A stretch of DNA of 56,176 nucleotides from a virus (taxonomy: Duplodnaviria; Caudoviricetes). The stretch lies in the IMG/VR virus record IMGVR_UViG_3300036976_000004, positions 1 through 56,176 of that record. The stretch is one strand, 5' to 3'. The first letter of the stretch is position 1. Each line of letters starts with the position of its first letter. Below the pieces are notes generated by a model. That model worked only from the letters and a program-made list of their open reading frames with translations, ran no database searches and had not been told where the DNA came from. Positions 1-56,176 of this stretch are shown here, piece after piece. Position numbers and translations under genes: made by a program.

Positions 1-98
1 ATATTTTTATTTTTCCTTTTTATCTTTAATCAATTTGCTACCGTAATAGCCTCCAAAGTAAAATACTACTATTGTAATTACCACATAGAACAACTGAT
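1..98. repeat. Terminal direct overlap with 56079..56176 (circular assembly)
   Basis: 1..98 equals 56079..56176 except T21 vs C56099; the last 77 nt are identical. Confidence 0.95.
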
Positions 99-372
99 CT
101 TTAATTAATTCGAAAATGAATTGAGAATATAAAGGATACCAAGGGTATACACCTACGGCTAATAATATTAAAAATAAGAACACAAGAACAAACGCCAGCG
201 CAATATATCTTCTTGTTAGTGCTCTTGGTGTAGATTCTTGTAAACTCGTCTTAAAATGGCTTACAATCGAATTTTGAATTTCTTCATTCGTTAAGAAAGA
301 TTCATCAACAAACTTACCTACTCCGGTTAATACTTTCATAGGGTTTATTTTAGTTAAATTAATCCCGAACAT
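7..372 (-). CDS. Holin-like membrane protein
   Basis: Two hydrophobic segments, basic C-terminus, ..VFYFGG.. motif; directly after putative endolysin. Confidence 0.6.
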   Translation of the reverse strand: MFGINLTKINPMKVLTGVGKFVDESFLTNEEIQNSIVSHFKTSLQESTPRALTRRYIALAFVLVFLFLILLAVGVYPWYPLYSQFIFELIKDQLFYVVITIVVFYFGGYYGSKLIKDKKEK

Positions 373-820
373 ATTTATTATAGTGTTTTATGAATTCTTC
401 TTCTGTGCCTTTTCCCATGATAGTATTATAAGTTTCTTTCCAGTACTTAGCCAATCCGTTCAAATCCTTCGGTATAGACCCTTTCTGACGTAAATAATGA
501 ACGCGACACATAGCAATTGAGTATTTTAAATTGAATCGTAAATACTCTGCTTTAGTATCATCAATTCCGCATACATCAATTATTTTATCTGCAAGATCAG
601 ATTTGTATTTGAGGTAATTATCCCAAATATCATCATGTGTAAAAGGTTCCATCTGACAAATACCAAGCGCTGGCCCTTTACCCAATTGTTTAATATACTT
701 ACCTCCTGCTGATTCCTGAGCTATTGTGCCTAATACTAATTCCTCTGCCTCTGGTGAATATTTATCAATATCCTGTAATGTCTCCCTTACTAATACCCGT
801 AATTGTTCTTTGTTTATCAT
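359..820 (-). CDS. Putative endolysin (lysozyme/transglycosylase-like)
   Basis: LGTIAQES (catalytic Glu-Ser) and GPALGICQMEP motifs; lysis context. Confidence 0.6.
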   Translation of the reverse strand: MINKEQLRVLVRETLQDIDKYSPEAEELVLGTIAQESAGGKYIKQLGKGPALGICQMEPFTHDDIWDNYLKYKSDLADKIIDVCGIDDTKAEYLRFNLKYSIAMCRVHYLRQKGSIPKDLNGLAKYWKETYNTIMGKGTEEEFIKHYNKYVRD

Positions 821-1140
821 ATTCCTAATTTTGAATGAATACGCTCTACATCTCTGCGTATTTGTTTTTGTTCGTTAACTAATTCAATGGTTTGATCGCT
901 TATTATTTTTATATTCTCACCGTTAACCTTAATCATTTCATCTCTATTTACATCTGATTTATTATTATACTCAATATCTTTAGCTATCTCAACCATTGAT
1001 TCAGTAGCTTTTGATATTTTTTCATAAATATCAGACTGCGAGCTAAATGTTAACCCCATTAGAAGAGTAAATATAGCTAATAACAGAGGTGTTACAATAC
1101 TAGATACAACAGATATCTTATCAGCAGTTTGTTTCGTCAT
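817..1140 (-). CDS. Membrane-anchored coiled-coil protein (lysis module)
   Basis: N-terminal TM then helical soluble domain; coupled to endolysin. Confidence 0.45.
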   Translation of the reverse strand: MTKQTADKISVVSSIVTPLLLAIFTLLMGLTFSSQSDIYEKISKATESMVEIAKDIEYNNKSDVNRDEMIKVNGENIKIISDQTIELVNEQKQIRRDVERIHSKLGI

Positions 1141-1532
1141 GACAAATTATTTTTTAAAAGTGTGTTACCTTTTTCAATTATTACGATTAATATGTACAAG
1201 CAAGTAATAAATAAATAAGGTATACATTTAAATACTTCAGGAAATTGCAGAATAGATAAAGTCCTCAAAAAATCATCCGTCACCACTATACAATAAATAC
1301 TATCTGCTAAATTAAAGATGGTTAAGAATACCCATAAGTAAATTAATGGGTTAATTAACCATCTATAATATTTATTCTCTTTAAATTTATGTTTGTAATT
1401 GAAAAACATTAAAGATATAATAAATGCCGTTATGTGTTCTGATAATATTCTATATTCTTCACTTAGCCCACTATAGAAATTCATGCCGAACAAAGTCCAA
1501 AAAGCAAATATTATAATCCAAATATTCTTCAT
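1137..1532 (-). CDS. Multi-pass membrane protein
   Basis: About 4 hydrophobic segments; start moved to ATG 1532 (MKNIW), just after the upstream stop. Confidence 0.5.
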   Translation of the reverse strand: MKNIWIIIFAFWTLFGMNFYSGLSEEYRILSEHITAFIISLMFFNYKHKFKENKYYRWLINPLIYLWVFLTIFNLADSIYCIVVTDDFLRTLSILQFPEVFKCIPYLFITCLYILIVIIEKGNTLLKNNLS

Positions 1533-1533
1533 G

Positions 1534-1716
1534 TTATAGAATTTGATCCCAAATCCATTTCCAAACTTTTTTAGCGTAATCAGATGGTGTTTCACCTTCT
1601 GCCGGATTACCACCATTTTCATCATACCAATCTACAAGTAAATCATACTCTTCCATTGTCAACTCTGGATTTTTCGAAACCTGTAGTATTAAATTGTGTA
1701 ATTCTTCGAATGTCAT
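1534..1716 (-). CDS. Small acidic hypothetical protein, first gene of lysis operon
   Basis: ORF directly downstream of box-type promoter 1734-1767. Confidence 0.55.
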   Translation of the reverse strand: MTFEELHNLILQVSKNPELTMEEYDLLVDWYDENGGNPAEGETPSDYAKKVWKWIWDQIL

Positions 1717-1733
1717 AATATTTATTTTTTTTA

Positions 1734-1767
1734 CAAAGTTACTAAAATATTTAGAATGGATATAAAT
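1734..1767 (-). promoter_or_regulatory. Late-class promoter: -7 TAACTTTG + 19-bp palindrome (gap 7)
   Basis: caaagtta 1734-1741; atttagaatggatataaat 1749-1767. Confidence 0.75.
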
Positions 1768-1809
1768 TAATTAAAAATGTTGTTGGTAACATAGATTTTA
1801 TTAATTTTA

Positions 1810-1864
1810 CATAACAATAAAGGATAAGGAACGTTTTTTCAATGTTCTTTATCCTTCGTTATGT
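1810..1864 (+). repeat. Empty attC-like hairpin (ACATAAC...GTTATGT), duplicated at 7679-7725
   Basis: Self-complementary cores with arms aaggataaggaac/gttctttatcctt; near-identical copy closes the cassette at 7671-7725; may also act as terminator. Confidence 0.65.
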
Positions 1865-3943
1865 GATTATAGGAGTTACATAATCTAGATCAGCAGCAAT
1901 TACCTTAATTGTTGCTGTATTGTTTATATCTGTTTCTATTTTTTCTATCCAACCAAACTTAGTAGGTGAATATTTAATCAACCCTTTATTTATTGATTCA
2001 TCTCTTAATATAGAGACTTCATCATCATATAAAGGTATACCTTCAGCAATATAATATTCATTTAATATGAATGGATTCTCAAGACTAGATATTAATATAT
2101 CTTCACTCTCTACAATTGGCGATATTTCAGAATTTAGTTGAGTTTTTAAACTACTGTTTTTATCAGATGTCTGCCATTTAATGTATTTAGATTCTTTATA
2201 TTTCAATCCACTTCTTAAGGTTCTACCCTTTCTTAATAAGTTGCGCTTAGGTGTGTATTTCAAATTATAAGAATTAGAACTACCTAAACTGAACTCAACT
2301 AAGCTAAAATCTTCATCAGTTTCAGCAATAAAATTACTCCCATCTCTTAATGTTTTCAAAATAAATATATCATCATCTCCCTTAACATCTTCAGTTGGGT
2401 TATTTATAATAGGTTTCTGCCTTAACAGCATCATACCTCGAGTATCTCCCCTTAACTTAACTATATTATTAAATTCATTGTCAATTACTTTAACTGGTAA
2501 TGAGAATAGAGAACTTATATTATACTCCTCCAAGCCTTGATTAGCTTCATAATCAAATTTATTATACCCTGTTTTCGCTGAATTATAAAAATATTCTGGT
2601 ATAACTTCTCTCTTTATATATCTTTCATCTATTCTATCTGATATATCTAATATAACGTTGTCATTGAAAAAATATCTAATATCCTCGATTACAACCTTAT
2701 CTACACCTCCTATTTTTTCAACACCTAATCCTAAATCGTATATAGAATTCATAGTATCAAATAAATTGTCTAATGAAGTTGCAAAAGATGTTATTTCTAA
2801 TCCTCTTAATTTTTTTCCTATAAATATATTAGCTAATTCCCCATCAGTTGTATATGTAGTTAATGGTGTGTCTGTTCTTCCGAAGAAGTCAGATTTGAAA
2901 GGATTAGAGTTTCCTGTAATTAATTGTGATATCTTTAAAAAGCTTTCGTATATCTGATATGATGTTATGAATAATTGCTTTAACGGGTCAACCTCTTCTG
3001 TTGCTTTTAAGAATCCATCATCTATATTGAATTGATTTACGTCAACACCTGGTTCTGTTAATGTAATTCTTAGTTGTAATTTAAAAGTGTCCCCTGAAGC
3101 AATAGAAGTAGAGAATTCAGAAAAAGAAAAATTAAAGTAATGAGTAATATCATCAGATGTTGATATTATTAAATCATCTGTTTTTACAATTGAAGTATTT
3201 TTATAAAGCCTGTAAGTTCCTGTAATTGTTGATTCATCGCTGAGAACTATATTTCCTTCTATTTCAGTGGTAAATACAATATAACCATCATTAGCAATGC
3301 TATCAATAAATTTACCTGTTGAAAACTCCGTATCTTGAGCGCCTATTATATTAGATTGTGTTAGTTCTAAATCAACGAATGTAGTAAATGTCTGACCAAC
3401 TTGTGTTAAATCTGTGATACTGTTTGCGTCCCAATCAGCAATATTTAATATGAATTGTTCAGGGATTTTCAGACTATTAAATGGTATTGGTGATAATATA
3501 TCACCATCAACAGAAACATTTGATAATAAGTTTACATTTAATTTAGACCTGTTTTTTATTATCTCTTTGAACCCAATTTCAATTACCTGACCTATTACTA
3601 CTTTGTTATCTTCTTTATACGTGGTGAAATCATATTCACCTAAATATATATCATCATAATTCCCTGAATTAAAATTATACTTCTGAATTAAGATAGTAGC
3701 TACACTATCTATACCAGTTGTTTCGTATATAGTTTTTAAATTCTCGTATCCAGCACCCTCATAAAAAGAAAGTTCTACTTTAGAATATTTAGTTGTTATA
3801 CCTTTAAATTTAGAATGCCTTTGTATTACCAGATTCTCTTTATATCCATCAGGAGCCTTATCAAGTTCTATAGCGTTGATAAAGAATCTAAGTTCTTTAA
3901 ATTGATCTTCGTTTAAGGCTCTTAAATCGTCCTGTCTACCCAT
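1859..3943 (-). CDS. Tail tip/baseplate hub-type structural protein
   Basis: 694 aa, beta-rich, under late-class promoter; resembles Bacteroidota siphovirus tail-tip proteins. Confidence 0.55.
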   Translation of the reverse strand: MGRQDDLRALNEDQFKELRFFINAIELDKAPDGYKENLVIQRHSKFKGITTKYSKVELSFYEGAGYENLKTIYETTGIDSVATILIQKYNFNSGNYDDIYLGEYDFTTYKEDNKVVIGQVIEIGFKEIIKNRSKLNVNLLSNVSVDGDILSPIPFNSLKIPEQFILNIADWDANSITDLTQVGQTFTTFVDLELTQSNIIGAQDTEFSTGKFIDSIANDGYIVFTTEIEGNIVLSDESTITGTYRLYKNTSIVKTDDLIISTSDDITHYFNFSFSEFSTSIASGDTFKLQLRITLTEPGVDVNQFNIDDGFLKATEEVDPLKQLFITSYQIYESFLKISQLITGNSNPFKSDFFGRTDTPLTTYTTDGELANIFIGKKLRGLEITSFATSLDNLFDTMNSIYDLGLGVEKIGGVDKVVIEDIRYFFNDNVILDISDRIDERYIKREVIPEYFYNSAKTGYNKFDYEANQGLEEYNISSLFSLPVKVIDNEFNNIVKLRGDTRGMMLLRQKPIINNPTEDVKGDDDIFILKTLRDGSNFIAETDEDFSLVEFSLGSSNSYNLKYTPKRNLLRKGRTLRSGLKYKESKYIKWQTSDKNSSLKTQLNSEISPIVESEDILISSLENPFILNEYYIAEGIPLYDDEVSILRDESINKGLIKYSPTKFGWIEKIETDINNTATIKVIAADLDYVTPIIT

Positions 3944-4002
3944 ATCGCAAAGTTACTTAATTATTTAGAATGTTTATAAATAAATTCTTAACTTTGCGAT
4001 AT
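3942..4002. promoter_or_regulatory. Symmetric bidirectional late promoter
   Basis: atatcgcaaagtta (3942-3955), box 3963-3981, taactttgcgatat (3989-4002); 14-bp perfect inverted repeat. Confidence 0.85.
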
Positions 4003-4014
4003 AAATAGTTTTAT

Positions 4015-5424
4015 ATGAGTTTTGTAAGCAAGATCAAAAGCGGAATAGCTAAATCTTTATTCGGGATAGATGTAGATATAATCAGAAGGGGTGGGATAAG
4101 GTTAGGAGGGTTTAGCTATTCAGGAAGAAATACACCTGTTTGGGATAACATACTAGAGGCAAGCTATCAGATCAATCAGTATGAGCAAAACCCTATCTTA
4201 CATGCTACGCTTAATATTATTGCTGATGCCGCGTCAAATGCTATTTATCAGATAAAAGACTCAAAGACGGGTGATATCATACCGGAATCAGAATACACAG
4301 AAGATCAAAAGAAAGCATTAAATCTATTTACAAAGCCAAACCCTCACCAATCAGGGAAAGAATTTGATAGGCAGTTTTCAATCCAATATAACACGTTTGG
4401 GAAAGGATATCTATACGGCCTTAGTCCTTCATCTTTCACGTTCGATTATAAGAATGTAGAAGTATTAAACACTCTTTATCCTTACAATGTAGCTCCGGTC
4501 TTAACAGGTAATAGAATAACAGCAACAGAATTAAGTGAGATAGTATCAGGCTATGTATATAAGGAAAACGGCAGGGAATTAAAAGAAGTATTACCACCTG
4601 AGCAAGTATTATTACTCAATGAGGCTACAATATCAGAAGATGAGGAATGGTTCACGGGTAAATCTAAATTAATCTCACTGCAAAGGCCGTTGTCTAATAT
4701 TATGGCAGCTTATGAGGCTATTAACGTAACTCTAAAGAATAGAGGTATAGAGGTTATATTTACCCCTAAACCAAGCCCTGAAATTGCAGGCATACCATTT
4801 CAACCTCACGAGAAAGATTCTTTAGAGGCTGAATTAGAATCCTACGGGAATTTAGAAGGGCAAAAACGTTGGATGGTTGGTAGCCTTCCGGTTGACGTCA
4901 CACAGATCACATCTAAAATGCGTGACATGATGCTGTTTGAAACTATAGCCGCTGATGCTATAGCTGTAGCACACGCTTATGGAGTGCCGGAGGTTCTTGT
5001 AAAGATGTATATTCAAGGTGCTACATTCGAGAATCAAGAGATATCAGAGAAAAGATTATACCAAAATACCATCATTCCATTTGTGAACGAAATTACAGAA
5101 TCTAGGAATGAATGGTTGAAGATAAAAGAATCAGGCTTTGAAGTTGTATCGAGTTTTGACCATATTCCTGTATTGCAGAAAGACAAATTAAAAGAAGCTC
5201 AAGCAGACGATAAGAAAGCAAGAAAGAACATTGAACTATTCAAAGCGGGTTTGGTGAAAGGGAATGTAGTGATAACATCTCAGGGATTACCAGAGGATGA
5301 CCAAATAGGAGATAAGTATATTTGGGAATTAGACGACAGACAAATATTCATCATACTAGGAAGAGAATCGAAAGAAGACCCACAAGAAAATAATAATCAA
5401 AATAATAACGATGGCACAAGTTAA
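4015..5424 (+). CDS. Portal protein (HK97 family)
   Basis: 469 aa; LFTKPNPHQS, YNTFGKGY, GKSKL, AVAHAYGVP and ATFENQE motifs. Confidence 0.88.
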   Translation: MSFVSKIKSGIAKSLFGIDVDIIRRGGIRLGGFSYSGRNTPVWDNILEASYQINQYEQNPILHATLNIIADAASNAIYQIKDSKTGDIIPESEYTEDQKKALNLFTKPNPHQSGKEFDRQFSIQYNTFGKGYLYGLSPSSFTFDYKNVEVLNTLYPYNVAPVLTGNRITATELSEIVSGYVYKENGRELKEVLPPEQVLLLNEATISEDEEWFTGKSKLISLQRPLSNIMAAYEAINVTLKNRGIEVIFTPKPSPEIAGIPFQPHEKDSLEAELESYGNLEGQKRWMVGSLPVDVTQITSKMRDMMLFETIAADAIAVAHAYGVPEVLVKMYIQGATFENQEISEKRLYQNTIIPFVNEITESRNEWLKIKESGFEVVSSFDHIPVLQKDKLKEAQADDKKARKNIELFKAGLVKGNVVITSQGLPEDDQIGDKYIWELDDRQIFIILGRESKEDPQENNNQNNNDGTS

Positions 5425-6112
5425 ATTTTATCAAGATACAGACGGTGTTTGGATTTACACTGATGGCAATACTGACGCTGAAAAATCAGCTAAAGGTAAT
5501 TATCGAAGGGTAATTAATGGAACTAAGATAAGCATTTTAGGAGAATCAAGCACTTTCGATTTATTTCGTGATGTTGAAGTCACGGATATTCAGAAATCAG
5601 GCACACCAGATGACAACTACGCAGATGTTGCGGCATTTAAAACAGCTACGACAGATTTTTTTCTTAAAGCCCTCGGTGCAAATGGATTGTATCACGGGGG
5701 CATGGCGTTGAATGATAATCCTGTAGTAAATTTAGGAGGGATTGATAATTATACTAAAATACCAGGAGATTGGGTTGCGTACCATTCTAAAGGGTTTACA
5801 GTAGATAATGTATTAGATAGGATTATTTATTCAGGTGTTGATAATGTGGACTTTTTATTCAATGGTAGTTCAGATGTTTTATCAGATAAAAATGCAACAA
5901 TCACATATGGACTATATAAGAACGGAGTGTTAATACCAGGTGCTGAAACGCCGCATGATTTCGGTACAGCTAACGCAGTTGAACATATTGGTATAACAGC
6001 TATTGTCACTTTAAATAAGAATGATTATTTGGAAATATGGGCTAAATCATCTACAAACGACACAACTATCACTCCTAAGTCATTAAGTATAACATTTTGG
6101 GGTAGCAGGTAA
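5411..6112 (+). CDS. Virion appendage/decoration protein with C-terminal C1q/BclA-like beta-sandwich
   Basis: Overlaps portal stop; YGLYKNG...VTLNKNDYLEIW pattern; internal slippery site. Confidence 0.5.
   Translation: MAQVKFYQDTDGVWIYTDGNTDAEKSAKGNYRRVINGTKISILGESSTFDLFRDVEVTDIQKSGTPDDNYADVAAFKTATTDFFLKALGANGLYHGGMALNDNPVVNLGGIDNYTKIPGDWVAYHSKGFTVDNVLDRIIYSGVDNVDFLFNGSSDVLSDKNATITYGLYKNGVLIPGAETPHDFGTANAVEHIGITAIVTLNKNDYLEIWAKSSTNDTTITPKSLSITFWGSR
5656..5701 (+). other. Candidate -1 ribosomal frameshift signal
   Basis: In-phase T TTT TTT at 5656-5662, GC-rich hairpin 5669-5701, -1 frame stop at 5665-5667. Confidence 0.55.
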
Positions 6113-6132
6113 AATAAGACTAACATATTATT

Positions 6133-6160
6133 AAACCACTCTTTAACCGGGGTGGTTTTC
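6133..6160 (+). terminator. Intrinsic terminator
   Basis: aaaccactc..ggggtggtttt hairpin after 6112. Confidence 0.65.
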
Positions 6161-6252
6161 TTATATATAATCAATATAAATTAATTTATTCGTTGTATTT
6201 GTTTATATTATTAGTAATTTTACACTATGTTATAATTTTTAAAATTACAGGT

Positions 6253-6462
6253 ATGACAGATTTAGAAAAGTTTATTGAAACTTATAAACAGTTTGGGATA
6301 GAAATAAAAACACATAACGATGGTGATAAGATTAGAGTTGATTTAAATGGATGCGAAGAATATTCTACTATTAGCGAAAAGTTTGGTGGTTATGTTGGAT
6401 TTTATTCTGACCTTGAATTTACAAAAGATGGTAAATTTGTAAGGCAAGGGTTTTATGAATAA
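6253..6462 (+). CDS. Hypothetical protein
   Basis: ATG 6253 after canonical -33/-7-like promoter; upstream TTG extension unlikely. Confidence 0.6.
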   Translation: MTDLEKFIETYKQFGIEIKTHNDGDKIRVDLNGCEEYSTISEKFGGYVGFYSDLEFTKDGKFVRQGFYE

Positions 6463-6500
6463 TTTTAGTGAGAAGAATTTAATTTTATAAAAACTAAAAT

Positions 6501-6737
6501 ATGAAAAAGATATTTATTTTATTCCAATTATTTATAGTTATAGTATTAGTTATACTGACTATATCAACAGGTGGATACATGTCTTATTTAATTATTAAAT
6601 GGGTTATAACGCTAAACAATCTTGGTATAGAGATTTATATACTTATTTAGTTAGGTGGTTTATTGATCATTACAGCTATATGGCTTCTTGCAATTATGCT
6701 GATTAAATCATGTCTAGGTGAAGATATAACAGGTTAA
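6501..6737 (+). pseudogene. Small membrane protein interrupted by in-frame TAG (6648-6650)
   Basis: A-rich leader; hydrophobic frame continues past the TAG to TAA at 6735-6737. Confidence 0.5.
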
Positions 6738-6898
6738 ACAACGAATTGGTGTATGCGGAGGCTGAGGAACGAAGCTTACGTACGACACCGTGTTAGTAGC
6801 TGGCGGCTATTTACCCACCACCGCCCGAACGAAGCGCTAAAAAAAGAAAAGCGAAGCGTGGGGAGAAAGAATTTTATTAATAACTAAATATTTGAATT

Positions 6899-7573
6899 AT
6901 GCCTAATAACATTAAAAACAGATTAGAGATTATTGGAACTGAAAAGCAAGTAAATGAAGTATTGGACTTTTTACGTGGTGAACCATCTGAGGAGGGGTTC
7001 GAAATGTTTATTGACTTTGGTAAAATTATCCCAATGCCTGAGAGCTTAAATATTAGTAGAAATAGTTGGGTTATGCCATTGGAAAATCAATTCTCTGCTA
7101 ATATCAAAATGAAAGCTCACATTGATGAGATTAAGGAATTCTGCGAAAAGAACCCAAGCCGTAAAGAGCAAACTATTAACAACTTTATTGCTGGTATTAA
7201 AAATTACATTGAGTACGGACACGCAACTTGGTATAATTGGTCTGTAGCCAATTGGGGAACTAAATTGAATGCCTACCAACAAGAAAAGCAAGAAAGCAAT
7301 GCGATAATGTTTGAAACTGCTTGGGCTGGCGTACCTGATTTGATAAACAAACTAAGTGTAAAGTTTCCAGAAGTTTCATTTACCTACAAATGGAGCGATG
7401 AAGATACAGGTTATAATTGCGGAATTGGCTCATATAAAAATGGAGAATTAGAAATTAATTGTCCAGAGAATTGTAGCCGTGAAGCCTACGAGTTGGCATT
7501 TGAGCTTAGACCACATTACAAAGAGGATTACAAACTTGTTGGTGATACTTACGAGTGCATTGACGAGGACTAA
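6899..7573 (+). CDS. DUF1281/YubB ferredoxin-like family protein (cassette cargo)
   Basis: MPN..N.L start, IIPMPESL, WYNWSVANWGTK and FETAW motifs. Confidence 0.7.
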   Translation: MPNNIKNRLEIIGTEKQVNEVLDFLRGEPSEEGFEMFIDFGKIIPMPESLNISRNSWVMPLENQFSANIKMKAHIDEIKEFCEKNPSRKEQTINNFIAGIKNYIEYGHATWYNWSVANWGTKLNAYQQEKQESNAIMFETAWAGVPDLINKLSVKFPEVSFTYKWSDEDTGYNCGIGSYKNGELEINCPENCSREAYELAFELRPHYKEDYKLVGDTYECIDED

Positions 7574-7629
7574 CCCTCAATGGCTGCGATAGCAGACAAA
7601 GCGGGCGGGGCTTTTCTTTTTTCTTGTTT
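7571..7629 (+). repeat. ~58-bp GC-rich 3-prime element shared with rtcB (23620-23677, minus strand)
   Basis: taaccct(c)aatggctgcgatagcagacaaagcgggcggggcttttcttttttcttgttt; identical except a 1-nt indel. Confidence 0.9.
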
Positions 7630-7729
7630 CAATTAAGCAGAAACTTAAATACGAGAACCGAACCCCGCTTGCTACTAAATAAAGGATAAGGAACGTTTTT
7701 TAATGTTGCTTATCCTTCGTTATGTAATG

Positions 7730-10700
7730 TTAATTTAACCCGCTGATTTTCTTATTTATATAGTTTTTGTAATAATTTCCATCCCTCTCTATTATTGTAC
7801 CATTTCTATAATTAAAATGATATTCTTTCTTATTCTGGATAGCTTTTACGACTTCCTTGTTTGAATCTATCAAAGGCCGTATGTCTATTCCTTCTGATTT
7901 CATATTAACATTAGCCATGATAGCCTCTGTTTCAGGATTAGACCAAATGCGCGTACCTTTAGGTAACAGTGATTGTGTGCGTTGATTAGCCATGAAAGTC
8001 TCACCTGTTGGAAGTTTAACAAGCTCTCGACCTTTCTCACCATATTCAGCCATTGTAGTAGATTTTAACCCTTTCTCTCCTGTACCTTTCGCAAACTTAG
8101 GAATAGGTTTAGCAAGTACAGCAGCAGTTTGTAATGCTCCTGAAGCAATAATTAACGGTATAGCAAGAGGACTTAACACACCTGTCTGAGCTTGTACTTT
8201 TAAGATCGCTTGAGCCGTATTAATTCCAATATTAAAGAGTGCTGATGCCTTATCCGCAATAGCTTGCTTTCTCTTAATCTCAGCAACTTTCTTTGCAGCC
8301 TGTTCTTCACTTAATAATCCTTGTTTTTGTTTTTCTTCAATATCTAATAACTCGGATTCCCTTATAGAATTACCAAAGCTAAATAAAGTATTGCCGACTT
8401 CTTGAGCAATGTTTAATAATTCTTGTTGTAATTCTCTCTTTCTTTCCGCGGCTCTTTCAGCGTTTAAAATTTCAGCATCAGTCTTTATATTGTCAATCTC
8501 TAGCTCTTTATCGGCAAGCTCTTGAAGTAGTTCTAATTTTTTAGGGTTAGAATCTTCTATTAGCTCTATTTCAGCCCTTAAAGTATCTACCTGATTCTGT
8601 AGGATAGTGTCATCTCTATCAGCGTATATTTTAGCTACATTATCATTAAATTCTTTTTCTTTTATCGTACCTTCTTCAAACAATCTTACTTGAGCTATCA
8701 ACCTTTTATTAGTTGATTCCTCAACCGCTTGATTCTGCCTATCTAATTCATTTATGAAAAAGTCAGTCGTTACAGGTGTGTTTGTCTCTACAAAGTCATT
8801 AGTTTCTGTAATTAAATCCTCAAGCTCTTGTAATTGATCTGAGTAAGATTCTTCTGTTAAGTCTTTAATCTCATTATTACTTTCCTTGATTGTATCAGCT
8901 AATATTTTCCTATGCTGTTTTTCGAATTCAATCCTATCTTTCCTGTTTTTTTCTTCTAATTTAGATTGATCTTGAGCTGATTTATCTAATGCCTCTATAT
9001 TAGCCTGTAAAACTTCTTCATTTGTTAATACACTTGGTAACTGTTGTTCGCCACTTAAATCTCCATACAAGCTTGATAAAACATCTTCAACACTTGTCGA
9101 TCCTTCTAATATTGTATTAAAATAATCTTCCGCTGATTTATCTGCTTTTGCTAATATTGTACCAGCAGGTGAAACGCCAGCTATAAATGACTCGAAGAAC
9201 CCAAGCTCTGTGATATTGTTAAGAGTAAAACTTAAAGAATCTAAAGCAGTTTGTAAAAATCCTGTAGATTCTTTTCCACTTAAAATCAATCCATCCCAAG
9301 CACTACCTAACCTATCTATTGCACCTGCTAAAGTGTTTTCCACAACATCAGCCATCTTTTTAGCTGAACCATCCACACCCTCATAAGCAGAAGCAAGTAG
9401 ATTAGCTGCATCTTTGTTAGCTGAAAGTGTTAGTAATGCTGCCTGACCCCTTAAATCAATCAATTCCTGAACTTCTGCAAGTCCTAACCCTTTACCGTTA
9501 AGCTCAATAAATGCACGTTGTAAACTGTCTGCATCTGTTACAGTAAACCCAAGTTCTTTGCTAAGATTTGAAGAACTATCAGACAGCGCAATAAGTACGT
9601 TTTTCAATCCTGTACCACCAATAGACCCTTTGAGACCTGCATCAGCTAATTGACCTAGTAGTTTAGTTGTTACTTCAATAGGGATATTGGCAGCTTTTGC
9701 GAGAGGCGCAACAAGCTTCATTGATTCCGCGAAGTTCTCCAAATCTAAAGCTGAAGTTGTAAATCCTTTAGCCATTACGTCAACTACTCTCTGGGTCTCG
9801 GAAGCATCTAATCCAAAACCTCTTAAGGTAGCACCAGCAATTTCAGCCGATCTTGCCAAATCTTCACCTGTAGCAGTTGCAAGTTGTAATGTTGCTTCTG
9901 TTGCATTTACAATCTCACCCGCACTGAACCCAATCTTTGAAAATTCTAACTGTAAATTAGCGACCTCAGTAGCTGTGAATTTAGTACTTTGTCCTAGTCT
10001 AAGTGCATCCTGTTCTAATGCTTTGAATTGCTCAGAAGATGCACCGGAAATAGCACTAACACGTGCCATTGCTTGCTCGAAGTCTTTAATAGTATTTAAA
10101 GAACTTCTAAGAACTTGGAATATTCCCGCGGCTCCTAAGCCGATACCCATTGCAGCTCCTAATCCTTGGAATGCACTAGCGTAGTTACCTACGTTTCTCT
10201 GGCTTTGCCCTAATCGACTGTCAAGTTTCTTTAATCTATTATCTAATTGGTTTACTTCTCTTGCTACAGCTTTGAATTGTTTGCTATTCGTACCGAAAGC
10301 TATTCCAGTGTTTTTAGCGGCTAATCTTAATTCATTTAATCTTTTAGTATCTTTAGCGTAAGCACCTTGTAGCCTGTCGGCTTGTTTTTCTGATAATCCA
10401 AATTGTTTAGCTAAAGCTCTATTAGCGTCACGAGCTTCTTTTGTTTTGATTATCTCTTTTTGTTTCAGCTGTAAGGCTTTATCTCTTTGTCTTTGTAGTG
10501 ATTGTCTTGCTTGTTCTTCTTTTTTTATCTGCGCTTCCGATTCCTTCCTTGCTTTAGCTTCTTTTTTTATTTCTTCTTGTAGCTTCTTTTCACCTGTAAT
10601 CTCTTCTTTTATAGCTGCATCCTTAGCTTTAATAGCTTCTTTTACTTTCTGCAATTCTTTAGCTTGCTGAGTACTTAGATTAGCTAATTTCGCTTTAGAT

Positions 10701-10930
10701 TTTTCTAACTCATTTTCAATTCTTTTAGCTTCTTTCTGAGCTTCATTGAGCTGTTTATTTTTATTCGTGGCAGTCTCAGTACTTTTATTTAGAGTACGCA
10801 AAGAAGTATCTAATGATTCAGAAGCTTTAACAACCTGATCCAATCCTTTTACAATATCATTAATAGACCCTTTTAACTTATCTAAACCTTTTAACGCCTC
10901 CGGTGAAACTATCTTATCTATGTCTGCCAT
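7730..10930 (-). CDS. Tail tape measure protein (TP901-type)
   Basis: 1066 aa helical; FEQAMARVSAISGA, STKFTATEVA, AGLKGSIGGTGLKN; C-terminal FAKGT...GEKGRE. Confidence 0.92.
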   Translation of the reverse strand: MADIDKIVSPEALKGLDKLKGSINDIVKGLDQVVKASESLDTSLRTLNKSTETATNKNKQLNEAQKEAKRIENELEKSKAKLANLSTQQAKELQKVKEAIKAKDAAIKEEITGEKKLQEEIKKEAKARKESEAQIKKEEQARQSLQRQRDKALQLKQKEIIKTKEARDANRALAKQFGLSEKQADRLQGAYAKDTKRLNELRLAAKNTGIAFGTNSKQFKAVAREVNQLDNRLKKLDSRLGQSQRNVGNYASAFQGLGAAMGIGLGAAGIFQVLRSSLNTIKDFEQAMARVSAISGASSEQFKALEQDALRLGQSTKFTATEVANLQLEFSKIGFSAGEIVNATEATLQLATATGEDLARSAEIAGATLRGFGLDASETQRVVDVMAKGFTTSALDLENFAESMKLVAPLAKAANIPIEVTTKLLGQLADAGLKGSIGGTGLKNVLIALSDSSSNLSKELGFTVTDADSLQRAFIELNGKGLGLAEVQELIDLRGQAALLTLSANKDAANLLASAYEGVDGSAKKMADVVENTLAGAIDRLGSAWDGLILSGKESTGFLQTALDSLSFTLNNITELGFFESFIAGVSPAGTILAKADKSAEDYFNTILEGSTSVEDVLSSLYGDLSGEQQLPSVLTNEEVLQANIEALDKSAQDQSKLEEKNRKDRIEFEKQHRKILADTIKESNNEIKDLTEESYSDQLQELEDLITETNDFVETNTPVTTDFFINELDRQNQAVEESTNKRLIAQVRLFEEGTIKEKEFNDNVAKIYADRDDTILQNQVDTLRAEIELIEDSNPKKLELLQELADKELEIDNIKTDAEILNAERAAERKRELQQELLNIAQEVGNTLFSFGNSIRESELLDIEEKQKQGLLSEEQAAKKVAEIKRKQAIADKASALFNIGINTAQAILKVQAQTGVLSPLAIPLIIASGALQTAAVLAKPIPKFAKGTGEKGLKSTTMAEYGEKGRELVKLPTGETFMANQRTQSLLPKGTRIWSNPETEAIMANVNMKSEGIDIRPLIDSNKEVVKAIQNKKEYHFNYRNGTIIERDGNYYKNYINKKISGLN

Positions 10931-11492
10931 TCTTGCTCAATTGTTCTTCCATCTGCTGAACTTTAGTGTTTGCAGATTCTATATACCTCTTAAGGTTATA
11001 TAATTTCATATTCCTATCAATTGCAATACTTAATACTAATTCGCAACCGACAACAATATCTGACATATCCCTATTCTTCTCTGTTTTGTTTTTTTTATCC
11101 ACTAATTTACTATATCGTGAAATCTCTGCTTCTATTTCACGTTCTAACAATTTTAAATCTTCTCTAACCTTATACGGTCTTCTGAATTTCTGCTGAAACC
11201 ATGATAAAGTATATTCGCTCCCTCCAATTTCTAGCGACTCTTTAACAGCTTTTAATAACGTTATTTTGTTGTATTTACTTAATATACCAATATTAGCAGT
11301 AAACATTTTATTAAGCTCAGACCGTGAGAAATATTCAGTAACTTTTAAATTAAACTCCTCTAATTCTTTACTGAATTGCTCGTCTACTTTATCGGAATCA
11401 AACTCGCCATCTACGATATAAGATAAATCACCCGTTTCTTCATAGATCGAGTAATCTTCTATCGTTATAGTGTATATAGTGTGTAGTTTCAT
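10914..11492 (-). CDS. Putative tail assembly chaperone-like protein
   Basis: Immediately upstream of tape measure; ATG 11492 overlaps upstream stop. Confidence 0.45.
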   Translation of the reverse strand: MKLHTIYTITIEDYSIYEETGDLSYIVDGEFDSDKVDEQFSKELEEFNLKVTEYFSRSELNKMFTANIGILSKYNKITLLKAVKESLEIGGSEYTLSWFQQKFRRPYKVREDLKLLEREIEAEISRYSKLVDKKNKTEKNRDMSDIVVGCELVLSIAIDRNMKLYNLKRYIESANTKVQQMEEQLSKNGRHR

Positions 11493-11935
11493 AATCCCGC
11501 TAGCTTCTTCCATCTTCTTACATATTCTTTTGTTGATGCTATCTGATATTTTTCTGTATTACTTTTATTCAGCCCGAATATATTTTGTCCGTACTTTGAT
11601 TCTAAACGCTTTGATTTTTCATCAGTAGATGTTATTTTAGCACCTATACCTTCGATATTGAGTAAAGGAATTAGTTTGAATAAACTAAAAAATCTTCCTT
11701 TCAGTCTAAGGTCAGCTATACCAAAAGATGGTCTAGGGTTTAAAGTCTGTTTGAATGAAGCATAAAAAGGGTCTCGATAAGCTTTTAGATCATCCCCTAT
11801 TGAATCTTTACCCTGCAATAATTGATCTTGGTTTAATTCAATCGGCTTATCTGCTGTATCTTCAATTACTTGCCTTTGTAATTGCTGTGTATCTATTCTG
11901 TTTATATTTCGCGCTAATTCCCTTATTGATGTCAC
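11489..11935 (-). CDS. Putative tail completion/neck protein
   Basis: LNQDQLLQGKDS..Y..Y...K and L..KYG.NIFGL motifs of Bacteroidota phage neck proteins; leaderless GTG. Confidence 0.55.
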   Translation of the reverse strand: MTSIRELARNINRIDTQQLQRQVIEDTADKPIELNQDQLLQGKDSIGDDLKAYRDPFYASFKQTLNPRPSFGIADLRLKGRFFSLFKLIPLLNIEGIGAKITSTDEKSKRLESKYGQNIFGLNKSNTEKYQIASTKEYVRRWKKLAGL

Positions 11936-11939
11936 ATTA

Positions 11940-11973
11940 CAAAGATACGGAATTATTTAGAATGTTTATAAAT
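11940..11973 (-). promoter_or_regulatory. Late-class promoter (gap 7), leaderless
   Basis: caaagata 11940-11947; atttagaatgtttataaat 11955-11973. Confidence 0.8.
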
Positions 11974-12037
11974 TAAGTTTTCTGTTGGTGGTGTTGGTAT
12001 TATTATTAATTTAGCTGAAACTTATAAAAAATATAAT

Positions 12038-12244
12038 ATGTATAAAAACAATAAGATATTTGAAATCATACAAAAGTTGATTGTGCATGCATTTATAACT
12101 ATTGGATGGTTTTACATTTGCAGATATCAATTGGATAACAATGGATTTATGGATGTGATATTTGCAATTTGTTGTAGTGGCAATCTATTTTGGCTACCTA
12201 AATATAGAAATTGGATATTGAATATAAACACCAATAAAAAATAG
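12038..12244 (+). CDS. Small membrane protein
   Basis: Two hydrophobic segments; A-rich leader. Confidence 0.55.
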   Translation: MYKNNKIFEIIQKLIVHAFITIGWFYICRYQLDNNGFMDVIFAICCSGNLFWLPKYRNWILNINTNKK

Positions 12245-12246
12245 AT

Positions 12247-12516
12247 ATGGACAATAACACGTATTTAATCAAAAATGAAAGTATTGAATCTTTTCTAAGA
12301 GATAATTTAATCAATCATACAGAAAGAGGTTCTGTTTTACCACTTCAAAAGTGTATGTACATTAAGAATAACTACGGTAAAGATCATTTTTCTGTAATCT
12401 CAAAAGAATTTACTTCTATTGGAGTTGATGTTGATTTTGTTTACCATTTTAGAGTAATAAAACATGATGATGTCTGTTACAAAATGGAGTTGATGGATAT
12501 TGAGCTCTCAAAGTAA
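12247..12516 (+). CDS. Hypothetical protein
   Basis: Coupled ORF ending at a bidirectional terminator. Confidence 0.55.
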   Translation: MDNNTYLIKNESIESFLRDNLINHTERGSVLPLQKCMYIKNNYGKDHFSVISKEFTSIGVDVDFVYHFRVIKHDDVCYKMELMDIELSK

Positions 12517-12546
12517 AAAAAAGCGGGCTAACTACCCGCTTTTTTC
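12515..12546. terminator. Bidirectional intrinsic terminator
   Basis: aaaaaaaagcgggc-taac-tacccgctttttt between convergent genes. Confidence 0.8.
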
Positions 12547-12674
12547 TTAATTTCATTATACAATACCGTGTAAGATTTATTAACCTTACCTTTCAAGTGT
12601 TTCATGTAATACTCCTTGAATTTATTCTTAGAATATTTACTAAGCACTTCGTAGTTATAACTTACACGTATCAT
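12528..12674 (-). CDS. 48-aa basic protein after tail tube (not in ORF track)
   Basis: ATG overlaps TAA of 12674..13579; MIRVSYNYEVLSKYSKNKFKEYY... Confidence 0.55.
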   Translation of the reverse strand: MIRVSYNYEVLSKYSKNKFKEYYMKHLKGKVNKSYTVLYNEIKKKAGS

Positions 12675-13579
12675 TAAGCTTGTACTGTAATTGACAACTT
12701 ATTCGAATAGTAAGTATTGTCAGTAGATTTAACACGAATACTGAACTTATCACTAGCGGCTAATGCAGCGGCTGCACTATCTTCTACTACTAACGTATAC
12801 TTTTTAGTGCCTGAATCATAAGTTAAAGTACTTACAACTACTGGAGCAGTACCAGCAATATTAGAATCTGTGATTTCAATATCACCAGTATCTAAAGTTG
12901 TAATAGGTGCGTTACAAGGTTCAAGAATCTTGACAGTCATATTATCCGAAGTCACGGTATAATCTGAATACTCCTTGAAGAATGCGCCGATAGGCATATA
13001 AGCAAGAATATCATCATAAATCCATGTAGGCTCTGCAAAGTATCTTACATCAAATTCTTCCTTAACCTTGAAGTTCATAATAAGTTTGTATGCATTTTCA
13101 ATAGTATCAACCGCAGGTATTCTTTGCTGTGATGCTGTAACTTCACATTTGAAACCTTTAATGATGCCTGTTTTGGCATTCTGAGTACCCATAATGTAAC
13201 TATCTTCCAACATGAAGAGGATTCTATAAGTACCAGATTTGAAAGCAGCAACAGCACCGTTGAAGTCGCAAGGATTAGACTCGATAAACACATTAGCACT
13301 CGGATAACCATTTCTTAAGAATAGCTTCTTACCGATATTCGTTGTGTTAACTGTATCATCGTCTGTGGTTGTTTCGTAATACCAGATAGAACCAGGTAGA
13401 TAAGCTTTTTTGTTAGTTTGTATAACTTCAATCCATTTTGCGTTGTTATCGTTACCTAACAGCTCATCTTCTGTGAATTCAACGTCAGGAGTAGTGATAA
13501 TTACACCGCTAACTGATCTAGGTAGTGTTAAACAACTTGCTGATACACCAGCAGGTAGATTAAATTCGCACGCGCTCAT
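12674..13579 (-). CDS. Major tail tube protein (paralogue 1)
   Basis: 301 aa; N-terminal Cys pair, own late promoter, long leader; paralogous to 14929 and 22078 ORFs. Confidence 0.65.
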   Translation of the reverse strand: MSACEFNLPAGVSASCLTLPRSVSGVIITTPDVEFTEDELLGNDNNAKWIEVIQTNKKAYLPGSIWYYETTTDDDTVNTTNIGKKLFLRNGYPSANVFIESNPCDFNGAVAAFKSGTYRILFMLEDSYIMGTQNAKTGIIKGFKCEVTASQQRIPAVDTIENAYKLIMNFKVKEEFDVRYFAEPTWIYDDILAYMPIGAFFKEYSDYTVTSDNMTVKILEPCNAPITTLDTGDIEITDSNIAGTAPVVVSTLTYDSGTKKYTLVVEDSAAAALAASDKFSIRVKSTDNTYYSNKLSITVQA

Positions 13580-13615
13580 TTTATCAAAATTTAATTAATA
13601 TTAATGTTAACATCA

Positions 13616-13649
13616 CAAAGTTACGAATTTATTTAGAATTGGTATAAAT
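13616..13649 (-). promoter_or_regulatory. Late-class promoter (gap 7)
   Basis: caaagtta 13616-13623; atttagaattggtataaat 13631-13649. Confidence 0.8.
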
Positions 13650-13742
13650 AAGTGTTTTTATGAAATTATTTTATCTTTTTTTTTGGATGTAATAATAATA
13701 TTATTATCTTTACATTATAGAAACAAACAAAAACTAAACAAG

Positions 13743-14006
13743 ATGAAACTAATCAAAGACAAAACGTACATTGAAGAAGCCGTAGAAACAAGAAAAGATA
13801 ACGGTGAGATAATTCACACAGAAACAAAAGAGTTGACCTATAAAGGAGTGAACAGCGTAAACGATCATGTGTTCACCAGAGCTTCAGAGCCAAAGACAGA
13901 ATATAACTTCTCTGAGTCAGTAATGAGCCAGATGATGTCAGAGAAGGGCTGGAGTTATCAAACGTGGCTTAATACAATAAGAACCGTTAAAATAAGGGAG
14001 AAATAG
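13743..14006 (+). CDS. Hypothetical early protein
   Basis: Leader aaacaaaaactaaacaagATG; canonical TTG..TATCTTTA promoter upstream. Confidence 0.6.
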   Translation: MKLIKDKTYIEEAVETRKDNGEIIHTETKELTYKGVNSVNDHVFTRASEPKTEYNFSESVMSQMMSEKGWSYQTWLNTIRTVKIREK

Positions 14007-14008
14007 CA

Positions 14009-14335
14009 ATGGAAGAATTTAAAAGAGAAGGAACAACAGTATATAGTCTTCATCAAACTGGATGGGACAAGGGCAAGCCTGTAATGACTAACAAATTTTA
14101 CGCTCAAGTTTACCCAGATTATGCTAATGGGGTGACAGAAGAAGATGCTGAGAAAGTTGCAATGCTATTTAAAGCAGCACCGGAATTACTTGAAGCATTG
14201 CAAGAATGCATGAATGAATTGTATTCGATTCACTCTCAATATGGAGATAAGGAAAACGCGAGAGATCATTCATCAGGATTGAGAAAAGCAGAAAAAGCAA
14301 TAAACAAAGCATTAGGAAAGGAGAAACAGAAATGA
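14009..14335 (+). CDS. Hypothetical phage protein (AAPELLEAL family)
   Basis: A.L..AAPELLEALQ...AEKAINKALG motif, common in phage early proteins. Confidence 0.65.
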   Translation: MEEFKREGTTVYSLHQTGWDKGKPVMTNKFYAQVYPDYANGVTEEDAEKVAMLFKAAPELLEALQECMNELYSIHSQYGDKENARDHSSGLRKAEKAINKALGKEKQK

Positions 14336-14727
14336 AAGAAGAATCCGTTTACAATGGGATATTTCATAATTATATGTCTCCTTCCAGATATGAAAAGTTA
14401 TTTGAGACACATGACTTTATAGAATGTGCAAAAGGAAAGAGTGCTATCTTAAAACAAATAAGAGAGCTGAAAGAAAAAGGTTATAACGTTAAAAGTTGCT
14501 ACATGGCAACAAGCGTTAGAGACTTTCATGACTATTATTTGTATTATAAGGATAAGCCTGTTCAGGTTGAAGATGGAGAATGGAAATATAAAGGCTGTTT
14601 TATTCAAAAGTCAATCCATCCTAAACTAATAGGTAAATTTGAAGTGTTTAAAGACGATGAAGGTCAAACGCACATAGGAAGGTATCACACCTTCTCAGAA
14701 GCAAAAAAGATGTGTGAAAGTAAATAA
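14332..14727 (+). CDS. Hypothetical protein
   Basis: ATGA overlap with upstream gene. Confidence 0.6.
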   Translation: MKEESVYNGIFHNYMSPSRYEKLFETHDFIECAKGKSAILKQIRELKEKGYNVKSCYMATSVRDFHDYYLYYKDKPVQVEDGEWKYKGCFIQKSIHPKLIGKFEVFKDDEGQTHIGRYHTFSEAKKMCESK

Positions 14728-14861
14728 AATAAACCTCCACCCTGGCCTTCTTAAATGATTGCCGGGGATTGGTGGTAAAACTAACTTATCAATTTGGACG
14801 TTTAAAATAAATAAGTAACTTAGCGACTTCAAACCAATACAAAAAAGGATCAAGGTTTTGA

Positions 14862-14897
14862 GGTGAAAGTAAGTATCAAACAAAAACTAAACAAGAT
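14862..14897 (+). repeat. Leader element repeated at 26275-26312 (minus); here lacks the ATG
   Basis: 26-nt identity ggtgaaagtaagtatcaaacaaaaac, then ..caagatC vs ..caagatG. Confidence 0.75.
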
Positions 14898-14928
14898 CAA
14901 TCCAACTTATTAATTTAGGTTGGGGTTT

Positions 14929-15843
14929 TTAATCCCAGATATCCCCCTCAGTCCATACTCCGTTACTTTGCCAGAACCCCGGACTTAATATCCAGTTTTC
15001 ATTTCTAATAACTTTAACAGGATTACTAACGTAAGTATCTGTATTGACTATGTATGTGAATTGGTCTCCATCACTAAATATGTCTGTACCTTCGATGTCC
15101 CCTATATTGAACGTGTAAACACCATTCGCGTACGTAACACTGTGAATTATCGGTTTAATGCTGTTAGAAGTGATATAATCAATAATCTCGAAATCATTTT
15201 TATCTAAGGTTGTAATCTCGATATTACACGTAAATACTTGTACGGTGTATGTTGTTCTACCTACCCATTCCGACCTCGGATATATTCTTACCCCTGTACG
15301 CATATAATCTATTAAATCTTGAGAAGTCCAATATACATTAATTATCTGTTTATTATTTAATTCTTGCCAGTTCTCGAGACTTACAAATATCTTGTAATCG
15401 TTTTCAATTGTCGAAACGTCAGGTAATTTATCAGCTGATTGAATCCTACAATTAAAGCCCTTGAATACTCCGTTTGTGAATTGTCCGATTATATTACCGT
15501 CTTCTAATATAAATAATATTCTATACAAATCTCCTTTAAGTGAGTTGACTATATTAGTAAAGTCTAAAGGATTAGAATCTAAATAGAACGTAATAAATGA
15601 AGGTGATATTTCAGAAATCAATGTTTGACCAAACACGTTTTGTTCTGTTGCAGGTTCAGGGGTTTGGTTGTCATAACTATACAATCCATCGGGTAGCCAC
15701 ATTTCATCATTAGTAATCTTTCCAGACCATGTATCTAATTCAAAGTCAAGAAAAGACACATCATCATTAGTTATTATTATATTAGAAATAGGTTTAAGCG
15801 TTTTAAATGCTTCATTGAATCCCGGTGGTAGTTGTCCTAACAT
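14929..15843 (-). CDS. Tail tube paralogue 2 with Trp-rich C-terminal peptide
   Basis: Shares IIIT..DVSF, YRILFILEDG, KGF.C and ITTLD..D with 12674 ORF; ends WILSPGFWQSNGVWTEGDIWD. Confidence 0.65.
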   Translation of the reverse strand: MLGQLPPGFNEAFKTLKPISNIIITNDDVSFLDFELDTWSGKITNDEMWLPDGLYSYDNQTPEPATEQNVFGQTLISEISPSFITFYLDSNPLDFTNIVNSLKGDLYRILFILEDGNIIGQFTNGVFKGFNCRIQSADKLPDVSTIENDYKIFVSLENWQELNNKQIINVYWTSQDLIDYMRTGVRIYPRSEWVGRTTYTVQVFTCNIEITTLDKNDFEIIDYITSNSIKPIIHSVTYANGVYTFNIGDIEGTDIFSDGDQFTYIVNTDTYVSNPVKVIRNENWILSPGFWQSNGVWTEGDIWD

Positions 15844-16517
15844 TGTTTAGTTATGAATTTTAATTCAACATTATTTAGCTCTATAGCATCTATATAATCG
15901 TTCATCTTGGCTTGAGAATTATACATAGGTAATTCTTTACCCCAAAATACGCGGTCTGTCTTTCGGTGTTTGATTTGTCGCTGCTCTAAAGCTGTGCTTT
16001 TCTTGAATGCATCTATTAAATCTTCGTAAACTGGATAAAGAATAGGGATAAATACATTGTCTATCCTGTTTTTTGCATAATAATCTTTGTCAGTCTCATT
16101 GATTATATAGATTGTAGGATTAATAATTACCCTGGCTCTCTGTGTGTGATCTTCTTCAAAGTCCATGCTTAGAGCTATAAGTGGGTATTTTTGTCCCTTA
16201 AAAGATGCTGCTTTATCTTTTTTGGCTAGTAATTGAGTAATTTCAAGCATGTGCCCATACTCGTAATACGGTGCTAAAGCTTTCCATGATGTTTGACCAG
16301 TAACATTTCCAACGACTTGAAAACTAGATGTAGTTACATTAGACACCTGATAATCTACATCATTAATCTTCACATACTCCCCGTTCCTGAGAGTGTTATC
16401 AGATGTAACAGTAGATTTATGACCAGAAAAGACCACATCTGTAATAGTTCCGGTCTTTCTGATTGTATCTATTATGTCACCTATTAACTGAGGAATTGGT
16501 TTAGAAACCGTATACAT
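15837..16517 (-). CDS. Putative tail terminator/head-tail protein
   Basis: Position between connector and tail tube; YEYGH, KYPLIAL and DYIDAIE motifs. Confidence 0.5.
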   Translation of the reverse strand: MYTVSKPIPQLIGDIIDTIRKTGTITDVVFSGHKSTVTSDNTLRNGEYVKINDVDYQVSNVTTSSFQVVGNVTGQTSWKALAPYYEYGHMLEITQLLAKKDKAASFKGQKYPLIALSMDFEEDHTQRARVIINPTIYIINETDKDYYAKNRIDNVFIPILYPVYEDLIDAFKKSTALEQRQIKHRKTDRVFWGKELPMYNSQAKMNDYIDAIELNNVELKFITKQC

Positions 16518-17124
16518 TTAGTTTTGTCTTATTTTCGTTATTATAGACCCATTCCGGGTAAATATCTTTATTAGCTAACATATAATTGTACAAAGATGCT
16601 TTATCATTGTAATGATCGTAATTAGATAGATCGTATTTATCAAACCCGTTCCAACGTCTTACACTCCTATCTAAGTATCTTGCTTTGTTAGGAATTAATC
16701 CAACCAAGTCAATGTAATCATTCCATGCATCAACTAACTTCATTGTAGGAGTAACTACTCGGCTTAGCTCACTCATTGTAACTACTTCACCTATTCGGGT
16801 TGTTTGCGTTACTCTATCCATTACAATCTTATAATAGATGTAGTAAACTAGCAATGATTTAGGATCAGCAAGCCCGATAAATTTACGAATGATAGTATTC
16901 CCACACCAATCAAATGTAAACGTATCTCCGTCTCTTAATTTCCGGAATCTTTCAGAAGAAAAATTGTCATCAACGTATAATTGGTAAAGCTCATCACCTA
17001 ATATATCTTTCAATGCTTCTGGTTCATACTGATCTATGCTCTGTTTAATTACAGCATTGTCAATAGTATCAACAGCCGGAAGATTAACGTTATTCGTGAA
17101 ATATGTTGGATCAACTAAACTCAT
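16501..17124 (-). CDS. Putative head-tail connector/adaptor
   Basis: After capsid; YEPE.L..ILG.ELY and LVYYIYY motifs. Confidence 0.55.
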   Translation of the reverse strand: MSLVDPTYFTNNVNLPAVDTIDNAVIKQSIDQYEPEALKDILGDELYQLYVDDNFSSERFRKLRDGDTFTFDWCGNTIIRKFIGLADPKSLLVYYIYYKIVMDRVTQTTRIGEVVTMSELSRVVTPTMKLVDAWNDYIDLVGLIPNKARYLDRSVRRWNGFDKYDLSNYDHYNDKASLYNYMLANKDIYPEWVYNNENKTKLNVYGF

Positions 17125-17327
17125 TCTTTATTCTTTGGTTTACGACCTCTTTTCTTAGGTTTCTCAACTTCTTCAATTACTTGCTCTAAATCAGTTTGAT
17201 TAGTATCATTTTTTTTAACAGCTTGCTTATCTTCAACCACTTCAATCTCAAATTTGAAGTACCTAGACATTCCTCGAAGTTGTTTAAGTAGCGTGTTTAA
17301 TCGCTTACCCCCTTTTAATATAATCAT
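17121..17327 (-). CDS. Small basic protein after capsid
   Basis: C-terminal KKRGRKPK AT-hook-like motif. Confidence 0.55.
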   Translation of the reverse strand: MIILKGGKRLNTLLKQLRGMSRYFKFEIEVVEDKQAVKKNDTNQTDLEQVIEEVEKPKKRGRKPKNKE

Positions 17328-17342
17328 ATTGTGTAGTTTTTA

Positions 17343-17368
17343 TAAAGGAGAGCCTAAGCCCTCCTTAT
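17343..17368 (-). terminator. Terminator/attenuator after capsid gene
   Basis: ataaggagggc-ttag-gctctcctttat hairpin. Confidence 0.55.
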
Positions 17369-17375
17369 TCATATG

Positions 17376-19010
17376 TTATGCGTCTGGTTTCTCTAGTTGA
17401 GTCTTAGCTGTACTAAATCTGTCGTAGATATACCACTTAGGATTGTACTTAACAAGGTGAATCTCTTCATCTGCAAGTACAACAATCGAGTTAGTCTTCT
17501 TAGTAGTGATATCTTCTAAGAATTGAATACTCATTGTAGTGTATTCTCTGATTTCGATATTCTTCTGTGAGAAATCACCAATCAAGAACCACCCAGCAGG
17601 GATAACAGGAATTGAAATAATTGGCATACCATCCATATTTAATCTACCAGCTGCATCACGAGATACACCGATATAATGAGCGTCAGTACCTTTCAACGTT
17701 CCAATTCTCTTAGTAGTCTGTGGATTCACAAATACTGCATTAGCACTGTATAAACCAGCTTCTAAGATAGAAGATGCAGCCGAAAGAACGTCAAATTCTT
17801 GTGCATTTTCTACTGATTGATACCAATATGATAAACCGTCACCAGTCCATGCACTTGTATCAGCTTCTGCGACATAAGTAAGGTTAATTACGATTGATTT
17901 TTCATCAATCAATAAAATATCCTTATGGGTTGCATTATAAGTTGTTTCAGTTGCATTAGCAATTGTTATTGAATCACCTGAAAGTAATTCGTGAGCGACA
18001 GTAAATGTAATCAATGCTTTTGTTCCGCCGTCGTAAGTTGCTACACTAGCAATCTGCCCAGCAGTATATGATTTAGGTGTTAAATCAAAAGCTCTTGCAT
18101 CAGTTAAGATACCATTTAGATTGCTACCGGAACCGTCACCATGAAGCACTTGAACATCTTCCTTGAACATCATAGCATCAGGAACCTGTGCTAATACATG
18201 GTCAATTATAACACCTGAGCGGCCTCTGAAATATCGCTTAGATACATTCATTGACACACCCATACGAACTACTGTAGATGTATTTTCTTTTGATTTGAAA
18301 GAAACATCAGTAATTTCCTCGTTTTCGGTTAACATCTGAGTACCTAGAGTGTAGATATCATTGTAATCTGTCACCTCTGGGAATGTGATATTTGTTTCAT
18401 CTGTTTGACCTACTGAAAGATAATCTCTCATGTGAGGTTGTGTGCGTGGAATATCACGAACGTTATTAACAGGTTCAGTAATAAAGATTGTCCCGGTATG
18501 GTCAGCGGCTAATCCTGTAACAGCTTTTACATCCATCTTTGGTGTAGCACTACGCATGTCGGAAGCAACCCAACGCTTATACTCGTCAGTTTCAAATGCT
18601 TTATTCATCAAATATCTGAACTGAGCAGATTTTGAAGCTTTTGAGAATTCAACCTTATCTTTTTCAGACATACCTTCTGTAGAACCTTTAAGTTTAGCAA
18701 TATCTAAACCTTGCTCTTTAAGTTTGTCAATAAGTTCAGCGTGTTTACGATTAAGTTCTGTCTTAACTTCTTCAGCTATAGTTAAACCGTCAAGTTGCCC
18801 TTGAATTTCAGTTTTAAACGCTTCATAATCTTCTTTAGAAACAGAGCCTTTTTTAGCTTCTTCAATCTTTTGATTAAGACTATTCTTAGTCTCGTCAATG
18901 ATATGTTTATTTTTATCGGCTGTGTATTCTCCAAGTTGCTCCGGAGTTAAACCTTTGATCTCGTCTGCGGTAAGCTCTTTAAACTTGCCGTCTTGCATCC
19001 AAATTTTCAT
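17376..19010 (-). CDS. Major capsid protein (HK97 fold) with N-terminal coiled-coil and inserted beta domain
   Basis: 544 aa; EDVQVLHGDGSGSNLNGI, AVFVNP and FLIGDF motifs; follows prohead protease. Confidence 0.88.
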   Translation of the reverse strand: MKIWMQDGKFKELTADEIKGLTPEQLGEYTADKNKHIIDETKNSLNQKIEEAKKGSVSKEDYEAFKTEIQGQLDGLTIAEEVKTELNRKHAELIDKLKEQGLDIAKLKGSTEGMSEKDKVEFSKASKSAQFRYLMNKAFETDEYKRWVASDMRSATPKMDVKAVTGLAADHTGTIFITEPVNNVRDIPRTQPHMRDYLSVGQTDETNITFPEVTDYNDIYTLGTQMLTENEEITDVSFKSKENTSTVVRMGVSMNVSKRYFRGRSGVIIDHVLAQVPDAMMFKEDVQVLHGDGSGSNLNGILTDARAFDLTPKSYTAGQIASVATYDGGTKALITFTVAHELLSGDSITIANATETTYNATHKDILLIDEKSIVINLTYVAEADTSAWTGDGLSYWYQSVENAQEFDVLSAASSILEAGLYSANAVFVNPQTTKRIGTLKGTDAHYIGVSRDAAGRLNMDGMPIISIPVIPAGWFLIGDFSQKNIEIREYTTMSIQFLEDITTKKTNSIVVLADEEIHLVKYNPKWYIYDRFSTAKTQLEKPDA

Positions 19011-19012
19011 AA

Positions 19013-19834
19013 TTAATTTTTTAATTGTCCTAAATAAAATTGTGTTACTTTGTCTGTTTGAGTGTCATCAGACGGCTCATTTATTTCTTCTTGAGTGTTT
19101 TTAAACGGCTCAAGTTTATTATCGTTTTCAAGTGTTGGTGTTAGTTCATTAGAACCTGCTAAAACTGCGCTAATCTCAATTAATTTAGCTTCTAATACAA
19201 TAAAGAAATAACCTAATTCATCAGCCCTTTCTGGGTTCCCAAGTAAATGATAATACTTTTCCCAATTTGCAAACTCATTTTTTTCATCAGGGTCGTTTAT
19301 TGCTAAATCTAACTTTATATAGCGAATACCAACACTATGCTGGTCTATTTTACCTTCTTTATAAAGCTTGAATATCTGAGTGTTGTAATCTTTAATGATT
19401 TGCGAATCCATCATTAAAGCTTCGGTATAACCTTCTTTATTTACTCCTAAATCAGACCATTTAATAGAATCTTCCCTAAATGAGATGGGTTCGCCAACTT
19501 TACTAGTTAATTTAAATTCATGGTCGTGAAGATGAAATATTTTTTCTGGTCTTTCTTTTATTGATTTAGCGAAATTACCTGAAACATGGATATCTTCGTG
19601 ATGATCTACCCAATAGTAAGTATTTCCGACAATAGTTCTCTCAATTACTTCATCAGTATCTTTATTCAGATTTGAGGTAATTGCCTTGTTTGCTACGTTA
19701 TTATCTTTGAATAGCTTTACTTTTACAGGATCACAATATTTGATTTCTGACTTTTTCATCTCAATAATTTGAGATTTATTCGTAATCAAATATTTGTGTA
19801 ATTCTTCTTTTGTATTAAATTTAGGTAATTCCAT
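19013..19834 (-). CDS. Prohead maturation protease
   Basis: D.H.D, FHLHDH, QHSVG and EAKLIEISAV motifs of HK97-type proteases. Confidence 0.85.
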   Translation of the reverse strand: MELPKFNTKEELHKYLITNKSQIIEMKKSEIKYCDPVKVKLFKDNNVANKAITSNLNKDTDEVIERTIVGNTYYWVDHHEDIHVSGNFAKSIKERPEKIFHLHDHEFKLTSKVGEPISFREDSIKWSDLGVNKEGYTEALMMDSQIIKDYNTQIFKLYKEGKIDQHSVGIRYIKLDLAINDPDEKNEFANWEKYYHLLGNPERADELGYFFIVLEAKLIEISAVLAGSNELTPTLENDNKLEPFKNTQEEINEPSDDTQTDKVTQFYLGQLKN

Positions 19835-20046
19835 TATTTACAAATTATATTATTATTACCTATTTTCTTGATTTTATCAGAAATTAACCTGTCTTTTGTT
19901 TTTATATGACTCCATTGAGTAGAACATATATCGACTGCTTGTTCTTGTTCCTCTCCTTCATCTATCATAAAAGAAACGCAGCGAGACATGAAATTATCTT
20001 CTGTTTCTCCTGAAATTGGTACGGGTATTGGTTTAATTACTGTCAT
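19834..20046 (-). CDS. Small head-assembly-associated protein
   Basis: PIP.P..GE.E..FMSRC...QAVDIC..QW motif seen next to phage head genes; leaderless. Confidence 0.55.
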   Translation of the reverse strand: MTVIKPIPVPISGETEDNFMSRCVSFMIDEGEEQEQAVDICSTQWSHIKTKDRLISDKIKKIGNNNIICK

Positions 20047-20050
20047 ATTG

Positions 20051-20085
20051 CAAAGATAATTAATTTATTTAGATTTATTCTAAAT
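20051..20085 (-). promoter_or_regulatory. Late-class promoter (gap 8), leaderless
   Basis: caaagata 20051-20058; atttagatttattctaaat 20067-20085. Confidence 0.8.
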
Positions 20086-20399
20086 TAGAATATCTTAAAC
20101 TGTTTGACACAGCATTTAGCTAATGAATCAATATCATCCTGATTCAATAAAGATGGTAATGCTTCAGGCTCGTCTAACCTATAATATCTATACTTTGTTC
20201 CTTGAATGTAGATAGTGTCGTCTCCTTGAATGGAGTACAACCCATCCAAAAGTACTATGTTGCTAATAGTGTCTATGTGATGATAAATCACCCAATCGGC
20301 TTTAACATCACCTACGTAAACATTTTCTTTTGTTGGTTTTCCGATATGCGAAAAACTCATAAATCCAAATACTACTATAATTAATAATAACTGTTTCAT
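20085..20399 (-). CDS. Secreted/membrane hypothetical protein
   Basis: N-terminal signal-like segment; downstream of fibre gene. Confidence 0.5.
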   Translation of the reverse strand: MKQLLLIIVVFGFMSFSHIGKPTKENVYVGDVKADWVIYHHIDTISNIVLLDGLYSIQGDDTIYIQGTKYRYYRLDEPEALPSLLNQDDIDSLAKCCVKQFKIF

Positions 20400-20402
20400 G
20401 TC

Positions 20403-22073
20403 TTATTTTTTTAATTTCATTTTAAAATTAATACTTGAACTGTTCCAACTTGAACCACCATCATCATCATTTAAGTAAAGCGGTGTGTCATCTATCAAGC
20501 TAAGAACTTTGTTTACTGGTATAGTTAATATTCCATTTGCAGGTACAACTTGATTTATAAAGATATCATTACCTCCCGGAGTTGTTCCACAATCTAACGT
20601 TGCAATGTTTCCGGTTGTATTTTCCAATAGAATGTAATCAACAAAGAATCCTTTCCTAACTAGATTAGTTTTTCCTTGTATTAAAGTGTCTCCGGTTATA
20701 TTATTCTGATATACTTGATCTTTATCAAGATATCCTGATATCTCTACATTGGTATGATTAGCATGGTTTCCATTCCCTGAAGTATCTTCATCTGAATTAA
20801 TACCTCTACCTTCTGGAGTGATAGACCATGTCTCTCCAAGTTGAACTAACTCAAATGTAGTTATATTTGTTGTTCCTGATGCGGCATTTCTTAATGATAT
20901 ACCGTTATCTTCTGCTATAAATTCTACTTCCTCATCAAATGTACCTGTCATATCGTTAATATAGATAATGCCAGTTGCAACATCTAATGATGATCTAACT
21001 TGAAACACATCAGCAGTTGTATTCCCTGCAATTCTAAGCTTATATAACTTACCTTTCTTTAATGTAATATCAGGTTTATCAATATAACCTATTGTAGTTG
21101 TAGTGAAAGAATCAGCATCATCAATTGTTGCGTCAGTATCATTCCACCCACTTGTGAAATTCCATCCACTCAATAAGTCAGTATTGTTTGCTCCTTGGTA
21201 TTTATATGGTACTTCTTGAGATAATGTTATGTCAGTTATTTCTTGTTGAGTTAAGGCTTTGTTGAAGCTATACATAAACGTAACAACACCACTTATATCT
21301 AACATTATATTTAGTAACGCAGTTACATTAAGGTTAACAACCCCTGATAACACATCATCTTTAATTAAATTTCCATCTTTATATAGTAATATCTTATTAT
21401 TTTCAACATCTCTCACTATCGCATACGTAAATATACCACTATCTAACTCTAAATATGAAACCTTATTACTATTAACAAAACCTGAACCTTCGCTGTCATA
21501 ATACCCGAATGTGTTTGGGTTGCTACTTGAGATTAATGTGAAATGATTTTGTGTTGATGAATTTTTACCGAAAATTGTTTTAAATGTTGATTTTTGCGTT
21601 TTCGGATAACTAGTCTTCCATATGAATGTAAATGAATTTAAACCATAACTAAATTGATTAGATCCTCTTACTACACTAAAAGCACTTTCACCATCGTAAT
21701 ATAATGATGGTTGGATGGGGTTTGTCTCAATTATTTTCTGATTCAAGATATAATCTAAAGCGTCAAGATTTAAAATTGATCGTTTAGTCCAATCTGCTCC
21801 ATCCCAATCAGCACGGACAAACTCGTTATCTACTTCTATTCCATCGAAATTAATATAAGTACCATTCGCTAATAGGATATATGACACTTTTTGGTCTGGC
21901 GCACCTGGATCAAAATTAACATCATCTACCGATCCTAAATCAAGATAACCAACCCCTAAACTATCTATCATAGCTTTATAAACTATTGCTGCTTTATCTC
22001 CTGTAATATCTTGAATCCCATTATCTCTAAATAATGCATCAATCTGTGTTTTTATTATATCGTAAGCTGCCAT
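20403..22073 (-). CDS. Tail fibre/receptor-binding protein with LamG/ConA-like domain
   Basis: N-terminal NG.QDITG anchor motif; YAIVRD...LYKDGNL...FNKALTQQEI LamG-like pattern. Confidence 0.65.
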   Translation of the reverse strand: MAAYDIIKTQIDALFRDNGIQDITGDKAAIVYKAMIDSLGVGYLDLGSVDDVNFDPGAPDQKVSYILLANGTYINFDGIEVDNEFVRADWDGADWTKRSILNLDALDYILNQKIIETNPIQPSLYYDGESAFSVVRGSNQFSYGLNSFTFIWKTSYPKTQKSTFKTIFGKNSSTQNHFTLISSSNPNTFGYYDSEGSGFVNSNKVSYLELDSGIFTYAIVRDVENNKILLYKDGNLIKDDVLSGVVNLNVTALLNIMLDISGVVTFMYSFNKALTQQEITDITLSQEVPYKYQGANNTDLLSGWNFTSGWNDTDATIDDADSFTTTTIGYIDKPDITLKKGKLYKLRIAGNTTADVFQVRSSLDVATGIIYINDMTGTFDEEVEFIAEDNGISLRNAASGTTNITTFELVQLGETWSITPEGRGINSDEDTSGNGNHANHTNVEISGYLDKDQVYQNNITGDTLIQGKTNLVRKGFFVDYILLENTTGNIATLDCGTTPGGNDIFINQVVPANGILTIPVNKVLSLIDDTPLYLNDDDGGSSWNSSSINFKMKLKK

Positions 22074-22077
22074 AATC

Positions 22078-23016
22078 TTATATTGTTCCTATATTCCAAT
22101 CTTCATTAAAATCATTTTCTGAATAATCACCACCCAAAGAGTTACCAATTACTTTGAATGAAAATTCACTACTACTATATATCTCGTTATCTATTTTGAC
22201 AGTGAAAAAATCACACTCAACTAATGGATTACCTAAACCGTCCTTAACTCTTAGTTTGAATCTTTTTAGCTCATTATCGTAAACGATAGAATCAATTACT
22301 AAACTTTGATTGCTTGCTATTGAATAATCAATAATAACAAAGTCAGTCGTTTCTAAGCTTGTTAATTCAGTTCTACACGGTCTAACTGCTTTGAAGTACC
22401 CGTAATTTTCAAATACTGAATAATCAGACTTCATCATAATAGTTAACCCGATCTTCATTAAATCAAGAAGATTATCGTACCACCATTCAGGCTTACACAT
22501 GTAAATGTTATTCATTTCTTGCTTATCTTTGAAATTCATAAGCAGCGGATAAGACACTTGTATTTCCGATTCTCCTGGTAAAGGATTTTTTACTGGCTTA
22601 ATCTCAGTCTTAAATCCTTTTATTCTTCCGTTTCTGTCTTGTGTAGCATATATCTTACCATCTTCCAACACGAATATAACACGATAAATAGTAGATGTTA
22701 ACTCTTGAATTATTCGGTTATAATCGCAGAAATTAGATTCTAAATGAACTCGAATAGAAGCGTAACCGTCTCTTAAACGTGTCTTTTTGCTTGTTGAAGT
22801 TGTATTAATCGAAGTATCATCGGTTAAGATAGCATATTCGTACAAACCAGCAGGAATATAGACTTTCTGTTCATCTCTAATTAATTCTTCCCATCTATCT
22901 ATATTTAATATCTCATTTTCCGTAAAAGATACGTCAGTAGCTGTAATTATAACCTGTGCTACTGACCTAGGAAGCAATGATTTATATTTACTAACTCCTG
23001 CGGGTAATTTTCTCAT
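22078..23016 (-). CDS. Tail tube paralogue 3 with acidic-aromatic C-terminal peptide
   Basis: LPAGVS, LPRSV..VIIT..DV.FT, LRDGY, ESN.CD and YRVIFVLEDG shared with 12674 ORF; ends GGDYSENDFNEDWNIGTI. Confidence 0.7.
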   Translation of the reverse strand: MRKLPAGVSKYKSLLPRSVAQVIITATDVSFTENEILNIDRWEELIRDEQKVYIPAGLYEYAILTDDTSINTTSTSKKTRLRDGYASIRVHLESNFCDYNRIIQELTSTIYRVIFVLEDGKIYATQDRNGRIKGFKTEIKPVKNPLPGESEIQVSYPLLMNFKDKQEMNNIYMCKPEWWYDNLLDLMKIGLTIMMKSDYSVFENYGYFKAVRPCRTELTSLETTDFVIIDYSIASNQSLVIDSIVYDNELKRFKLRVKDGLGNPLVECDFFTVKIDNEIYSSSEFSFKVIGNSLGGDYSENDFNEDWNIGTI

Positions 23017-23020
23017 ATCG

Positions 23021-23055
23021 CAAAGATACGAATTTTATTTAGAATAGTTTTAAAT
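23021..23055 (-). promoter_or_regulatory. Late-class promoter (gap 8), leaderless
   Basis: caaagata 23021-23028; atttagaatagttttaaat 23037-23055. Confidence 0.8.
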
Positions 23056-23070
23056 AAGGATTTATGTAAT

Positions 23071-23102
23071 AAAAAACACCCTCTCTTAATTTGAGAGGGT
23101 GT
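23071..23102 (-). terminator. Intrinsic terminator
   Basis: acaccctctc..gagagggtgt followed by U-tract on minus strand. Confidence 0.75.
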
Positions 23103-23162
23103 GATAATTAAAGTCTTCCTATATAACGAAGCTAGGGTAATAACCTTTCTAAGGGTTTATAA

Positions 23163-23459
23163 TTAATTTTTAATCATCTTTCTACGACCTTTTGAAGTTA
23201 GATAAATATGATTACCTGTCTTACCACCTCTAGGGCTATCATTATCTTGGTGAAAGTCAACATTTTCTTTTAATCCTGCTGATCTTAATACCATTATAGT
23301 CTCATAAGTGTAATCAAGATTAGTGCAATATCTGCCACGTCCTGAAGTCCAGCAAGTATAAATCTTATTACCTGTCTCTAGTAATTCTAGAGCTAATTTA
23401 TAACCGTTTGAGCTTTTAGAATATCGGCTAACTCTGTTTTCAAATGTTGATCTTTTCAT
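23163..23459 (-). CDS. Hypothetical early protein
   Basis: WTSGRGRY and NDSPRGGKTG motifs; aaaacaaaacaagATG leader. Confidence 0.65.
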   Translation of the reverse strand: MKRSTFENRVSRYSKSSNGYKLALELLETGNKIYTCWTSGRGRYCTNLDYTYETIMVLRSAGLKENVDFHQDNDSPRGGKTGNHIYLTSKGRRKMIKN

Positions 23460-23580
23460 CTTGTTTTGTTTTAGGTTAATTTCTCATTGTTTATAAGACA
23501 AATATAATAAGAATATTAATACACTCTACAAAAAGATTAAATTATTTTTAAAAAAATGCTTATTTATAATTATTACAAAT

Positions 23581-23610
23581 AAAAACCCTCCTCGGAATCC
23601 CGAGGAGGTA
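23581..23610 (-). terminator. Intrinsic terminator
   Basis: cctcctcgg..ccgaggagg hairpin plus U-tract. Confidence 0.75.
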
Positions 23611-23674
23611 AAAACCTAAAAACAAGAAAAAAGAAAAGCCCCGCCCGCTTTGTCTGCTATCGCAGCCATTAGGG

Positions 23675-24853
23675 TTAGTGCGCCTTAAAGTTGTATATTG
23701 GTTTAATAATATCAACAATTTCCGCAGTAGCTCCAATAGCTTCTAAAATCTCATTCATTGGTTTGTAAGCGTTCGGTGCTTCATCCAATGTTTCAGTTAG
23801 AACAGAAGTAGAATAAACATCTTTCATTTGCTCTTTAAACTCTTCAAAGTTTAAATTCTTATGCGCTTGCTTTCTACCCATTAAACGCCCTGCTCCGTGT
23901 GGTGCTGAGTAGTTCCAATCATCATTACCTTTACCTTTGGCAATAATAGAGCCGTCACGCATATTAATTGGAATCAATAAAGTTTCTCCATTTTCAGCAG
24001 AAACAGCACCTTTGCGTAACATCATTCTATTAAAATCAATGTAGTTGTGTGTGGTTTCAAATGAATCTAACTCTGTTAAACCAGCTTCTTTTAAAATAAT
24101 ATTAGCCATTGTTCTACGGTTCAATACAGCGTATTTCTGCATTAATTCCATATCGTGCATATAGTTTTCAAAATCAACACCAGTTAAGTAGGCTAAATCT
24201 TTGTTAATCTCAGGCTTTTTAAGTTTCTTCAATTCCTTACCTATCTCATTTTGCCTACCTTCTTTTTTAAGTTTGGCAATTAAAGCTTCTCGCTCTTTGC
24301 TATTATCGGTTAGGTTTTCAATCGCAATATCTTGGTAATGTTTTGCAACTTGCCCACCAATATTTCGAGAGCCTGAATGAATTACTAAAAACAATTCATT
24401 TTTGGAATTTTTGCCAACTTCAATAAAATGGTTTCCTCCACCCAATGAGCCAATTGAAAGTTTCGCACGTTCAATATTTAGGTTTTTAGCAATCAATTTA
24501 TCAAATTCAAAATCTGCTTTAGGTTCTGAATGAATATTAAAGCCATTAGGCACAAACTCGTTAATAACAGCATCTAATTTTTGCAAATCAATATCAGTTT
24601 CTCTTAGCTTCACAGTAAGCATTCCGCAACCAATATCAACGCCAACTAAATTAGGAGTAATCTTATCTTTAATCTCCATTGTAGTGCCAATAGTGCATCC
24701 TGCTCCTGCGTGGCAATCAGGCATAATTCTAATTTTAGAATCTGCGTAAGGTTCAAACTCTCCAAGTTCTTTAATTTGCTCTAAAGCAACATCTTCTAAA
24801 GTAGTTGCGTAAATCTTAATATCGTTTCCGTTTTTTCTTTTAATAGTTTTCAT
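23675..24853 (-). CDS. rtcB: RtcB-family RNA ligase
   Basis: MPDCHAG, GVDIGCG, GGGNHFIE, HSGSR, HNY, SAPHGAGR and DEAP.AYK motifs. Confidence 0.93.
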   Translation of the reverse strand: MKTIKRKNGNDIKIYATTLEDVALEQIKELGEFEPYADSKIRIMPDCHAGAGCTIGTTMEIKDKITPNLVGVDIGCGMLTVKLRETDIDLQKLDAVINEFVPNGFNIHSEPKADFEFDKLIAKNLNIERAKLSIGSLGGGNHFIEVGKNSKNELFLVIHSGSRNIGGQVAKHYQDIAIENLTDNSKEREALIAKLKKEGRQNEIGKELKKLKKPEINKDLAYLTGVDFENYMHDMELMQKYAVLNRRTMANIILKEAGLTELDSFETTHNYIDFNRMMLRKGAVSAENGETLLIPINMRDGSIIAKGKGNDDWNYSAPHGAGRLMGRKQAHKNLNFEEFKEQMKDVYSTSVLTETLDEAPNAYKPMNEILEAIGATAEIVDIIKPIYNFKAH

Positions 24854-24906
24854 AATGTTGTATTATTTTTTAGTATTATTAAACTTTCTACTAAACTGGT
24901 CGCCCA

Positions 24907-25050
24907 GCATATAACACGGTATCAAACCGCATTAAAACGATTCATATTTTAGTGTTGTGGTTCATTGCTAAAAATGAATAATAGTTAGCAATTTTGTACG
25001 TCAGTTCTTTTGTGAAAGAAGCAACGACACCACAACAATGTATATATAAA
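24907..25050 (-). mobile_element. Integron-like cassette locus B (ORF-less mini-cassette and start of rtcB cassette)
   Basis: Minus strand GTTGTGGTGTCGTTGC (25036-25021)...GCAATGAACCACAAC (24968-24954), then a hairpin ending GTTATATGC (24915-24907) upstream of rtcB. Confidence 0.65.
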
Positions 25051-25061
25051 ATAAAAGCTAA

Positions 25062-25367
25062 CTACGCATTGGCTCTCTGTCTCTGCATTTCTTCAAGTCG
25101 TTCTTGAAATCGACTTCTCTTCCCTGTTGTCCGCCTTTGTTTCATATCATCCCACGCACGGTTTCTTTGTTTAACTTTTGCTACTGCTGCAATAATGGTT
25201 ATCGCAATTGCAATTACCGCGCTTATCACAAAAGCCCACACACTCCACCAATTGAACTCTTTGTCTTTTGCCAAGTATAGTATAAACTCAATTATTCCCC
25301 ATACAAAGGCTACATTAGCAGTTATAACCGCCAATACTTGTGCTACTAATAAACTTACTACTTTCAT
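25062..25367 (-). CDS. Membrane protein (2 TM)
   Basis: Hydrophobic N-half; KRSRFQERLEEM basic tail. Confidence 0.6.
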   Translation of the reverse strand: MKVVSLLVAQVLAVITANVAFVWGIIEFILYLAKDKEFNWWSVWAFVISAVIAIAITIIAAVAKVKQRNRAWDDMKQRRTTGKRSRFQERLEEMQRQRANA

Positions 25368-25386
25368 GTTACTTTAGTTTTATTAA

Positions 25387-25920
25387 TTAATATTTATGAC
25401 CAAAAAATCCATGATAACACAGATTGAAGCCGCTAGTGTAGCTAACAAAGTTTATGCCTGCTTCAATAAAATATACATACCATTTCTTGTCAAAGCTCAT
25501 AGTAATAATTAAAGATGTGCCTATAAATACATTCCTTCCGGTTCTTCCTAAGTGATACCAATCTGTAGACCATGATAAGAATGTAGTACTTCCGAAATAA
25601 GCAGGTGTATTAGTCGTGTGGTCTCCGTCCTTCCATTTGTTCTTCCAACTTATAGAAGGATTAAAGAAATTCTCATTGGCGTTAGGAAATCTAGATTTAA
25701 AGGCATTGTAATCATGTTTTATAATTTCTACTGATCCGTCAAGTGCTCCTGCAACGAATAAAGCAGAAGAACGTAATATTTGACGTTTAAGCCATGTTTT
25801 ATTCATTCCTGATTCGTTTAGGAATCGACCGACCTTTTTTTCAGGATTCCATAACCTTACTTGTGCTTGTGTTGTGAACGCAATTAATAGAATTAATGTA
25901 AATGTTGTTAGTTTTTTCAT
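25387..25920 (-). CDS. Signal-peptide/membrane protein of a Bacteroidota phage family
   Basis: Signal peptide; SWKNKW..G and FGSTTFL...TD.YHL motifs. Confidence 0.6.
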   Translation of the reverse strand: MKKLTTFTLILLIAFTTQAQVRLWNPEKKVGRFLNESGMNKTWLKRQILRSSALFVAGALDGSVEIIKHDYNAFKSRFPNANENFFNPSISWKNKWKDGDHTTNTPAYFGSTTFLSWSTDWYHLGRTGRNVFIGTSLIITMSFDKKWYVYFIEAGINFVSYTSGFNLCYHGFFGHKY

Positions 25921-26085
25921 TGTTATTTAGTTTTATAGTGAATAAATAATTCCTTCAATCAGTTTGAATATTAGTGTGCATCCACACAGGATAAATATTA
26001 CTCCTTTCAAATTTCTATTTTCTTCTTTTATGCAATCTTTATAAAAGTTGATTGCTATTTCTTTAATAAATTGTTTCATGGTTAT

Positions 26086-26277
26086 TTAGCTTTTAGTTAA
26101 ATATTCATATTTGTGAAAACTTCTTTCTCGTATCGGCTTTACGTACGGCTCTGTTCTGAAATACAATAGCAAAGCATTTTGTTTACCGTCATTGAATTTA
26201 TAACTGTCAACAAACTCGAATCCTGTTAACTCTCCGTTATTGATTCGCTGTTTGATTCTGTTGTGGTATGGGTACAT
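26086..26277 (-). CDS. Hypothetical protein
   Basis: MYPYHNRIKQRI start; repeated leader. Confidence 0.6.
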   Translation of the reverse strand: MYPYHNRIKQRINNGELTGFEFVDSYKFNDGKQNALLLYFRTEPYVKPIRERSFHKYEYLTKS

Positions 26278-26352
26278 CTTGTTTTTGTTTTTGTTTGATA
26301 CTTACTTTCACCCAGAAACCCCGCATTTGTTTCAGTACGGGGTTTGACATTG

Positions 26353-26565
26353 TTATATATAATCTTCTAAATCTTTAGTTACTTGAAATAACTGCTGCCT
26401 TAATGAAACTATTTTAGAACGTTCTTCTACAGCCTCTTCAATATCGTCAAAATACATTGTTGCATATTCATCTTTTCTCATCTTTCTAATTGTTTTTGTT
26501 ATAGATTTTATTTCTAAATCGTACTTTTCTATTTTTTCTTGGTATCGCTTAATTAAATTTTTCAT
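26353..26565 (-). CDS. Hypothetical coiled-coil protein
   Basis: A-rich leader; gap-11 promoter 26597-26634. Confidence 0.6.
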   Translation of the reverse strand: MKNLIKRYQEKIEKYDLEIKSITKTIRKMRKDEYATMYFDDIEEAVEERSKIVSLRQQLFQVTKDLEDYI

Positions 26566-26647
26566 CTTGTTTTTGTTTTTGTTTGTTTATATGATGTAAA
26601 GATAATAATAATTATATTAAGAATCGTTTTAAATTAAATTTTAATTT

Positions 26648-26728
26648 AAAAAGGCTGAGGCTCTCTTGCACACAGCCTTTAAGGTGTCAACTATTCTAAA
26701 CAGAAAATGGTTAAATTTTCTATTTATC
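26648..26728 (-). ncRNA. Candidate ~80-nt small RNA
   Basis: Gap-11 promoter 26733-26770, no convincing ORF, terminator hairpin 26648-26680. Confidence 0.45.
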
Positions 26729-26834
26729 ATAACAAATATAGTGATTCTTTTGTTAAGAATGGGTGTAAATAAAAAATCCCGGCTCTCTTGCACGGGATTC
26801 TTTGAATAAATTAATAATCTTTCCGGGTTATTAA

Positions 26835-27389
26835 TTAAATTGAATTATGTTTGTTTAAAAATATTTCTGCTTCTGTGTACAATTTGTTAGATTTAGGTTT
26901 CCTGAAATGAACTTCGAATAAATGACAATCTACAAACTCTCCATTCCTTAATGTTACATGGTCTCTTTTTACGCCTAATTCGATACCGTGTATTCCGAAT
27001 TGCTTAATGAATAACCTATCTAGTTTCAATACTCTAGTATTTGAGCTATAAACTCTCCAAGACATTTTATTGAATCCATGATTGATTAAGTAACAGATAA
27101 ATCTATTCATATCTTTTATAAATTCTTCTGTATATACATTATCCAGAAGGAATCTACAAATAGCTACATTGTCAATAGTGTTATTATACCTATATACATC
27201 GCATTGGAATAAACCGACAACTTCTCCGTTGCAAACAGATACTAACTGGATTTTACTCCAATCATTGTCAACTACTGTCAACTCGAAATTAGAGTAAGAG
27301 TTGTAATAATTAATACTTCTATCAGAGGTTATAAACCTTGTGTATAAATTGTTTAACTCTCCTTTATATAAATAAGCTTGTTCTAACAT
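26835..27389 (-). CDS. GNAT-fold (RimL-like) acetyltransferase-like protein
   Basis: FNKMSWRV..SN and G..LGVKRDHVTLRNGEFVD pattern; ATG 27389 with A-rich leader. Confidence 0.55.
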   Translation of the reverse strand: MLEQAYLYKGELNNLYTRFITSDRSINYYNSYSNFELTVVDNDWSKIQLVSVCNGEVVGLFQCDVYRYNNTIDNVAICRFLLDNVYTEEFIKDMNRFICYLINHGFNKMSWRVYSSNTRVLKLDRLFIKQFGIHGIELGVKRDHVTLRNGEFVDCHLFEVHFRKPKSNKLYTEAEIFLNKHNSI

Positions 27390-27510
27390 GTTTTTTTGTT
27401 TTTGTTTACACAAAGATAGTTATAATATTATTTAGAAACAAATTAAATAGCCCGATCAATCGACCGGGCTATAAACCTAAAAACTAAACAAAAACTAATA
27501 TATGGAATTG

Positions 27511-27584
27511 TGCGCCATTTAGGAATCGAACCTAAGACCTTCTGATTATGAGTCAGATGCTCTAACCAACTGAGCTAAAGGCGC
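27511..27584 (-). tRNA. tRNA with CAT anticodon (probably Ile2, possibly Met)
   Basis: gcgcctttagctcagttggttagagcatctgactCATaatcagaaggtcttaggttcgattcctaaatggcgca cloverleaf; no encoded CCA. Confidence 0.88.
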
Positions 27585-27587
27585 TAA

Positions 27588-27725
27588 TATCAGGCTTCCG
27601 TACCTGATACGTCTAGTTAAGGTTTTTCGTTTTACTACAGTTCCAGATATCAGCTCGCAGGGTACTAGCTATCACCTCAAACCCCGAACGGATTATATCT
27701 TTAAAACAGTCTGCCTTGCCAAGGA
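27588..27725 (-). ncRNA. Unidentified structured non-coding segment between tRNA genes
   Basis: Elevated GC, no ORF; hairpin tatcagg..cctgata 27588-27609. Confidence 0.35.
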
Positions 27726-27735
27726 ATAAAAATTT

Positions 27736-27810
27736 ACGATGGTGCAGGAATCAAACCTACCTATTAGTTTGCAAAACTAATACTACCTCTTAATTGGTAC
27801 TTAACCACCG
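27736..27810 (-). tRNA. Degenerate tRNA-like gene (loop TTTGCAA; TGC/Ala reading)
   Basis: Acceptor cggtggt/accatcg, extended anticodon stem, T-arm gtagg-tttgatt-cctgc; poor D-arm. Confidence 0.45.
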
Positions 27811-28001
27811 TTCTTTATTAATCAGTATAAATTACCGCTTCGGCTTACGGTTTAGTTGTTAGCGTTGTTTTCAAACGTTTCACACTTAATCTACCTTCAT
27901 CATACTGTTCTAATTATTTCAAAGAACTAACTTTCTTGCACCCCGGAAGCCCGATCCGTATTTTCAACAGAGTCGGGCTTAGATTTAAACCTATTTTTTA
28001 T

Positions 28002-28274
28002 TTAACCGTAACCGGAACCGTAACCGGAACCGTCACCGGAACCGTCACCGGAACCGGAACCGAAACCGAAACCGTCACCGTAACCGTAACCGTCACCGGA
28101 ACCGGAACCGAAACCGAAACCGAAACCGTCACCGGAACCGAAACCGTCACCGGAACCGGAACCGTCACCGGAACCGTCACCGGAACCGAAACCGTCACCG
28201 AAACCGGAACCGTCACCGTCACCGTAACCGTCACAGGAACCTTTTTCTAATCTTACTTCATCTACTGGTTCCAT
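28002..28274 (-). CDS. Gly-X low-complexity protein (G-D/S/F/Y repeats)
   Basis: Hexamer repeat tract; overlaps the 3-prime end of the DUF6948-like gene. Confidence 0.55.
   Translation of the reverse strand: MEPVDEVRLEKGSCDGYGDGDGSGFGDGFGSGDGSGDGSGSGDGFGSGDGFGFGFGSGSGDGYGYGDGFGFGSGSGDGSGDGSGYGSGYG
28005..28233. repeat. Tandem hexamer repeat (ACCGGA/ACCGTC/ACCGAA/ACCGTA)
   Basis: About 38 imperfect 6-bp units. Confidence 0.95.
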
Positions 28275-28651
28275 ACCTTTACGTTATTTAATGATTCTAC
28301 TGCTTTTGATGTCATAGGTATGATTTCAATTGCCATTAATGTAATTTCATTTACTTTGCATGGTATTTTACACGATTCAGGTTTAGATGTACCTTCCATC
28401 GCTAATTGACTTAATGAAGCTGCTCCAGCCCATGACCATATTCTCCTAGAATTTAACAGTTTAACTTTTATTCCATTCGGAACATCTTTCTCTTCAGCTA
28501 AATATCCATAATGGACTCCGGCTGAATATGTGCGAATCATGCACATCTTTAATCCTTCTGTATTTACTACTTCTTTATTCACAGAATCTTTAGGTACGTA
28601 AACTACACCTTCGATTGTTAATTCTTCTTCTTTAATGTTTTGTTTATCCAT
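28262..28651 (-). CDS. DUF6948-like protein
   Basis: IRTYSAGVHYG and RRIWSWAGAASLSQLAMEG motifs. Confidence 0.7.
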   Translation of the reverse strand: MDKQNIKEEELTIEGVVYVPKDSVNKEVVNTEGLKMCMIRTYSAGVHYGYLAEEKDVPNGIKVKLLNSRRIWSWAGAASLSQLAMEGTSKPESCKIPCKVNEITLMAIEIIPMTSKAVESLNNVKVWNQ

Positions 28652-28742
28652 TTCATTTCTTTTTAATTGTTTTCGATAACTATTGATCTATTGAATTACA
28701 AATATACAACTGTTTTTGTTTAAAAACAAACTAAATAAGTTT

Positions 28743-28991
28743 CTACACTAAATAAATATCTCTTCTATGTAATGTGTGATTCTTTACAATTGGAAGATCT
28801 ATTATCTCTACTGTGATAAAATCACCGTACATTGACAACACTCTTGCAATGTGTGATTCACATCCTAGATAAACTCTCACTTTGTCATTAACTTTTAGAT
28901 TGTTTTTTAGTTTATATGTTTTTAATTCTATGTGAATAATCCAGCAAGCATATAAACAGATTAATGTTAGAAAGATTAATGTTAATATCAT
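28743..28991 (-). CDS. Membrane-anchored hypothetical protein
   Basis: N-terminal TM, small beta domain; caagATG leader. Confidence 0.55.
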   Translation of the reverse strand: MILTLIFLTLICLYACWIIHIELKTYKLKNNLKVNDKVRVYLGCESHIARVLSMYGDFITVEIIDLPIVKNHTLHRRDIYLV

Positions 28992-29168
28992 CTTGTCTTT
29001 GTTTTAAGTTTATATTGTAAAAGTAATATAAAATCTAATACGATCGACAAAATAGTTTAATTTTATTCGTTATTTATACTGATTCTTAATAATATTCTTA
29101 TTATTTTAGTTTCTTTAAGTTGTTGATAATCAGGAGTAGTGTTAACTTTCTCCATCGGCTGGATACAA

Positions 29169-30587
29169 TTATTTAAAAAGCTGCGGATAAATAACTCTTA
29201 ATACATAAGAAAGCCCAGCTAATGAATCTAAAGCGTCATCTTTTTGATTACTCCCACCTTCTTTAGTTACCCGGAATGCTTCTTTCAGAAAGTTTATCAT
29301 TTCTAAGCTCTCTGGATTCTTTGGAAAGTAAAAGTTCTGCTCAATGAACCCGGCTTGCGCTGCCATTCGCTGTATCTTGTTTTTATTGTTTCTAATGGGT
29401 TTTATTGGTAGCTTAGTCCCTTTGATAATATTAGACATAAATAATCGCCCTGCGCTATTAGTTTCGATATATGTACTATCTAATTCGTTTTGCTCTAATC
29501 TCGCTAAGATAAGAGGTTCTAATACTGTTAAATTACTCTTACTGAATAATGCGTCTGTTAGATACACCTTTCCGTTAACAACCTTAACAGATGGGAAAGC
29601 TGTATTATCTGTTCCATCGTCAGCGGTGTCTATGTATCCTATCTTTACTCCGTCTATATCATTTAATTCATCGTAGTAATTACAGTTCTTAGGGTTAATG
29701 ATTAAACCTTCAGATGGTTGAGGGTCTTGCATATATTGTGTCTGGAATACGTGAGAAGTTTTAGGACTTTTAGCAAGCTCCATTATCTTATTCATTGGCA
29801 TTTTCCAAGGCCATAAACTTTTATCTTTGTATATGATAGGATAAACTAAATTAATTGCTTTAGGATTGTCTTTGTATAGTTCTAGAAAATAAGCTGTAGC
29901 ATCTTCTATCCCTGCTCTTTGCTGAATATTAATTATTGGTGTATCTGGGCTGTTCTTACGACTTAATATAGTATTACCTATTACACGTGTCACTTTAGAG
30001 TTAACCGCTGTCAAAGCTTCTGAATCATCTGTTTTATTAACATCGTCAAGCACTATACATCCTTCGAAATTTCTTATGTATTCTAATAGGTCAGCATCAA
30101 CCATTTGCCCTGCTCCAAACCCGGTTATCTGACCAAATATGGTAGCTGTTTTAAGTCCTCCCCCTTGTGTTGTTCTCCATAGGTTTTTAGCATTCTGATC
30201 TTTCTTTAATTCAACACCATACATTAGTTTAAAATGTTCATCGCTTACTATGTCTCTAATCCTAGTTGAAGTCTCTGAGCGTAATTCATCAGACGCAGTA
30301 ATGTAAAGCCAATTAGATGAAGGATTCATACCTATACCCCTGGATATAAAATTAACCGCTGCTAACTCTGTCTTACTAAATCTCGGAGGAATGTTGATAC
30401 CTAGATACTCAAGCTCGTAATTCTGTACTTTGTGCAGATGTTGGCATATGTCATCGTGATGCCAATTAGTTATAAACTTTTGATTACGTAATCTTTTATA
30501 AAAATATCGCGTAAAGAATAATAAATCATTATCACACTTTACACGACATACTTTTAATTTTTTGATTAACTCGTTATCTACACCCAT
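29169..30587 (-). CDS. terL: Terminase large subunit
   Basis: NIPPRFSKT Walker A, IVLDD Walker B, TQYMQDP, IDTA and DDALDS nuclease motifs. Confidence 0.92.
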   Translation of the reverse strand: MGVDNELIKKLKVCRVKCDNDLLFFTRYFYKRLRNQKFITNWHHDDICQHLHKVQNYELEYLGINIPPRFSKTELAAVNFISRGIGMNPSSNWLYITASDELRSETSTRIRDIVSDEHFKLMYGVELKKDQNAKNLWRTTQGGGLKTATIFGQITGFGAGQMVDADLLEYIRNFEGCIVLDDVNKTDDSEALTAVNSKVTRVIGNTILSRKNSPDTPIINIQQRAGIEDATAYFLELYKDNPKAINLVYPIIYKDKSLWPWKMPMNKIMELAKSPKTSHVFQTQYMQDPQPSEGLIINPKNCNYYDELNDIDGVKIGYIDTADDGTDNTAFPSVKVVNGKVYLTDALFSKSNLTVLEPLILARLEQNELDSTYIETNSAGRLFMSNIIKGTKLPIKPIRNNKNKIQRMAAQAGFIEQNFYFPKNPESLEMINFLKEAFRVTKEGGSNQKDDALDSLAGLSYVLRVIYPQLFK

Positions 30588-31105
30588 TTCTTATTATTAA
30601 CTATATCCCAAATAACTCTTTGATTAACACTATACTCTTTAGCTAATGCTCTTTGGGAATAATTACCGGATGAATACTTTTGTCTTATCTCTTGAACTTC
30701 TCTCCTGGTTAGTTTACTGCATGGATTTTCTTCTCCTTTTCTTTTTATCAACCCGGTTTCAATACCATGATTAACATTTTCTTTAGGGGTGCACCATTCT
30801 AGATTAGCAGCACGGTTATCTGTCTTAATTCCGTTTTTATGATTAACCTGTGATTTGTTTTCAGAATTTGGTATAAATAATTCAGCAACTAACCTATGGA
30901 TTTTAACTGTTTTACTTTTACCTGATATACTTAAATCAACTTCGCTATATCCGTATCGAGTCTTTTTCTGTTTAAGTGTTCTGCCATTATACTTACGATT
31001 AAATCTATCAATTCTGTCTAATGATTTAATATTACCTAAATCACTAACCATATAGTAAGATTCATAACCTATTACAGGTTTCCATATTTCTTTTTCAACA
31101 TTCAT
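30578..31105 (-). CDS. NUMOD4-HNH homing endonuclease
   Basis: EIWKPVIGYE..Y.VSDLG; IHRLVA, VNHKNGIKTDNR..NLEW; C-terminal HTH. Confidence 0.92.
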   Translation of the reverse strand: MNVEKEIWKPVIGYESYYMVSDLGNIKSLDRIDRFNRKYNGRTLKQKKTRYGYSEVDLSISGKSKTVKIHRLVAELFIPNSENKSQVNHKNGIKTDNRAANLEWCTPKENVNHGIETGLIKRKGEENPCSKLTRREVQEIRQKYSSGNYSQRALAKEYSVNQRVIWDIVNNKKWV

Positions 31106-31505
31106 CTTCTAAAGCATCGTTAATTTCCTTAACCTCTTCCTTAGTCACTTCTGCATTGTAATTAATGTTAGTACTTTCGACCTCTGTCTTGTCTTTCCAT
31201 CCCATGTTTTTAAGGGCGAACATATCAAACGTACTGCCTGATAATTCGTAGCTATTTTCCACTGTAAGTTTAGCTCTTTTTATTAAGTGTGAAAACTCTT
31301 CTTTTCTAGCGTAGTTATCTAAGCTTGATCTTTCACAAAATCCAAGAAATAATGTTAACCCAGTAATAGTTGCTTTCTCTTCATCTTCAATACATTTAGT
31401 GAAGTATTCAATACATTTAGCTTCTAATTCGATAGGATTATCATATTTAGGTGGTCTACCCCCTTGATTACCTAATGCAAACTTATTTCCTTTTGGCGCT
31501 GCCAT
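31095..31505 (-). CDS. terS: Terminase small subunit
   Basis: MAAPKGNKFA..GRPPKY, TITGL..FLGF and FALKNMGWKDK motifs. Confidence 0.88.
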   Translation of the reverse strand: MAAPKGNKFALGNQGGRPPKYDNPIELEAKCIEYFTKCIEDEEKATITGLTLFLGFCERSSLDNYARKEEFSHLIKRAKLTVENSYELSGSTFDMFALKNMGWKDKTEVESTNINYNAEVTKEEVKEINDALEDEC

Positions 31506-31629
31506 TACTTACTCCTTTCTTACTCGTTCAACCTATTCAATCTATCTATCTCAGCGGCTATTAATGCTACTGCAACTTTCAAAGCTGTCATTTTCTTTGT
31601 TTATACCTACATTTTTAATACAAAGTTAG

Positions 31630-32049
31630 TTAATTATTCTGTTCTATTAATTTTAATGCGTGTTTTAATCCATATTCTAACGCTTGTTCGTAAGTTTGAT
31701 ATTCTGCATTATCTCCATACATTCCAGTGCTTTTATCTGATACACATTCTATATCTATTGGAGAGTAAAACCATACCTGGTAATTAAAATTTACGCCAGT
31801 TGTGTAAAAGTCATATGTTATTTCTATATAACAATTGTGCTCTTCTCTCAACCATTTTTGAAGAAGTGATTGAGTTGGTGCTAAATAGTACTCTTTTAAA
31901 TCTTTGGTTATATTCACCTCCCATACTCCACGTAATAATTCATCGCAATCATTTGTATAATAAATATTAGAATTACCTTCTAAACCACAATTTTTAGCTA
32001 GTTTAGCAGTTTCTAGTGATATTATTTGTTCTTTCATTTCTTTATCCAA
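31630..32049 (-). CDS. Hypothetical Bacteroidota phage protein
   Basis: ISLETAKLAK, APTQSLLQKWLRE and TYEQALE.GL..AL motifs. Confidence 0.7.
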   Translation of the reverse strand: MDKEMKEQIISLETAKLAKNCGLEGNSNIYYTNDCDELLRGVWEVNITKDLKEYYLAPTQSLLQKWLREEHNCYIEITYDFYTTGVNFNYQVWFYSPIDIECVSDKSTGMYGDNAEYQTYEQALEYGLKHALKLIEQNN

Positions 32050-32239
32050 ATATTAAGTAACCAATTAAAAATCCCATACCTATGCCGTACAGATATAATA
32101 TACCTTTAATCACAACCGTATACTCTTCCATAGCTCTCAAGATATACCCCTCATACTTATCGGGTATTTGCATCTTGTGATTTTCCCAACACTGTTTTAG
32201 ATGCTTTTTTAATATTTCTCTCTTTGTTTTCATATTCAA
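32042..32239 (-). CDS. Small protein with C-terminal TM
   Basis: Coupled ORF in minus-strand operon. Confidence 0.45.
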   Translation of the reverse strand: MNMKTKREILKKHLKQCWENHKMQIPDKYEGYILRAMEEYTVVIKGILYLYGIGMGFLIGYLIFG

Positions 32240-32381
32240 TCCTTTTCATCTTGTTATAATTCTCAACCACTTGAAGAAATCTAAGCACAGATACTTTATC
32301 TTTTATAGGAATATTTTTGAATACTTCTATTCCACAGGTTTGATCTATTGTTATTTTCTTCTCTAGTGTTGATAGGTTCAT
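32157..32381 (-). CDS. Hypothetical protein
   Basis: Operon member; overlaps next ORF. Confidence 0.4.
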   Translation of the reverse strand: MNLSTLEKKITIDQTCGIEVFKNIPIKDKVSVLRFLQVVENYNKMKRIEYENKERNIKKASKTVLGKSQDANTR

Positions 32382-32462
32382 AATTCTGTATCATTGCGTT
32401 CCTGAAAGTATATAACTATACAGCAAATTGCAAATGCTATTATTACTGCGTATAACCACATA

Positions 32463-32651
32463 TTAATGAAGTTGACAACCTCCGTCAGTTGAAAAATATC
32501 TTTCTTTCATTCTTGAGTTCATAGGCTTAACAATAACATATTCCTCAAACCATTCCTCAATATCAATATCTTTTTCCTCTTCATAATCGATTCCTTTATT
32601 TTTAAGGTGATTTATGAATTGATCATAGTAATATTTATCAAGCTTGTTCAT
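32463..32651 (-). CDS. Hypothetical protein
   Basis: Tightly coupled ORF. Confidence 0.5.
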   Translation of the reverse strand: MNKLDKYYYDQFINHLKNKGIDYEEEKDIDIEEWFEEYVIVKPMNSRMKERYFSTDGGCQLH

Positions 32652-32653
32652 TA

Positions 32654-33064
32654 TTACTCTTCTTTTAGTTTTAGTTCTTCTGATGTTAAAGTGTGGTAAA
32701 GGTTTTGTAATTGGTGATATGATTTGATTTCTAAATTTAAATCTACTATACTCACCTCATTTTCTCCGTTACCATAGGTGGTTAATTGCTCTATCTGTGC
32801 GTAAAATTTACCATTAGATATAACTAATCTTAATACTCTTAATCTATCAATAGCTATATGATACCCATAATCCTTGTTTGAAAACTCAGATTTTAACAGT
32901 AATTCTCCTGTTAATGGGATAGGTTCAGCTTTCCATTTATCAATGAAAAATCCAGAAAATGTAACGCTATCAGTGGTTATCTCTTCAACTTTTATAACCT
33001 CTCCTGAATATTTTTCTTTAACTAAATTATTTAGTCTTAAATCTTCCGGCTTTAATTCTTTCAT
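32654..33064 (-). CDS. Hypothetical Bacteroidota phage protein
   Basis: DLRLNNLV, EPIPLT.E.LL and HQLQNLY..LT.EEL motifs. Confidence 0.7.
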   Translation of the reverse strand: MKELKPEDLRLNNLVKEKYSGEVIKVEEITTDSVTFSGFFIDKWKAEPIPLTGELLLKSEFSNKDYGYHIAIDRLRVLRLVISNGKFYAQIEQLTTYGNGENEVSIVDLNLEIKSYHQLQNLYHTLTSEELKLKEE

Positions 33065-33450
33065 TTTACATCAGTATTAAATATTCTTTGAAATAAGTTT
33101 CTGTTTTTAAGCCTTCTTATTGTTTCAGAACATTCTTCTAATTCCTTATTTTTATTATCAATAGATGTTTTGTAATTATCTAAAATAGATTTATAAGAAT
33201 TTTTAGATGATTCCAATTCCTTCTTAATTTCTTCTACGAATTCATCATTATCAGATTCAGGTATAAATCTGATTGGATCATATTCATCACAACCATCACC
33301 CCAAATGAATCTAAGGCCTTTGAAAAAATCAAACCCTTTGATGTTGTTAGTTAAATAATCTGCATACTCTCCTTTTACTTTCTCTTTCAACTCAATTAAT
33401 TCTCTATACTCAGAGAAAGGAACGTTTATTACTTCTACTTCTTTATTCAT
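33061..33450 (-). CDS. Hypothetical coiled-coil protein
   Basis: LKNRNLFQRIFN C-terminus; coupled. Confidence 0.6.
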   Translation of the reverse strand: MNKEVEVINVPFSEYRELIELKEKVKGEYADYLTNNIKGFDFFKGLRFIWGDGCDEYDPIRFIPESDNDEFVEEIKKELESSKNSYKSILDNYKTSIDNKNKELEECSETIRRLKNRNLFQRIFNTDVK

Positions 33451-33458
33451 CTTTGTTT

Positions 33459-33743
33459 TTATTTATAATCTTTTAACATTAAAGCTTTTTCAATCTCCAC
33501 CTTTGATAAATCTTCATATTCCTCACTAAGCAATCTAATGCTTTTCTGTAATAGTTCCATATGTTGTTTTTTATCAATCATATTAATGTTACCAATTACT
33601 TCATTTTCATCAAAAAGCTTTTCTGTTAGTCTTACAATTGAGTTTTTAAGATTAATTACTCTTTTAGTTTTTTCAATTGCTCTCATGTTGATTACAATTG
33701 AATTCATTGTTTTTGAAAATTCTGAATCTTTACTTTCTTTCAT
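33459..33743 (-). CDS. Hypothetical protein
   Basis: aaaaacaaaaacaaATG leader. Confidence 0.55.
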   Translation of the reverse strand: MKESKDSEFSKTMNSIVINMRAIEKTKRVINLKNSIVRLTEKLFDENEVIGNINMIDKKQHMELLQKSIRLLSEEYEDLSKVEIEKALMLKDYK

Positions 33744-33964
33744 TTGTTTTTGTTTTTAACACAGATAATTCAATCCGTAGTTGTTATTATTAATTTGAAA
33801 ATACCAGTTGTCTATGTAGTTCATAAACTAGATTCTAATGTCTTTAAATCCTTATGTTGAACCTCCGGTGTAACTTCCTATTAAGTCTTTATTACCGCAA
33901 CCTGTGTCTTTAATTCTCATAACTTATTATTTTATCGTTTATATGCAAATATAGTGAAAATTAA

Positions 33965-34141
33965 TCATTTCATACTCGTTAAATGCCACTTTTTACAAAT
34001 AGGACACTGATAATAATTCCGGGGTTTTACGTTTAATTTCTTACCCTTCTTGTAGAAATCAATACCAGATAAACGGCTTAATTCCTTCTTAGCTTCCTTT
34101 TTAGTTTCGTATGATATTTTATTACATACTCCTTTACGCAT
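33965..34141 (-). CDS. 58-aa putative zinc-binding protein (not in ORF track)
   Basis: C.KISY...YQCPICKKWHLTS; ATG overlaps upstream TAA. Confidence 0.6.
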   Translation of the reverse strand: MRKGVCNKISYETKKEAKKELSRLSGIDFYKKGKKLNVKPRNYYQCPICKKWHLTSMK

Positions 34142-34566
34142 TATATCTCAACGTTTTTTAGTGCAAATTCTCCTGCATGAGTTACTAAATCTTGGATGGT
34201 TTCAATCTCACCAAAATACCATAAAAACACTTTATCTTCTTTGAAATTCAACGCTGTCATTTCGTCATCGAATATTATGATATTGTTATTATGTTCGCTT
34301 GGAGCGCAACCATCAAATATTACTTTCTTTTCTGCTTCTTGCCACTTATCTAATTGACTCATATAATACAATAAATCATCAGGATTAGAATCTTCATCAC
34401 ACTTAACTGGTTCTTTCACTTCATTAACAAACATCTCCTTTTTCAGAGGTTGTTTAAGGAAATCATTGTGATTAACGATATTGTTATATGATTCTTCTAT
34501 ATCGTTTTGTGAATCACTTTCTATATCCACAAACTCACTCAGTGATATTAATCTTTCTATTTTCAT
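34141..34566 (-). CDS. Hypothetical protein
   Basis: LISLSEFV and FLKQPL...MF motifs of a Bacteroidota phage family. Confidence 0.6.
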   Translation of the reverse strand: MKIERLISLSEFVDIESDSQNDIEESYNNIVNHNDFLKQPLKKEMFVNEVKEPVKCDEDSNPDDLLYYMSQLDKWQEAEKKVIFDGCAPSEHNNNIIIFDDEMTALNFKEDKVFLWYFGEIETIQDLVTHAGEFALKNVEI

Positions 34567-34577
34567 GGTTTATTTTT

Positions 34578-34868
34578 TTAAAATTCAGTTAAAACCCAAG
34601 CATATACTATCCAATCTCTTTTGAAATTGTTATTAATATATTCTCTTACTTTTAACGCATCGTTTTTATCTACTATTACATTAGGATTGCTTTTATTATG
34701 TCCACAACAACTCCCAAATGTTACAAACCCTTCGTTCCATAATTGTTTAATTTCATCAACTATGCAAGAATCTATACAAACTGTCTTGTTAGTGAATGGA
34801 GGTTGTAATATGATTTCTTTCTTACTACCTCCCCATTCTGGTTTATTATAGCTTTGGCAGTTGCACAT
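34578..34868 (-). CDS. Cys-rich hypothetical protein
   Basis: MCNC, CIDSCI..EI..LW and GSCCGHN motifs. Confidence 0.65.
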   Translation of the reverse strand: MCNCQSYNKPEWGGSKKEIILQPPFTNKTVCIDSCIVDEIKQLWNEGFVTFGSCCGHNKSNPNVIVDKNDALKVREYINNNFKRDWIVYAWVLTEF

Positions 34869-34904
34869 TATTTAACAATTCAGAGTTTTATTGCTTTTTA
34901 ATTT

Positions 34905-35312
34905 CTATTCTGTTTTTGGCTCTTCTATCTTAATATTATTAACACAATTCTCAACATATGTATTAATTGACTTCTTCAATATTTCTATTGTTACATAGTT
35001 AACATTCATTATACCAGCAGCGTTAACGCAAGAATAATAAACGTCTAATATAGCTGAGTTGATTAATTTATACATTGAAATAACTTCCGGCTTACTTAAG
35101 TCAAATCCTAACTCTTTAGCATCTTGAATAACTTTTTCATCTTCAAAGTTTATTATTGCGCTGTTTTTAATTTCTTCAAACACACCTAATGGGACTGCAT
35201 TTAATTTCCAATCTTTGATTATTGATTGGGATTCAGTAACCATTTTATTTAAACCATTTAGCAAAGTGGTTTTTATGTCTTTTTTGTATTTCCTTAGTTC
35301 TTTATCTGTCAT
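34905..35312 (-). CDS. Hypothetical protein
   Basis: Operon member. Confidence 0.55.
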   Translation of the reverse strand: MTDKELRKYKKDIKTTLLNGLNKMVTESQSIIKDWKLNAVPLGVFEEIKNSAIINFEDEKVIQDAKELGFDLSKPEVISMYKLINSAILDVYYSCVNAAGIMNVNYVTIEILKKSINTYVENCVNNIKIEEPKTE

Positions 35313-35481
35313 CGTGTAATATGTTAAAATCTACTTTTATTTTAGTTCCGTATTCCCTGGAGTATTTTTCTTGTTTCTGTTTTCTTAATTCTTCGATTTC
35401 TGATTCTTTAATTTTGATGTTTACCTCTTCGTAAGGTAGTCTTTTACCGTTATATGGTTTGATCGTTGTTATTATCGGCAT
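35302..35481 (-). CDS. 59-aa hypothetical protein (not in ORF track)
   Basis: MPIITTIKPYNGK...; fills the gap and overlaps next start. Confidence 0.45.
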   Translation of the reverse strand: MPIITTIKPYNGKRLPYEEVNIKIKESEIEELRKQKQEKYSREYGTKIKVDFNILHDDR

Positions 35482-35532
35482 ATTCTTTTGCTTTGGATTG
35501 CTAAATTAATAATAATTAACGACTTATCCTAA

Positions 35533-35856
35533 TTATTCACGTTTTAAATTATCAAAATAAGCACGGATAACAACTATTTTAGTCATCGTTTCTAACTCTC
35601 GTTTAATCTTTTTGAATAGATTATTGCTTTCCAAGTTCCTGATTGCGGATTGATAAAAATCTACATCACCTCTCATGCAATTCTCTAACTTATTCTTATA
35701 GCGTTGAATAAGCTTTTTTCTGGATATTTCTCTCATTTCAGGTAAATCTACTACTAGATTGTTTATAACGTTTTCGTAGACATAGCAATATTCATCTTCT
35801 GATACTGGTTTACCTGATATGTATTTGTTTAATATTCGTGTTGATTCTATGTTCAT
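35533..35856 (-). CDS. Hypothetical protein
   Basis: Follows the closing core of cassette locus C. Confidence 0.55.
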   Translation of the reverse strand: MNIESTRILNKYISGKPVSEDEYCYVYENVINNLVVDLPEMREISRKKLIQRYKNKLENCMRGDVDFYQSAIRNLESNNLFKKIKRELETMTKIVVIRAYFDNLKRE

Positions 35857-35938
35857 GCTGTTTATTTTTTAGTAACGTTTCACAACTTGAGATATAAAAA
35901 ATTGAAATAACTTTTCATATCTATGTTTTATAGGGCAT

Positions 35939-36280
35939 TTAACCCTCAATCGTCTGTGAACAGTACGCTTTGTTGGCTATATAGTCAACAGCGTAAACCT
36001 TGCCTCCATATTTGGTTTTGCAGTTGCTTAAATAGTTTTGCAATGTGTCTGGCCACACATCTATTTCATTATCATTATCGTCTTTAAATCTCCATCCACC
36101 AAATTTGTTCGGCTTCGCACACTCTGGTATCATTACGGCAATTGTTTGCCATTTATCAAGCGGTACAAGTAAATCATAGTCATTGCTTTCAATATCCTCA
36201 CCCATTAGTTTTTTAGCCTGTGAGCCAACCAACAAAGCTCCGTGTACGCACATTAAATATACTGTTCTTGGTAAAATCAT
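35939..36280 (-). CDS. Minimal nucleotidyltransferase-like protein (cassette cargo)
   Basis: LVGS...DYDLLV...EIDVW pol-beta superfamily signature. Confidence 0.55.
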   Translation of the reverse strand: MILPRTVYLMCVHGALLVGSQAKKLMGEDIESNDYDLLVPLDKWQTIAVMIPECAKPNKFGGWRFKDDNDNEIDVWPDTLQNYLSNCKTKYGGKVYAVDYIANKAYCSQTIEG

Positions 36281-36415
36281 AATAAAAACACCCTATAACA
36301 ATGTATATAATTCAGTGGTGTTATAAGGTCTATTTAAACCACTGTGCAGTTTTGTAATTTTATCGGTATGCGAAAAGTCCTGCAATCAATAGCCACCGAA
36401 ATCATATACTAAACG

Positions 36416-36610
36416 TTAGGCAACATTTCTGTACCTAATATATAATTTACCGTCAAATAATCTCCAACCTATTTTATGCGGTTTCCCTTCATTCTCATAT
36501 CTCCACCAAATCATAAGCAGTTTGTGTTTTTCATTTACTTTTTGCAACCAATAATAAAAATGTTGCCTAACATTTTGTAAATGTGATTTGGGTTTATTCT
36601 CGTTATTCAT
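36416..36610 (-). CDS. Hypothetical protein starting inside attC-like hairpin
   Basis: GTT core lies inside the ORF (..QNVRQH); stop lies within GCCTAAC. Confidence 0.5.
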   Translation of the reverse strand: MNNENKPKSHLQNVRQHFYYWLQKVNEKHKLLMIWWRYENEGKPHKIGWRLFDGKLYIRYRNVA

Positions 36611-36697
36611 CTCTATATCAATTTATTAAGTTAATACTATTTTTGTAGTGTAGTGGGTTCAATCCCAAACTACACTTACAATTTGCGTTAGGCACAA

Positions 36698-37012
36698 TTA
36701 TCTCAATTCAATTTCTGTAACTTGTGCCGTGGGCAAATCCCAGTTTATTTCATCATACCAAAATGGCTTTGGCTTATCGTAATTACCATCATCATAATAA
36801 TGGGCTATTCGGTCTTTATTGTTTTCAATAATGCGGTTATATTTATCCCGCCATTTTTCAGCTCGTTCTTTATCGGCAGTAGCAAATATGTGGCGTTCGG
36901 TGTAATCTTCGTATTGCCCACTACATACCATTACCAAGTAAATAACTGTGCCTAACAACGTATCATACGCCATTGGCTTGCTGTCATTTGTAGTTTCTTT
37001 CTTTGTTGTCAT
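36698..37012 (-). CDS. Hypothetical protein starting inside attC-like hairpin
   Basis: ..YDTLLGTV encoded by attC right arm and core; IYLVMVCSGQYEDY motif. Confidence 0.6.
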   Translation of the reverse strand: MTTKKETTNDSKPMAYDTLLGTVIYLVMVCSGQYEDYTERHIFATADKERAEKWRDKYNRIIENNKDRIAHYYDDGNYDKPKPFWYDEINWDLPTAQVTEIELR

Positions 37013-37087
37013 TATATCAAGTATTTAAAGTTTTGTAATTCTAATTAAAAGCCAACAGGCGCATATACAAACCTTTGTAAAACATTA

Positions 37088-37125
37088 CAAATCTAAACAA
37101 TTCTTTATTAAGAATCAATATGTAT
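37088..37125 (-). promoter_or_regulatory. Gap-11 promoter heading cassette locus C
   Basis: caaatcta 37088-37095; attaagaatcaatatgtat 37107-37125. Confidence 0.65.
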
Positions 37126-37312
37126 TAGGAGGTTTTGAATATTTACGCTTAGGTTTATTCGATTCAGATACTAATGATCTAAGATATAACTTTATCTTAT
37201 TGATAGTCTCAGCATATTCTTGTGCTGATAGCTTTCCTTTATTTGCTATCAACAATAACTCCTGTGCTTTTCTTTCATAATTCATTTGCTCGGTGTTCAT
37301 TTTTATTAACAA
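37115..37312 (-). CDS. Hypothetical protein (start probably 37285)
   Basis: Operon member. Confidence 0.45.
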   Translation of the reverse strand: MLIKMNTEQMNYERKAQELLLIANKGKLSAQEYAETINKIKLYLRSLVSESNKPKRKYSKPPNTY

Positions 37313-37538
37313 TAAATTCCAGCCATTTAACCGGGTCTTGCCCTTCGTGTTTTAAGCTATTGATTGCGGTTGCTATTACATCCGCTAACTCTTCGTAGTA
37401 TTCGATATCTGTGTTACTAGATTCAACTTCATTTACTTATTCTTTTAATTTTTCAATAAAATCGAATCTGGAAGTAAGCGGAGTAATACAACCCCGCTTT
37501 ACTATACTATTGTAATTTCTTTCTATTAATTCTCGCAT
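37275..37538 (-). pseudogene. MazG-like pyrophosphohydrolase with in-frame TAA (37437-37439)
   Basis: ..FIEKLKE*VNEV...YEELADVI..; the stop replaces the second Glu of the EExxE motif. Confidence 0.65.
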
Positions 37539-38713
37539 TGATCTAATAAGCTTGTTTGTTTGTTACCTTCCTTGAATCTATTATTAACTTGTTCAAGATT
37601 TATTTTTGATTGCTTAAAATAGCTATCTTTTAATTCAATTCCAATAGCCTTACGACCTAGTGAGACAGGACTATAAACTTCTGATCCAACACCCATAAAT
37701 GGAGTTAAAACAACTTCACCAGGATTTGAATATAATTCTACTAATCTATCAATCACATCTAATTGTAAAGGGTGAACGTGTTTCTCGTCGTCATCTTCCT
37801 TTGAATCACGGAAAGGTAATACATTATCAATTCTTATGTCATCCCAAACAGACGATGCGTAACGCTGCCAGATGTAATGACTTAATTTATTACTTTTTGG
37901 GTCTTTATGATCTTGATACTTATTGTTCAAGTGTTCCCATAATTGAGATGCATTCAAATTTGATTTATTAGCATTATTCCAAGCTTGTAGAATGTTTGGT
38001 AATATTGGAGTTTCACCAAAATACCTTTTTAATCCGTTTGGATGTGTTACCGGAACTTTGTTTTCTCCTTTTTTAGTGAAAATTAATACATAATCAGGCA
38101 TTGCGGTGAAGCACTTTGTTGAATCTTCTACAATAAACTTATGCATTAATGATTGAACCATTGTACGCATACGAACTTTTAAAGGCTCTTTCCATATCGT
38201 TATACGGTTTCTGTATTCAAATCCGTATTTCTCGTGTATTTTAATTATTTCGTGTGGAAAATCCCAAAGACGGCAAGTGTTATCAAAAACATCTGTACAG
38301 TGAACTGCGGATATTCTACCGGGTTTTGTTACCCTCGCAATCTCTTTTACAAGGAATTCATATTGATCTAAGAATTGTTCTTTTGTTTCACAGTTTGAAA
38401 AATCATTTTCAGAAGAACTGTAATTGTATAATCCAGCAAACGGAGGGGAATATATTGATAAATCAACACTTTCATTTTCTAAAGTTGGTAATACATATAT
38501 GCAATCTGAATTATAAATCGCATAGTTTTCTGTGATAATTTGGTCTTTTACTTTATTTTCAGACACGTTTAAACATTCTGTTATTTCATCTTCTGACACT
38601 TCAAAACCAGCTTTATTTACTCCTTTTTTTATTTTATTAACCATTTGTTTATCTATCTCTTTTATTTCTTCAAGTGTTTTAGGACCTTGTGTAGTCTCAA
38701 ATTTCTTTTTCAT
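37526..38713 (-). CDS. DNA amino-methyltransferase (N4-C/N6-A, beta class)
   Basis: SPPF motif IV; H..P and PFMGVGSE motif I; GIELK. Confidence 0.88.
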   Translation of the reverse strand: MKKKFETTQGPKTLEEIKEIDKQMVNKIKKGVNKAGFEVSEDEITECLNVSENKVKDQIITENYAIYNSDCIYVLPTLENESVDLSIYSPPFAGLYNYSSSENDFSNCETKEQFLDQYEFLVKEIARVTKPGRISAVHCTDVFDNTCRLWDFPHEIIKIHEKYGFEYRNRITIWKEPLKVRMRTMVQSLMHKFIVEDSTKCFTAMPDYVLIFTKKGENKVPVTHPNGLKRYFGETPILPNILQAWNNANKSNLNASQLWEHLNNKYQDHKDPKSNKLSHYIWQRYASSVWDDIRIDNVLPFRDSKEDDDEKHVHPLQLDVIDRLVELYSNPGEVVLTPFMGVGSEVYSPVSLGRKAIGIELKDSYFKQSKINLEQVNNRFKEGNKQTSLLDQCEN

Positions 38714-38716
38714 GTC

Positions 38717-40084
38717 TTATAAAAATTTAGGTTTAATAATTTCTTGATTAAATTCTTTCTTGGTTTCGGTGTATGATCTATTAACGTTTTTAGTTAAATT
38801 CTCATACAACTCAATAGCCTTTTGCGTTTTTTGCTGCAAAGATTCTAAAACTCTTGTTTGCCCGTCAGAGATAACCATATCAATAGTAACATCTCTTTTT
38901 TGCCCGAATCTCCAGAATCTACGGATAGCTTGGTAATACTGTTCATAACTCCATGTAGGGAAAAATACAGAATGATTACAATGTTGCCAGTTAAGCCCCA
39001 TTCCAGTCATCTTAGCTTTAGTTATAATCCTTTCGATGTTCCCGTTTGCAAAATTCAGTAGAATATCTTCTTTCTTTTCGATTGACATACTGCCTTTAAT
39101 TTCTACCGCATCCTGATCTAATTCATTCAACAAATCACTTTCATTATTCAGATTACACCAATAAACAGATGTTTTATTTTCTGCTAATTGCACAGCTTTT
39201 TCACAACGATCTTTAATAGTTTGAACTTGTTCGTGTCTTACTTCTGTCATTGTTTTAGCTATAGGTGTGAACATTTGAACTTGTCCGTTAACATCAATTA
39301 ATGATTGATTTTCTACAACATGTTTAACTGTATCTAGTTTCGGTAAAATATATCTTTCGTCTGAAAATCCAATATCTGACGGCATTTTAACCATAATAGA
39401 CCATTGATTTACCCATGCAAAGAAATCCTTTTCAGCGTGAGGTTTTAAATAGTATTTTTCACCAATATTACGAGCGTTACTATCAGATGAATTTTGATTG
39501 TTTTTAAAGAATTTACCTAACATATCCATATACCCCATATACCCTAACGCCTCCGAACTTGTTCCAAGCTCGATAAAATCGTTAGGACTTGGTGTAGCTG
39601 TACTAAGAAATCTATAAGGAATTTTTTTCACAAATGCGGTCACCTGGTTTTTAATCTTACCGTCAAAGTTTTTAAGGATTGAGCTTTCATCAAGAATTAC
39701 AGCTTCAAAATCTGAACTATTGAAATAATGTAATCTTTCGTAGTTACAAATAACTATTTTCTTTGTGTAATTACCATCTTTCGAATATTCAATATCATCA
39801 ATACCCATTTTTTCAGATTCAATTAAGAATTGAAACGCTACAGCTAAAGGAGTTAGGATAAGTACAGGTTTATTCGTGTGACGGATTATATTGTTAGCTA
39901 TTGATATTTGGATTAATGTTTTTCCTAATCCAGTATCAGCAAATACAGCCATACGACCTTTGTTTACAGCTTTTTCAATTATATATCTTTGAAAATCGAA
40001 AGCCATATCAGGTATGTAGTTTACTTTTATCCCTTGATCGTTAATTGAATGCTTTTTTGATTCTATAAATTCTTGGTATTTCAT
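38717..40084 (-). CDS. SF2 (SNF2-like) helicase
   Basis: DTGLGKT, LDESS, STATP, GLNWQ and QAIRRFWRFGQ motifs. Confidence 0.88.
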   Translation of the reverse strand: MKYQEFIESKKHSINDQGIKVNYIPDMAFDFQRYIIEKAVNKGRMAVFADTGLGKTLIQISIANNIIRHTNKPVLILTPLAVAFQFLIESEKMGIDDIEYSKDGNYTKKIVICNYERLHYFNSSDFEAVILDESSILKNFDGKIKNQVTAFVKKIPYRFLSTATPSPNDFIELGTSSEALGYMGYMDMLGKFFKNNQNSSDSNARNIGEKYYLKPHAEKDFFAWVNQWSIMVKMPSDIGFSDERYILPKLDTVKHVVENQSLIDVNGQVQMFTPIAKTMTEVRHEQVQTIKDRCEKAVQLAENKTSVYWCNLNNESDLLNELDQDAVEIKGSMSIEKKEDILLNFANGNIERIITKAKMTGMGLNWQHCNHSVFFPTWSYEQYYQAIRRFWRFGQKRDVTIDMVISDGQTRVLESLQQKTQKAIELYENLTKNVNRSYTETKKEFNQEIIKPKFL

Positions 40085-40279
40085 ACTTCGTTTTTGTTTC
40101 AGCTAATATACTACTTATTTAGTTTAGAATTAATCTATATAACGATTTTACAACTTAATATATAAAAAATAGCGGCCGTTATGCTCCAAACAATCTAATG
40201 AGTTATTACTTATACGTTGTACACCGCTACTCAAGCCTGATTTTACCGCTACTTTTCATATCTCATTAGTTAGGCATAA

Positions 40280-40483
40280 TTAAGCTGGCGAAATATCGCA
40301 GTTCCATTGCCATAGCTTCATCATATCATCCCACCAAATGCTTATATCCTTGGTTTTATATCCGCATTTCTCAAGTAAGTGCTTTCTTATGTCTTCCTCT
40401 TTTACTGGGTCATTTGTTTTGCCCTCTGCAAACCCATCACACGGGTTATCTCGTATTTCAAATTCATCTCGTTTTAGTTCCAT
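40280..40483 (-). CDS. Hypothetical protein (cassette cargo)
   Basis: Bounded by complementary cores. Confidence 0.6.
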   Translation of the reverse strand: MELKRDEFEIRDNPCDGFAEGKTNDPVKEEDIRKHLLEKCGYKTKDISIWWDDMMKLWQWNCDISPA

Positions 40484-40622
40484 AATAAAATAACTATGCC
40501 TAACAATTTGTAAAAATAATAGCCTAGTTAGGCGGTTTATTTAAGCTATTACTGTAATTAATTATCGTTTCAGTTATTCGAATTTTTCGCAACTAAACAT
40601 AGCTACGGGCGTTACATTCCAT

Positions 40623-40958
40623 TTAATCACGCATGTACCACGGTTTATAAACTTGCTCTTTTTTCTTACAGTGTGCTCCTAACCCATCATGCAATTCCCC
40701 ACAGCTATTGCATCCATTACTTTGTATGGTGTGCTCGCAATCATCACACAAAGGAGCACCACATACCAGTCCTATTGTTTCGGGGCACTCTCTTGTTGCT
40801 TGTGCTCCACAGCTTACACATTTTATTCCTTTGTGTTCTTCGCAGAATCCACTTTCATCTGCTTCTTTTCCACATTTGCCAACCCACGCCTTATCAAAAC
40901 GGCATGTAACACTATGTAAAGTGCATGGCTGTTCGGTATTTGAATTTTCTGTACTCAT
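40623..40958 (-). CDS. Cys/His-rich putative zinc-binding protein (cassette cargo)
   Basis: Multiple CxxC/CxxH; N-terminus ..PCTLHSVTC encoded by attC arm. Confidence 0.6.
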   Translation of the reverse strand: MSTENSNTEQPCTLHSVTCRFDKAWVGKCGKEADESGFCEEHKGIKCVSCGAQATRECPETIGLVCGAPLCDDCEHTIQSNGCNSCGELHDGLGAHCKKKEQVYKPWYMRD

Positions 40959-41047
40959 ATCTAAAACTGCTTTAAGTTTTGAAATTATGTGGCTTTGTTT
41001 AAGGCAGCCACAACACCTTACATTTTCAAAGATAACACTATTATAGT

Positions 41048-41341
41048 TTAGATTGATTTTAAATTAATTAAAATAGCGTTTAAATCATCTATATACTCTT
41101 CATCCTTAACATCTAAATATCCTTGAATCTTATTGATAGATTGCCATATATTAACCCTTTTACAGTGAGAATATTTACTGATTTTATTCGGGCTTATATT
41201 TAAATATTTATTCAAAATGTACATAGTCATGTGTTTGCCTTTGATAATATTACCATCTTGGCATGTGTTGTACGTGCAATCATAATCTGATAGATTATAA
41301 TATTCTGCTACTGCTTTTATTACTTGTTCTGGTTTAATCAT
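41048..41341 (-). CDS. DnaA domain IV-like HTH protein
   Basis: VIKAVAEYYNL...MTMYIL...SINKI pattern; leaderless gap-11 promoter 41346-41383. Confidence 0.55.
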   Translation of the reverse strand: MIKPEQVIKAVAEYYNLSDYDCTYNTCQDGNIIKGKHMTMYILNKYLNISPNKISKYSHCKRVNIWQSINKIQGYLDVKDEEYIDDLNAILINLKSI

Positions 41342-41382
41342 GTCACAAATTTATGTTTTATTATGTTTAGAATGAATTTAAA

Positions 41383-42198
41383 TTATTCAGGTAAATAATC
41401 TTCTAAATCACATTGCATATCTTTCAATTCTGTGAAATACTCGTCTACAGCTCTAGCCATTGATATAGTTTTAATCTTAGCTTTCACATCTCCTGGAGTA
41501 TTTCCTTCTTTCATTCGACTGATTGTGTCTTTTAACACTCTTCTTTCGTGCATAGGAATATTAGTAGTTACTTTCCTTATATTCTCTTCTAGAAGCTCTT
41601 TTTCAACTTCCTGTTTAATTCTTTCCCTGTCTTGTTCCGGTGTCTCGTAAATTTTTAAATCATAAAGCGTTGTGTAAAGCGCACGGTAAAGTCCTATTTT
41701 TTGCTTATAATCTCCTTGCTTGTGCGATTTAAAAGAGTTAACCAGTACATTGATACTCTTTTTCTTTTTTTCTTCCTTAGAAGGCTCCTGAAGCTTATTT
41801 TGACTTTCATAGTATTTTGTCATAACTGGTTTAGTGTATTCGTAATATTCTGTCATAAGCCCCATAAAAAAAGCCAAGCTTATAGTTTGGTCGTACAACT
41901 TTAGATCGTAGCTGATTTCCTTTTTTAGTGCTTTTCTTAAAGCTAATAAAACATCTTGCTCCGACCATCTTTTTAATTCAACTCTTAGACCCTGGATCAG
42001 GAATTGTTTTTCTTCTTCTGCTTGTGGAAGGTTTCTCATGGGCCAACCGAGCAGCACCATAACTTTTTTTATGAAGTTTTTAAGGTCTGTGTCCATAAGC
42101 TCAGATATCTTTTTTTGAAATCTGCTTTCTACTATTTCTTTATCACCAGTTTTTAATCTGCTCAAACCTGTCTGGTTTATCTTGATTAGTTTGTTCAT
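41383..42198 (-). CDS. Hypothetical replication-module protein
   Basis: Directly after initiator (helicase-loader position). Confidence 0.5.
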   Translation of the reverse strand: MNKLIKINQTGLSRLKTGDKEIVESRFQKKISELMDTDLKNFIKKVMVLLGWPMRNLPQAEEEKQFLIQGLRVELKRWSEQDVLLALRKALKKEISYDLKLYDQTISLAFFMGLMTEYYEYTKPVMTKYYESQNKLQEPSKEEKKKKSINVLVNSFKSHKQGDYKQKIGLYRALYTTLYDLKIYETPEQDRERIKQEVEKELLEENIRKVTTNIPMHERRVLKDTISRMKEGNTPGDVKAKIKTISMARAVDEYFTELKDMQCDLEDYLPE

Positions 42199-42871
42199 CT
42201 TTCTGTTTTTTTATCCAGTTTAAAAAATGTTCTCTAAAATCTTTTTCGGTTTTCATTGTGTTTTTGGTCGCAACCAAATGCATTTTAAATTTTTCAAGGA
42301 ATTTTAATACATCTGGTGGTTTACGTTCTGTTAAATTACTAACTATTCCGATATAATTGTTATCAATTTGTAATCTATTATAAATTTCATTAGTAGATTC
42401 AATTGGTGGCGATGGTTCCGGTTTTTCTTCTTCATCTTCTTTACTATTCTTTACTATACTTTCTTCTTCTTTACTTTGCTTTACTTTTATTGCTTCGCTA
42501 TTGCTAAGCATTTGCTTACCTTTTGCTTTACTTTTGCCACCTATTGCTCCGGCATCCCTTCTTTTTTGCTTGATTTTGTCTAGCTTTTCCATTCTTTTTA
42601 GCAAAGATTTACTATAGAAATATTCATTATCCTTTTCCAGTAGCTCACATTCAAATAAAACGTTTATTTCTTCAATTTCGCATCTCAATTCATAAGCAAT
42701 ATCTTCTAAATCGGTTAGTGATAATTTATAGTTTTCTGACTCTCTTAACATCTCAATAATGCACCAATACATACCATAACCTTTTAAACCTAACTTGCGC
42801 CTAAGTTTAATTATACGTATGTCGTTACGTGCATTAGAATCGTGAGAAAAATAATAAGCATCCTTAGCCAT
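42143..42871 (-). CDS. Replication initiator (DUF4373/Lin1244-like)
   Basis: YYFSHDSNARND, GYGMYWCIIEML, AGAIGG and HFLNW motifs. Confidence 0.8.
   Translation of the reverse strand: MAKDAYYFSHDSNARNDIRIIKLRRKLGLKGYGMYWCIIEMLRESENYKLSLTDLEDIAYELRCEIEEINVLFECELLEKDNEYFYSKSLLKRMEKLDKIKQKRRDAGAIGGKSKAKGKQMLSNSEAIKVKQSKEEESIVKNSKEDEEEKPEPSPPIESTNEIYNRLQIDNNYIGIVSNLTERKPPDVLKFLEKFKMHLVATKNTMKTEKDFREHFLNWIKKQKDEQTNQDKPDRFEQIKNW
42476..42548. repeat. Putative origin iterons inside initiator gene
   Basis: TTGC(T/C) at 42490, 42501, 42512, 42523, 42534 (11-bp period), flanked by copies at 42476 and 42544. Confidence 0.5.
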
Positions 42872-42889
42872 AACTTAAATTTTAATTTG

Positions 42890-42933
42890 AACCATCCGGG
42901 AGAATCGAACTCCCGGTGTATTCCAAAATGGTT
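42890..42933 (-). ncRNA. tRNA-like T-loop minihelix
   Basis: AACCAT..CCGGGAG-TTCGATT-CTCCCGG-ATGGTT. Confidence 0.45.
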
Positions 42934-43469
42934 TATTCTTCCTCTAAATCTGATAAAAATAATTCTTCAGAAGGTAAATCGCTTAATTTGTATGTTTTTA
43001 AAGGTGGATCATCTAGTCTATTGTAAATAATAAATTGTTCTTTTTGCAGGTCAATAACATAACTCCACTCAATACAACTATCAGAACCTTTCGCTGTTTC
43101 TTCTGAATTATCAATAATTATTGTTTCATCTTCAGAATTAGCAATATTGGTTAACACTTCTTCTGCTAAATCACGATGCATATATGTAGAGAACCATCTT
43201 TTTTGTTCATACGTTCTGTTGTCTGGATCATTACTCCACTCAGGCGCATTTTTCTCATAACTTTCAATGAAATCTTTATCAACACCTTCGTAATCTAAGA
43301 ATCTAACTCTACTTAATTTAGATTTAAATTTATTGAATAAAGATTTATTACTCAAGAAAGTTAACACATTAACACCAACACATGAAGGATATCCATCCCA
43401 TTGACCGTATTGAGCTACTTTTGTTTCTCCTGATTCGTTGATTACCATTGTTAAATTACGTGTACCCAT
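42933..43469 (-). CDS. Conserved hypothetical phage protein
   Basis: MGTR, QYGQWDGYP and EWSYVIDL motifs. Confidence 0.7.
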   Translation of the reverse strand: MGTRNLTMVINESGETKVAQYGQWDGYPSCVGVNVLTFLSNKSLFNKFKSKLSRVRFLDYEGVDKDFIESYEKNAPEWSNDPDNRTYEQKRWFSTYMHRDLAEEVLTNIANSEDETIIIDNSEETAKGSDSCIEWSYVIDLQKEQFIIYNRLDDPPLKTYKLSDLPSEELFLSDLEEE

Positions 43470-43511
43470 TTTTTAATAGTTTTTAAGATATAAATTAGTT
43501 TAGAAAATTTT

Positions 43512-43667
43512 TTACTTAATATAAATGAATTTAACTCCATCTAGCTCTATCATATTAACTTTATTCTCTTTAGCTAATTGATATACCCTGGTAGGTGTTA
43601 TGTTATTTTCTTTAGCATAATTTGCTACTGTTCTTAATTTTGTTCTGTCTACTTTTAATTCTTTCAT
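43512..43667 (-). CDS. 51-aa excisionase/MerR-type HTH DNA-binding protein (not in ORF track)
   Basis: TVANYAKENNITPTRVYQL...IELDGVKFI. Confidence 0.6.
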   Translation of the reverse strand: MKELKVDRTKLRTVANYAKENNITPTRVYQLAKENKVNMIELDGVKFIYIK

Positions 43668-43755
43668 ATTTATTGTTTTAAACATTAAAATTCTTACTCC
43701 AACAAAAAGGGATGTTCAGTCCCTCAATGCAAATATATAAAATTATTTTAATCTA

Positions 43756-43956
43756 TTACTTATTTTTCTTAATTTCTTCGATTATTTTTTTAGTGTTAAA
43801 CCACTCTTTGAATACTTCGATGTTTGAAGCATCGAAAATGCATGTTAAGCATGGTTTAAGACAAAAACCTGATTCCATACAATACACATTTTGTATTTTC
43901 TTTAATTTTTTCGTTAGATCAATTTCCGGCACATTCAATTCTTTATACTTTTCCAT
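43756..43956 (-). CDS. Small Cys-containing hypothetical protein
   Basis: C...C..C..CIF pattern. Confidence 0.5.
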   Translation of the reverse strand: MEKYKELNVPEIDLTKKLKKIQNVYCMESGFCLKPCLTCIFDASNIEVFKEWFNTKKIIEEIKKNK

Positions 43957-44005
43957 AATCTTAGTTTTTAATACAGGCTATCTCCCGACAGGCTGTGAAG
44001 TTAGG

Positions 44006-44611
44006 TTATGTAATTCCGTGATATTTTTTTATTTCTTTTGCCGCTACTTTCATAACGTTATATTCATCGTCTTGCAACTGATCTTTATCATCTTTCAAAC
44101 CTTCAATAACTCTATCAATAGTTTCGTTTATTTGTTCTTTTGAATCTTCTATATAACACTCAACATTTGGGTCATCTTCTCCCATCTCAAAATAAGGGAA
44201 TACATCAACTATTGGAGACTCTTGGATGCTTGGAATCTCAAATTGTACCAGCATATCTTTAAATGCTTCTTGTACTCGTTCGTGAGCATCAGGAACGTCA
44301 TTAGCAGCGATTAAAACCCAATTAGTGACCTGCTTTACCTTTTCTGTTTTCTCGTCTACATCCGAATAAGTTACTTTACACTTAAACCAAAGTTGAGCAT
44401 CGTCAGAATTTACAACGTCGGTAAATGGTGTTTGCTTAATATCACGTATAGAAAATTCACCGTGAATATACTGCTCCATTAAATAGTTCATTCGGGACTC
44501 TGCATCCGAAAATGATACTGCATCGACTAAATAAGGCTCAGTTGTTTTCTTTTCTTTTCCGTTTTCATCTACTTTTACGTAGCGTACTTTACATTCAAAC
44601 CAAGTGTTCAT
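44006..44611 (-). CDS. DUF4494 family protein
   Basis: WFECKVRY, EPYLVDAVSFSDAE and I.ESPIVDVF motifs. Confidence 0.8.
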   Translation of the reverse strand: MNTWFECKVRYVKVDENGKEKKTTEPYLVDAVSFSDAESRMNYLMEQYIHGEFSIRDIKQTPFTDVVNSDDAQLWFKCKVTYSDVDEKTEKVKQVTNWVLIAANDVPDAHERVQEAFKDMLVQFEIPSIQESPIVDVFPYFEMGEDDPNVECYIEDSKEQINETIDRVIEGLKDDKDQLQDDEYNVMKVAAKEIKKYHGIT

Positions 44612-44654
44612 AATGTTTTTTGTTTTAACGGGAGGTTTTACCCTCCCTTAGTTG

Positions 44655-45941
44655 TTATATACTTTTACTTTGTTCAACGATATCAGTTGAGATTTTACCA
44701 AGCAGTGTTTTAACTCTGGTTAATATCGCTTTCGCTTCGTCAGATTTAACCTCCGGTAATTCATAATTAAGTAAATCTTGCGATAACTTAGCAAGTTTTT
44801 GTTTATCCGGTGCTAATCTTGCAGCTTTTTCGGCTTTTCTTTGCTCTGCTTCGATTCGTTTACGTTCTGCCTCTTCTGCATCCTTTTTTGCTTTTTCTTC
44901 TGCTAAACGTTTTCTTTCGGCTTCTTCTTTAGCTTTTAATTCAGCTTCAATCTTTTCACGCTTAATCCTTTCTTCACGTTCAATTCTTTCTCTTTCTTCT
45001 CGTTCAGCTTTTAATTTAGCCTCATACGCTTCTCTTTCTTTTCTTTCCTTTTCCTCACGTACTTTTCTCTCAGCTTCGGCTTTAGCTTTGCGTTCTTGTT
45101 CTTCCTTCTCAGCTTGTAATTTACGGGCTTTTTCTTCCTCTAATCGTTTACGCTCTTTTTCTTCCGCTTCTTTCTTTAGCCTCTCATTTTCAATCCTGAT
45201 CTTTTCTTGTTCAGCTTCATAAGCTTTTTTAGCTTCGATAAGAGAATTCAACAATGATTTATAATCATTATCAGGCATGTTGCGTAGGTCATTCGATTCA
45301 GTGATAAATTGAGCGTATGGAGCTAGTTCTAAACGTCTTTCTTGCTCAATCTTATTAAGGCGTTCATTTTCTTTTCTTTCTTCCTCTGCTTTTTTCTCTG
45401 CCTCGATTTTATCATTGTGAGTTTTTTCTAAACCCTGTAACATTACATCAAACATAGAATCTGATAACCCTTCAATTTCTACTCTATTAATCTCAGGATT
45501 GAATTTTGAAACTTTTTCTAATCGTAATTGAATAACTAATTCTCTTTGCTCTGCTTCGTGACGTTTAACAAAATCAGCTTTGAATTTAGCTTTTTCTTCG
45601 ATAGCTTTAAATTTAATCTGCATGATTTGCTTTGATTTAAGCCATAAAGAATCCTCTAATTTATAGTCTCGCATTTGAGCTTGCACCTCTGATCTTTTTG
45701 CGTCGAAAAGTTTTTCTGCATTTAATCTAGCTGTTTTAGCGTTCTTGCGTGCTGCATCAGCTAAATTAATACTCATAGTATCGTTTACATCTTTTACTAC
45801 GATTTCATCAACTTGTTTTTCCCATTCAGATGTTCCGGTGAAAATCTGATTTAAAACGTCTTTTACTTCTTGCTGTTTTTCTTCTGATACCTGAACAGCT
45901 AGGTTGTTTACTTCTTCTGGTATTACAATTAATTCACTCAT
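44655..45941 (-). CDS. Long charged coiled-coil protein
   Basis: E/K/R/A-rich heptads; LAPDKQKL C-terminal motif. Confidence 0.7.
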   Translation of the reverse strand: MSELIVIPEEVNNLAVQVSEEKQQEVKDVLNQIFTGTSEWEKQVDEIVVKDVNDTMSINLADAARKNAKTARLNAEKLFDAKRSEVQAQMRDYKLEDSLWLKSKQIMQIKFKAIEEKAKFKADFVKRHEAEQRELVIQLRLEKVSKFNPEINRVEIEGLSDSMFDVMLQGLEKTHNDKIEAEKKAEEERKENERLNKIEQERRLELAPYAQFITESNDLRNMPDNDYKSLLNSLIEAKKAYEAEQEKIRIENERLKKEAEEKERKRLEEEKARKLQAEKEEQERKAKAEAERKVREEKERKEREAYEAKLKAEREERERIEREERIKREKIEAELKAKEEAERKRLAEEKAKKDAEEAERKRIEAEQRKAEKAARLAPDKQKLAKLSQDLLNYELPEVKSDEAKAILTRVKTLLGKISTDIVEQSKSI

Positions 45942-46005
45942 TTTTATTTTTGTTTTTGATTGTGATTACAAATATATGTTACTTATTATTAAGAATCAAT
46001 ATAAA

Positions 46006-46941
46006 TTAGAATAACTCAGGTAAAGATAATTTTACTTGTGCAAAAATAAAATGCTGCAATGTTTTATAATTAATAGTAGGGTTTTTAAATTCCTTAACAA
46101 AATTCCAACTCTCTTCCCTTACAACATCATAATAAACTGTATTTAATAGTCTTGGTATTTGTTTACTGTTAAATCCACCTTTATCAATTTCAATCTTAGC
46201 TTTCACTTTTTCGCAAAGTGCTGTAGTTACATATTTCTTTGCAATTTCTTCTTCTACCATCTTTTTACCTTCAACTTTTGGAGTACCCATTACTTTAGAA
46301 TGTCTTTCTTTAAATTCAGCAGTAACTATTTTAGCCCATGTTTGTCTACCGTATTTATTGAAGAAATCATAATTTTTAATTACAATACCTTCACCAGTCC
46401 CTTTACCGTCTTGAATTAAGAATACATTCTTTTCAAGCTGATTAATGAATTGCTCATAGCTTGCACGCTCAATTATAGCTAATGGTGGTATGTAATCAAT
46501 ATTATGTTTCTCTAGTAATGGTTTGTATTCGTGGTAATGTAAGTATTTGTGCTGACTATCTCCTTCATGTTTAATTTCGCTTTCATCTTTATCTATAGCA
46601 ACATCAAATACATAGAAATGCCTCCAAGAATCTTCTCTATATGTTTTTAAACTATGAGGGACTAACCATTCACCGAACAATCTATGCGTAGGATTCTCTT
46701 TTAGATAAGCTATTAAATTATCTTGCTCTTTAGCCCATTTACAAAAACCTGCATTATCATTTTCAATAGTTAAATGCCTTTTACGGCTCCCGGCTTGTAA
46801 TTCTCCGTTTTCATCAATCCAAATACTAGCATTTGTTCCGTCGATTTTAGGGAAAATATAACATTCACCTAATTCAATGTTTTCTACTTCGGTAGTGCCG
46901 AATCTTTCAATGTGTTGATACTTTTTAAATTCTTTTCTCAT
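46006..46941 (-). CDS. ATP-dependent RNA ligase family protein
   Basis: KIDGTN motif I; FGEW, FYVFD, EGIVIK and AKIV motifs. Confidence 0.75.
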   Translation of the reverse strand: MRKEFKKYQHIERFGTTEVENIELGECYIFPKIDGTNASIWIDENGELQAGSRKRHLTIENDNAGFCKWAKEQDNLIAYLKENPTHRLFGEWLVPHSLKTYREDSWRHFYVFDVAIDKDESEIKHEGDSQHKYLHYHEYKPLLEKHNIDYIPPLAIIERASYEQFINQLEKNVFLIQDGKGTGEGIVIKNYDFFNKYGRQTWAKIVTAEFKERHSKVMGTPKVEGKKMVEEEIAKKYVTTALCEKVKAKIEIDKGGFNSKQIPRLLNTVYYDVVREESWNFVKEFKNPTINYKTLQHFIFAQVKLSLPELF

Positions 46942-46952
46942 TTTATTTGATT

Positions 46953-47162
46953 TTAAAATAACTCAGGATATTCAATATCTATAGCTATGTATTTATTCTT
47001 ATTACTTATTTTATTCTTTTTCTGATTAGAAAATAATACTAAAGTACGATATGAATAAGACAATAATTGAACGTGTCCGGCATTATATTTAAATCCCTTC
47101 TTTTCCCACCGTTTAATTATACGGTTCTTAAATCTTTGTTCGGATAAATACCAGACTTTCAT
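46953..47162 (-). CDS. Hypothetical protein
   Basis: Operon member. Confidence 0.45.
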   Translation of the reverse strand: MKVWYLSEQRFKNRIIKRWEKKGFKYNAGHVQLLSYSYRTLVLFSNQKKNKISNKNKYIAIDIEYPELF

Positions 47163-47164
47163 TT

Positions 47165-47341
47165 TTATCTGTTTGGATAGTATCTATTATGTTCTTTCTT
47201 GCAAAATACATGCATTGCGTTAGCTGTAAATGCACTCATGTAATTCTTTTGTTGCTCTTTTGTTAATTGTTCTATTTCGTTTTTCTTAAGCTCTTTAAAT
47301 TTACCGTCTTTAATCCAAGGATTCTTTGTACTGAATAACAT
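47165..47341 (-). CDS. 58-aa protein resembling the capsid N-terminus (not in ORF track)
   Basis: WIKDGKFKELKKNEIEQLTKEQQKNY vs capsid WMQDGKFKELTADEIKGLTPEQLGEY: 15/26 identical, ungapped. Confidence 0.65.
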   Translation of the reverse strand: MLFSTKNPWIKDGKFKELKKNEIEQLTKEQQKNYMSAFTANAMHVFCKKEHNRYYPNR

Positions 47342-47498
47342 AATTATTTAACCCTTCCCTTATTTTAATTATTTCTCTCTTGTTTAATTCGCTGATTTCA
47401 GAACGTGAAAAAAGGGATAATATTTTAATGTGATTGTGAAAAATAAATCCCTCTTTTCTTTTCTGTTTTAAATACGTATATAGTTGATTGTTAATCAT
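47310..47498 (-). CDS. Hypothetical protein
   Basis: Operon member after SSB. Confidence 0.45.
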   Translation of the reverse strand: MINNQLYTYLKQKRKEGFIFHNHIKILSLFSRSEISELNKREIIKIREGLNNYVIQYKESLD

Positions 47499-47501
47499 TT
47501 A

Positions 47502-47843
47502 TCAGAAGGGTAAATCTGAGTCTTCATCTGGTTCAGGCGGCAAATTATCCATCTGTGGTTGGCTGGATTGTACTCCTCCCATTTTGTCAATCTTCCACAT
47601 CTTTACATCTGTATACCACTTCTGATTATACTCCCTGGATTCAATGTTGATCCCGACTTTTACAGATTCACCAGAATTAAGAGATTTTATAACATCTACT
47701 TTGTTACCCCAAGCACAAATACATATCTTTTTTGGATATTGCTCTTCTGTTTCAATCACAAATTCAATCTTCTTCCATTCTCCGTTTTGTCCTTGCCCGG
47801 TTACTTCCGGCAAGACTTTTAATACTTTTCCTGTTACTTCCAT
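47502..47843 (-). CDS. Single-stranded DNA-binding protein (DUF3127)
   Basis: EWKK.EFVIET..QYPKK, ESREYNQKWYT, acidic tail DLPF. Confidence 0.85.
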   Translation of the reverse strand: MEVTGKVLKVLPEVTGQGQNGEWKKIEFVIETEEQYPKKICICAWGNKVDVIKSLNSGESVKVGINIESREYNQKWYTDVKMWKIDKMGGVQSSQPQMDNLPPEPDEDSDLPF

Positions 47844-48070
47844 TATTTACTTATTAAAATTCCGTGCTTTGTTTCTTTTCTCGTAAATGATACATACTTT
47901 CTTCCTCTAAGGTTAAGCAATCTTTTATGTAATGCTTCAACTTCAATATGCACGTTGTCTAGTTCATCGTTAACTAATACGAATAAACTATCAATGTAGA
48001 ACGGGCTTTGAATAATGTTAAAGCAATTGATAATAGTTTGGTTAACCTTTCCTATCTTATCCTTTCTCAT
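47843..48070 (-). CDS. Hypothetical protein
   Basis: Coupled ORF. Confidence 0.45.
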   Translation of the reverse strand: MRKDKIGKVNQTIINCFNIIQSPFYIDSLFVLVNDELDNVHIEVEALHKRLLNLRGRKYVSFTRKETKHGILISK

Positions 48071-48305
48071 ATAAGCTTTCTTTTTTGTCGATGCATTTAT
48101 ATGTAATTCTTTCTTCTTCTCTTAATTCGCTTAATTTACGTCTGATTGTGTCGGGGTGTACAGTTTTTCCATACGCAATCCTGATACGCCACCCAAAACC
48201 GTATAAATCGCTACATACTTCTTCTACTACATCATGTAGGTAGAATCTGTTATGAATTTTATCCCAAACTTTGATAATTGTTCTCTTTACTGCTTCGTGT
48301 TTCAT
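48057..48305 (-). CDS. Winged-helix-like hypothetical protein
   Basis: PDTIRRKLSELRE motif; first gene of leftward operon. Confidence 0.55.
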   Translation of the reverse strand: MKHEAVKRTIIKVWDKIHNRFYLHDVVEEVCSDLYGFGWRIRIAYGKTVHPDTIRRKLSELREEERITYKCIDKKESLYEKG

Positions 48306-48407
48306 AATATTTTGTTTTGATTTAAAGCAAAATTAATAAATAAAATAATACAAAACTAATTATAGCTTTATTTGTATGGATTCTAAATAAAACCTTATCT
48401 TTGTAGT

Positions 48408-48471
48408 GACTCTTCTTTCATTTCATTTTGTTTTTATACCTCGGCTGGATTAATTTTCAGTCGAGGTTTTT
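48408..48471 (+). ncRNA. Candidate late small RNA (~64 nt)
   Basis: Gap-7 promoter (box 48370-48388, tatctttg 48396-48403), no ORF, terminator 48438-48471. Confidence 0.6.
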
Positions 48472-48509
48472 ATTTATATTGATTCTTAATAATAATGTTA
48501 GTATGTTTG
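48472..48509 (+). promoter_or_regulatory. Gap-11 promoter heading cassette locus E
   Basis: atttatattgattcttaat 48472-48490; tatgtttg 48502-48509. Confidence 0.7.
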
Positions 48510-48637
48510 TAATGTTTTACAACGGATAGTAATATGACCTGTGCGACAATTACGCACGAGCTACACTTGAATAAACGCAATTATGCACCTTGCGCTATTC
48601 ATTTTATTTATTGTTGTGGTGCGTTAATTTAAAAACA

Positions 48638-48850
48638 ATGGAAACTTTTAGATGGAAAACAGATTACTACCACGCTGACAATAATACAACGATGTTAGAA
48701 TACTTAGATTTATTTTTGCCAGAAGATGCTATTGAAATTATGGTTGATGGCACTTACGCTGAAATAGAAAGAGACGGTGTTAAATATGCAGTACACGCAA
48801 GTGGTGACGGTGATTCATTCAACCATAAAGTTGAGTTTGAGGAACTATAA
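48638..48850 (+). CDS. Acidic hypothetical protein (cassette cargo)
   Basis: ATG 48638 after aaaaaca; stop abuts GCACCACAAC. Confidence 0.65.
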   Translation: METFRWKTDYYHADNNTTMLEYLDLFLPEDAIEIMVDGTYAEIERDGVKYAVHASGDGDSFNHKVEFEEL

Positions 48851-49005
48851 TGCACCACAACGTTAAATATATGGCAAGTTGGGTATTAAGATGTGCTACC
48901 CTATCGAGCCACAACAAAGTAAATTAACAGCACAAATATTGCAAACTGGCACACGCCCCCAATTTGCTATATACATTGTTATAGGGCGTTTTTAATACTA
49001 AAACA

Positions 49006-49326
49006 ATGATTAATTATAACACAGAATTTCTGATTAGAGTAAAGGTAAACGACTTTTATCCTAGCAATTGGTACACTTACCGCACAGAGCGAAAAATAAT
49101 AGGTTTTATTACAAGAAAAGCAGGGATTTACAGAGAGGTATTTGAAGACTATTTAGGTGAAAAAGTGCCAAAAAACCATACTTTAAAAGATGGTGTTGTT
49201 TATGAAAACCCTGAATGTATATTATGCTATGCTGACGGAAGCGAAAAAACCTATTATTTTGACAATAAAAGTGATGCCGTTGAATTTGGAGCAAAGTTTA
49301 CCGTTGGTGATAAATGGGTGAATTAA
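49006..49326 (+). CDS. Hypothetical protein (cassette cargo)
   Basis: Bounded by complementary cores. Confidence 0.65.
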   Translation: MINYNTEFLIRVKVNDFYPSNWYTYRTERKIIGFITRKAGIYREVFEDYLGEKVPKNHTLKDGVVYENPECILCYADGSEKTYYFDNKSDAVEFGAKFTVGDKWVN

Positions 49327-49420
49327 ATGCCCTATAACTAAACATAGATATGAAAAGTTATTTCAATTTTTTATATCTCAAGTTGTAAAATCTTTATTTA
49401 AACGAAAAAAATATAATATT

Positions 49421-49675
49421 ATGAAGAATTATTTAAAATTAGCGATGTCTTTTTTAATTTTATCAGGGTTGTTAACATTATCAACTATTGTAATTAAAAA
49501 TGATATAGATAAATATACTGATAAGTATAAAAATAAAGTTGGTGATAAGATTGTTTTTAAATCCGATACATTAATGATAATTGATTATTCCATAATCAAA
49601 AATACATTCACTTTGGATAATGGTAAAGAGATTAGTTTTTACTTGGTATATCAATTAAATATTGTTGATGAATAG
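49421..49675 (+). CDS. Membrane-anchored hypothetical protein
   Basis: N-terminal TM. Confidence 0.55.
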   Translation: MKNYLKLAMSFLILSGLLTLSTIVIKNDIDKYTDKYKNKVGDKIVFKSDTLMIIDYSIIKNTFTLDNGKEISFYLVYQLNIVDE

Positions 49676-49762
49676 CTATCTAAAATCATTATAAATTAAC
49701 ACTTTTATTTGGTTGTGTTAAAATAATTATTATCTTAGCATTCAATTTAAAAACAGAACATT

Positions 49763-50035
49763 ATGGATAAATACAGACATTTAATCGAAAGTTCAGAGTA
49801 TGAAGTAATGGAGTTTGACGAATATACTGTACTATGTTATGAGTTACTTCCAGAAGTACAAGAAAACAATATGTACCCTGCTGGTAGTCGATATGCTGAA
49901 ATACGTCAGATATTATCTTATGACTATGAGCAAAGTAGGTGGATTAAAGCGACCGAAGACCCTTGTGAGCTTGCAGGATATCCAATGAATTACTATGATT
50001 TAAAACTAAATAACAGACTAGGAGGGATACAATAA
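49763..50035 (+). CDS. Hypothetical protein
   Basis: First gene after canonical promoter ~49708-49739. Confidence 0.55.
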   Translation: MDKYRHLIESSEYEVMEFDEYTVLCYELLPEVQENNMYPAGSRYAEIRQILSYDYEQSRWIKATEDPCELAGYPMNYYDLKLNNRLGGIQ

Positions 50036-50337
50036 TGATTACAACTATTAATTTACAAAAAGGATTCAATATTGATGCTGAATTACATTATGAATCATAT
50101 GATTTGATTAAGTTAATCGTAGCTTGGGATGTTGAAGTATTCAAGCAAGAGCAAGTAGCCGATATTGCAATTAAAGTCGATTCTATGACTTTAGAATTTG
50201 AATACGACGGTGTACCAGGATATGTGATTTTAGATAAAAATATTGAAGCTATATTAGGTGAATTTAACCCAATAGTAAACATCCACCCACAACAAGTACA
50301 ATTTTATCCAGATAATACAAGTAAGGTATGGTTTTAA
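50035..50337 (+). CDS. Hypothetical protein
   Basis: TAATG coupling. Confidence 0.55.
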   Translation: MITTINLQKGFNIDAELHYESYDLIKLIVAWDVEVFKQEQVADIAIKVDSMTLEFEYDGVPGYVILDKNIEAILGEFNPIVNIHPQQVQFYPDNTSKVWF

Positions 50338-50582
50338 AAGAAAGATTATTATCAAAAGCAAAAGAACTAGGGGTGTCAGAATTATCTATAGCACTAGCTA
50401 TTTACCCTAAACATATGGCTAATTATATTGATAAAGATTCTGATAAGAGAATAGTAAGATTTAACGCCTTACAAAGTCTTAGACTAGTTTATAGAGGTAT
50501 AACAGAATTAAAAGCATCTCAAATTATCGCATTGAGTGAATTACTTAATGTTAGTACTGATTATATATTGAAAGGAGAATAA
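50328..50582 (+). CDS. XRE-like HTH transcription regulator
   Basis: LKERL...and IIALSELLNVSTDYIL motifs. Confidence 0.65.
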   Translation: MVLKERLLSKAKELGVSELSIALAIYPKHMANYIDKDSDKRIVRFNALQSLRLVYRGITELKASQIIALSELLNVSTDYILKGE

Positions 50583-50584
50583 AG

Positions 50585-51211
50585 ATGGGAACCTATAAAA
50601 CATTATCGTCAATAGACGTTAACAATAAAACCGAAAAGAAGAACGGATTAATATATTTATCATGGGCTTATGCATGGGGGGAGACTAAAAAGAAATATCC
50701 AGAAGCTAAATATGAGATTCTTAAAAATGAACAAGGATTACCATATTTTGAAAGTGAGTTAGGTTATATGTGTTTTACAAAAGTAACTATAGATAATGAG
50801 ACTCACGAAATGTGGCTTCCTGTTATGGATGGGGCTAATAAAGCTATGAAAAAAGAATCTTATACTTATAAAGTAAAGGATTGGAACGAATCAAGGGCAC
50901 AGGGTAAAGATGTCTATAAAGATAAAACAGTTGAAGCGGCTACAATGTTTGACGTTAATAAAACTGTTATGCGTTGCTTAGTTAAGAATTTAGCTATGTT
51001 TGGTTTAGGGCTTTACATTTATGCTGGTGAAGATTTGCCAGAAGTTCAGGAATCAACATTAGAAGAAGCTTTATCAGATGTTAAAGCAGTGAAAACAGAA
51101 GCGGAGAGAGGTTCGGTTTGGTCACAACATAAACACTTACAATCTAATGAAGAATTTGTTACTGCAATTAAAAAGAAAGCTAAAGAAATAAAAGAAAATG
51201 AAACGAAGTAA
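50585..51211 (+). CDS. Sak3/DUF1071-type single-strand annealing protein
   Basis: YLSWAYAW, MWLPVMD and NKT.MRCLVKNLAMFGLGLYIYAGEDLP motifs. Confidence 0.85.
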   Translation: MGTYKTLSSIDVNNKTEKKNGLIYLSWAYAWGETKKKYPEAKYEILKNEQGLPYFESELGYMCFTKVTIDNETHEMWLPVMDGANKAMKKESYTYKVKDWNESRAQGKDVYKDKTVEAATMFDVNKTVMRCLVKNLAMFGLGLYIYAGEDLPEVQESTLEEALSDVKAVKTEAERGSVWSQHKHLQSNEEFVTAIKKKAKEIKENETK

Positions 51212-51680
51212 AGACATGTTCATGGAAGAACGAGAAAACGAACAAGAAAGAAAAGATTTTTTTGAACCTAAATCTAATCTAAAAGAAATTGACTTTAAAA
51301 CTGAAATATCAGAAATGATAGCCAGAGTAGAAGAAGGTTATGAAAATGAGTTAGAAATCTATTGTCTCTTGGATGATCTGCAAAAAAGCATTGAAGCCGC
51401 TAAAGAGAGAATTAAAGTAGCTGCTATTGCTGTGCGCGAAAAATATCCTGAGAAAACTTTAGAAAAGTTTGGAAAGAAAATTTCTATAACTTCCGGTGGT
51501 CGATATGATTACAAAACTAATGATGAATGGAAATCGTTAGATAGTAAACGTAAAGAAGTTGAGAAGAATATGAAAACTGCTTATGACATGTATAAACAAG
51601 GTAAGGAATTAGTTATAGATGGTGAAATTATACCTCCTGCCGAGTTTAAACCAAGTAAGCAATCATTAAGATTAGGATAA
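51198..51680 (+). CDS. Conserved hypothetical recombination-module protein
   Basis: RYDY...EW..L and GEII.PA motifs; follows Sak. Confidence 0.65.
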   Translation: MKRSKDMFMEERENEQERKDFFEPKSNLKEIDFKTEISEMIARVEEGYENELEIYCLLDDLQKSIEAAKERIKVAAIAVREKYPEKTLEKFGKKISITSGGRYDYKTNDEWKSLDSKRKEVEKNMKTAYDMYKQGKELVIDGEIIPPAEFKPSKQSLRLG

Positions 51681-51792
51681 TGAAAAAGATTCTAAAACTA
51701 TCTATTGCCGCGATATCATTTTTCGCGGCTTTAGAAATATTCTTCTTGATAATTGGTTATATTTCATTATATTTACGTGAACAAATAATATT

Positions 51793-51999
51793 ATGGCAGC
51801 TTACGTAAATGAATATGGTTATTTATTTGATGGTGATGATATAATTATAGGGTTTTCATCTTGTCTATATGAAAATAAATCAGGTGAATTGAAAGATGTA
51901 GTTATATTTGTAACAATATATAACCATCCAACACGAGAAGAATTTTCGAGAATACTAAAAGATGATGTAGTAATTATACCTGATTTAAGTCTGAACTAA
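51793..51999 (+). CDS. Hypothetical protein
   Basis: TAATG coupling to next gene. Confidence 0.45.
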   Translation: MAAYVNEYGYLFDGDDIIIGFSSCLYENKSGELKDVVIFVTIYNHPTREEFSRILKDDVVIIPDLSLN

Positions 52000-52484
52000 T
52001 GAAAGATAAGGATTATAACGAACTTTTAGAATTTCAACATGTAGGTGGTGGATTAATTCCGGTTAACCCTAAAGCTATTGAATTACTAGAACACTCAAGA
52101 AAAGGTGAGATAATTCAGTTTAAAGAAATAACAGCGAGAGATTTGAAATTCCATAAATGCTACATGTCTTTACTTGGGTTTATTTATGACTATCTACCTA
52201 CAGGATTCAGAAACAGAATATCTAAAGATAGATTTTACATATTTTTAAAGAAATTGCAGGGATTATACACTGTTGAACACACATTCAAAGATGGAACTGA
52301 GATGATAAAATATCATTCAATATCATTTGGGAATATGTCTCAGAAAAAGTTTGAGGAATATGTGAAAAATCAATTACCATTTATCTATGAAGAAGTGATA
52401 AGAGTATTCTTTGATGGAGACATAGCAAACGGAATAATTGATACTATAGAAGAAGAGTATAAGAAGTTTATGAGTAAATTGTAA
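51999..52484 (+). CDS. DUF1367/NinB-like protein
   Basis: R.LKFHK and SISFGNMSQ..FE motifs. Confidence 0.6.
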   Translation: MKDKDYNELLEFQHVGGGLIPVNPKAIELLEHSRKGEIIQFKEITARDLKFHKCYMSLLGFIYDYLPTGFRNRISKDRFYIFLKKLQGLYTVEHTFKDGTEMIKYHSISFGNMSQKKFEEYVKNQLPFIYEEVIRVFFDGDIANGIIDTIEEEYKKFMSKL

Positions 52485-52489
52485 TAATG

Positions 52490-52875
52490 TTTTACAACGG
52501 TTTGGCTATGTGTTGTTGCCAAACGATAAACTTTCAAAACAACACTAAACCTTGACGGCAATAACATATAGCTGTTATTACCGCCAGTTAATTTTAAATT
52601 AAATGACTGTTAAGCAACTTATAAAAGAACTTGAAAAAATGCCACAAAACGCAAAAGTTTATTATCAGGACTTTGACGCAGGAGAATTTGAAATATCATC
52701 TTCCCCGTCTTATGTGTGGATAGTTGACTTTAACAAAGCTACCGACTATGAAAACAAAATGCAAAACGACTTTAAAATGAAAGGAAAGGTTGTTTGTATT
52801 CACGCTTAATTGGCGGTAACAGTAAAAAGATATGAATAGTACGAAGTATTATTTATATCTTAAGTTGTAAAATCG
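52490..52875 (+). mobile_element. Integron-like cassette locus F (one cassette)
   Basis: Opens TTTTACAAC 52490; TTACCGCCA(52578)/TGGCGGTAAC(52820); closes GTTGTAAAATCG 52864. Confidence 0.8.
52603..52809 (+). CDS. Hypothetical protein (cassette cargo)
   Basis: MTVKQLIKELEKMPQNAKV motif. Confidence 0.65.
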   Translation: MTVKQLIKELEKMPQNAKVYYQDFDAGEFEISSSPSYVWIVDFNKATDYENKMQNDFKMKGKVVCIHA

Positions 52876-52882
52876 TTAATTA

Positions 52883-53131
52883 TTGATTATGGTAAAATAC
52901 AAGAAAATATATCTAAAGTATTTTAATTACATCGAATCTGATTTTATACCGTGTGAAGTATGCGGAAGTAAAGCAGTAGATATACATCACATAAAATACA
53001 AATCTAGAGGTGGTAAAGACGAAATAAGTAATCTTATAGCTCTATGTAGGTATTGCCATAATAAAGCCCATAATGAGCAGTTAAAAGAGCAAGAATTAAC
53101 AGAAATACATTCTGAATGGTTGAAGAAATAA
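52883..53131 (+). CDS. HNH endonuclease
   Basis: CEVCG, DIHHI and NLIALCRYCHNKAH motifs. Confidence 0.85.
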   Translation: MIMVKYKKIYLKYFNYIESDFIPCEVCGSKAVDIHHIKYKSRGGKDEISNLIALCRYCHNKAHNEQLKEQELTEIHSEWLKK

Positions 53132-53439
53132 TAATCAAAGATTTACCTAAAATTAGTTTAAATGAGTGGTATGCAGGTAAGCATTGGACGTTTAGAAAAA
53201 AAATAAAAGATACATACAAATTATTAATAAGAAGAGCTAAATTATCAGGTAAATATAAAGTTGAATACGAGTTTCATTTTAAAAGTAGGCCATTAGATTG
53301 TACTAATACTATTGCTATGGTTAAGATGATTGAAGATATACTTTTTGAAAATGATGATTATAAACATATATTGGAAGTATCCTTGAGAAGCGTTAAAGAT
53401 ACCTCCGAATATGTTAATATTATAATAAAACCTAGCTAA
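53116..53439 (+). CDS. RusA-like Holliday junction resolvase
   Basis: ISLN, D..N....K...D and DD motifs. Confidence 0.6.
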   Translation: MVEEIIIKDLPKISLNEWYAGKHWTFRKKIKDTYKLLIRRAKLSGKYKVEYEFHFKSRPLDCTNTIAMVKMIEDILFENDDYKHILEVSLRSVKDTSEYVNIIIKPS

Positions 53440-54679
53440 CCTTGTGTAGTATTAAATGCTGAACACCTACAGATATAGACATAGCTGATGCTGTCTGAAC
53501 TCTTCTCACTTCTACACCTACAGTCTGCCCTGCCGTTAATTTAATTAGATCTGAGAAGTTGTAAGTATTATGTGAGGCTCGCGTTCTTTTCTCACATCTA
53601 GCCTGAGTATCAAGAGTTCCGTTTATCGTTACACCACAAATCAAATCGGCTACACTACCACTATCTATTCCTTGCAATTGGTAATCTATTTTATAAATCC
53701 CAGTAACCCCAACAGTCAACACTCCTGAACCTATTGTGAAATTATTCAACAACGCTGAATCAGGTTGTATTAATTGAGGCTGTAACGTTGGTTCTGATTC
53801 TCCAACATCGAAAGTTAAATTAGTTGTGTCGTAGCCTTTCGCATAAGCAGTACTTAAAGTCGGTATAATCCTAGATAGCTTATTCCATTCTCCTGATCTT
53901 AACTTTTGAAAGAACGCTATTTCATCAGCTGTTAATGTCAAACCTGAGTACTCAGGGTATGTGCCAACTTCGGTAGGGAACACTACTTCACCTTCTCTTT
54001 CATCTCCTGTTGGTTCGCTTGTAGTTTCAACACTACCTATGACCGATGATTTATAAGTTGCAGCTTCTTGAAGTTCATAAACATTAGGTGTCCCAGTGTA
54101 AACTATAAAAGAAGCCACCCCCTGTTTTGTTTGTATATTTTCAGCAGAAGCATCTTTAAATTGATATGTAGCTACTTCTTTTGCAGTCCACCAATCACCA
54201 GTAACAGGAGAAACAGGTGGTACAGTTGAAGCATCTGCAAGCAGCTGGAATTTGTCAGATTCTAATTTAGTATTAGCACCTAGATCAACACTAACCTTAT
54301 AAAAATATGTATTTCTTGAGAAAATGAAGTGTATCTGATTTTTCCCAAGATATAACCTTCTACCAAATTTATCATTAAAATTAGTCAAAAACCCATTAAG
54401 ACTAGATATATACCATTTGTTGAATCCAATAGGTTGAGATGGTGATTGATTCAATGATGTTATCCTTGTTTGAAATTCATCATTCTTAAGTGAGTCTAAC
54501 TGTGATTGAAGATTACTTACGTCTGTTTGTAATTGTTCTATCAAATCTAATATATCATTATCTAATTGACCACCTGGGTCTGATCCGTTCAATACATTAT
54601 TTAGATATATTAACGACTCGTTTATTTTTGATTTAGACACCTCACTCGAATCACCTATATTTATTAATTGTATACCCAT
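53432..54679 (-). CDS. Tail fibre-like protein with C-terminal C1q/BclA-like domain
   Basis: N-terminal I..GDS....KIN anchor, coiled coil; TGIYKIDYQ...IKLTAGQTV. Confidence 0.55.
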   Translation of the reverse strand: MGIQLINIGDSSEVSKSKINESLIYLNNVLNGSDPGGQLDNDILDLIEQLQTDVSNLQSQLDSLKNDEFQTRITSLNQSPSQPIGFNKWYISSLNGFLTNFNDKFGRRLYLGKNQIHFIFSRNTYFYKVSVDLGANTKLESDKFQLLADASTVPPVSPVTGDWWTAKEVATYQFKDASAENIQTKQGVASFIVYTGTPNVYELQEAATYKSSVIGSVETTSEPTGDEREGEVVFPTEVGTYPEYSGLTLTADEIAFFQKLRSGEWNKLSRIIPTLSTAYAKGYDTTNLTFDVGESEPTLQPQLIQPDSALLNNFTIGSGVLTVGVTGIYKIDYQLQGIDSGSVADLICGVTINGTLDTQARCEKRTRASHNTYNFSDLIKLTAGQTVGVEVRRVQTASAMSISVGVQHLILHKVS

Positions 54680-54681
54680 TT

Positions 54682-55473
54682 TTAATTAATTTTATTTACC
54701 CCTAAGATGTTTGTAGCAGTAAGATTTACACTTAAATTCACTAAATTAGTTCTACCTATCTTTGTTACGTCTGGGTTATCATTACTTATAAATTGGAAAG
54801 CTTTTTCTTCTATTGAGTTTGTTATAGATATATAGAAGTTTGTATGAGCTAATGCTACTTTTATTATTTCAGCTGTAGACCTATGTATCTCTGGTATGTC
54901 TAGTTTTATAATTCTTTGTATAGTCTCAAATGTTTTAGTCTCCTTACCTCCATTATCAAATACTGTACTTTCCCCTCCTGGCTCATACTCATTAAATAAT
55001 GCTTTTACACGCATCATATGAACGATATCAGTGCTATAATTTATGTAGTAGATATTGTCACGGTTAAACCATTGTAATTTATACCAGTTTTTATCAATTG
55101 AGGGTAGTACTTCGTATATATCTGATAACCATTTTTGTCCCGTAGGAGTATTAGTAGCTGAAAATCTTGTGTATTTATCGACTAAAGAAAAGTCTATTTC
55201 AAATTCCCAATATCTAAAAATACCTATAGTGGTAATTGTAGAAGGTATTTCAGCAACTGTTAATGGCACATTCCCATAGTAAAGTTTAGGGTTATCAGTA
55301 GCGGCTAAGCCAATAGCCTGAATTTTAATTGTGTCAGACTTTAGATATGTTATGTAACGATTATACGGCACATGATTTAATGATTGATTTTCAATGAAAA
55401 CACCGTCAAATGGGTCTATAGAATCCTTCTCTATAAACCTTATACTATTCGCTTTACTCCATGTTATCGCCAC
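54682..55473 (-). CDS. Putative distal tail/baseplate structural protein
   Basis: Beta-rich; leaderless GTG under late-class promoter. Confidence 0.45.
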   Translation of the reverse strand: MAITWSKANSIRFIEKDSIDPFDGVFIENQSLNHVPYNRYITYLKSDTIKIQAIGLAATDNPKLYYGNVPLTVAEIPSTITTIGIFRYWEFEIDFSLVDKYTRFSATNTPTGQKWLSDIYEVLPSIDKNWYKLQWFNRDNIYYINYSTDIVHMMRVKALFNEYEPGGESTVFDNGGKETKTFETIQRIIKLDIPEIHRSTAEIIKVALAHTNFYISITNSIEEKAFQFISNDNPDVTKIGRTNLVNLSVNLTATNILGVNKIN

Positions 55474-55477
55474 ACAA

Positions 55478-55511
55478 CAAAGATACGAATTTATTTAGAA
55501 TTGGTATAAAT
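55478..55511 (-). promoter_or_regulatory. Late-class promoter (gap 7), leaderless
   Basis: caaagata 55478-55485; atttagaattggtataaat 55493-55511. Confidence 0.8.
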
Positions 55512-55673
55512 TAAATGTTTGTGTAATTTCAATTAGATTTATTCTTAAATTTGTATAAAACAATAACAAACTAAGATGCAACTACCACATATGCGGTGTG
55601 GGTAAGTTGCCATTGCTTGTTGAATGACTTACCAACTTTAATTAGAAATATTAAATAACTTAAATAGTTAATT

Positions 55674-55853
55674 ATGTGGAAAAAAGTAACAGAATGGCCT
55701 CCAACAAAGAATAGGGTGATTATGACTAAAATTGAAGATGAAAATGGAACAAGGAACGAGCAAGAATTAAAGTTTGATGGTAAACTTTGGTGGTTGCCTG
55801 ATGGTAGTATGTATGTATATTACATACCTACACATTGGAAAAGTTTGGTTTAA
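55674..55853 (+). CDS. 59-aa DUF551-like protein (not in ORF track)
   Basis: MWKKVTEWPP...PTHWK motif; followed by GCGCCTAAC. Confidence 0.65.
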   Translation: MWKKVTEWPPTKNRVIMTKIEDENGTRNEQELKFDGKLWWLPDGSMYVYYIPTHWKSLV

Positions 55854-55855
55854 TT

Positions 55856-55904
55856 GCGCCTAACGTTGAGTAAATTTTATTTTTTATATACTCTTGTTAT
55901 GAAC
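55856..55904 (+). mobile_element. attC-like hairpin (locus G)
   Basis: GCGCCTAAC..gagta..tactc..GTTATGAAC. Confidence 0.5.
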
Positions 55905-56000
55905 TTTTAAAAATGAATTTAAAATATACAACAAAAACGATAGGTAGATACTTATAGGCATTTTAATTCCTTAAAACAACTTACAACTTACAACTCAAAC

Positions 56001-56035
56001 CAAAAACCGGGCGTAACTTAATGCACCCGGTTTTC
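56001..56035. terminator. Bidirectional intrinsic terminator
   Basis: aaaaaccgggcg..tgcacccggtttt. Confidence 0.7.
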
Positions 56036-56176
56036 TCTATTTAACCAACTAAACCTAACTTAATAGGAAAACATATGGATATTTTTATTTTTCCTTTTCA
56101 TCTTTAATCAATTTGCTACCGTAATAGCCTCCAAAGTAAAATACTACTATTGTAATTACCACATAGAACAACTGAT

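What the first reader, a model, noticed from the sequence alone, without database searches (positions are those of the whole stretch)
1810..55904. Dispersed integron-like gene-cassette system in a phage with no integrase
Seen: about 15 imperfect hairpins of 50-135 bp, each opening with ...AAC and closing with GTT..., at eight loci (1810-1864, 6738-7725, 24907-25050, 35877-37082, 40144-41022, 48515-49392, 52490-52875, 55856-55904). Each small cargo gene is bracketed by its own complementary core pair, e.g. GTTGTGGTGC..GCACCACAAC, GTTATAGGGC..GCCCTATAAC, GTTAGGCATA..TATGCCTAAC, GTTAGTAGC..GCTACTAA. Loci C, E and F open with TAATGTTTTACAA(C/A)GG, and C-F close with AAGTTGT(A/G)AAA, the complement of that opening core. 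Loci C, D and E start right after a -7 promoter element. Established: paired RYYYAAC/GTTRRRY cores around single ORFs are the integron cassette/attC signature. Inference: the phage keeps several promoter-backed landing pads filled by a recombinase supplied in trans (no tyrosine recombinase is recognisable in this complete genome), which would be a route for acquiring accessory genes including rtcB.
Basis: partly seen in the sequence, partly recalled or inferred. Interest (0 to 1): 0.92.

Follow-up and report, generated by a model that had tools for sequence, protein, structure and literature searches.

The report
Integron-like gene cassettes in a phage
This phage of marine-type flavobacteria frames about ten small accessory genes with folded DNA sites of the same family that separates gene cassettes next to a recombinase gene in flavobacterial chromosomes, so its accessory genes look like swappable cassettes, arranged as a mirror image of the bacterial layout.

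Summary
The loci at 24907 and 55856 are not supported.

Three small ORFs have perfect 10-nt GTT..AAC brackets and about five have imperfect ones; mismatched gene flanks predict 0.5.

The cassette at 48978-49338 recurs in two other sources, with likeness starting and ending at the cores. In Polaribacter phages P12002L and P12002S, 5 of 6 breakpoints lie at AAC or its spacer.

The window encodes no tyrosine, serine or HUH recombinase. The element occurs in 107 of 121 Flavobacteriaceae genomes.

Differences from integrons: the host recombinase seems to lack the IntI insertion, and phage ORFs are sense to the folding strand whereas bacterial ones are antisense. Recombination itself is untested, and rtcB is not a clean cassette.

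Precedents are phage CALINs (Qi 2023) and rAID-1 arrays (Ross 2019). Earlier notes of this scan reported the same kind of system on other DNA.

The parts
36950..37087 (-). Pad opening: TAGATTTG promoter-like box, TAATGTTTTACAAAGG, and the first junction element. Its 3' arm GTTAGGCAC (36948-56) lies inside the called start of ORF 36698-37012.
   Evidence: (R1 E=3.4e-4)
36698..37012 (-). Cassette ORF, 104 aa, no family. Bracket GTTAGGCAC..GTGCCTAAC (36687-95).
36565..36693 (-). Junction element
   Evidence: E=6.2e-6; z -2.86
36416..36610 (-). Cassette ORF, 64 aa. Arms of 26 nt, 88% complementary, GTTAGGCAAC..GTTGCCTAAC. The stop lies inside the inverse core.
   Evidence: I4
36293..36421 (-). Junction element, the best match in the window
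   Evidence: 55.5 bits, E=1.2e-10
35939..36280 (-). Cassette ORF, 113 aa. Bracket GTTATAGGGT..GCCCTATAAA. Its flanks are shared with 49006-49326, but the two proteins are unrelated.
35878..35931 (-). Pad-closing element ending in GTTGTGAAA
   Evidence: E=0.47
40904..41037 (-). Weak first element after a TATCTTTG box. It overlaps the start of ORF 40623-40958 (111 aa, Cys-rich).
   Evidence: E=0.13
40498..40573 (-). Short element holding GCCTAAC..GTTAGGC
   Evidence: E=1.8; z -0.01
40269..40504 (-). Cassette: GTTAGGCATA, 67-aa ORF (40280-40483), TATGCCTAAC
40144..40275 (-). Pad-closing element ending in GTTGTAAAATC
   Evidence: E=4.9e-5
48497..48619 (+). Pad opening: TATGTTTG box, TAATGTTTTACAACGG, and the first element
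   Evidence: E=0.74
48613..48861 (+). Cassette: GTTGTGGTGC, 70-aa ORF (48638-48850), GCACCACAAC
48855..48984 (+). Junction element
   Evidence: E=2.6e-7
48978..49338 (+). Cassette: GTTATAGGGC, 106-aa ORF (49006-49326), GCCCTATAAC. It is found core-to-core in L201 and in a contig of run X3.
49332..49392 (+). Pad-closing element ending in GTTGTAAAATC
   Evidence: E=0.17
52485..52580 (+). Pad opening TAATGTTTTACAACGG plus an element
   Evidence: E=4.2e-6; z -2.12
52578..52819 (+). Cassette: TTACCGCCA, 68-aa ORF (52603-52809), TGGCGGTAA
52814..52874 (+). Pad-closing element
   Evidence: E=0.17; z -3.16
6736..7725 (+). Larger cassette: a weak element (6736-6798), GTTAGTAGC, 224-aa DUF1281_C gene (6899-7573), GCTACTAA, and a hairpin (7677-7725)
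   Evidence: (E=0.64 and 5.8)
1809..1864 (+). Compact hairpin with CATAAC..GTTATG cores, a twin of 7677-7725. It abuts the stop of a minus-strand structural gene. It is either a recombination site or a terminator.
   Evidence: E=5.6e-4; z -5.91
24907..25050 (-). ORF-less GTTGTGGTG..AACCACAAC hairpin plus a degenerate half element, upstream of rtcB. Membership is not shown.
   Evidence: only E=9, other strand; z -3.04
50585..51211 (+). Sak single-strand annealing protein, the phage's own short-homology recombination function
   Evidence: E=9.2e-52

Best explanation
The hairpins are folded single-strand DNA recombination sites of an integron-like gene-capture system that is native to Flavobacteriaceae.

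Each site reads, on the strand that folds: [inverse core]AAC, a 5-7-nt spacer, GTATATG-type stem, a variable loop, TATATAC-type stem, a 3-nt spacer, GTT[core].

In the phage, four loci behave as landing pads (35878-37087, 40144-41037, 48497-49392, 52485-52874). Three have a host-type promoter box, followed by TTTTACAAC. One to three single-ORF cassettes follow. A constant closing element ends in GTTGTAAAA, which is complementary to the opening.

Each cassette carries its own complementary core pair because, as a free circle, those cores would close its hairpin.

Shown:
- the family membership and the structure of the sites;
- the brackets around the ORFs;
- that the unit recurs in other sources with boundaries at the cores.

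Inferred:
- that exchange is catalysed at or next to the AAC by a Xer-like tyrosine recombinase of the infected cell, because the phage has none;
- that the phage's Sak annealing protein adds short-homology shuffling on top.
For: 1. Homology to sites beside a recombinase. Model R1 was built from 11 repeats of the Formosa sp. A9 array (alignment A1). It hits the window at E down to 1.2e-10 and 52 places in 9 phage records. It hits only 5 places in 785 kb of other phage loci.

2. The bacterial array.
- The Formosa array has at least 15 elements over about 38 kb. The 3' core of one element is complementary to the 5' core of the next.
- It ends at a 390-aa tyrosine recombinase.
- Relatives of that recombinase occur in 89 of 121 sampled family genomes, and R1 elements in 107 of 121.
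- By eye I matched 24 recombinase loci to a listed R1 hit on the same contig within 20 kb with the opposite strand label. One locus (G118) had the same label.

3. The structure is real and strand-specific. In 50 distinct phage elements:
- 91.0% of cells pair, against 71.4% in shuffles.
- The covariation score is 0.494 against 0.144 (0 of 500 shuffles reach it; slid controls <=0.095).
- 13 of 16 stem pairs show double changes.
- Three G.T pairs are kept in 44, 45 and 49 of 50 elements (the alignment is fitted to the model).
- The same strand folds in the bacterial repeats, although there it is antisense to the ORFs. This argues for a DNA-level role.

4. Brackets.
- 3 of 95 window ORFs have an exact bracket, against 0.5 expected.
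- In 8 phage records, 22 of 38 motif sites that are followed by an ORF have the inverse 9-mer (0-1 mismatch) at the stop. My arithmetic puts chance at about 0.005 per site.

5. Boundaries.
- The cassette 48978-49338 is 92.8% identical to L201 from 48976 to 49338 only.
- A 550-nt contig of run X3 matches 48977-49338, with unlike sequence on both sides.
- In P12002L against P12002S (99% alike), 4 of 5 element-linked breakpoints lie at AAC|g(t) and 1 lies at the far side of the spacer.

6. No recombinase in the phages.
- PF00589, PF00239 and PF01797 are absent from the window at E<=1.
- PF00589 is absent from 5 other element-rich phage records.
- No window protein is shared by five such phages.

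7. Published precedent. One of two predicted attC sites of P12002L was recombined by IntI1 (PMC9892861, section 3.4 read).
Against: - No recombination product, circle or excision joint was seen. The only laid data were contigs.
- The breakpoints do not fit one crossover point. P12002 indels lie at AAC or across the spacer, while the window cassette is conserved core to core without either neighbouring body.
- Identical bodies and cores enclose unrelated ORFs.
- One of six P12002 breakpoints lies in an unrelated 5' leader. This shows that these phages also exchange genes without the element.
- Boundaries at AAC coincide with the end of the conserved upstream gene, which is a confound.
- Most window elements are no more stable than shuffles as ssDNA (11 of 17).
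- Phage ORFs are inverted relative to host cassettes, and the 224-aa cargo had no relative in 201 family genomes. Host-to-phage cassette flow is therefore not shown.
- The host of this phage is inferred, not known.
- R1 E-values are rough because the calibration is short.
Confidence: 0.6

Rival explanations
1. The elements are repeated intergenic modules, like the promoter/terminator stem-loops (PeSLs) of T4-type phages. They act only as short homologies for the phage's own annealing recombinase. No site-specific enzyme is involved, and the resemblance to bacterial array repeats reflects shared ancestry or capture of host DNA.
For: - The window encodes a Sak annealing protein.
- Bodies, cores and ORFs assort independently.
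- P12002 crossovers fall at more than one position, and one lies outside any element.
- PeSLs are a published precedent for such shuffling (PMC4122927, abstract only; PMC2839356, search listing only).
Against: - ORF-specific perfect 10-nt cores are too short and too varied to serve as homologies, yet likeness to L201 and to the X3 contig ends exactly at them, between unrelated bodies.
- The same structured family sits beside a tyrosine recombinase in many genomes.
- The conserved strand-specific G.T pairs and the asymmetric 6/3-nt spacers are not needed for homology.
- The conserved TATATACATTGTT box does not match the TAnnTTTG box seen at the pad openings. That consensus is recalled, not tested.
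Confidence: 0.22
2. The hairpins work in RNA. As sense-strand stem-loops after each stop codon, they would terminate transcription, or would process or stabilise the mRNA of each small gene. The 5'/3' core pairing would protect each message.
For: - In the phage the folding strand is the mRNA strand in 25 of 27 oriented gaps.
- G.U pairs are tolerated in RNA.
- Inverse cores abut or overlap stop codons.
- The two strongest hairpins sit at the ends of structural genes.
Against: - In bacterial arrays the same folding strand is antisense to 84 of 86 oriented ORFs, so cassette mRNAs there would carry the mismatched complement.
- There is no U tract after most elements.
- Rfam has no matching family.
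- RNA function does not explain the core-to-core recurrence in other genomes.
- No RNA data could be laid.
Confidence: 0.1
3. The pattern is chance palindromes in AT-rich DNA plus ordinary terminators.
For: - 11 of 17 folds are not better than shuffles.
- AT-only 8-mers give 47 chance brackets among 8930 mispaired flanks.
- The loci at 24907 and 55856 fail the model.
Against: The independent model hits, the covariation, the shuffle controls for the motifs and the recurrence in other sources all argue against chance.
Confidence: 0.03

Closest known systems
Clusters of attC sites lacking an integrase (CALINs) in virulent phages, especially Polaribacter phage P12002L (Qi et al. 2023, PMC9892861)
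   Same: - A lytic-type flavobacterial phage with attC-like hairpins and no integrase.
- I found the same motif and bracket grammar in P12002L and P12002S.
- One P12002L site was recombined by IntI1 in that paper.
   Different: - The paper reports two predicted sites, with divergent directions, in one phage.
- In the parts I read, it does not link them to flavobacterial chromosomal arrays, to a Xer-like recombinase, to pad openings and closings, or to reversed polarity.
rAID-1 (recombinase-associated acquired interbacterial defence) arrays of Bacteroidales (Ross et al., bioRxiv 10.1101/471110)
   Same: [quoted passage not shown] The flavobacterial arrays have the same geometry.
   Different: - It was described in gut Bacteroidales chromosomes with immunity genes, not in phages.
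- No sequence comparison with rAID-1 repeats or its recombinase was made here.
- The window has no recombinase.
Classical integrons and sedentary chromosomal integrons (IntI, attI, attC)
   Same: - RYYYAAC/GTTRRRY-type cores.
- Single-ORF cassettes bracketed by complementary cores.
- An imperfect hairpin with a bulge and a variable loop.
- Strand-specific folding.
- Stop codons inside the inverse core.
   Different: - The associated bacterial recombinase is under the curated cut-offs for integron integrase, and it aligns collinearly with XerA.
- The L boxes are GTATATG/TATATAC, not core-like.
- The phage ORFs are inverted relative to the site.
- There is no integrase or attI in the phage.
- IntegronFinder surveys find almost no integrons in Bacteroidetes (passage read).
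PeSL promoter-terminator stem-loops of T4-type phages (Arbiol 2010; Comeau 2014)
   Same: Short repeated structured intergenic modules flank small variable ORFs in plastic regions of lytic phages and mark indel boundaries.
   Different: - PeSLs are proposed to act through homologous recombination and carry an early promoter.
- Here the flanks are ORF-specific complementary cores, and the family also exists in host chromosomes beside a recombinase.

Membership tests
Integron (IntI + attI + attC cassettes) | An integron integrase with the IntI-specific extra segment, encoded next to the array | tested here: not met
   The window has no PF00589 match at E<=1. The array recombinase of Formosa scores 208.9 bits on TIGR02249 (cut-off 265), in two stretches. 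It aligns with XerA 5hxy in one collinear stretch but with IntI4 2a3v in two. That the segment is missing is my inference from these alignments.
Integron (IntI + attI + attC cassettes) | attC with RYYYAAC and GTTRRRY ends that pair in a hairpin | tested here: met
   AAC and GTT are invariant or nearly so in 50 phage elements (columns 5-7 with 255-257) and in 11 bacterial ones.
Integron (IntI + attI + attC cassettes) | A match to the IntegronFinder or HattCI attC models | not testable with these tools
   Neither model is on hand. Rfam holds no attC family, and none matched.
Integron (IntI + attI + attC cassettes) | Cassette polarity: the ORF comes first, then its attC; the folding (bottom) strand is antisense to the ORF | tested here: not met
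   Phage: 25 sense, 2 antisense, 10 without a covering ORF and 3 skipped, of 40 gaps. Bacterial arrays: 84 antisense, 2 sense, 23 without and 4 skipped, of 113 gaps.
Integron (IntI + attI + attC cassettes) | A single crossover point at G|TT (equal to AA|C on the bottom strand) | tested here: inconclusive
   4 of 5 element-linked P12002 breakpoints are compatible with AA|C and 1 is not. The window cassette is bounded at both cores.
CALIN (two or more attC sites, no integrase) | Two or more attC-type sites within a few kb and no integrase nearby | tested here: met
   By the R1 model, there are 2-4 sites in each of four loci and no recombinase in the record. The formal definition uses the attC model, which I could not run.
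rAID-1-like recombinase-associated arrays | A 5' XerD-like recombinase, co-directional genes and repetitive intergenic sequence | tested here: not met
   The feature is met for the bacterial arrays. The window itself has no recombinase, so it is not such an array. It carries sites of that kind.
PeSL | An early promoter joined to a terminator stem-loop, repeated between small ORFs | tested here: inconclusive
   Promoter-like TAnnTTTG boxes are seen only at three pad openings, not in each element. No transcript data were available.
Intrinsic terminator | A strong GC-containing stem followed by a T run at a gene end | tested here: inconclusive
   Only 1809-1864 and 7677-7725 have strong stems (z -5.9 and -7.4) at gene ends. 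Most elements have weak AT stems and no T run.

The most novel reading that the evidence does not exclude
Lytic phages of Flavobacteriaceae take part in a mirrored integron-like economy. They keep promoter-backed pads made of the host's own folded recombination sites and borrow the host's Xer-like array recombinase during infection. They trade a phage-specific pool of cassettes whose genes point the other way from bacterial cassettes. Unrelated phages would thus share accessory and counter-defence genes (for example the methyltransferase cassettes of P12002L and P12002S) through a site-specific route that needs no phage-encoded enzyme.
Probability: 0.4. Interest if true: 0.85.

Novelty: new variant of a known kind. 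Interest (0 to 1): 0.72.

Why it matters
Integrons are treated as bacterial devices that are almost absent from Bacteroidota. Phage mosaicism is mostly ascribed to homologous or illegitimate recombination.

Here a complete lytic-type phage genome carries about 13 sites of a structured family. That family fills most sampled Flavobacteriaceae genomes and sits there beside a Xer-like recombinase.

If the sites work, three things follow:
- Phages would have a site-specific route for gaining and losing small genes that relies on a host enzyme.
- The bacterial arrays, which hold defence genes such as a type I restriction subunit, and the phage cassettes, which hold methyltransferases in P12002L and P12002S, would be two sides of one exchange system.
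- The reversed gene polarity would give a handle on how strand choice and expression are coupled in single-strand recombination.

The sites, the candidate enzyme and cultured phage-host pairs (Polaribacter with P12002L and P12002S) are all available, so the question can be tested directly.

Tried and rejected
- Close relatives of the window itself. The helicase search (80 loci at 78-83% aa identity) and the Sak search (best 64%) gave no near-identical phage, so presence/absence could not be scored on the window's own pads. I used P12002L against P12002S, L201 and run contigs instead.
- The GenBank phage collection holds nothing close. The best large terminase match is 43.5% (Tenacibaculum phage JQ), and there is no DNA match to 48300-49500 beyond 48-nt chance hits.
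- The 16-mer scan of viral contigs gave 82 loci, most of them probably chance. Only those that also carried the TATATACATTGTT box were used.
- The cassette protein 35939-36280 has no relative in viral contigs with this query.
- The cargo 6899-7573 had no relative in 201 family genomes with this query. The call itself warns that an empty answer shows nothing.
- Cargo ORFs: Pfam and PHROGs gave no family for 9 of 10; the exception is DUF1281_C.
- Sequencing runs: no RNA holder was listed and only contigs were served, so circles and rare excision joints could not be looked for. The 'opposite strands' joint 48504/49390 in run X1 belongs to a contig of another locus of the same phage. It is not an excision.
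- Shares under 0.2 in the other runs were not used for habitat.
- Literature searches found no description of this flavobacterial element or of its phage form beyond Qi 2023 and Ross 2019. These searches cover open-access papers and bioRxiv only.
- Supplementary tables of Qi 2023 (attC coordinates) are closed and may bear on whether their sites equal mine.
- A reading I considered and dropped: RtcB-linked RNA circularisation of the bracketed ORFs. It has no support beyond the presence of the gene.
- A reading I considered and dropped: IS200/IS605-type HUH transposition. There is no Y1 transposase.

Full report
**What the window is**

It is an IMG/VR virus record of 56,176 bases, classed as linear, with a CheckV completeness of 100%. 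Recognised genes:

| Gene | Coordinates |
|---|---|
| portal | 4015-5424 |
| large terminase | 29169-30587 |
| tape measure | 7730-10930 |
| DNA methylase | 37526-38713 |
| helicase | 38717-40084 |
| RNA ligase | 46006-46941 |
| Sak annealing protein | 50585-51211 |
| RtcB | 23675-24853 |
| one tRNA | 27511-27584 |

The nearest cultured relatives are distant: the terminase is 43.5% identical to that of Tenacibaculum phage JQ, and the helicase and methylase are about 75% identical in DNA to Baltic Flavobacterium phages. A six-frame search finds no tyrosine recombinase, serine recombinase or Y1 transposase at E<=1.

**Checking the observation**

Read in the direction of the local genes, four loci share one layout:
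- An opening ..TTTG TAATG TTTTACAA(C/A)GG at 37087, 48510 and 52485. The locus at 41037 opens differently.
- One to three small ORFs, each preceded by GTT plus 6-7 specific bases about 20 nt before the ATG, and followed at or inside the stop codon by the exact complement ending in AAC.
- A closing AGATATG..ATATCT hairpin, then GTTGTAAAA, which is the complement of the opening.

Exact brackets occur at 3 of 95 called ORFs, against 0.5 expected from mispaired flanks. Five more are imperfect or lie partly inside a called ORF start.

Folding energy alone would not have carried the case. Only 6 of 17 stretches have z <= -2.

**The grammar is general in phages**

Scanning viral contigs for the opening motif brought in unrelated contigs in which the box TATAYACNTTGTT recurs many times on the gene strand of regions rich in small ORFs.

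In eight records (the window, P12002L and six stretches of five IMG/VR records) there were 54 such boxes with at most one mismatch. Of these, 38 were followed by an ORF. In 22 of the 38, the inverse 9-mer with 0-1 mismatch lay within -12 to +40 nt of the stop.

Upstream of the box lies AAC, 5-7 nt, then GTATATG. A junction element is therefore [core']AAC-N6-GTATATG..loop..TATATAC-N3-GTT[core], 50-200 nt long.

**The bacterial counterpart**

A 22-nt piece of an ORF-less 'mini cassette' (GTTGTAAAA-11 nt-TTTTACAAC) hit two flavobacterial genomes.

In the Formosa sp. A9 chromosome:
- The element forms an array of at least 15 copies over about 38 kb on one strand.
- The ORFs lie on the other strand.
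- The GTT core of each element is complementary to the AAC core of the next.
- A type I restriction R subunit sits among the cassettes.
- The array ends at a 390-aa tyrosine recombinase that is co-oriented with the cassette genes.

The recombinase has these best NCBIfam hits:
- the XerA / 'integron integrase' model at 215.4 bits (cut-off 220);
- TIGR02249, integron integrase, at 208.9 bits (cut-off 265), in two stretches.

Among solved structures it aligns collinearly with XerA, and with IntI4 only in two pieces. I take this to mean that it lacks the IntI-specific insertion. That is an inference.

**An independent model**

Eleven Formosa elements (A1) give a 24-pair closing stem, with 11 pairs showing double changes and several constant G.U pairs.

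The covariance model R1 built from them:
- finds the window's elements;
- finds 52 places in nine phage records;
- finds dense arrays in four further bacterial genomes that I fetched;

In 785 kb of other phage loci it finds five places.

Relatives of the recombinase occur in 89 of the same 121 genomes. Of the 14 genomes without an R1 match, 3 are listed with the recombinase and 6 are shown without it. The other 5 are not among the genomes listed with a match, so I count 11 of 14 as lacking it. Where both are listed on one contig, the elements lie downstream of the recombinase with the opposite strand label: 24 loci by my reading, with one exception.

**Which strand folds, and at what level**

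In 50 distinct phage elements the stem is 97.5% paired, with 13 of 16 pairs covarying. This alignment is fitted to the model, which favours the structure. The slid and shuffled controls are far lower.

Three G.T pairs are nearly invariant. On the other strand they would be C.A mismatches. The same strand folds in bacteria.

That strand is antisense to 84 of 86 oriented bacterial cassette ORFs, but sense to 25 of 27 phage ones. One of the two phage exceptions is an artefact of my ORF rule at 40623-40958.

A structure kept on one DNA strand whichever way it is transcribed points to single-stranded DNA, not RNA. It also shows that phage cassettes are mirror images of bacterial ones.

**Tests of mobility**

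(a) P12002L and P12002S are 99% identical but differ by insertions and replacements.
- Of six breakpoints, one lies in an unrelated 5' leader.
- Four lie at ..AAC|g(t).
- One lies after the 6-7-nt spacer.
- One insertion in P12002S equals spacer + body + GTTACCTGGC + methyltransferase ORF + ..GCTAA. The body therefore travels 5' of its gene, the reverse of an integron cassette.

(b) The window cassette 48978-49338 recurs at 92.8% identity in IMG/VR contig L201, from two bases before GTT to the C of AAC. There it lies between junctions of another sequence family that R1 does not match. It recurs again in a 550-nt contig of a wastewater run, with unlike flanks on both sides.

(c) Identical bodies and cores enclose unrelated ORFs.

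A single crossover point explains (a) but not (b) or (c). I leave this open (notebook). Either both arms of the R box are used, or short-homology recombination by phage annealing proteins reshuffles the bodies.

**Who supplies the enzyme**

- None of six element-bearing phage records (the window and G001-G005) has PF00589.
- The P12002L and P12002S annotations list none.
- No window protein has a relative in all of P12002L, P12002S, G002, G003 and G004.

A host enzyme is thus the simplest source, and the array recombinase is the obvious candidate. This is inference.

**What is not supported**

- rtcB has no core bracket. It is preceded by the degenerate stretch 24907-25050 and followed by a 51-nt exact copy of the 3' flank of the DUF1281_C cassette.
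- 55856-55904 fits the pattern only loosely and fails the model.
- The twin hairpins 1809-1864 and 7677-7725 abut the stops of two unrelated structural genes. They may be terminators.

**Comparison with what is known**

- Qi et al. 2023 reported attC clusters without an integrase in virulent phages, including P12002L, and showed IntI1-mediated recombination of one of its two predicted sites.
- Ross et al. described XerD-associated arrays with integron-like repeats in Bacteroidales.
- The IntegronFinder 2.0 paper found almost no integrons in Bacteroidetes.

In the papers I could search, I found no description of the flavobacterial element family, of its phage pads or of the reversed polarity.

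Earlier notes of this scan reached similar readings on other genomes, both for the bacterial arrays and for phage arrays with reversed polarity.

**Verdict**

- The integron-like reading is the best one (0.6), with a Xer-like rather than an IntI enzyme and with mirrored cassettes.
- Catalysis in trans is untested.

Noticed in passing
window 7579-7629 (+) and 23620-23670 (-): An exact 51-nt repeat directly follows the stop of the DUF1281_C gene (6899-7573) and the stop of rtcB (23675-24853). It looks like a shared 3' module with a terminator-like AAAGC..GCTTT stem and a T run.
   Followed up: partly
window 1809-1864 and 7677-7725: Twin strong hairpins, 94% alike (ssDNA z -5.9 and -7.4), abut the stops of two unrelated minus-strand structural genes (a virion protein and the tape measure). 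They have CATAAC..GTTATG cores and 6/3-nt spacers, in the 'classical' polarity relative to those genes.
   Followed up: partly
window 36565-36610, 36950-37012, 40904-40958: The called starts of three cassette ORFs lie inside the preceding junction element and read through its GTT core. Either the true starts are further downstream, or the site also encodes the N-terminus.
   Followed up: no
window 27511-27584 (-): A tRNA gene with anticodon CAU (74.4 bits).
   Followed up: no
L192-L194 (Formosa sp. A9, G006:C1 about 1,645,000-1,686,150): A cassette array of about 38 kb with at least 15 elements, an internal duplication of about 2-3 kb, and a type I restriction R subunit between two elements. 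It ends at a Xer-like recombinase preceded by two ORFs of unknown family.
   Followed up: partly
L201 1150-2000: The homologue of the window cassette sits between junctions of another family (AAC accgaaatatcatcaagcgatagcgacccgtagggttga..), repeated on both sides. This suggests a second, unrelated type of junction body with the same core grammar.
   Followed up: no
window 48859-48996, runs X3 and X4: Many short contigs, 85-95% alike to this junction body, reach summed depths of 130-400 in wastewater and landfill metagenomes. The body is a high-copy repeat there.
   Followed up: no
L169 / L189 (Polaribacter phages P12002L and P12002S): The cassettes that differ between these 99%-identical phages carry DNA methyltransferases, which fits counter-restriction cargo.
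   Followed up: partly

Follow-up and report, generated by a model that had tools for sequence, protein, structure and literature searches.

Small open reading frames separated by imperfect hairpins occur in several places in the phage genome considered here, and the question is whether each hairpin belongs to the gene before it or to the gene after it. The window, that is, the whole stretch of 56,176 nt that was analysed, is a complete 56-kb siphophage record of the Flavobacterium type. It contains four small-ORF arrays (A1 to A4), all short and all closed by the same terminal hairpin, named X. Our preferred reading, with a probability of about 0.72, is that A1 to A4 are integron-type cassettes in a CALIN-like arrangement in a virulent-type Flavobacteriia phage, with ORFs on the equivalent of the classical bottom strand and the hairpin preceding the gene. 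Comparison of sequences largely supports the view that these cassettes are a mirror image of bacterial integron cassettes, the putative recombination hairpin being 5' of the gene rather than 3'.

Four small-gene arrays closed by one hairpin

Array A1 comprises three ORFs and four sites on the minus strand:

35877-35936, minus: X1, terminal hairpin of A1, conserved in all four arrays
35939-36280, minus: cassette ORF3, 113 aa, no family, between GTTATAGGG and CCCTATAAAAC
36297-36417, minus: internal attC-like site s3, from GCCTAAC to GTTATAGGG
36416-36610, minus: cassette ORF2, at most 64 aa, stop codon within GCCTAAC
36569-36689, minus: internal attC-like site s2, with GTGCCTAAC, 5-nt spacer, 22-pair stem, 3-nt spacer and GTTAGGC
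36698-37012, minus: cassette ORF1, unit 36687-36956 with a 10-nt inverted repeat
36954-37082, minus: first site s1, X left remnant TTTTACAAA at its start and GTTAGGCAC at its end

In coding-strand order, X1 consists of CCCTATAAAAC, AT, the stem AGATATGAAAAGTT/AATTTTTTATATCT, CAA and GTTGTGAAA. The edges of the ORF2 unit (36415-36571) form a 14-nt perfect inverted repeat, GTTAGGCAACATTT. ORF1 likely starts at 36931, giving 77 aa, because the GTTAGGCACA core occupies 36947-36956. A promoter-like TAGATTTG box lies directly before the X left remnant of s1.

Array A2 is also on the minus strand:

40152-40271, minus: X2 hairpin with a long inserted loop (40144-40278 with AAGTTGT), directly upstream of the helicase gene
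40280-40483, minus: cassette ORF, 67 aa, between GTTAGGCATA and TATGCCTAAC
40488-40622, minus: upstream region s6, GCCTAAC, 22 nt, GTTAGGC; also TTTTTACAAATT
40623-40958, minus: Cys-rich ORF, 111 aa, 88% nucleotide identity in L024

Homology of the Cys-rich ORF to L024 stops at ATGTAACGC, and its N-terminus and leader are common to L026. This breakpoint within an ORF indicates that ordinary mosaic recombination acts here too.

Arrays A3 and A4 and one further site are on the plus strand:

48515-48615, plus: A3 first site s8, TTTTACAAC X left remnant, unique body, GTTGTGGTGC
48639-48850, plus: A3 first cassette ORF, unit 48613-48861, 10-nt inverted repeat GTTGTGGTGC
48859-48980, plus: A3 site s9, hairpin co-travelling with cargo U; 16-pair stem including two G.T pairs, 6-nt and 4-nt spacers
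49006-49326, plus: cargo U, 106 aa, no family; unit 48978-49338 with edges GTTATAGGGC and GCCCTATAAC
49336-49390, plus: X3, terminal hairpin of A3, conserved (49329-49392 with AAGTTGT)
52490-52576, plus: A4 first site s11, TTTTACAAC remnant, unique body, GTTATTACCGCC
52603-52809, plus: A4 cassette ORF, 68 aa, PHROG matches whose function is unassigned in PHROG
52818-52872, plus: X4, terminal hairpin of A4, conserved (52810-52875 with AAGTTGT)
6738-6800, plus: additional attC-like site with the polarity of the arrays, from AAACAAC-G to T-GTTAGTAGC

In s8, a promoter-like TATGTTTG directly precedes the TTTTACAAC remnant. Neighbouring attC-type sites, at least two together and with no integrase near, are thus present as in a CALIN, the sites having been called by hand and not by IntegronFinder; their density is four sites in 1.2 kb in A1 and three in 0.9 kb in A3. 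No tyrosine recombinase (PF00589) was detected in the window or in the four related viral records searched, and the window, having no PF00589 match, does not present the intI gene and attI adjoining an array that define a complete integron. An Rfam scan of the window returned a tRNA as its sole match.

The initial annotation had described a conserved last hairpin in each array, and X followed by AAGTTGT is indeed present at 35877-35936 (minus), 40144-40278 (minus), 49329-49392 (plus) and 52810-52875 (plus). Its dotted consensus, transcribed literally, gives no match at up to three mismatches because the loop length varies. The motif TATATNTNAAGTTGT has four exact matches, which are the four X copies only, and two one-mismatch matches elsewhere (20545 and 48857); 0.52 matches are expected from shuffles, and none of 100 shuffles reaches six. 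As had also been noted, the copies at 35.9 kb and 49.3 kb are near-identical, from TTAAATGCCCTATA to CAAGTTGT, after genes that are unrelated (BLASTP E=28), and the first hairpin bodies of A1, A3 and A4 all differ.

These same three of the four arrays open with AATGTTTTACAA(C/A)GG, and the TTTTACAA(C/A) found at the start of three of four is the complement of the X right core GTTGTAAAA. All four close with the X body and GTTGTAAAA (GTTGTGAAA in X1). Exact matches of TTTTACAAC in the window, counted on both strands, lie at array boundaries in five of five cases. Given array starts complementary to the X right core and X at the array ends, X looks like a resident palindrome that has been split, in coding-strand terms, at AA|C. 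The stretch from AAC to the X stem differs among the four copies, and no cassette-free variant was found among the Logan contigs.

The upstream hairpin travels with cargo U

Cargo U (49006-49326) could be followed through other genomes, and it is the upstream hairpin that co-segregates with it, not the downstream one, as the initial annotation had predicted. The cargo U unit is 87-94% identical at the nucleotide level in four unrelated contexts (the window, L013, L107 and L108; L109 is the same contig as L013 and was counted once). The cross-genome polarity test covers this one cargo, searches of other genomes with the other array cargos having returned nothing usable. What the contexts have in common begins at the AAC of the preceding site, takes in the upstream hairpin, the GTTATAGGG core and the ORF, and ends exactly at CCCTATAAC, so that the unit is bounded by AAC on both sides in all four contexts, as an attC cassette is bounded at its AAC/GTT triplets.

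The upstream bodies are homologous in all six pairs (66-91% identity, a score reached by 0-1 of 300 shuffles), and their stems carry compensatory differences, for example GCAAGTTGGG/CCCAATTTGC versus GCAAGGCAGG/CCTGCTTTGC. The 110 nt preceding the AAC of the upstream site are unrelated in 6/6 pairs. Downstream of cargo U, the 110 nt are unrelated in 5/6 pairs, the exception being L107-L108 (2 of 300 shuffles reach the score). The classical arrangement, with the ORF on the top strand and the hairpin 3' of the gene, is therefore not the one found here: the upstream hairpin co-segregates, and the asymmetries described below are mirrored.

Two Flavobacteriales integrons (L164, G328:C9; L166, G193:C80) served as the bacterial comparison. 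In L164, a 172-nt cassette is present in four copies that are 97-100% identical; the body downstream of them is common (99-100%), whereas identity falls to 36-72% over the 125 nt upstream. IntI-like integrases match at E<=1e-40 in 5 of 401 Flavobacteriales genomes, and two of them adjoin cassette arrays. These proteins score 228-236 bits on TIGR02249, below its cut-off of 265, and 227-236 bits on NF040815, above its cut-off of 220; over 70% of its length, the L166 integrase has 36% identity to IntI1. Both integrons resemble the phage arrays in core type, in a basal arm similar to the reverse-complemented phage sites, in the matched GTT...AAC inverted repeats of each ORF and in site length (about 50-126 nt). 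They differ in having an IntI-like gene co-oriented with the array, which the phage lacks, in carrying the ORFs on the top-like strand and in that the duplicated cassette retains its downstream hairpin.

Site architecture and strand asymmetry

The phage sites end in RYYYAAC/GTTRRRY cores. Canonical GCCTAAC/GTTAGGC cores occur eight times in the window versus 3.06 expected, and seven of the eight lie within A1 and A2; further cores are CCCTATAAC/GTTATAGGG and CACCACAAC/GTTGTGGTG. Each ORF has its own perfect GTT...AAC inverted repeat of 9-14 nt. Like attC sites, which measure about 57-141 nt, the phage sites are imperfect hairpins with R and L boxes, a spacer and a variable loop; they span 47-128 nt, and their stems count 8-25 pairs and their spacers 0-8 nt.

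On the coding strand, the phage sites have the form AAC-G...T-GTT with the longer spacer 5'. A G follows AAC in 18/19 sites, a T precedes GTT in 19/19 and the 5' spacer is the longer in 18/19, in a sample chosen by eye that includes four copies of one cassette's body and one mislocated site (L024_c); the stems of these sites hold 42 G.T and 6 A.C pairs. The Flavobacteriales integron sites have the form AAC-A...C-GTT and the opposite spacer bias, with A after AAC in 11 of 13, C before GTT in 13 of 13, a shorter 5' spacer in 13 of 13 and 8 G.T versus 15 A.C pairs; these 13 come from two arrays only, within which members resemble each other. Among class 1 attC sites picked by script, AAC-A is found in four of five and C-GTT in five of five. 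The spacer asymmetry was not reproduced in them by a crude stem finder, the 5' spacer being equal to or longer than the 3' spacer in all five.

The folding energies of the hairpins as DNA are not clearly better than those of shuffles (z from +0.3 to -1.9), and a generic scan for AACG...TGTT stems gives 11 matches versus 4.6 in shuffles, the highest shuffle also reaching 11. Significance therefore rests on sequence comparison and not on thermodynamics. An unpaired G in the right arm had been proposed at three sites. The proposal is borne out in part and is a weak argument: at 6730-6805 the minimum-free-energy (MFE) fold leaves a C and a G unpaired in the right arm, the only such case among the MFE folds, 24900-24970 has no attC-like fold, and at 36948-37082 the MFE fold lacks a long hairpin and the unpaired G appears only with pairing by hand. 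A stem finder that does not model bulges gives best stems that are free of gaps and contain G.T pairs.

The contexts of cargo U, the bacterial control and the junction asymmetry agree, and from these three independent polarity tests we infer that the phage cassettes have as their coding strand the equivalent of the classical bottom strand. The proposal of a crossover at the 5' AA|C and a mirror-image cassette is supported by cargo U, the split X and the junction asymmetry; the exact crossover nucleotide cannot be fixed because AAC is common to all sites.

Alternative readings

The hairpins could instead act in RNA or in transcription, as the terminators, processing sites or 5' leaders of each small gene, the modules being exchanged between co-infecting phages either by the single-strand annealing protein of the phage or through illegitimate recombination at short conserved linkers, and the likeness to attC being convergent or ancestral. 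The window encodes a single-strand annealing protein homologue (50585-51211) and no integrase, A1 and A3 lie in 5' leaders right after promoter-like boxes, the Cys-rich ORF contains a breakpoint and comparable hairpins lie behind large structural genes. The G.T-rich stems of the sense strand (42 versus 6; in X, 10 versus 0) are also as expected under selection on RNA. However, the shared units have edges exactly on AAC triplets, at both ends and in four contexts, the cores are of the RYYYAAC/GTTRRRY type and the basal arms are like reversed Flavobacteriales attC (AAC-AATG-TATATA...), while cores of 7-12 nt are short for exchange by annealing. The matched inverted repeats of each ORF also co-vary between homologues, as in the A4 ORF and its L020 homologue (41% amino acid identity), which fits a folded recombination site. 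We consider this explanation unlikely, though one to be taken seriously.

Under classical polarity, a cassette would be an ORF with its downstream hairpin, X would be a homogenised attC family specific to the host (compare the Vibrio VCRs) on the last cassettes and TTTTACAAC would mark resident sites with variable bodies. One attC family over unrelated cassettes is normal in chromosomal integrons, according to the accessible part of one study (PMC5027507), and is also seen in L164 and L166; two unrelated ORFs in L013 are each followed by the Y body, and the R'' cores preceding the four X bodies are cassette-specific. This account is nonetheless improbable. It needs two coincidences (X on last cassettes only, and three resident sites with identical cores and unrelated bodies), it is contradicted by cargo U, whose upstream hairpin is homologous throughout while a different hairpin lies downstream in each of the four contexts, and bacterial arrays show the junction, spacer and wobble asymmetries in mirror image.

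That near-palindromic sites are used on either strand, with ORFs and bodies assorting independently, is very improbable. In its favour, the bodies of s3 and of an L024 site share about 70% identity despite unrelated flanking ORFs, L024 has a 29-nt empty unit between two bodies and the last A2 cassette seemingly has no upstream body, but the asymmetry is consistent across sites (T before GTT in 19/19, G after AAC and a longer 5' spacer each in 18/19) and the co-segregation of cargo U is one-sided.

A possible mechanism

For the mirror-image cassettes preferred here, exchange would take place where each hairpin begins on the coding strand, at its 5' AA|C triplet, and the mobile unit would therefore be (C)-hairpin body, GTT core, ORF and a terminal AA. 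The backbone hairpin X, with four copies consisting of TTTTACAAC, a stem-loop and GTTGTAAAA, would be the entry site, each insertion leaving TTTTACAA promoter-proximal and the X body at the distal end of the array. The enzyme may be an IntI-like tyrosine recombinase of the host that works on the coding strand in folded form, and expression would come from putative phage promoters just upstream of A1 and A3. At the level of sequence, it is established where the cassettes are bounded, that the upstream hairpin co-segregates and that the architecture is a mirror image. More tentatively, and with less than even odds in our judgement, Flavobacteriia phages may keep their own pool of mirror-image cassettes, X, right after phage promoters, being a platform for cassette capture that has no integrase of its own and relies on an IntI-like enzyme of the host. 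With the coding strand as the recombinogenic one, phage expression would be limited to cassettes with a bottom-strand ORF, which would stay silent in integrons of the host, and the phage and host pools would thereby be kept apart. Should gene orientation follow that of replication, the lagging-strand template would also carry the foldable strand, favouring frequent cassette turnover.

Comparison with known systems

The promoter-early stem-loop (PeSL) modules of T4-type phages and the pdif modules of Acinetobacter plasmids also carry small accessory genes with short repeated structured elements at their borders, and in PeSL modules the stem-loop is 5' of the gene. They differ from the present arrays: no promoter box was seen by eye within the phage hairpin bodies, the cores of the phage sites belong to the integron type and not to the Xer type, and these sites form long, imperfect hairpins.

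Classical cassettes have their hairpin behind the gene, and the strand that recombines in them, the bottom strand, runs antisense to the ORF (Nivina et al. 2016, PMC5027507). As far as the accessible text of that article describes them, they share with the phage sites the RYYYAAC/GTTRRRY cores, the R and L boxes with an unpaired spacer, the variable loop and exchange at the AAC of one folded strand, where cassettes start and end. Against the same description, the coding strand of the phage has the role of the bottom strand, with the hairpin before the gene, and the phage sites show no clear extrahelical G or T, their asymmetry lying in spacer length and G.T pairs.

A further likeness is to the phage CALINs of Qi et al. 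2023 (PMC9892861), which, in the portion of that article available, combine small ORFs with attC-type imperfect palindromes and no integron integrase and include a phage of a Flavobacteriaceae host. In that study, which included Polaribacter phage P12002L, IntI1 recombined five of the six attC sites tested from virulent phages. The same portion describes no systematic inversion of ORF and attC, no resident entry hairpin and no cross-genome mapping of boundaries. Clusters of attC sites in virulent phages are thus already published (PMC9892861), while the systematic ORF/attC inversion appears, relative to that portion of the article, to be new.

Phage genome and its arrays

The genome is a complete IMG/VR virus record of 56,176 bp. 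Its ends (1-98 and 56079-56176) are 99% identical, with the first 98 bases repeated at the end, and it is therefore closed or terminally redundant and complete. It encodes portal, tape-measure, capsid, terminase, RtcB, RNA ligase, DNA methylase and helicase proteins as well as one tRNA. Among named phages it is nearest to the snusmum/hattifnatt group of Flavobacterium phages, with 75% nucleotide identity in the helicase and methylase genes only. No relative with the same arrays was found among GenBank phages, where similarities are limited to helicase/methylase, annealing-protein and endonuclease/dUTPase genes. RtcB (23675-24853, minus strand), the tRNA (27511-27584, minus strand) and the RNA ligase (46006-46941, minus strand) together resemble an RNA-repair set, perhaps a counter to host anticodon nucleases. 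At 27956-28289, 17 copies of a tandem repeat lie in register, spaced by 12 and 18 nt, and overlap ORFs of both strands.

Small ORFs are grouped in four short arrays (A1 to A4), each closed by a conserved hairpin, X. Three of the arrays share their first bases, AATGTTTTACAA(C/A)GG:

37082 down to 35877, minus strand: array A1
48515-49390: array A3
52490-52872: array A4

Around every small ORF lies a perfect inverted repeat of its own, 9-14 nt long, with GTT at the start and AAC at the end (GTTAGGCAACATTT, GTTAGGCACA, GTTAGGCATA, GTTGTGGTGC and GTTATAGGGC are among them), and the spacers between ORFs form imperfect hairpins of ~80-125 nt. Pfam and PHROG returned no informative family for the array ORFs. 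The canonical integron-type cores GCCTAAC/GTTAGGC occur eight times in the window, where 3.06 are expected, and seven of the eight lie in A1 and A2. An inverted-repeat scan of the window gave a total of 21, equal to the shuffle maximum (shuffle mean 12.6), only five GC-richer array units being exceptional. Hairpin folding energies are not clearly better than those of shuffles and generic stem scans are noisy, the DNA being AT-rich; the case thus depends on sequence comparison.

Two related attC-like hairpins (ACATAAC ... GTTATGT) lie at 1813-1860 and ~7680-7728, where they directly follow a 694-aa ORF (1859-3943) and the tape-measure gene, respectively; their polarity relative to these genes matches that of the array sites. 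The same build, a hairpin followed by GTTAGTAGC, an ORF and GCTACTAAC, is present in the cultured Flavobacterium phage snusmum6-1 (9775-10260). In the contig L024 (3780-3815), two hairpin bodies flank an "empty unit" of 29 nt (GTTATGTGC, 10 nt, GCATCATAAC), which resembles a gene-less cassette frame.

Immediately 5' of A1 and A3 are promoter-like words ending in a TAnnTTTG box, which we take to be the Bacteroidetes -7 consensus. Promoter-like repeats with this ending fall into two families across the window:

1734, 3948, 11940, 13616 and 55478: family 1
29081 (plus), 37116 (minus), 45997 (minus) and 48481 (plus): family 2

Family 2 repeats directly precede A1 and A3, and the copy at 45997 has neither X nor a cassette. 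Many related contigs in the set L027-L106 have a promoter-like box ~170 nt before the helicase start, followed by a structured leader that closes with a GC-rich hairpin and a T run right before the start codon, perhaps a leader RNA with a regulatory role.

The upstream hairpin travels with cargo U

The initial annotation proposed that each cassette carries its hairpin 5' of the gene, and that the same cargo in other genomes should reveal which hairpin co-segregates. One cargo gene, U (49006-49326, plus strand, 106 aa, in A3), recurs at 87-94% nucleotide identity in a viral contig (L013; L109 is the same contig) and in two metagenome contigs (L107 and L108), and in these contexts the upstream hairpin is the one kept. 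The upstream body is significantly similar in 6/6 pairs (identity 66-91%, with a score reached by 0-1 of 300 shuffles), and in the alignments this homology begins at the preceding site's AAC and extends as far as the GTTATAGGG core, with stems that vary by compensatory changes. The 110 nt before the preceding AAC are unrelated in 6/6 pairs. Downstream, homology stops exactly at CCCTATAAC, beyond which lie four different hairpins; the following 110 nt are unrelated in five of the six pairs, the exception being L107-L108 (2 of 300 shuffles). L013 has nothing else of note in common with the window.

Taken alone, L013 had suggested that the upstream bodies were unrelated (p ~0.04), a view overturned by the intermediates in L107 and L108. 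Independent assortment of ORFs and bodies, considered on L013 and L024, was likewise dropped, as the upstream body in L107 and L108 is homologous though diverged. Three other ORFs (ORF3, a 67-aa ORF and ORF1) have no relatives among the viral contigs, and a profile search of genome contigs with cargo U found none. The body of s3, an internal attC-like site of A1, has a 70% identical relative in L024 next to unrelated ORFs, which we read as an attC family common to different cassettes.

Array borders and the conserved hairpin X

A conserved hairpin followed by AAGTTGT is found at all four positions claimed in the initial annotation, namely 35877-35936, 40144-40278, 49329-49392 and 52810-52875. 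The motif TATATNTNAAGTTGT matches exactly at the four X places and nowhere else in the window, and six times with at most one mismatch (0.52 expected); the dotted pattern of the initial annotation, taken literally as transcribed, has no match. The X copies at 35.9 kb and 49.3 kb are indeed near-identical, yet the genes preceding them are unrelated, and the array-initial hairpins differ from one another as described.

X has GTTGTAAAA as its right end, and the reverse complement of this sequence is TTTTACAAC, whose five exact matches in the window are all at array borders. This pattern fits one repeated backbone element (TTTTACAAC, stem-loop, GTTGTAAAA), which appears to be split by inserted material between TTTTACAA and C. 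The stretch 49382-52498, with nine predicted ORFs including an annealing-protein homologue, begins with GTTGTAAAA (the right core of X in A3) and ends with TTTTACAAC (the start of A4), from which we conclude that X recurs along the backbone. The inverted-repeat frame of this nine-ORF run has the form seen in individual cassette units. X copies vary between AAC and the stem, so the crossover is not assignable to a single nucleotide.

In IMG/VR the X motif has 11 matches, all in unrelated contexts, and no unsplit X was found there. None of 80 viral loci read upstream of the helicase contains X. Contigs of one sequencing run that contains the phage, possibly the run of the source sample, hold no cassette-free joint or variant; they end inside the X copies of A1 and A3, a repeat effect.

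Phage sites mirror those of bacterial integrons

Reference genomes were reached through a helicase search that matched a Flavobacterium MAG. At E<=1e-40 the integron-integrase model TIGR02249 detects an ORF in 5 of 401 sampled Flavobacteriales genomes, none reaching the model cut-off. For three of these proteins, TIGR02249 (cut-off 265) gives 228-236 bits, and NF040815, the model for 'tyrosine recombinase/integron integrase' (cut-off 220), gives 227-236 bits. Arrays were read at two of the five integrase loci, both with enough flank:

7071-9482: integron of L164 (G328:C9)
1-4819: integron of L166 (G193:C80)

In both, the cassette array lies downstream of the IntI-like gene and is co-oriented with it; over 70% of the L166 protein, identity to IntI1 is 36%. 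In L164 a 172-nt cassette that lacks an ORF is present in four copies, 97-100% identical to one another, with a downstream body that is 99-100% identical; the 125 nt upstream of the copies are 36-72% identical. The co-segregation test therefore gives the classical answer in this bacterial array.

Asymmetry was read on the coding strand in sites picked by eye, with bacterial sites from two arrays of similar members and four of the phage sites being copies of one cassette's body. The 19 phage sites comprise six from the window and 13 from L012 (snusmum6-1), L013, L020, L024, L026, L074, L099, L107 and L108.

Table. Asymmetry of 13 bacterial, 19 phage and 4 X sites on the coding strand
Base after AAC: bacterial A 11, G 2 (n=13); phage G 18, T 1 (n=19; the lone T is the mislocated site L024_c); X A 2, T 2 (n=4)
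Base before GTT: bacterial C 13/13; phage T 19/19; X A 4/4
5' spacer relative to 3' spacer: bacterial shorter 13/13; phage longer 18, equal 1; X longer 3/4
G.T vs A.C in stems: bacterial 8 vs 15; phage 42 vs 6; X 10 vs 0

When reverse-complemented, the phage sites show the bacterial pattern and similar basal arms (AAC-AATG-TATATA... and ...ATAC-TAAAC-GTT). Class 1 attC sites picked by script from two plasmids have, on the coding strand, AAC-A in 4/5 and C-GTT in 5/5; the spacer bias is not reproduced. Short BLAST matches between phage sites and bacterial arrays (64 inverted vs 33 same-orientation) are suggestive only.

Proposed recombination mechanism

According to passages of PMC5027507, the classical exchange takes place on the folded bottom strand, which is antisense to the cassette gene; the AAC triplet used lies where the hairpin of that strand has its 5' end. 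Canonical integron chemistry acting on cassettes with an inverted ORF would account for the mirror asymmetry, for the splitting of X and for cargo U being bounded by AAC on both sides. In the main alternative, the hairpins would function at the RNA level, and the phage annealing protein would exchange the modules. This would explain the excess of G.T in stems, as well as intragenic breakpoints such as that between L026 (2420-2560) and the window (40920-41040), which have in common a promoter box, a small hairpin and about the first 10 codons of a Cys-rich ORF; the genes diverge beyond, which is an intragenic mosaic breakpoint. However, it leaves unexplained both the exact AAC boundaries and the likeness to host attC sites.

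For integron-type recombination of inverted cassettes, a host IntI-like enzyme is the leading candidate, since tyrosine recombinases are absent from the window and from four related viral records (two of the four at least 98% complete); Phage_integrase (PF00589) has no match anywhere in the window record. This is helped by the recombination by IntI1 of attC sites of virulent phages, one a Polaribacter phage, reported in passages of PMC9892861.

Comparison with known integrons

The clusters of attC sites in virulent phages are already published, and passages of PMC9892861 mention sites in 'divergent directions' in one Polaribacter phage; the inverted build is not described in those passages. 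Nor did a literature search of limited coverage find systematically inverted phage cassettes. Cassettes of the opposite build occur in the cultured phage snusmum6-1 and in about ten uncultured contigs. They are a concrete candidate route for small accessory genes into and out of phage genomes, and phages may harbour a pool of cassettes that would be silent in host integrons. Host and phage arrays with the same site family form a natural contrast pair for cassette origin and strand choice.

Integron cassettes have been assumed to have a fixed build, gene then attC, with the bottom strand antisense to the gene, and this build is what permits promoterless genes to be expressed after capture. Tools built on this order may call the phage attC sites antisense to the genes. 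The geometry of the phage cassettes is that of classical integrons, but the coding strand takes the role of the bottom strand.

What the first reader, a model, noticed from the sequence alone, without database searches (positions are those of the whole stretch)
36416..40958. Start codons and N-terminal peptides encoded inside the attC-like hairpins
Seen: ORFs 36416-36610 (MNNENKPKSHLQNVRQH), 36698-37012 (MTTKKETTNDSKPMAYDTLLGTV) and 40623-40958 (MSTENSNTEQPCTLHSVTC) begin in the hairpin loop and read through the right arm and GTT core. Stops of most cargo genes abut or overlap the ..AAC core. Inference: the recombination site doubles as a translation-initiation module. This fits the reversed polarity, could let ORF fragments become expressed (gene birth), and may gate translation through RNA folding.
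Basis: partly seen in the sequence, partly recalled or inferred. Interest (0 to 1): 0.7.

Follow-up and report, generated by a model that had tools for sequence, protein, structure and literature searches.

The report
Phage recombination hairpins that start genes
In this Flavobacterium-type phage, three small genes begin inside integron-like recombination hairpins that lie in front of them, so the hairpin supplies the start codon and first 13-22 amino acids, a modular way to switch on captured gene pieces.

Summary
The window is a complete 56-kb phage record with no tyrosine or serine recombinase. Between 35880 and 41037 (minus strand) lie six ~130-nt imperfect palindromes bounded by ..AAC and GTT.. 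cores. They separate six cargo units. A covariance model built only from bacterial (Bacteroidota) array sites finds them strand-specifically (E 2e-10 to 0.02). In one bacterium those sites form an array of 14 next to an IntI/XerA-like recombinase, so they are integron attC-type sites. In the phage they lie on the coding strand. In bacteria they are antisense to the genes, so the polarity is reversed. Three of the six sites hold the ATG of the next ORF in their loop, and the frame runs through the 3' arm and the GTT core. Homologues show that the leader and the cargo are separate modules joined at the core. ORF3's leader sits on seven unrelated cargos elsewhere. 88 of 120 ORF3 relatives have their own start and no leader. 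Conserved residues force ORF1 and ORF3 to start inside the site. Not shown: translation itself, the recombinase, the crossover point, any RNA gating or gene birth. This is a new variant of known kinds (phage CALINs, attI1 ORF-11).

The parts
40904..41037 (-). Site S6. attC-type hairpin whose loop holds the ATG of ORF3 (40958). The 3' arm, spacer and core encode ..QPCTLHSV. The 5' core is decayed (ATC in place of AAC).
   Evidence: Model R1, 27.8 bits, E 1.2e-3 over the whole window; alignment. The same site with the same leader stands before other cargos.
40623..40958 (-). ORF3, 111 aa, Cys-rich, no Pfam or PHROG family. Leader is residues 1-17; the cargo starts at the GTT ACA TGC core.
40498..40617 (-). 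Site S5. The 5' arm is degenerate. The 3' half is nearly identical to sites in L006, L016, L124 and L146. The next ORF's ATG lies 15 nt past its end.
   Evidence: R1, 22 bits, E 0.018 and 0.0014 in the local search.
40280..40483 (-). Cargo ORF of 67 aa with its own ATG. Flanked by GTTAGGCATAGTTA and TAATTATGCCTAAC.
   Evidence: inverted repeat I16.
40148..40275 (-). Site S4, upstream of the helicase (ATG 64 nt past the site end).
   Evidence: R1, 33.6 bits, E 7.7e-5; my own detector.
37115..40084 (-). Large cargo: helicase 38717-40084, N6/N4 DNA methyltransferase 37526-38713, small ORF 37115-37312. Bracketed by the S4 3' core (GTTGTAA) and the S3 5' box (TTACAAA), which agree in 6 of 7 positions when one is reverse-complemented.
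   Evidence: complementarity read.
36950..37080 (-). Site S3. The loop holds the ATG of ORF2 (37012). A second ATG (M14) lies in the 3' arm and a TTG overlaps the core. The 5' core is decayed (AAA).
   Evidence: R1, 30.5 bits, E 3.3e-4; alignment.
36698..37012 (-). ORF2, 104 aa. In homologues the invariant columns begin at V23, right after LLGT, which is encoded by the core (TTG TTA GGC ACA).
36565..36693 (-). Site S2. Intact site with both cores (GCCTAAC and GTTAGGC). The loop holds the ATG of ORF1 (36610).
   Evidence: R1, 61 bits, E 1.9e-10; the opposite strand scores 14.5 bits. RNA fold z -4.6, 0 of 200 shuffles as good.
36416..36610 (-). ORF1, 64 aa. The leader is MNNENKPKSHLQN, followed by V encoded by the core GTT. 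The stop TAA lies inside the 5' core of S1.
36293..36421 (-). Site S1. The next ORF (35939-36280) starts 12 nt past its end.
   Evidence: R1, 53.4 bits, E 6.8e-9.
35880..35931 (-). Weak, short site-like hairpin after ORF 35939-36280. Possibly the end of the array.
   Evidence: R1, 20.2 bits, E 0.042.
48855..48984 (+). Best-scoring site in the window, on the plus strand ahead of the plus-strand ORF 49006-49326. It shows that the site strand follows the gene strand.
   Evidence: R1, 73.3 bits, E 5.9e-13. Further plus-strand sites at 49332-49388, 52492-52583 and 52814-52870.

Best explanation
Window 35880-41037 is a phage-borne array of integron attC-type recombination sites without an integrase (a CALIN).

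The sites:
- They belong to a ~130-nt family common in Bacteroidota. In a bacterium this family forms a cassette array beside an IntI/XerA-like tyrosine recombinase.
- Each site is an imperfect palindrome: a ..AAC-G 5' core, an ~18-bp inner stem with conserved G.T pairs, a ~70-nt loop, and a T-GTT.. 3' core.
- In the phage, the strand that carries the G.T pairs is the coding strand. That is opposite to bacterial arrays, so every site lies directly 5' of a phage ORF instead of 3' of it.

Where the ORFs start:
- In most phage sites the ORF's ATG follows the site by about 9-25 nt.
- In about a quarter, and in 3 of the 6 sites here, the ATG is in the loop. The first 13-22 codons are then dictated by the 3' arm and the GTT core, usually with GTT read as a Val codon, before the frame enters the cargo.

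Shown: the sites, their polarity, the position of the ATGs, the break of homology at the cores, and the need for a start upstream of conserved residues.

Inferred: the leaders are translated; the site thereby serves as a portable start module for cargos that lack their own start; and exchange happens by site-specific recombination by a host IntI-like enzyme, or by homologous recombination between the similar sites using the phage Sak annealing protein.
For: Site family and structure:
- 32 bacterial sites align over 138 columns. 16 of 23 predicted pairs show compensatory changes. Three G.T pairs are kept in 30-32 of 32 sequences.
- The model built from them hits the window on the coding strand only: 61 against 14.5 bits at S2, and 33.6 against 13.3 bits at S4.

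Bacterial context:
- In the Maribellus sp. contig, 14 sites lie on one strand between 25.4 and 43.5 kb, and every ORF of 100 aa or more from 23.4 to 47.8 kb lies on the other strand.
- A recombinase at 46.6-47.8 kb scores NF040815 223.5 bits (cut-off 220) and TIGR02249 197 bits (cut-off 265).

Polarity:
- At bacterial sites the downstream frame is antisense in 45, sense in 8 and unclear in 10, with 2 at locus ends (65 unique sites).
- Of 66 unique phage sites, 41 have a same-strand ATG-ORF starting 9-103 nt after the site (one 4 nt before its end), 18 have the ATG inside the site, 6 have none, and 1 is antisense.

Cargo-specific complementarity of flanking cores:
- 26-nt arms at 88%, 15 nt at 93% and 14 nt at 93% (repeats I1, I11, I16).
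- Also seen in L034, L053, L099, phi19:3 and L183.

Leader and cargo as separate modules:
- L101 shares the site and 17 codons with ORF3 and diverges right after GTT. L099 shares the cargo from the GTT on, but has another leader. L100 has its own ATG and no leader.
- The MSTENSNT.. leader is found on 7 cargos in 8 loci. No cargo pair reaches BLASTP E below 1, apart from two identical loci.
- In the alignment of 6 of these sites, mean identity is 86%; conservation is dense between the AAC and GTT cores and near absent outside them.

Forced start inside the site:
- ORF3's first Cys is kept in relatives. Of 120 relatives, 88 have 8 or fewer residues before it and 15 carry 9-25 aa leaders ending [VIL][TIV]C. 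The only in-frame ATG, GTG or TTG upstream of it in the window is at 40958 (read).
- ORF1's invariant Q16, F18, Y19 and W21 precede the next Met, M33.
- ORF2's invariant columns start at V23.

Other:
- Leader codons co-vary with the 5' arm, giving 2 compensatory pairs. 90.8% of cells are paired, against 26-48% in slid controls.
- The core GTT is in codon phase 0 in 13 of 18 leader ORFs.
- Published precedent: CALINs occur in virulent phages, including a Polaribacter phage, and IntI1 recombines 5 of 6 tested phage attC sites (PMC9892861, section 3.4 read).
Against: - No expression data. Only one DNA run holds the stretch and no RNA holder is listed.
- The phage encodes no tyrosine or serine recombinase, so any site-specific exchange needs a host enzyme that was not identified for this phage's host.
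- The bacterial recombinase is below the integron-integrase cut-off, and only one array-plus-recombinase locus was inspected.
- No extrahelical bases were seen in the consensus; these are recalled as a hallmark of classical attC sites.
- S3, S5 and S6 score weakly, two of them lack an intact 5' AAC, and their RNA folds are no better than shuffles.
- ORF2 could start at M14 or at the TTG over the core rather than at M1.
- The window and L099 share the ORF3 cargo but neither flanking site. The simple integron rule, under which one site travels with its cargo, does not predict this.
- The phase-0 bias is partly forced: with GTTAR cores the third frame hits TAG or TAA. The sites counted are also not independent.
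- Only 13 model hits occur, in 8 of 80 loci of phages sharing the helicase, so the arrangement is sporadic.
Confidence: 0.7

Rival explanations
1. The sites act in phages mainly as conserved intergenic regulatory cassettes (stem-loop plus expression signals plus start). Genes are shuffled by homologous recombination between the similar ~130-nt copies, using the phage Sak annealing protein, as proposed for PeSL elements in T4-type phages. Integron-type site-specific recombination plays no part in the phage.
For: - The phage has a Sak single-strand annealing protein (50585-51211, PF06378, E 9e-52) and no site-specific recombinase.
- Sites sit at a regular distance 5' of ORFs on the coding strand.
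- Site and cargo each behave as units bounded by both cores. Crossovers inside or at the edges of similar repeats would give this.
- PeSL papers exist (PMC2839356, PMC4122927; listing and start of abstracts seen).
Against: - The same family forms a one-strand array beside an IntI/XerA-like recombinase in a bacterium.
- The cargo-specific complementarity of the two flanking cores is the known signature of crossover at a fixed point in a folded site.
- No promoter was tested or seen.
- This rival concerns only the exchange mechanism. It does not conflict with site-encoded starts.
Confidence: 0.2
2. The leaders are annotation artefacts. The real starts lie at or after the core, and the in-frame upstream ATGs are chance open extensions through an AT-rich hairpin.
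For: - 41 of 66 phage sites have the ORF start after the site.
- ORF2 has an alternative ATG (M14) and a TTG over the core.
- Three of the 18 'inside' cases start only 9-23 nt before the site end.
- Nothing was measured.
Against: - ORF3's conserved first Cys, and ORF1's invariant Q16 to W21, lie upstream of any later start codon.
- All four ORF1 relatives keep an in-frame leader of the same length.
- The same leader stays open and in frame on seven unrelated cargos.
- Even ORF2's alternative starts lie within the site.
Confidence: 0.07
3. The inverted GTTAGGC..GCCTAAC pairs mark invertible segments. These would be DNA inversion switches that turn each small gene off by flipping its body.
For: 14-26-nt inverted repeats flank each cargo. 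After inversion the leader of ORF2 would run into a stop after about 9 codons (read), which would be an OFF state.
Against: - No invertase in the phage.
- The same end complementarity is found at cassettes in bacterial arrays, and related loci carry unrelated cargos rather than flipped ones.
- The one run laid showed no strand-changing joint. It held contigs only, which is weak evidence.
Confidence: 0.03

Closest known systems
Clusters of attC sites lacking an integrase (CALINs) in virulent phages (Qi et al. 2023, PMC9892861; abstract, section 3.4 and passages read)
   Same: - attC-type sites between ORFs in a phage without an integrase.
- DNA methyltransferase among the cargo.
- A Flavobacteriaceae-infecting phage (Polaribacter phage P12002L) is one of their cases. 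My model hits that genome too, next to the methyltransferase genes gp38 and gp54.
   Different: - That paper does not describe start codons or leaders inside sites; 'start codon' occurs 0 times in its main text.
- It notes only 'divergent directions' of sites in P12002L.
- Whether its two tested P12002L sites are the ones my model finds cannot be told. Coordinates are in supplements, which were closed.
ORF-11 / ORF-18 in the attI1 site of class 1 integrons (as described in the review PMC8876359; passages read)
   Same: A start codon and initiation region lie inside a recombination site. The frame crosses the crossover core, and the element helps cassettes that lack their own initiation region.
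   Different: - ORF-11 lies in attI, not attC.
- It normally ends at a TAG in the GTTRRRY core and works by translational coupling, giving a separate 11-aa peptide. Here the frame continues in phase into the cargo, giving a fused N-terminal leader.
- One locus (L006) does show an upstream ORF stopping at the TAG of GT-TAG-GC.
Short ORFs within attC sites that relieve the stem-loop barrier to ribosomes (reviewed in PMC8876359, section 3.2; passage read)
   Same: Translation initiating inside an attC hairpin, with an interplay between hairpin folding and expression of the next cassette.
   Different: There the sites are in canonical orientation, 3' of their own ORF, the short ORF is separate, and termination-reinitiation is invoked. 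Here the sites are reversed and the ORF is the cargo itself.
PeSL promoter-terminator cassettes of T4-type phages (PMC2839356, PMC4122927; listing only)
   Same: Conserved intergenic stem-loop modules flank variable small ORFs in phage genomes and are proposed to mediate modular shuffling.
   Different: PeSLs are promoter plus terminator motifs with no relation to integron sites. None is known to me to encode N-terminal codons (recalled, not checked). Here the module is homologous to bacterial attC-type array sites.
Sedentary chromosomal integron arrays with homogeneous attC sites, such as Vibrio repeats (recalled; orientation effects in PMC5371416, abstract seen in the listing only)
   Same: Near-identical ~130-nt sites separate unrelated cargos, the flanking cores are complementary, and stop codons abut the site.
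   Different: - The ORFs have opposite orientation relative to the site strand.
- There is no integrase or attI in the replicon.
- The inner stem is a continuous 18 bp with G.T pairs and no bulged bases.

Membership tests
Integron attC site / CALIN | Imperfect palindrome bounded by inverse cores (..AAC and GTT..) | tested here: met
   S1, S2, S4 and S5 have both cores. S3 and S6 keep the 3' GTT but have AAA and ATC at the 5' core.
Integron attC site / CALIN | The cores flanking one cargo are complementary to each other beyond AAC/GTT, the signature of crossover at a fixed point | tested here: met
   Repeats I1, I11 and I16 (14-26 nt, 88-93%). ORF3: GTTACATGCC against GGAATGTAAC, 9 of 10 complementary. 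Also seen in L034, L053, L099 and phi19:3.
Integron attC site / CALIN | Strand-asymmetric structure (extrahelical bases, unpaired central spacer) that marks one recombinogenic strand | tested here: inconclusive
   The consensus has an asymmetric internal loop (6 against 2 columns) and three conserved G.T pairs, which become A.C mismatches on the other strand. No bulged base was seen. That classical attC sites carry extrahelical bases is recalled.
Integron attC site / CALIN | Homologous sites form one-strand arrays next to an integron integrase in bacteria | tested here: met
   Maribellus sp. contig: 14 sites plus a recombinase about 3 kb from the last site. The recombinase passes NF040815 (223.5 against 220 bits) but not TIGR02249 (197 against 265 bits). 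Only one locus was inspected, and two of its 14 sites were in the training set.
Integron attC site / CALIN | Cassette ORF precedes its site, with the coding strand being the non-recombinogenic 'top' strand | tested here: not met
   Phage sites are on the coding strand, 5' of the ORFs. Bacterial sites are antisense to the genes. The array is reversed.
Complete integron | intI gene and attI in the same replicon | tested here: not met
   No PF00589, NF040815 or PF00239 match in the six frames of the complete record.
Integron attC site / CALIN | Recombined by an integron integrase as folded single strand | not testable with these tools
   There is only published work on other phage attC sites with IntI1.
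attI1 ORF-11-type initiation element | Start codon inside a recombination site, frame crossing the core | tested here: met
   S2, S3 and S6, and 18 of 66 phage sites.
attI1 ORF-11-type initiation element | Separate short peptide ending at a stop in the core; acts by translational coupling; lies in attI | tested here: not met
   The frames continue into the cargo for 64-111 aa, and the sites are attC-type. The element works like ORF-11 but is not a member of that family.
PeSL cassettes | Early promoter joined to a terminator stem-loop | not tested
   No promoter scan was run. The consensus scan tool does not cover Bacteroidota promoters.

The most novel reading that the evidence does not exclude
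Reversed attC-type sites in Bacteroidota phages are portable 'start exons'. Each would carry an initiation region, an ATG and a structurally dictated leader that ends in phase 0 at the GTT core. Any start-less gene piece bounded by compatible cores could then be captured in frame and expressed. That would be a cassette system with phase-compatible junctions. It would also be a visible route by which genes with their own start (88 of 120 ORF3 relatives) are turned into cassettes, which bears on the unsolved origin of integron cassettes.
Probability: 0.3. Interest if true: 0.85.

Novelty: new variant of a known kind. Interest (0 to 1): 0.68.

Why it matters
How integron cassettes are born, and how promoterless or start-less cargo gets expressed, are open questions.

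- **Both states of one family.** One gene family is seen here in both forms. Most relatives are ordinary genes with their own ATG. A minority are fused in frame, exactly at the GTT core, to several different site-encoded leaders.
- **One leader, many cargos.** One site-plus-leader is seen on seven unrelated cargos. This makes the junction rules (core, phase, end complementarity) directly testable.
- **A wider attC family.** The site family is not in Rfam 15. It links phages of Flavobacteriia to chromosomal arrays in Bacteroidota. One survey found only a single complete integron in that phylum (PMC9024848, passage read).
- **A culturable test system.** Cellulophaga phage phi19:3 gp033 has the same architecture.

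Tried and rejected
**Folding as DNA.** The minimum-energy folds preferred local hairpins. They did not show the long site at S2. The RNA fold and the covariance model did.

**Motif enrichment in helicase relatives.** The plain 7-mer occurs at 0.074 per kb in the 80 loci. My own estimate of the chance rate is about 0.056 per kb, so there is no general enrichment. The model later gave 13 hits in 8 of 80 loci.

**Synteny by tblastn.** Only the helicase and the methyltransferase are shared with the 80 relatives. No presence/absence comparison of the small cassettes was therefore possible.

**Pattern scan.** Most of the 16 loci were chance coding hits, read by me as a conserved motif of cytosine methyltransferase genes (no family scan run). 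Only L006 and L016 were relevant.

**The search for related loci with ORF2.** No relative was found in viral contigs.

**blastn against deposited phages.** The ORF1/ORF2 region gave no match. The other region gave only a 55-nt hit to phi19:3.

**Promoter reading of the 3' arm.** I compared it by eye with the Bacteroidetes -7/-33 consensus (recalled). No convincing match was seen and the idea was not pursued.

**Transposon-type readings.** Terminal-inverted-repeat transposon or IS200/IS605-type readings were considered. I dropped them because only the 7-mer is shared between elements while the inner flanks differ yet stay complementary within each element.

**Rfam.** Nothing but tRNA at gathering scores. 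No relevant match at E up to 1 in the region or up to 0.1 in three bacterial loci.

**Sequencing runs.** No RNA holder is listed. One DNA run holds the stretch and may be the source. Laying its contigs gave no variant letters. One other contig carries 345 different letters between short matches (27-29 nt) at 35928 and 36283. The sides are too short to count as a cassette replacement.

**Cellulophaga phage phi19:3 tyrosine recombinase gp036.** It gave only a weak XerD-like hit (27.6 bits). It was not treated as an integron integrase.

**Literature on Bacteroidia integrons.** Nothing found describes this site family. Supplements of PMC9892861, which hold the phage attC coordinates, were closed and may bear on whether the P12002L sites are the same.

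Full report
**What the window is.** The window is a whole IMG/VR virus record of 56,176 bases, rated 100% complete. Its helicase and methyltransferase block resembles that of Flavobacterium phages at about 76% DNA identity. It encodes a Sak annealing protein, an HNH endonuclease, an RNA ligase and one tRNA-Met. It has no tyrosine recombinase (PF00589, NF040815) and no serine recombinase (PF00239) in six frames. Genes from about 28 to 48 kb lie on the minus strand.

**The observation.** GCCTAAC and its complement occur 8 times, 7 of them between 36415 and 40533. 3.06 copies are expected, and 1 of 100 shuffles reaches 8. They stand in inverted pairs around the cargo ORFs. The flanks inside each pair match only their own partner (repeats I1, I11 and I16). 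ORF3 has the variant pair GTTACATGCC and GGAATGTAAC.

**What the hairpins are.**
- A 22-base pattern taken from the 3' arm plus core of one site hit 20 viral loci and 49 bacterial contigs (46 bacterial loci were later scanned). Most of the bacterial contigs are Bacteroidota.
- Around those hits lie sites of 128-133 nt, often several per locus, between ORFs.
- Thirty-two bacterial sites align over 138 columns, with AACG and TGTT invariant at the two ends.
- RNAalifold predicts a 5-bp outer stem and an 18-bp inner stem. 16 of the 23 pairs show compensatory changes. Three G.T(U) pairs are kept in 30-32 of 32 sequences. These pairs become A.C mismatches on the other strand, so the site has a defined strand.
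- In one Maribellus contig, 14 such sites lie on one strand from 25.4 to 43.5 kb, with the genes on the other strand. A recombinase lies about 3 kb beyond the last site. It passes the XerA/integron-integrase model NF040815 (223.5 bits, cut-off 220). It scores 197 bits on TIGR02249 (cut-off 265).
- This is the layout of a chromosomal integron, so I read the family as attC-type sites.
- No Rfam family matches them.
- A survey of complete genomes reported one complete integron in Bacteroidetes (PMC9024848, passage read). My two literature searches found no description of this family.

**The sites in the window.** The model R1 was built from the bacterial sites alone. With filters off it finds these sites in the window:

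| Site | Strand | Bits |
|---|---|---|
| 48855-48984 | + | 73.3 |
| 36565-36693 | - | 61 |
| 36293-36421 | - | 53.4 |
| 52492-52583 | + | 43.3 |
| 40148-40275 | - | 33.6 |
| 52814-52870 | + | 33.4 |
| 1809-1864 | + | 33.3 |
| 36950-37080 | - | 30.5 |
| 40904-41037 | - | 27.8 |
| 49332-49388 | + | 24.9 |
| 40498-40617 | - | 22 |
| 35880-35931 | - | 20.2 |

- The opposite strand at the same places scores 11-15 bits.
- With one exception (1809-1864), the site strand is the coding strand of the neighbouring genes.
- In bacteria it is the reverse. The 300 nt after a site are dominated by an antisense frame at 45 sites, by a sense frame at 8, and are unclear at 10, with 2 at locus ends (65 unique sites).
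- The 'reversed polarity' is therefore real.
- The stretch 41037-35880 is a continuous array. In order it runs: S6, ORF3, S5, ORF 40483, S4, the helicase-methyltransferase block, S3, ORF2, S2, ORF1, S1, ORF 36280, and a weak end site.

**Start codons inside sites.**
- In the model alignments the ATGs of ORF1 (36610), ORF2 (37012) and ORF3 (40958) lie in the loops of S2, S3 and S6.
- The frames then run through the 3' arm, the spacer and the GTT core.
- The other three sites are followed by an ATG 12, 15 and 63 nt past their end.

**The same across other phages.**
- I analysed 66 unique phage sites. They came from 73 rows: the first 64 of the 74 rows (E up to 0.001) plus 9 window hits. Identical sequences were merged.
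- 41 have a same-strand ATG-ORF of 40 aa or more starting 9-103 nt after the site (one starts 4 nt before its end).
- 18 have an ATG inside the site with the frame open for at least 30 codons beyond it.
- 6 have neither, and 1 faces an antisense gene.
- Three of the 18 start only 9-23 nt before the site end.
- With a stricter detector of my own, 5 of 72 bacterial sites had such an inside ORF, against 8 of 32 viral sites.

*ORF3.*
- L101 shares the upstream hairpin, the ATG and 17 codons, and diverges right after GTT.
- L099 shares the cargo at 83% from the GTT on, with a different leader.
- L100 has the cargo with its own ATG two codons before the first Cys.
- Of the 120 relatives listed, 88 have at most 8 residues before that Cys. 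15 (the window's own protein included) have 9-25 aa leaders ending [VIL][TIV]C. 2 have longer extensions ending the same way. 7 have other leaders of 9-25 aa. 4 have long extensions. 4 lacked the motif.

*The leader itself.*
- Its first 23 bases occur in 6 metagenome loci.
- Together with L101 and the window, the leader MSTENSNT.. stands on 7 cargos in 8 loci.
- The cargos are unrelated by BLASTP: no pair is below E 1, except two identical loci.
- In the alignment of six of these sites, mean identity is 86%. Conservation is dense between the AAC and GTT cores and nearly absent outside them.

*ORF2.* Invariant columns begin at V23, just after LLGT, which is encoded by the core. One relative has another leader up to TLLGT. 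Two have short N-termini.

*ORF1.* All four relatives keep a leader of the same length. The leader is less conserved than the body.

**Must translation start in the site?**
- ORF3: the conserved first Cys (codon 19) has only one in-frame ATG, GTG or TTG upstream of it, the ATG at 40958 (read).
- ORF1: invariant residues from Q16 on precede the next Met, M33.
- ORF2: the start must lie before V23. M1, M14 and a TTG over the core are all inside the site.
- This is inference from conservation. Nothing was measured.

**What shapes the leader.**
- The leader codons in the 3' arm pair with the 5' arm. In the six-site alignment 90.8% of cells are paired, against 26-48% when partners are slid.
- The window's copy carries two compensatory changes that alter the peptide from ID or IN to LH.
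- The peptide therefore looks like a by-product of the stem.
- Leaders usually end in Val because the core GTT is read in phase 0, in 13 of 18 cases.
- Part of that bias is forced: with GTTAR cores one frame runs into TAG or TAA. The sites are also related to one another. I treat the bias as suggestive only.

**Mechanism, and what stays open.**
- By analogy with classical integrons, the G.T-bearing strand should be the recombinogenic 'bottom' strand, cleaved at the 5' AA|C. (Bottom-strand recombination is stated in the abstract of PMC2727003, seen in a listing. The details are recalled.)
- A phage cassette would then be the site plus the downstream cargo, and the leader would travel with its cargo.
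- Near-identical sites on unrelated cargos are then explained as in chromosomal integrons with homogeneous sites.
- The pair window and L099 shares the cargo but neither flanking site. That fits better with exchange at the ORF-proximal GTT, or with homologous recombination between similar sites by the Sak protein.
- I cannot decide between these readings.
- As RNA, S2 folds into the full hairpin with the AUG in the loop (z -4.6, 0 of 200 shuffles as good). S3 and S6 do not beat shuffles. Gating by folding is therefore open.

**Comparison with what is known.**
- Phage CALINs are published, including one in a Polaribacter phage, and IntI1 recombined 5 of 6 phage sites tested (PMC9892861).
- Starts inside a recombination site are known for attI1 (ORF-11, ORF-17, ORF-18). 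Short ORFs inside attC sites have been proposed to relieve hairpin barriers (review PMC8876359).
- As far as my searches go, three points are new. The sites form a Bacteroidota-wide ~130-nt family. In phages they lie reversed, in front of the ORFs. About a quarter of them supply an in-frame N-terminal leader joined to the cargo at the core.

**Verdict.** It is untested for expression, RNA gating and gene birth. This is a new variant of known kinds, with interest 0.68.

Noticed in passing
L179/L180 (Maribellus sp. contig, 25.4-47.8 kb); also L108, L127, L135, L143: Bacteroidota chromosomes carry one-strand arrays of conserved 129-133-nt attC-type sites. The Maribellus contig has 14, beside an IntI/XerA-like recombinase transcribed in the same direction as the cassettes. 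The family is not in Rfam and was not found in my literature searches. One Lutibacter cassette carries a cytosine-methyltransferase-like ORF.
   Followed up: partly
window 37072-40154: The helicase plus methyltransferase block is about 80% identical in protein in at least 598 viral contigs, whereas almost none of its neighbours here are shared with the 80 loci kept. Here it is bracketed by S4 and S3, whose facing cores agree in 6 of 7 positions when one is reverse-complemented. It may itself be a 3-kb cassette. Only 8 of 80 relatives have any site.
   Followed up: partly
L006 3040-3240: An upstream ORF reads through a whole site and stops at the TAG of the GT-TAG-GC core, as ORF-11 does in attI1.
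   Followed up: no
window 9-15 nt after each GTT core (e.g. 36941-36946, 40489-40494) and many loci: A recurrent [AC]GTT[AT]T motif about 9 nt after the GTT core. It is the complement of the stop-codon region (TAA) at the other end of the cargo, so the paired outer stem extends to 14-15 bp and into coding sequence.
   Followed up: partly
window 35928-36283, record 2: Another contig of the same sample has 345 different letters between short matches to the two site-adjacent flanks of ORF 35939-36280. This may be a different cargo at the same kind of slot in a co-occurring phage. The matching sides are only 27-29 nt.
   Followed up: no
L102 7548-8260 (Cellulophaga phage phi19:3 gp033, gp034): A cultured phage shows both arrangements side by side. 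gp033 starts in the loop of a site (leader MKKEQNLNNAETQALNIPV, then V from the core GTT). gp034 starts 13 nt after the next site. A phage tyrosine recombinase (gp036) lies just downstream.
   Followed up: partly
L039 1420-1654: Ten GTTAGGC copies (nine within 1420-1654), eight of the nine spacings being 18 nt, in a helicase-relative locus. This looks like a tandem repeat unrelated to the hairpin sites.
   Followed up: no
window 1809-1864 (+): A 56-nt short form of the site (33 bits) lies among minus-strand genes. It is the only window site not on the coding strand. It could serve as a plain terminator hairpin.
   Followed up: no
window 30578-31105, 46006-46941, 50585-51211, 27510-27584: An HNH/NUMOD4 endonuclease beside the terminase-like ORF, an RNA ligase, a Sak annealing protein and a tRNA-Met.
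   Followed up: no
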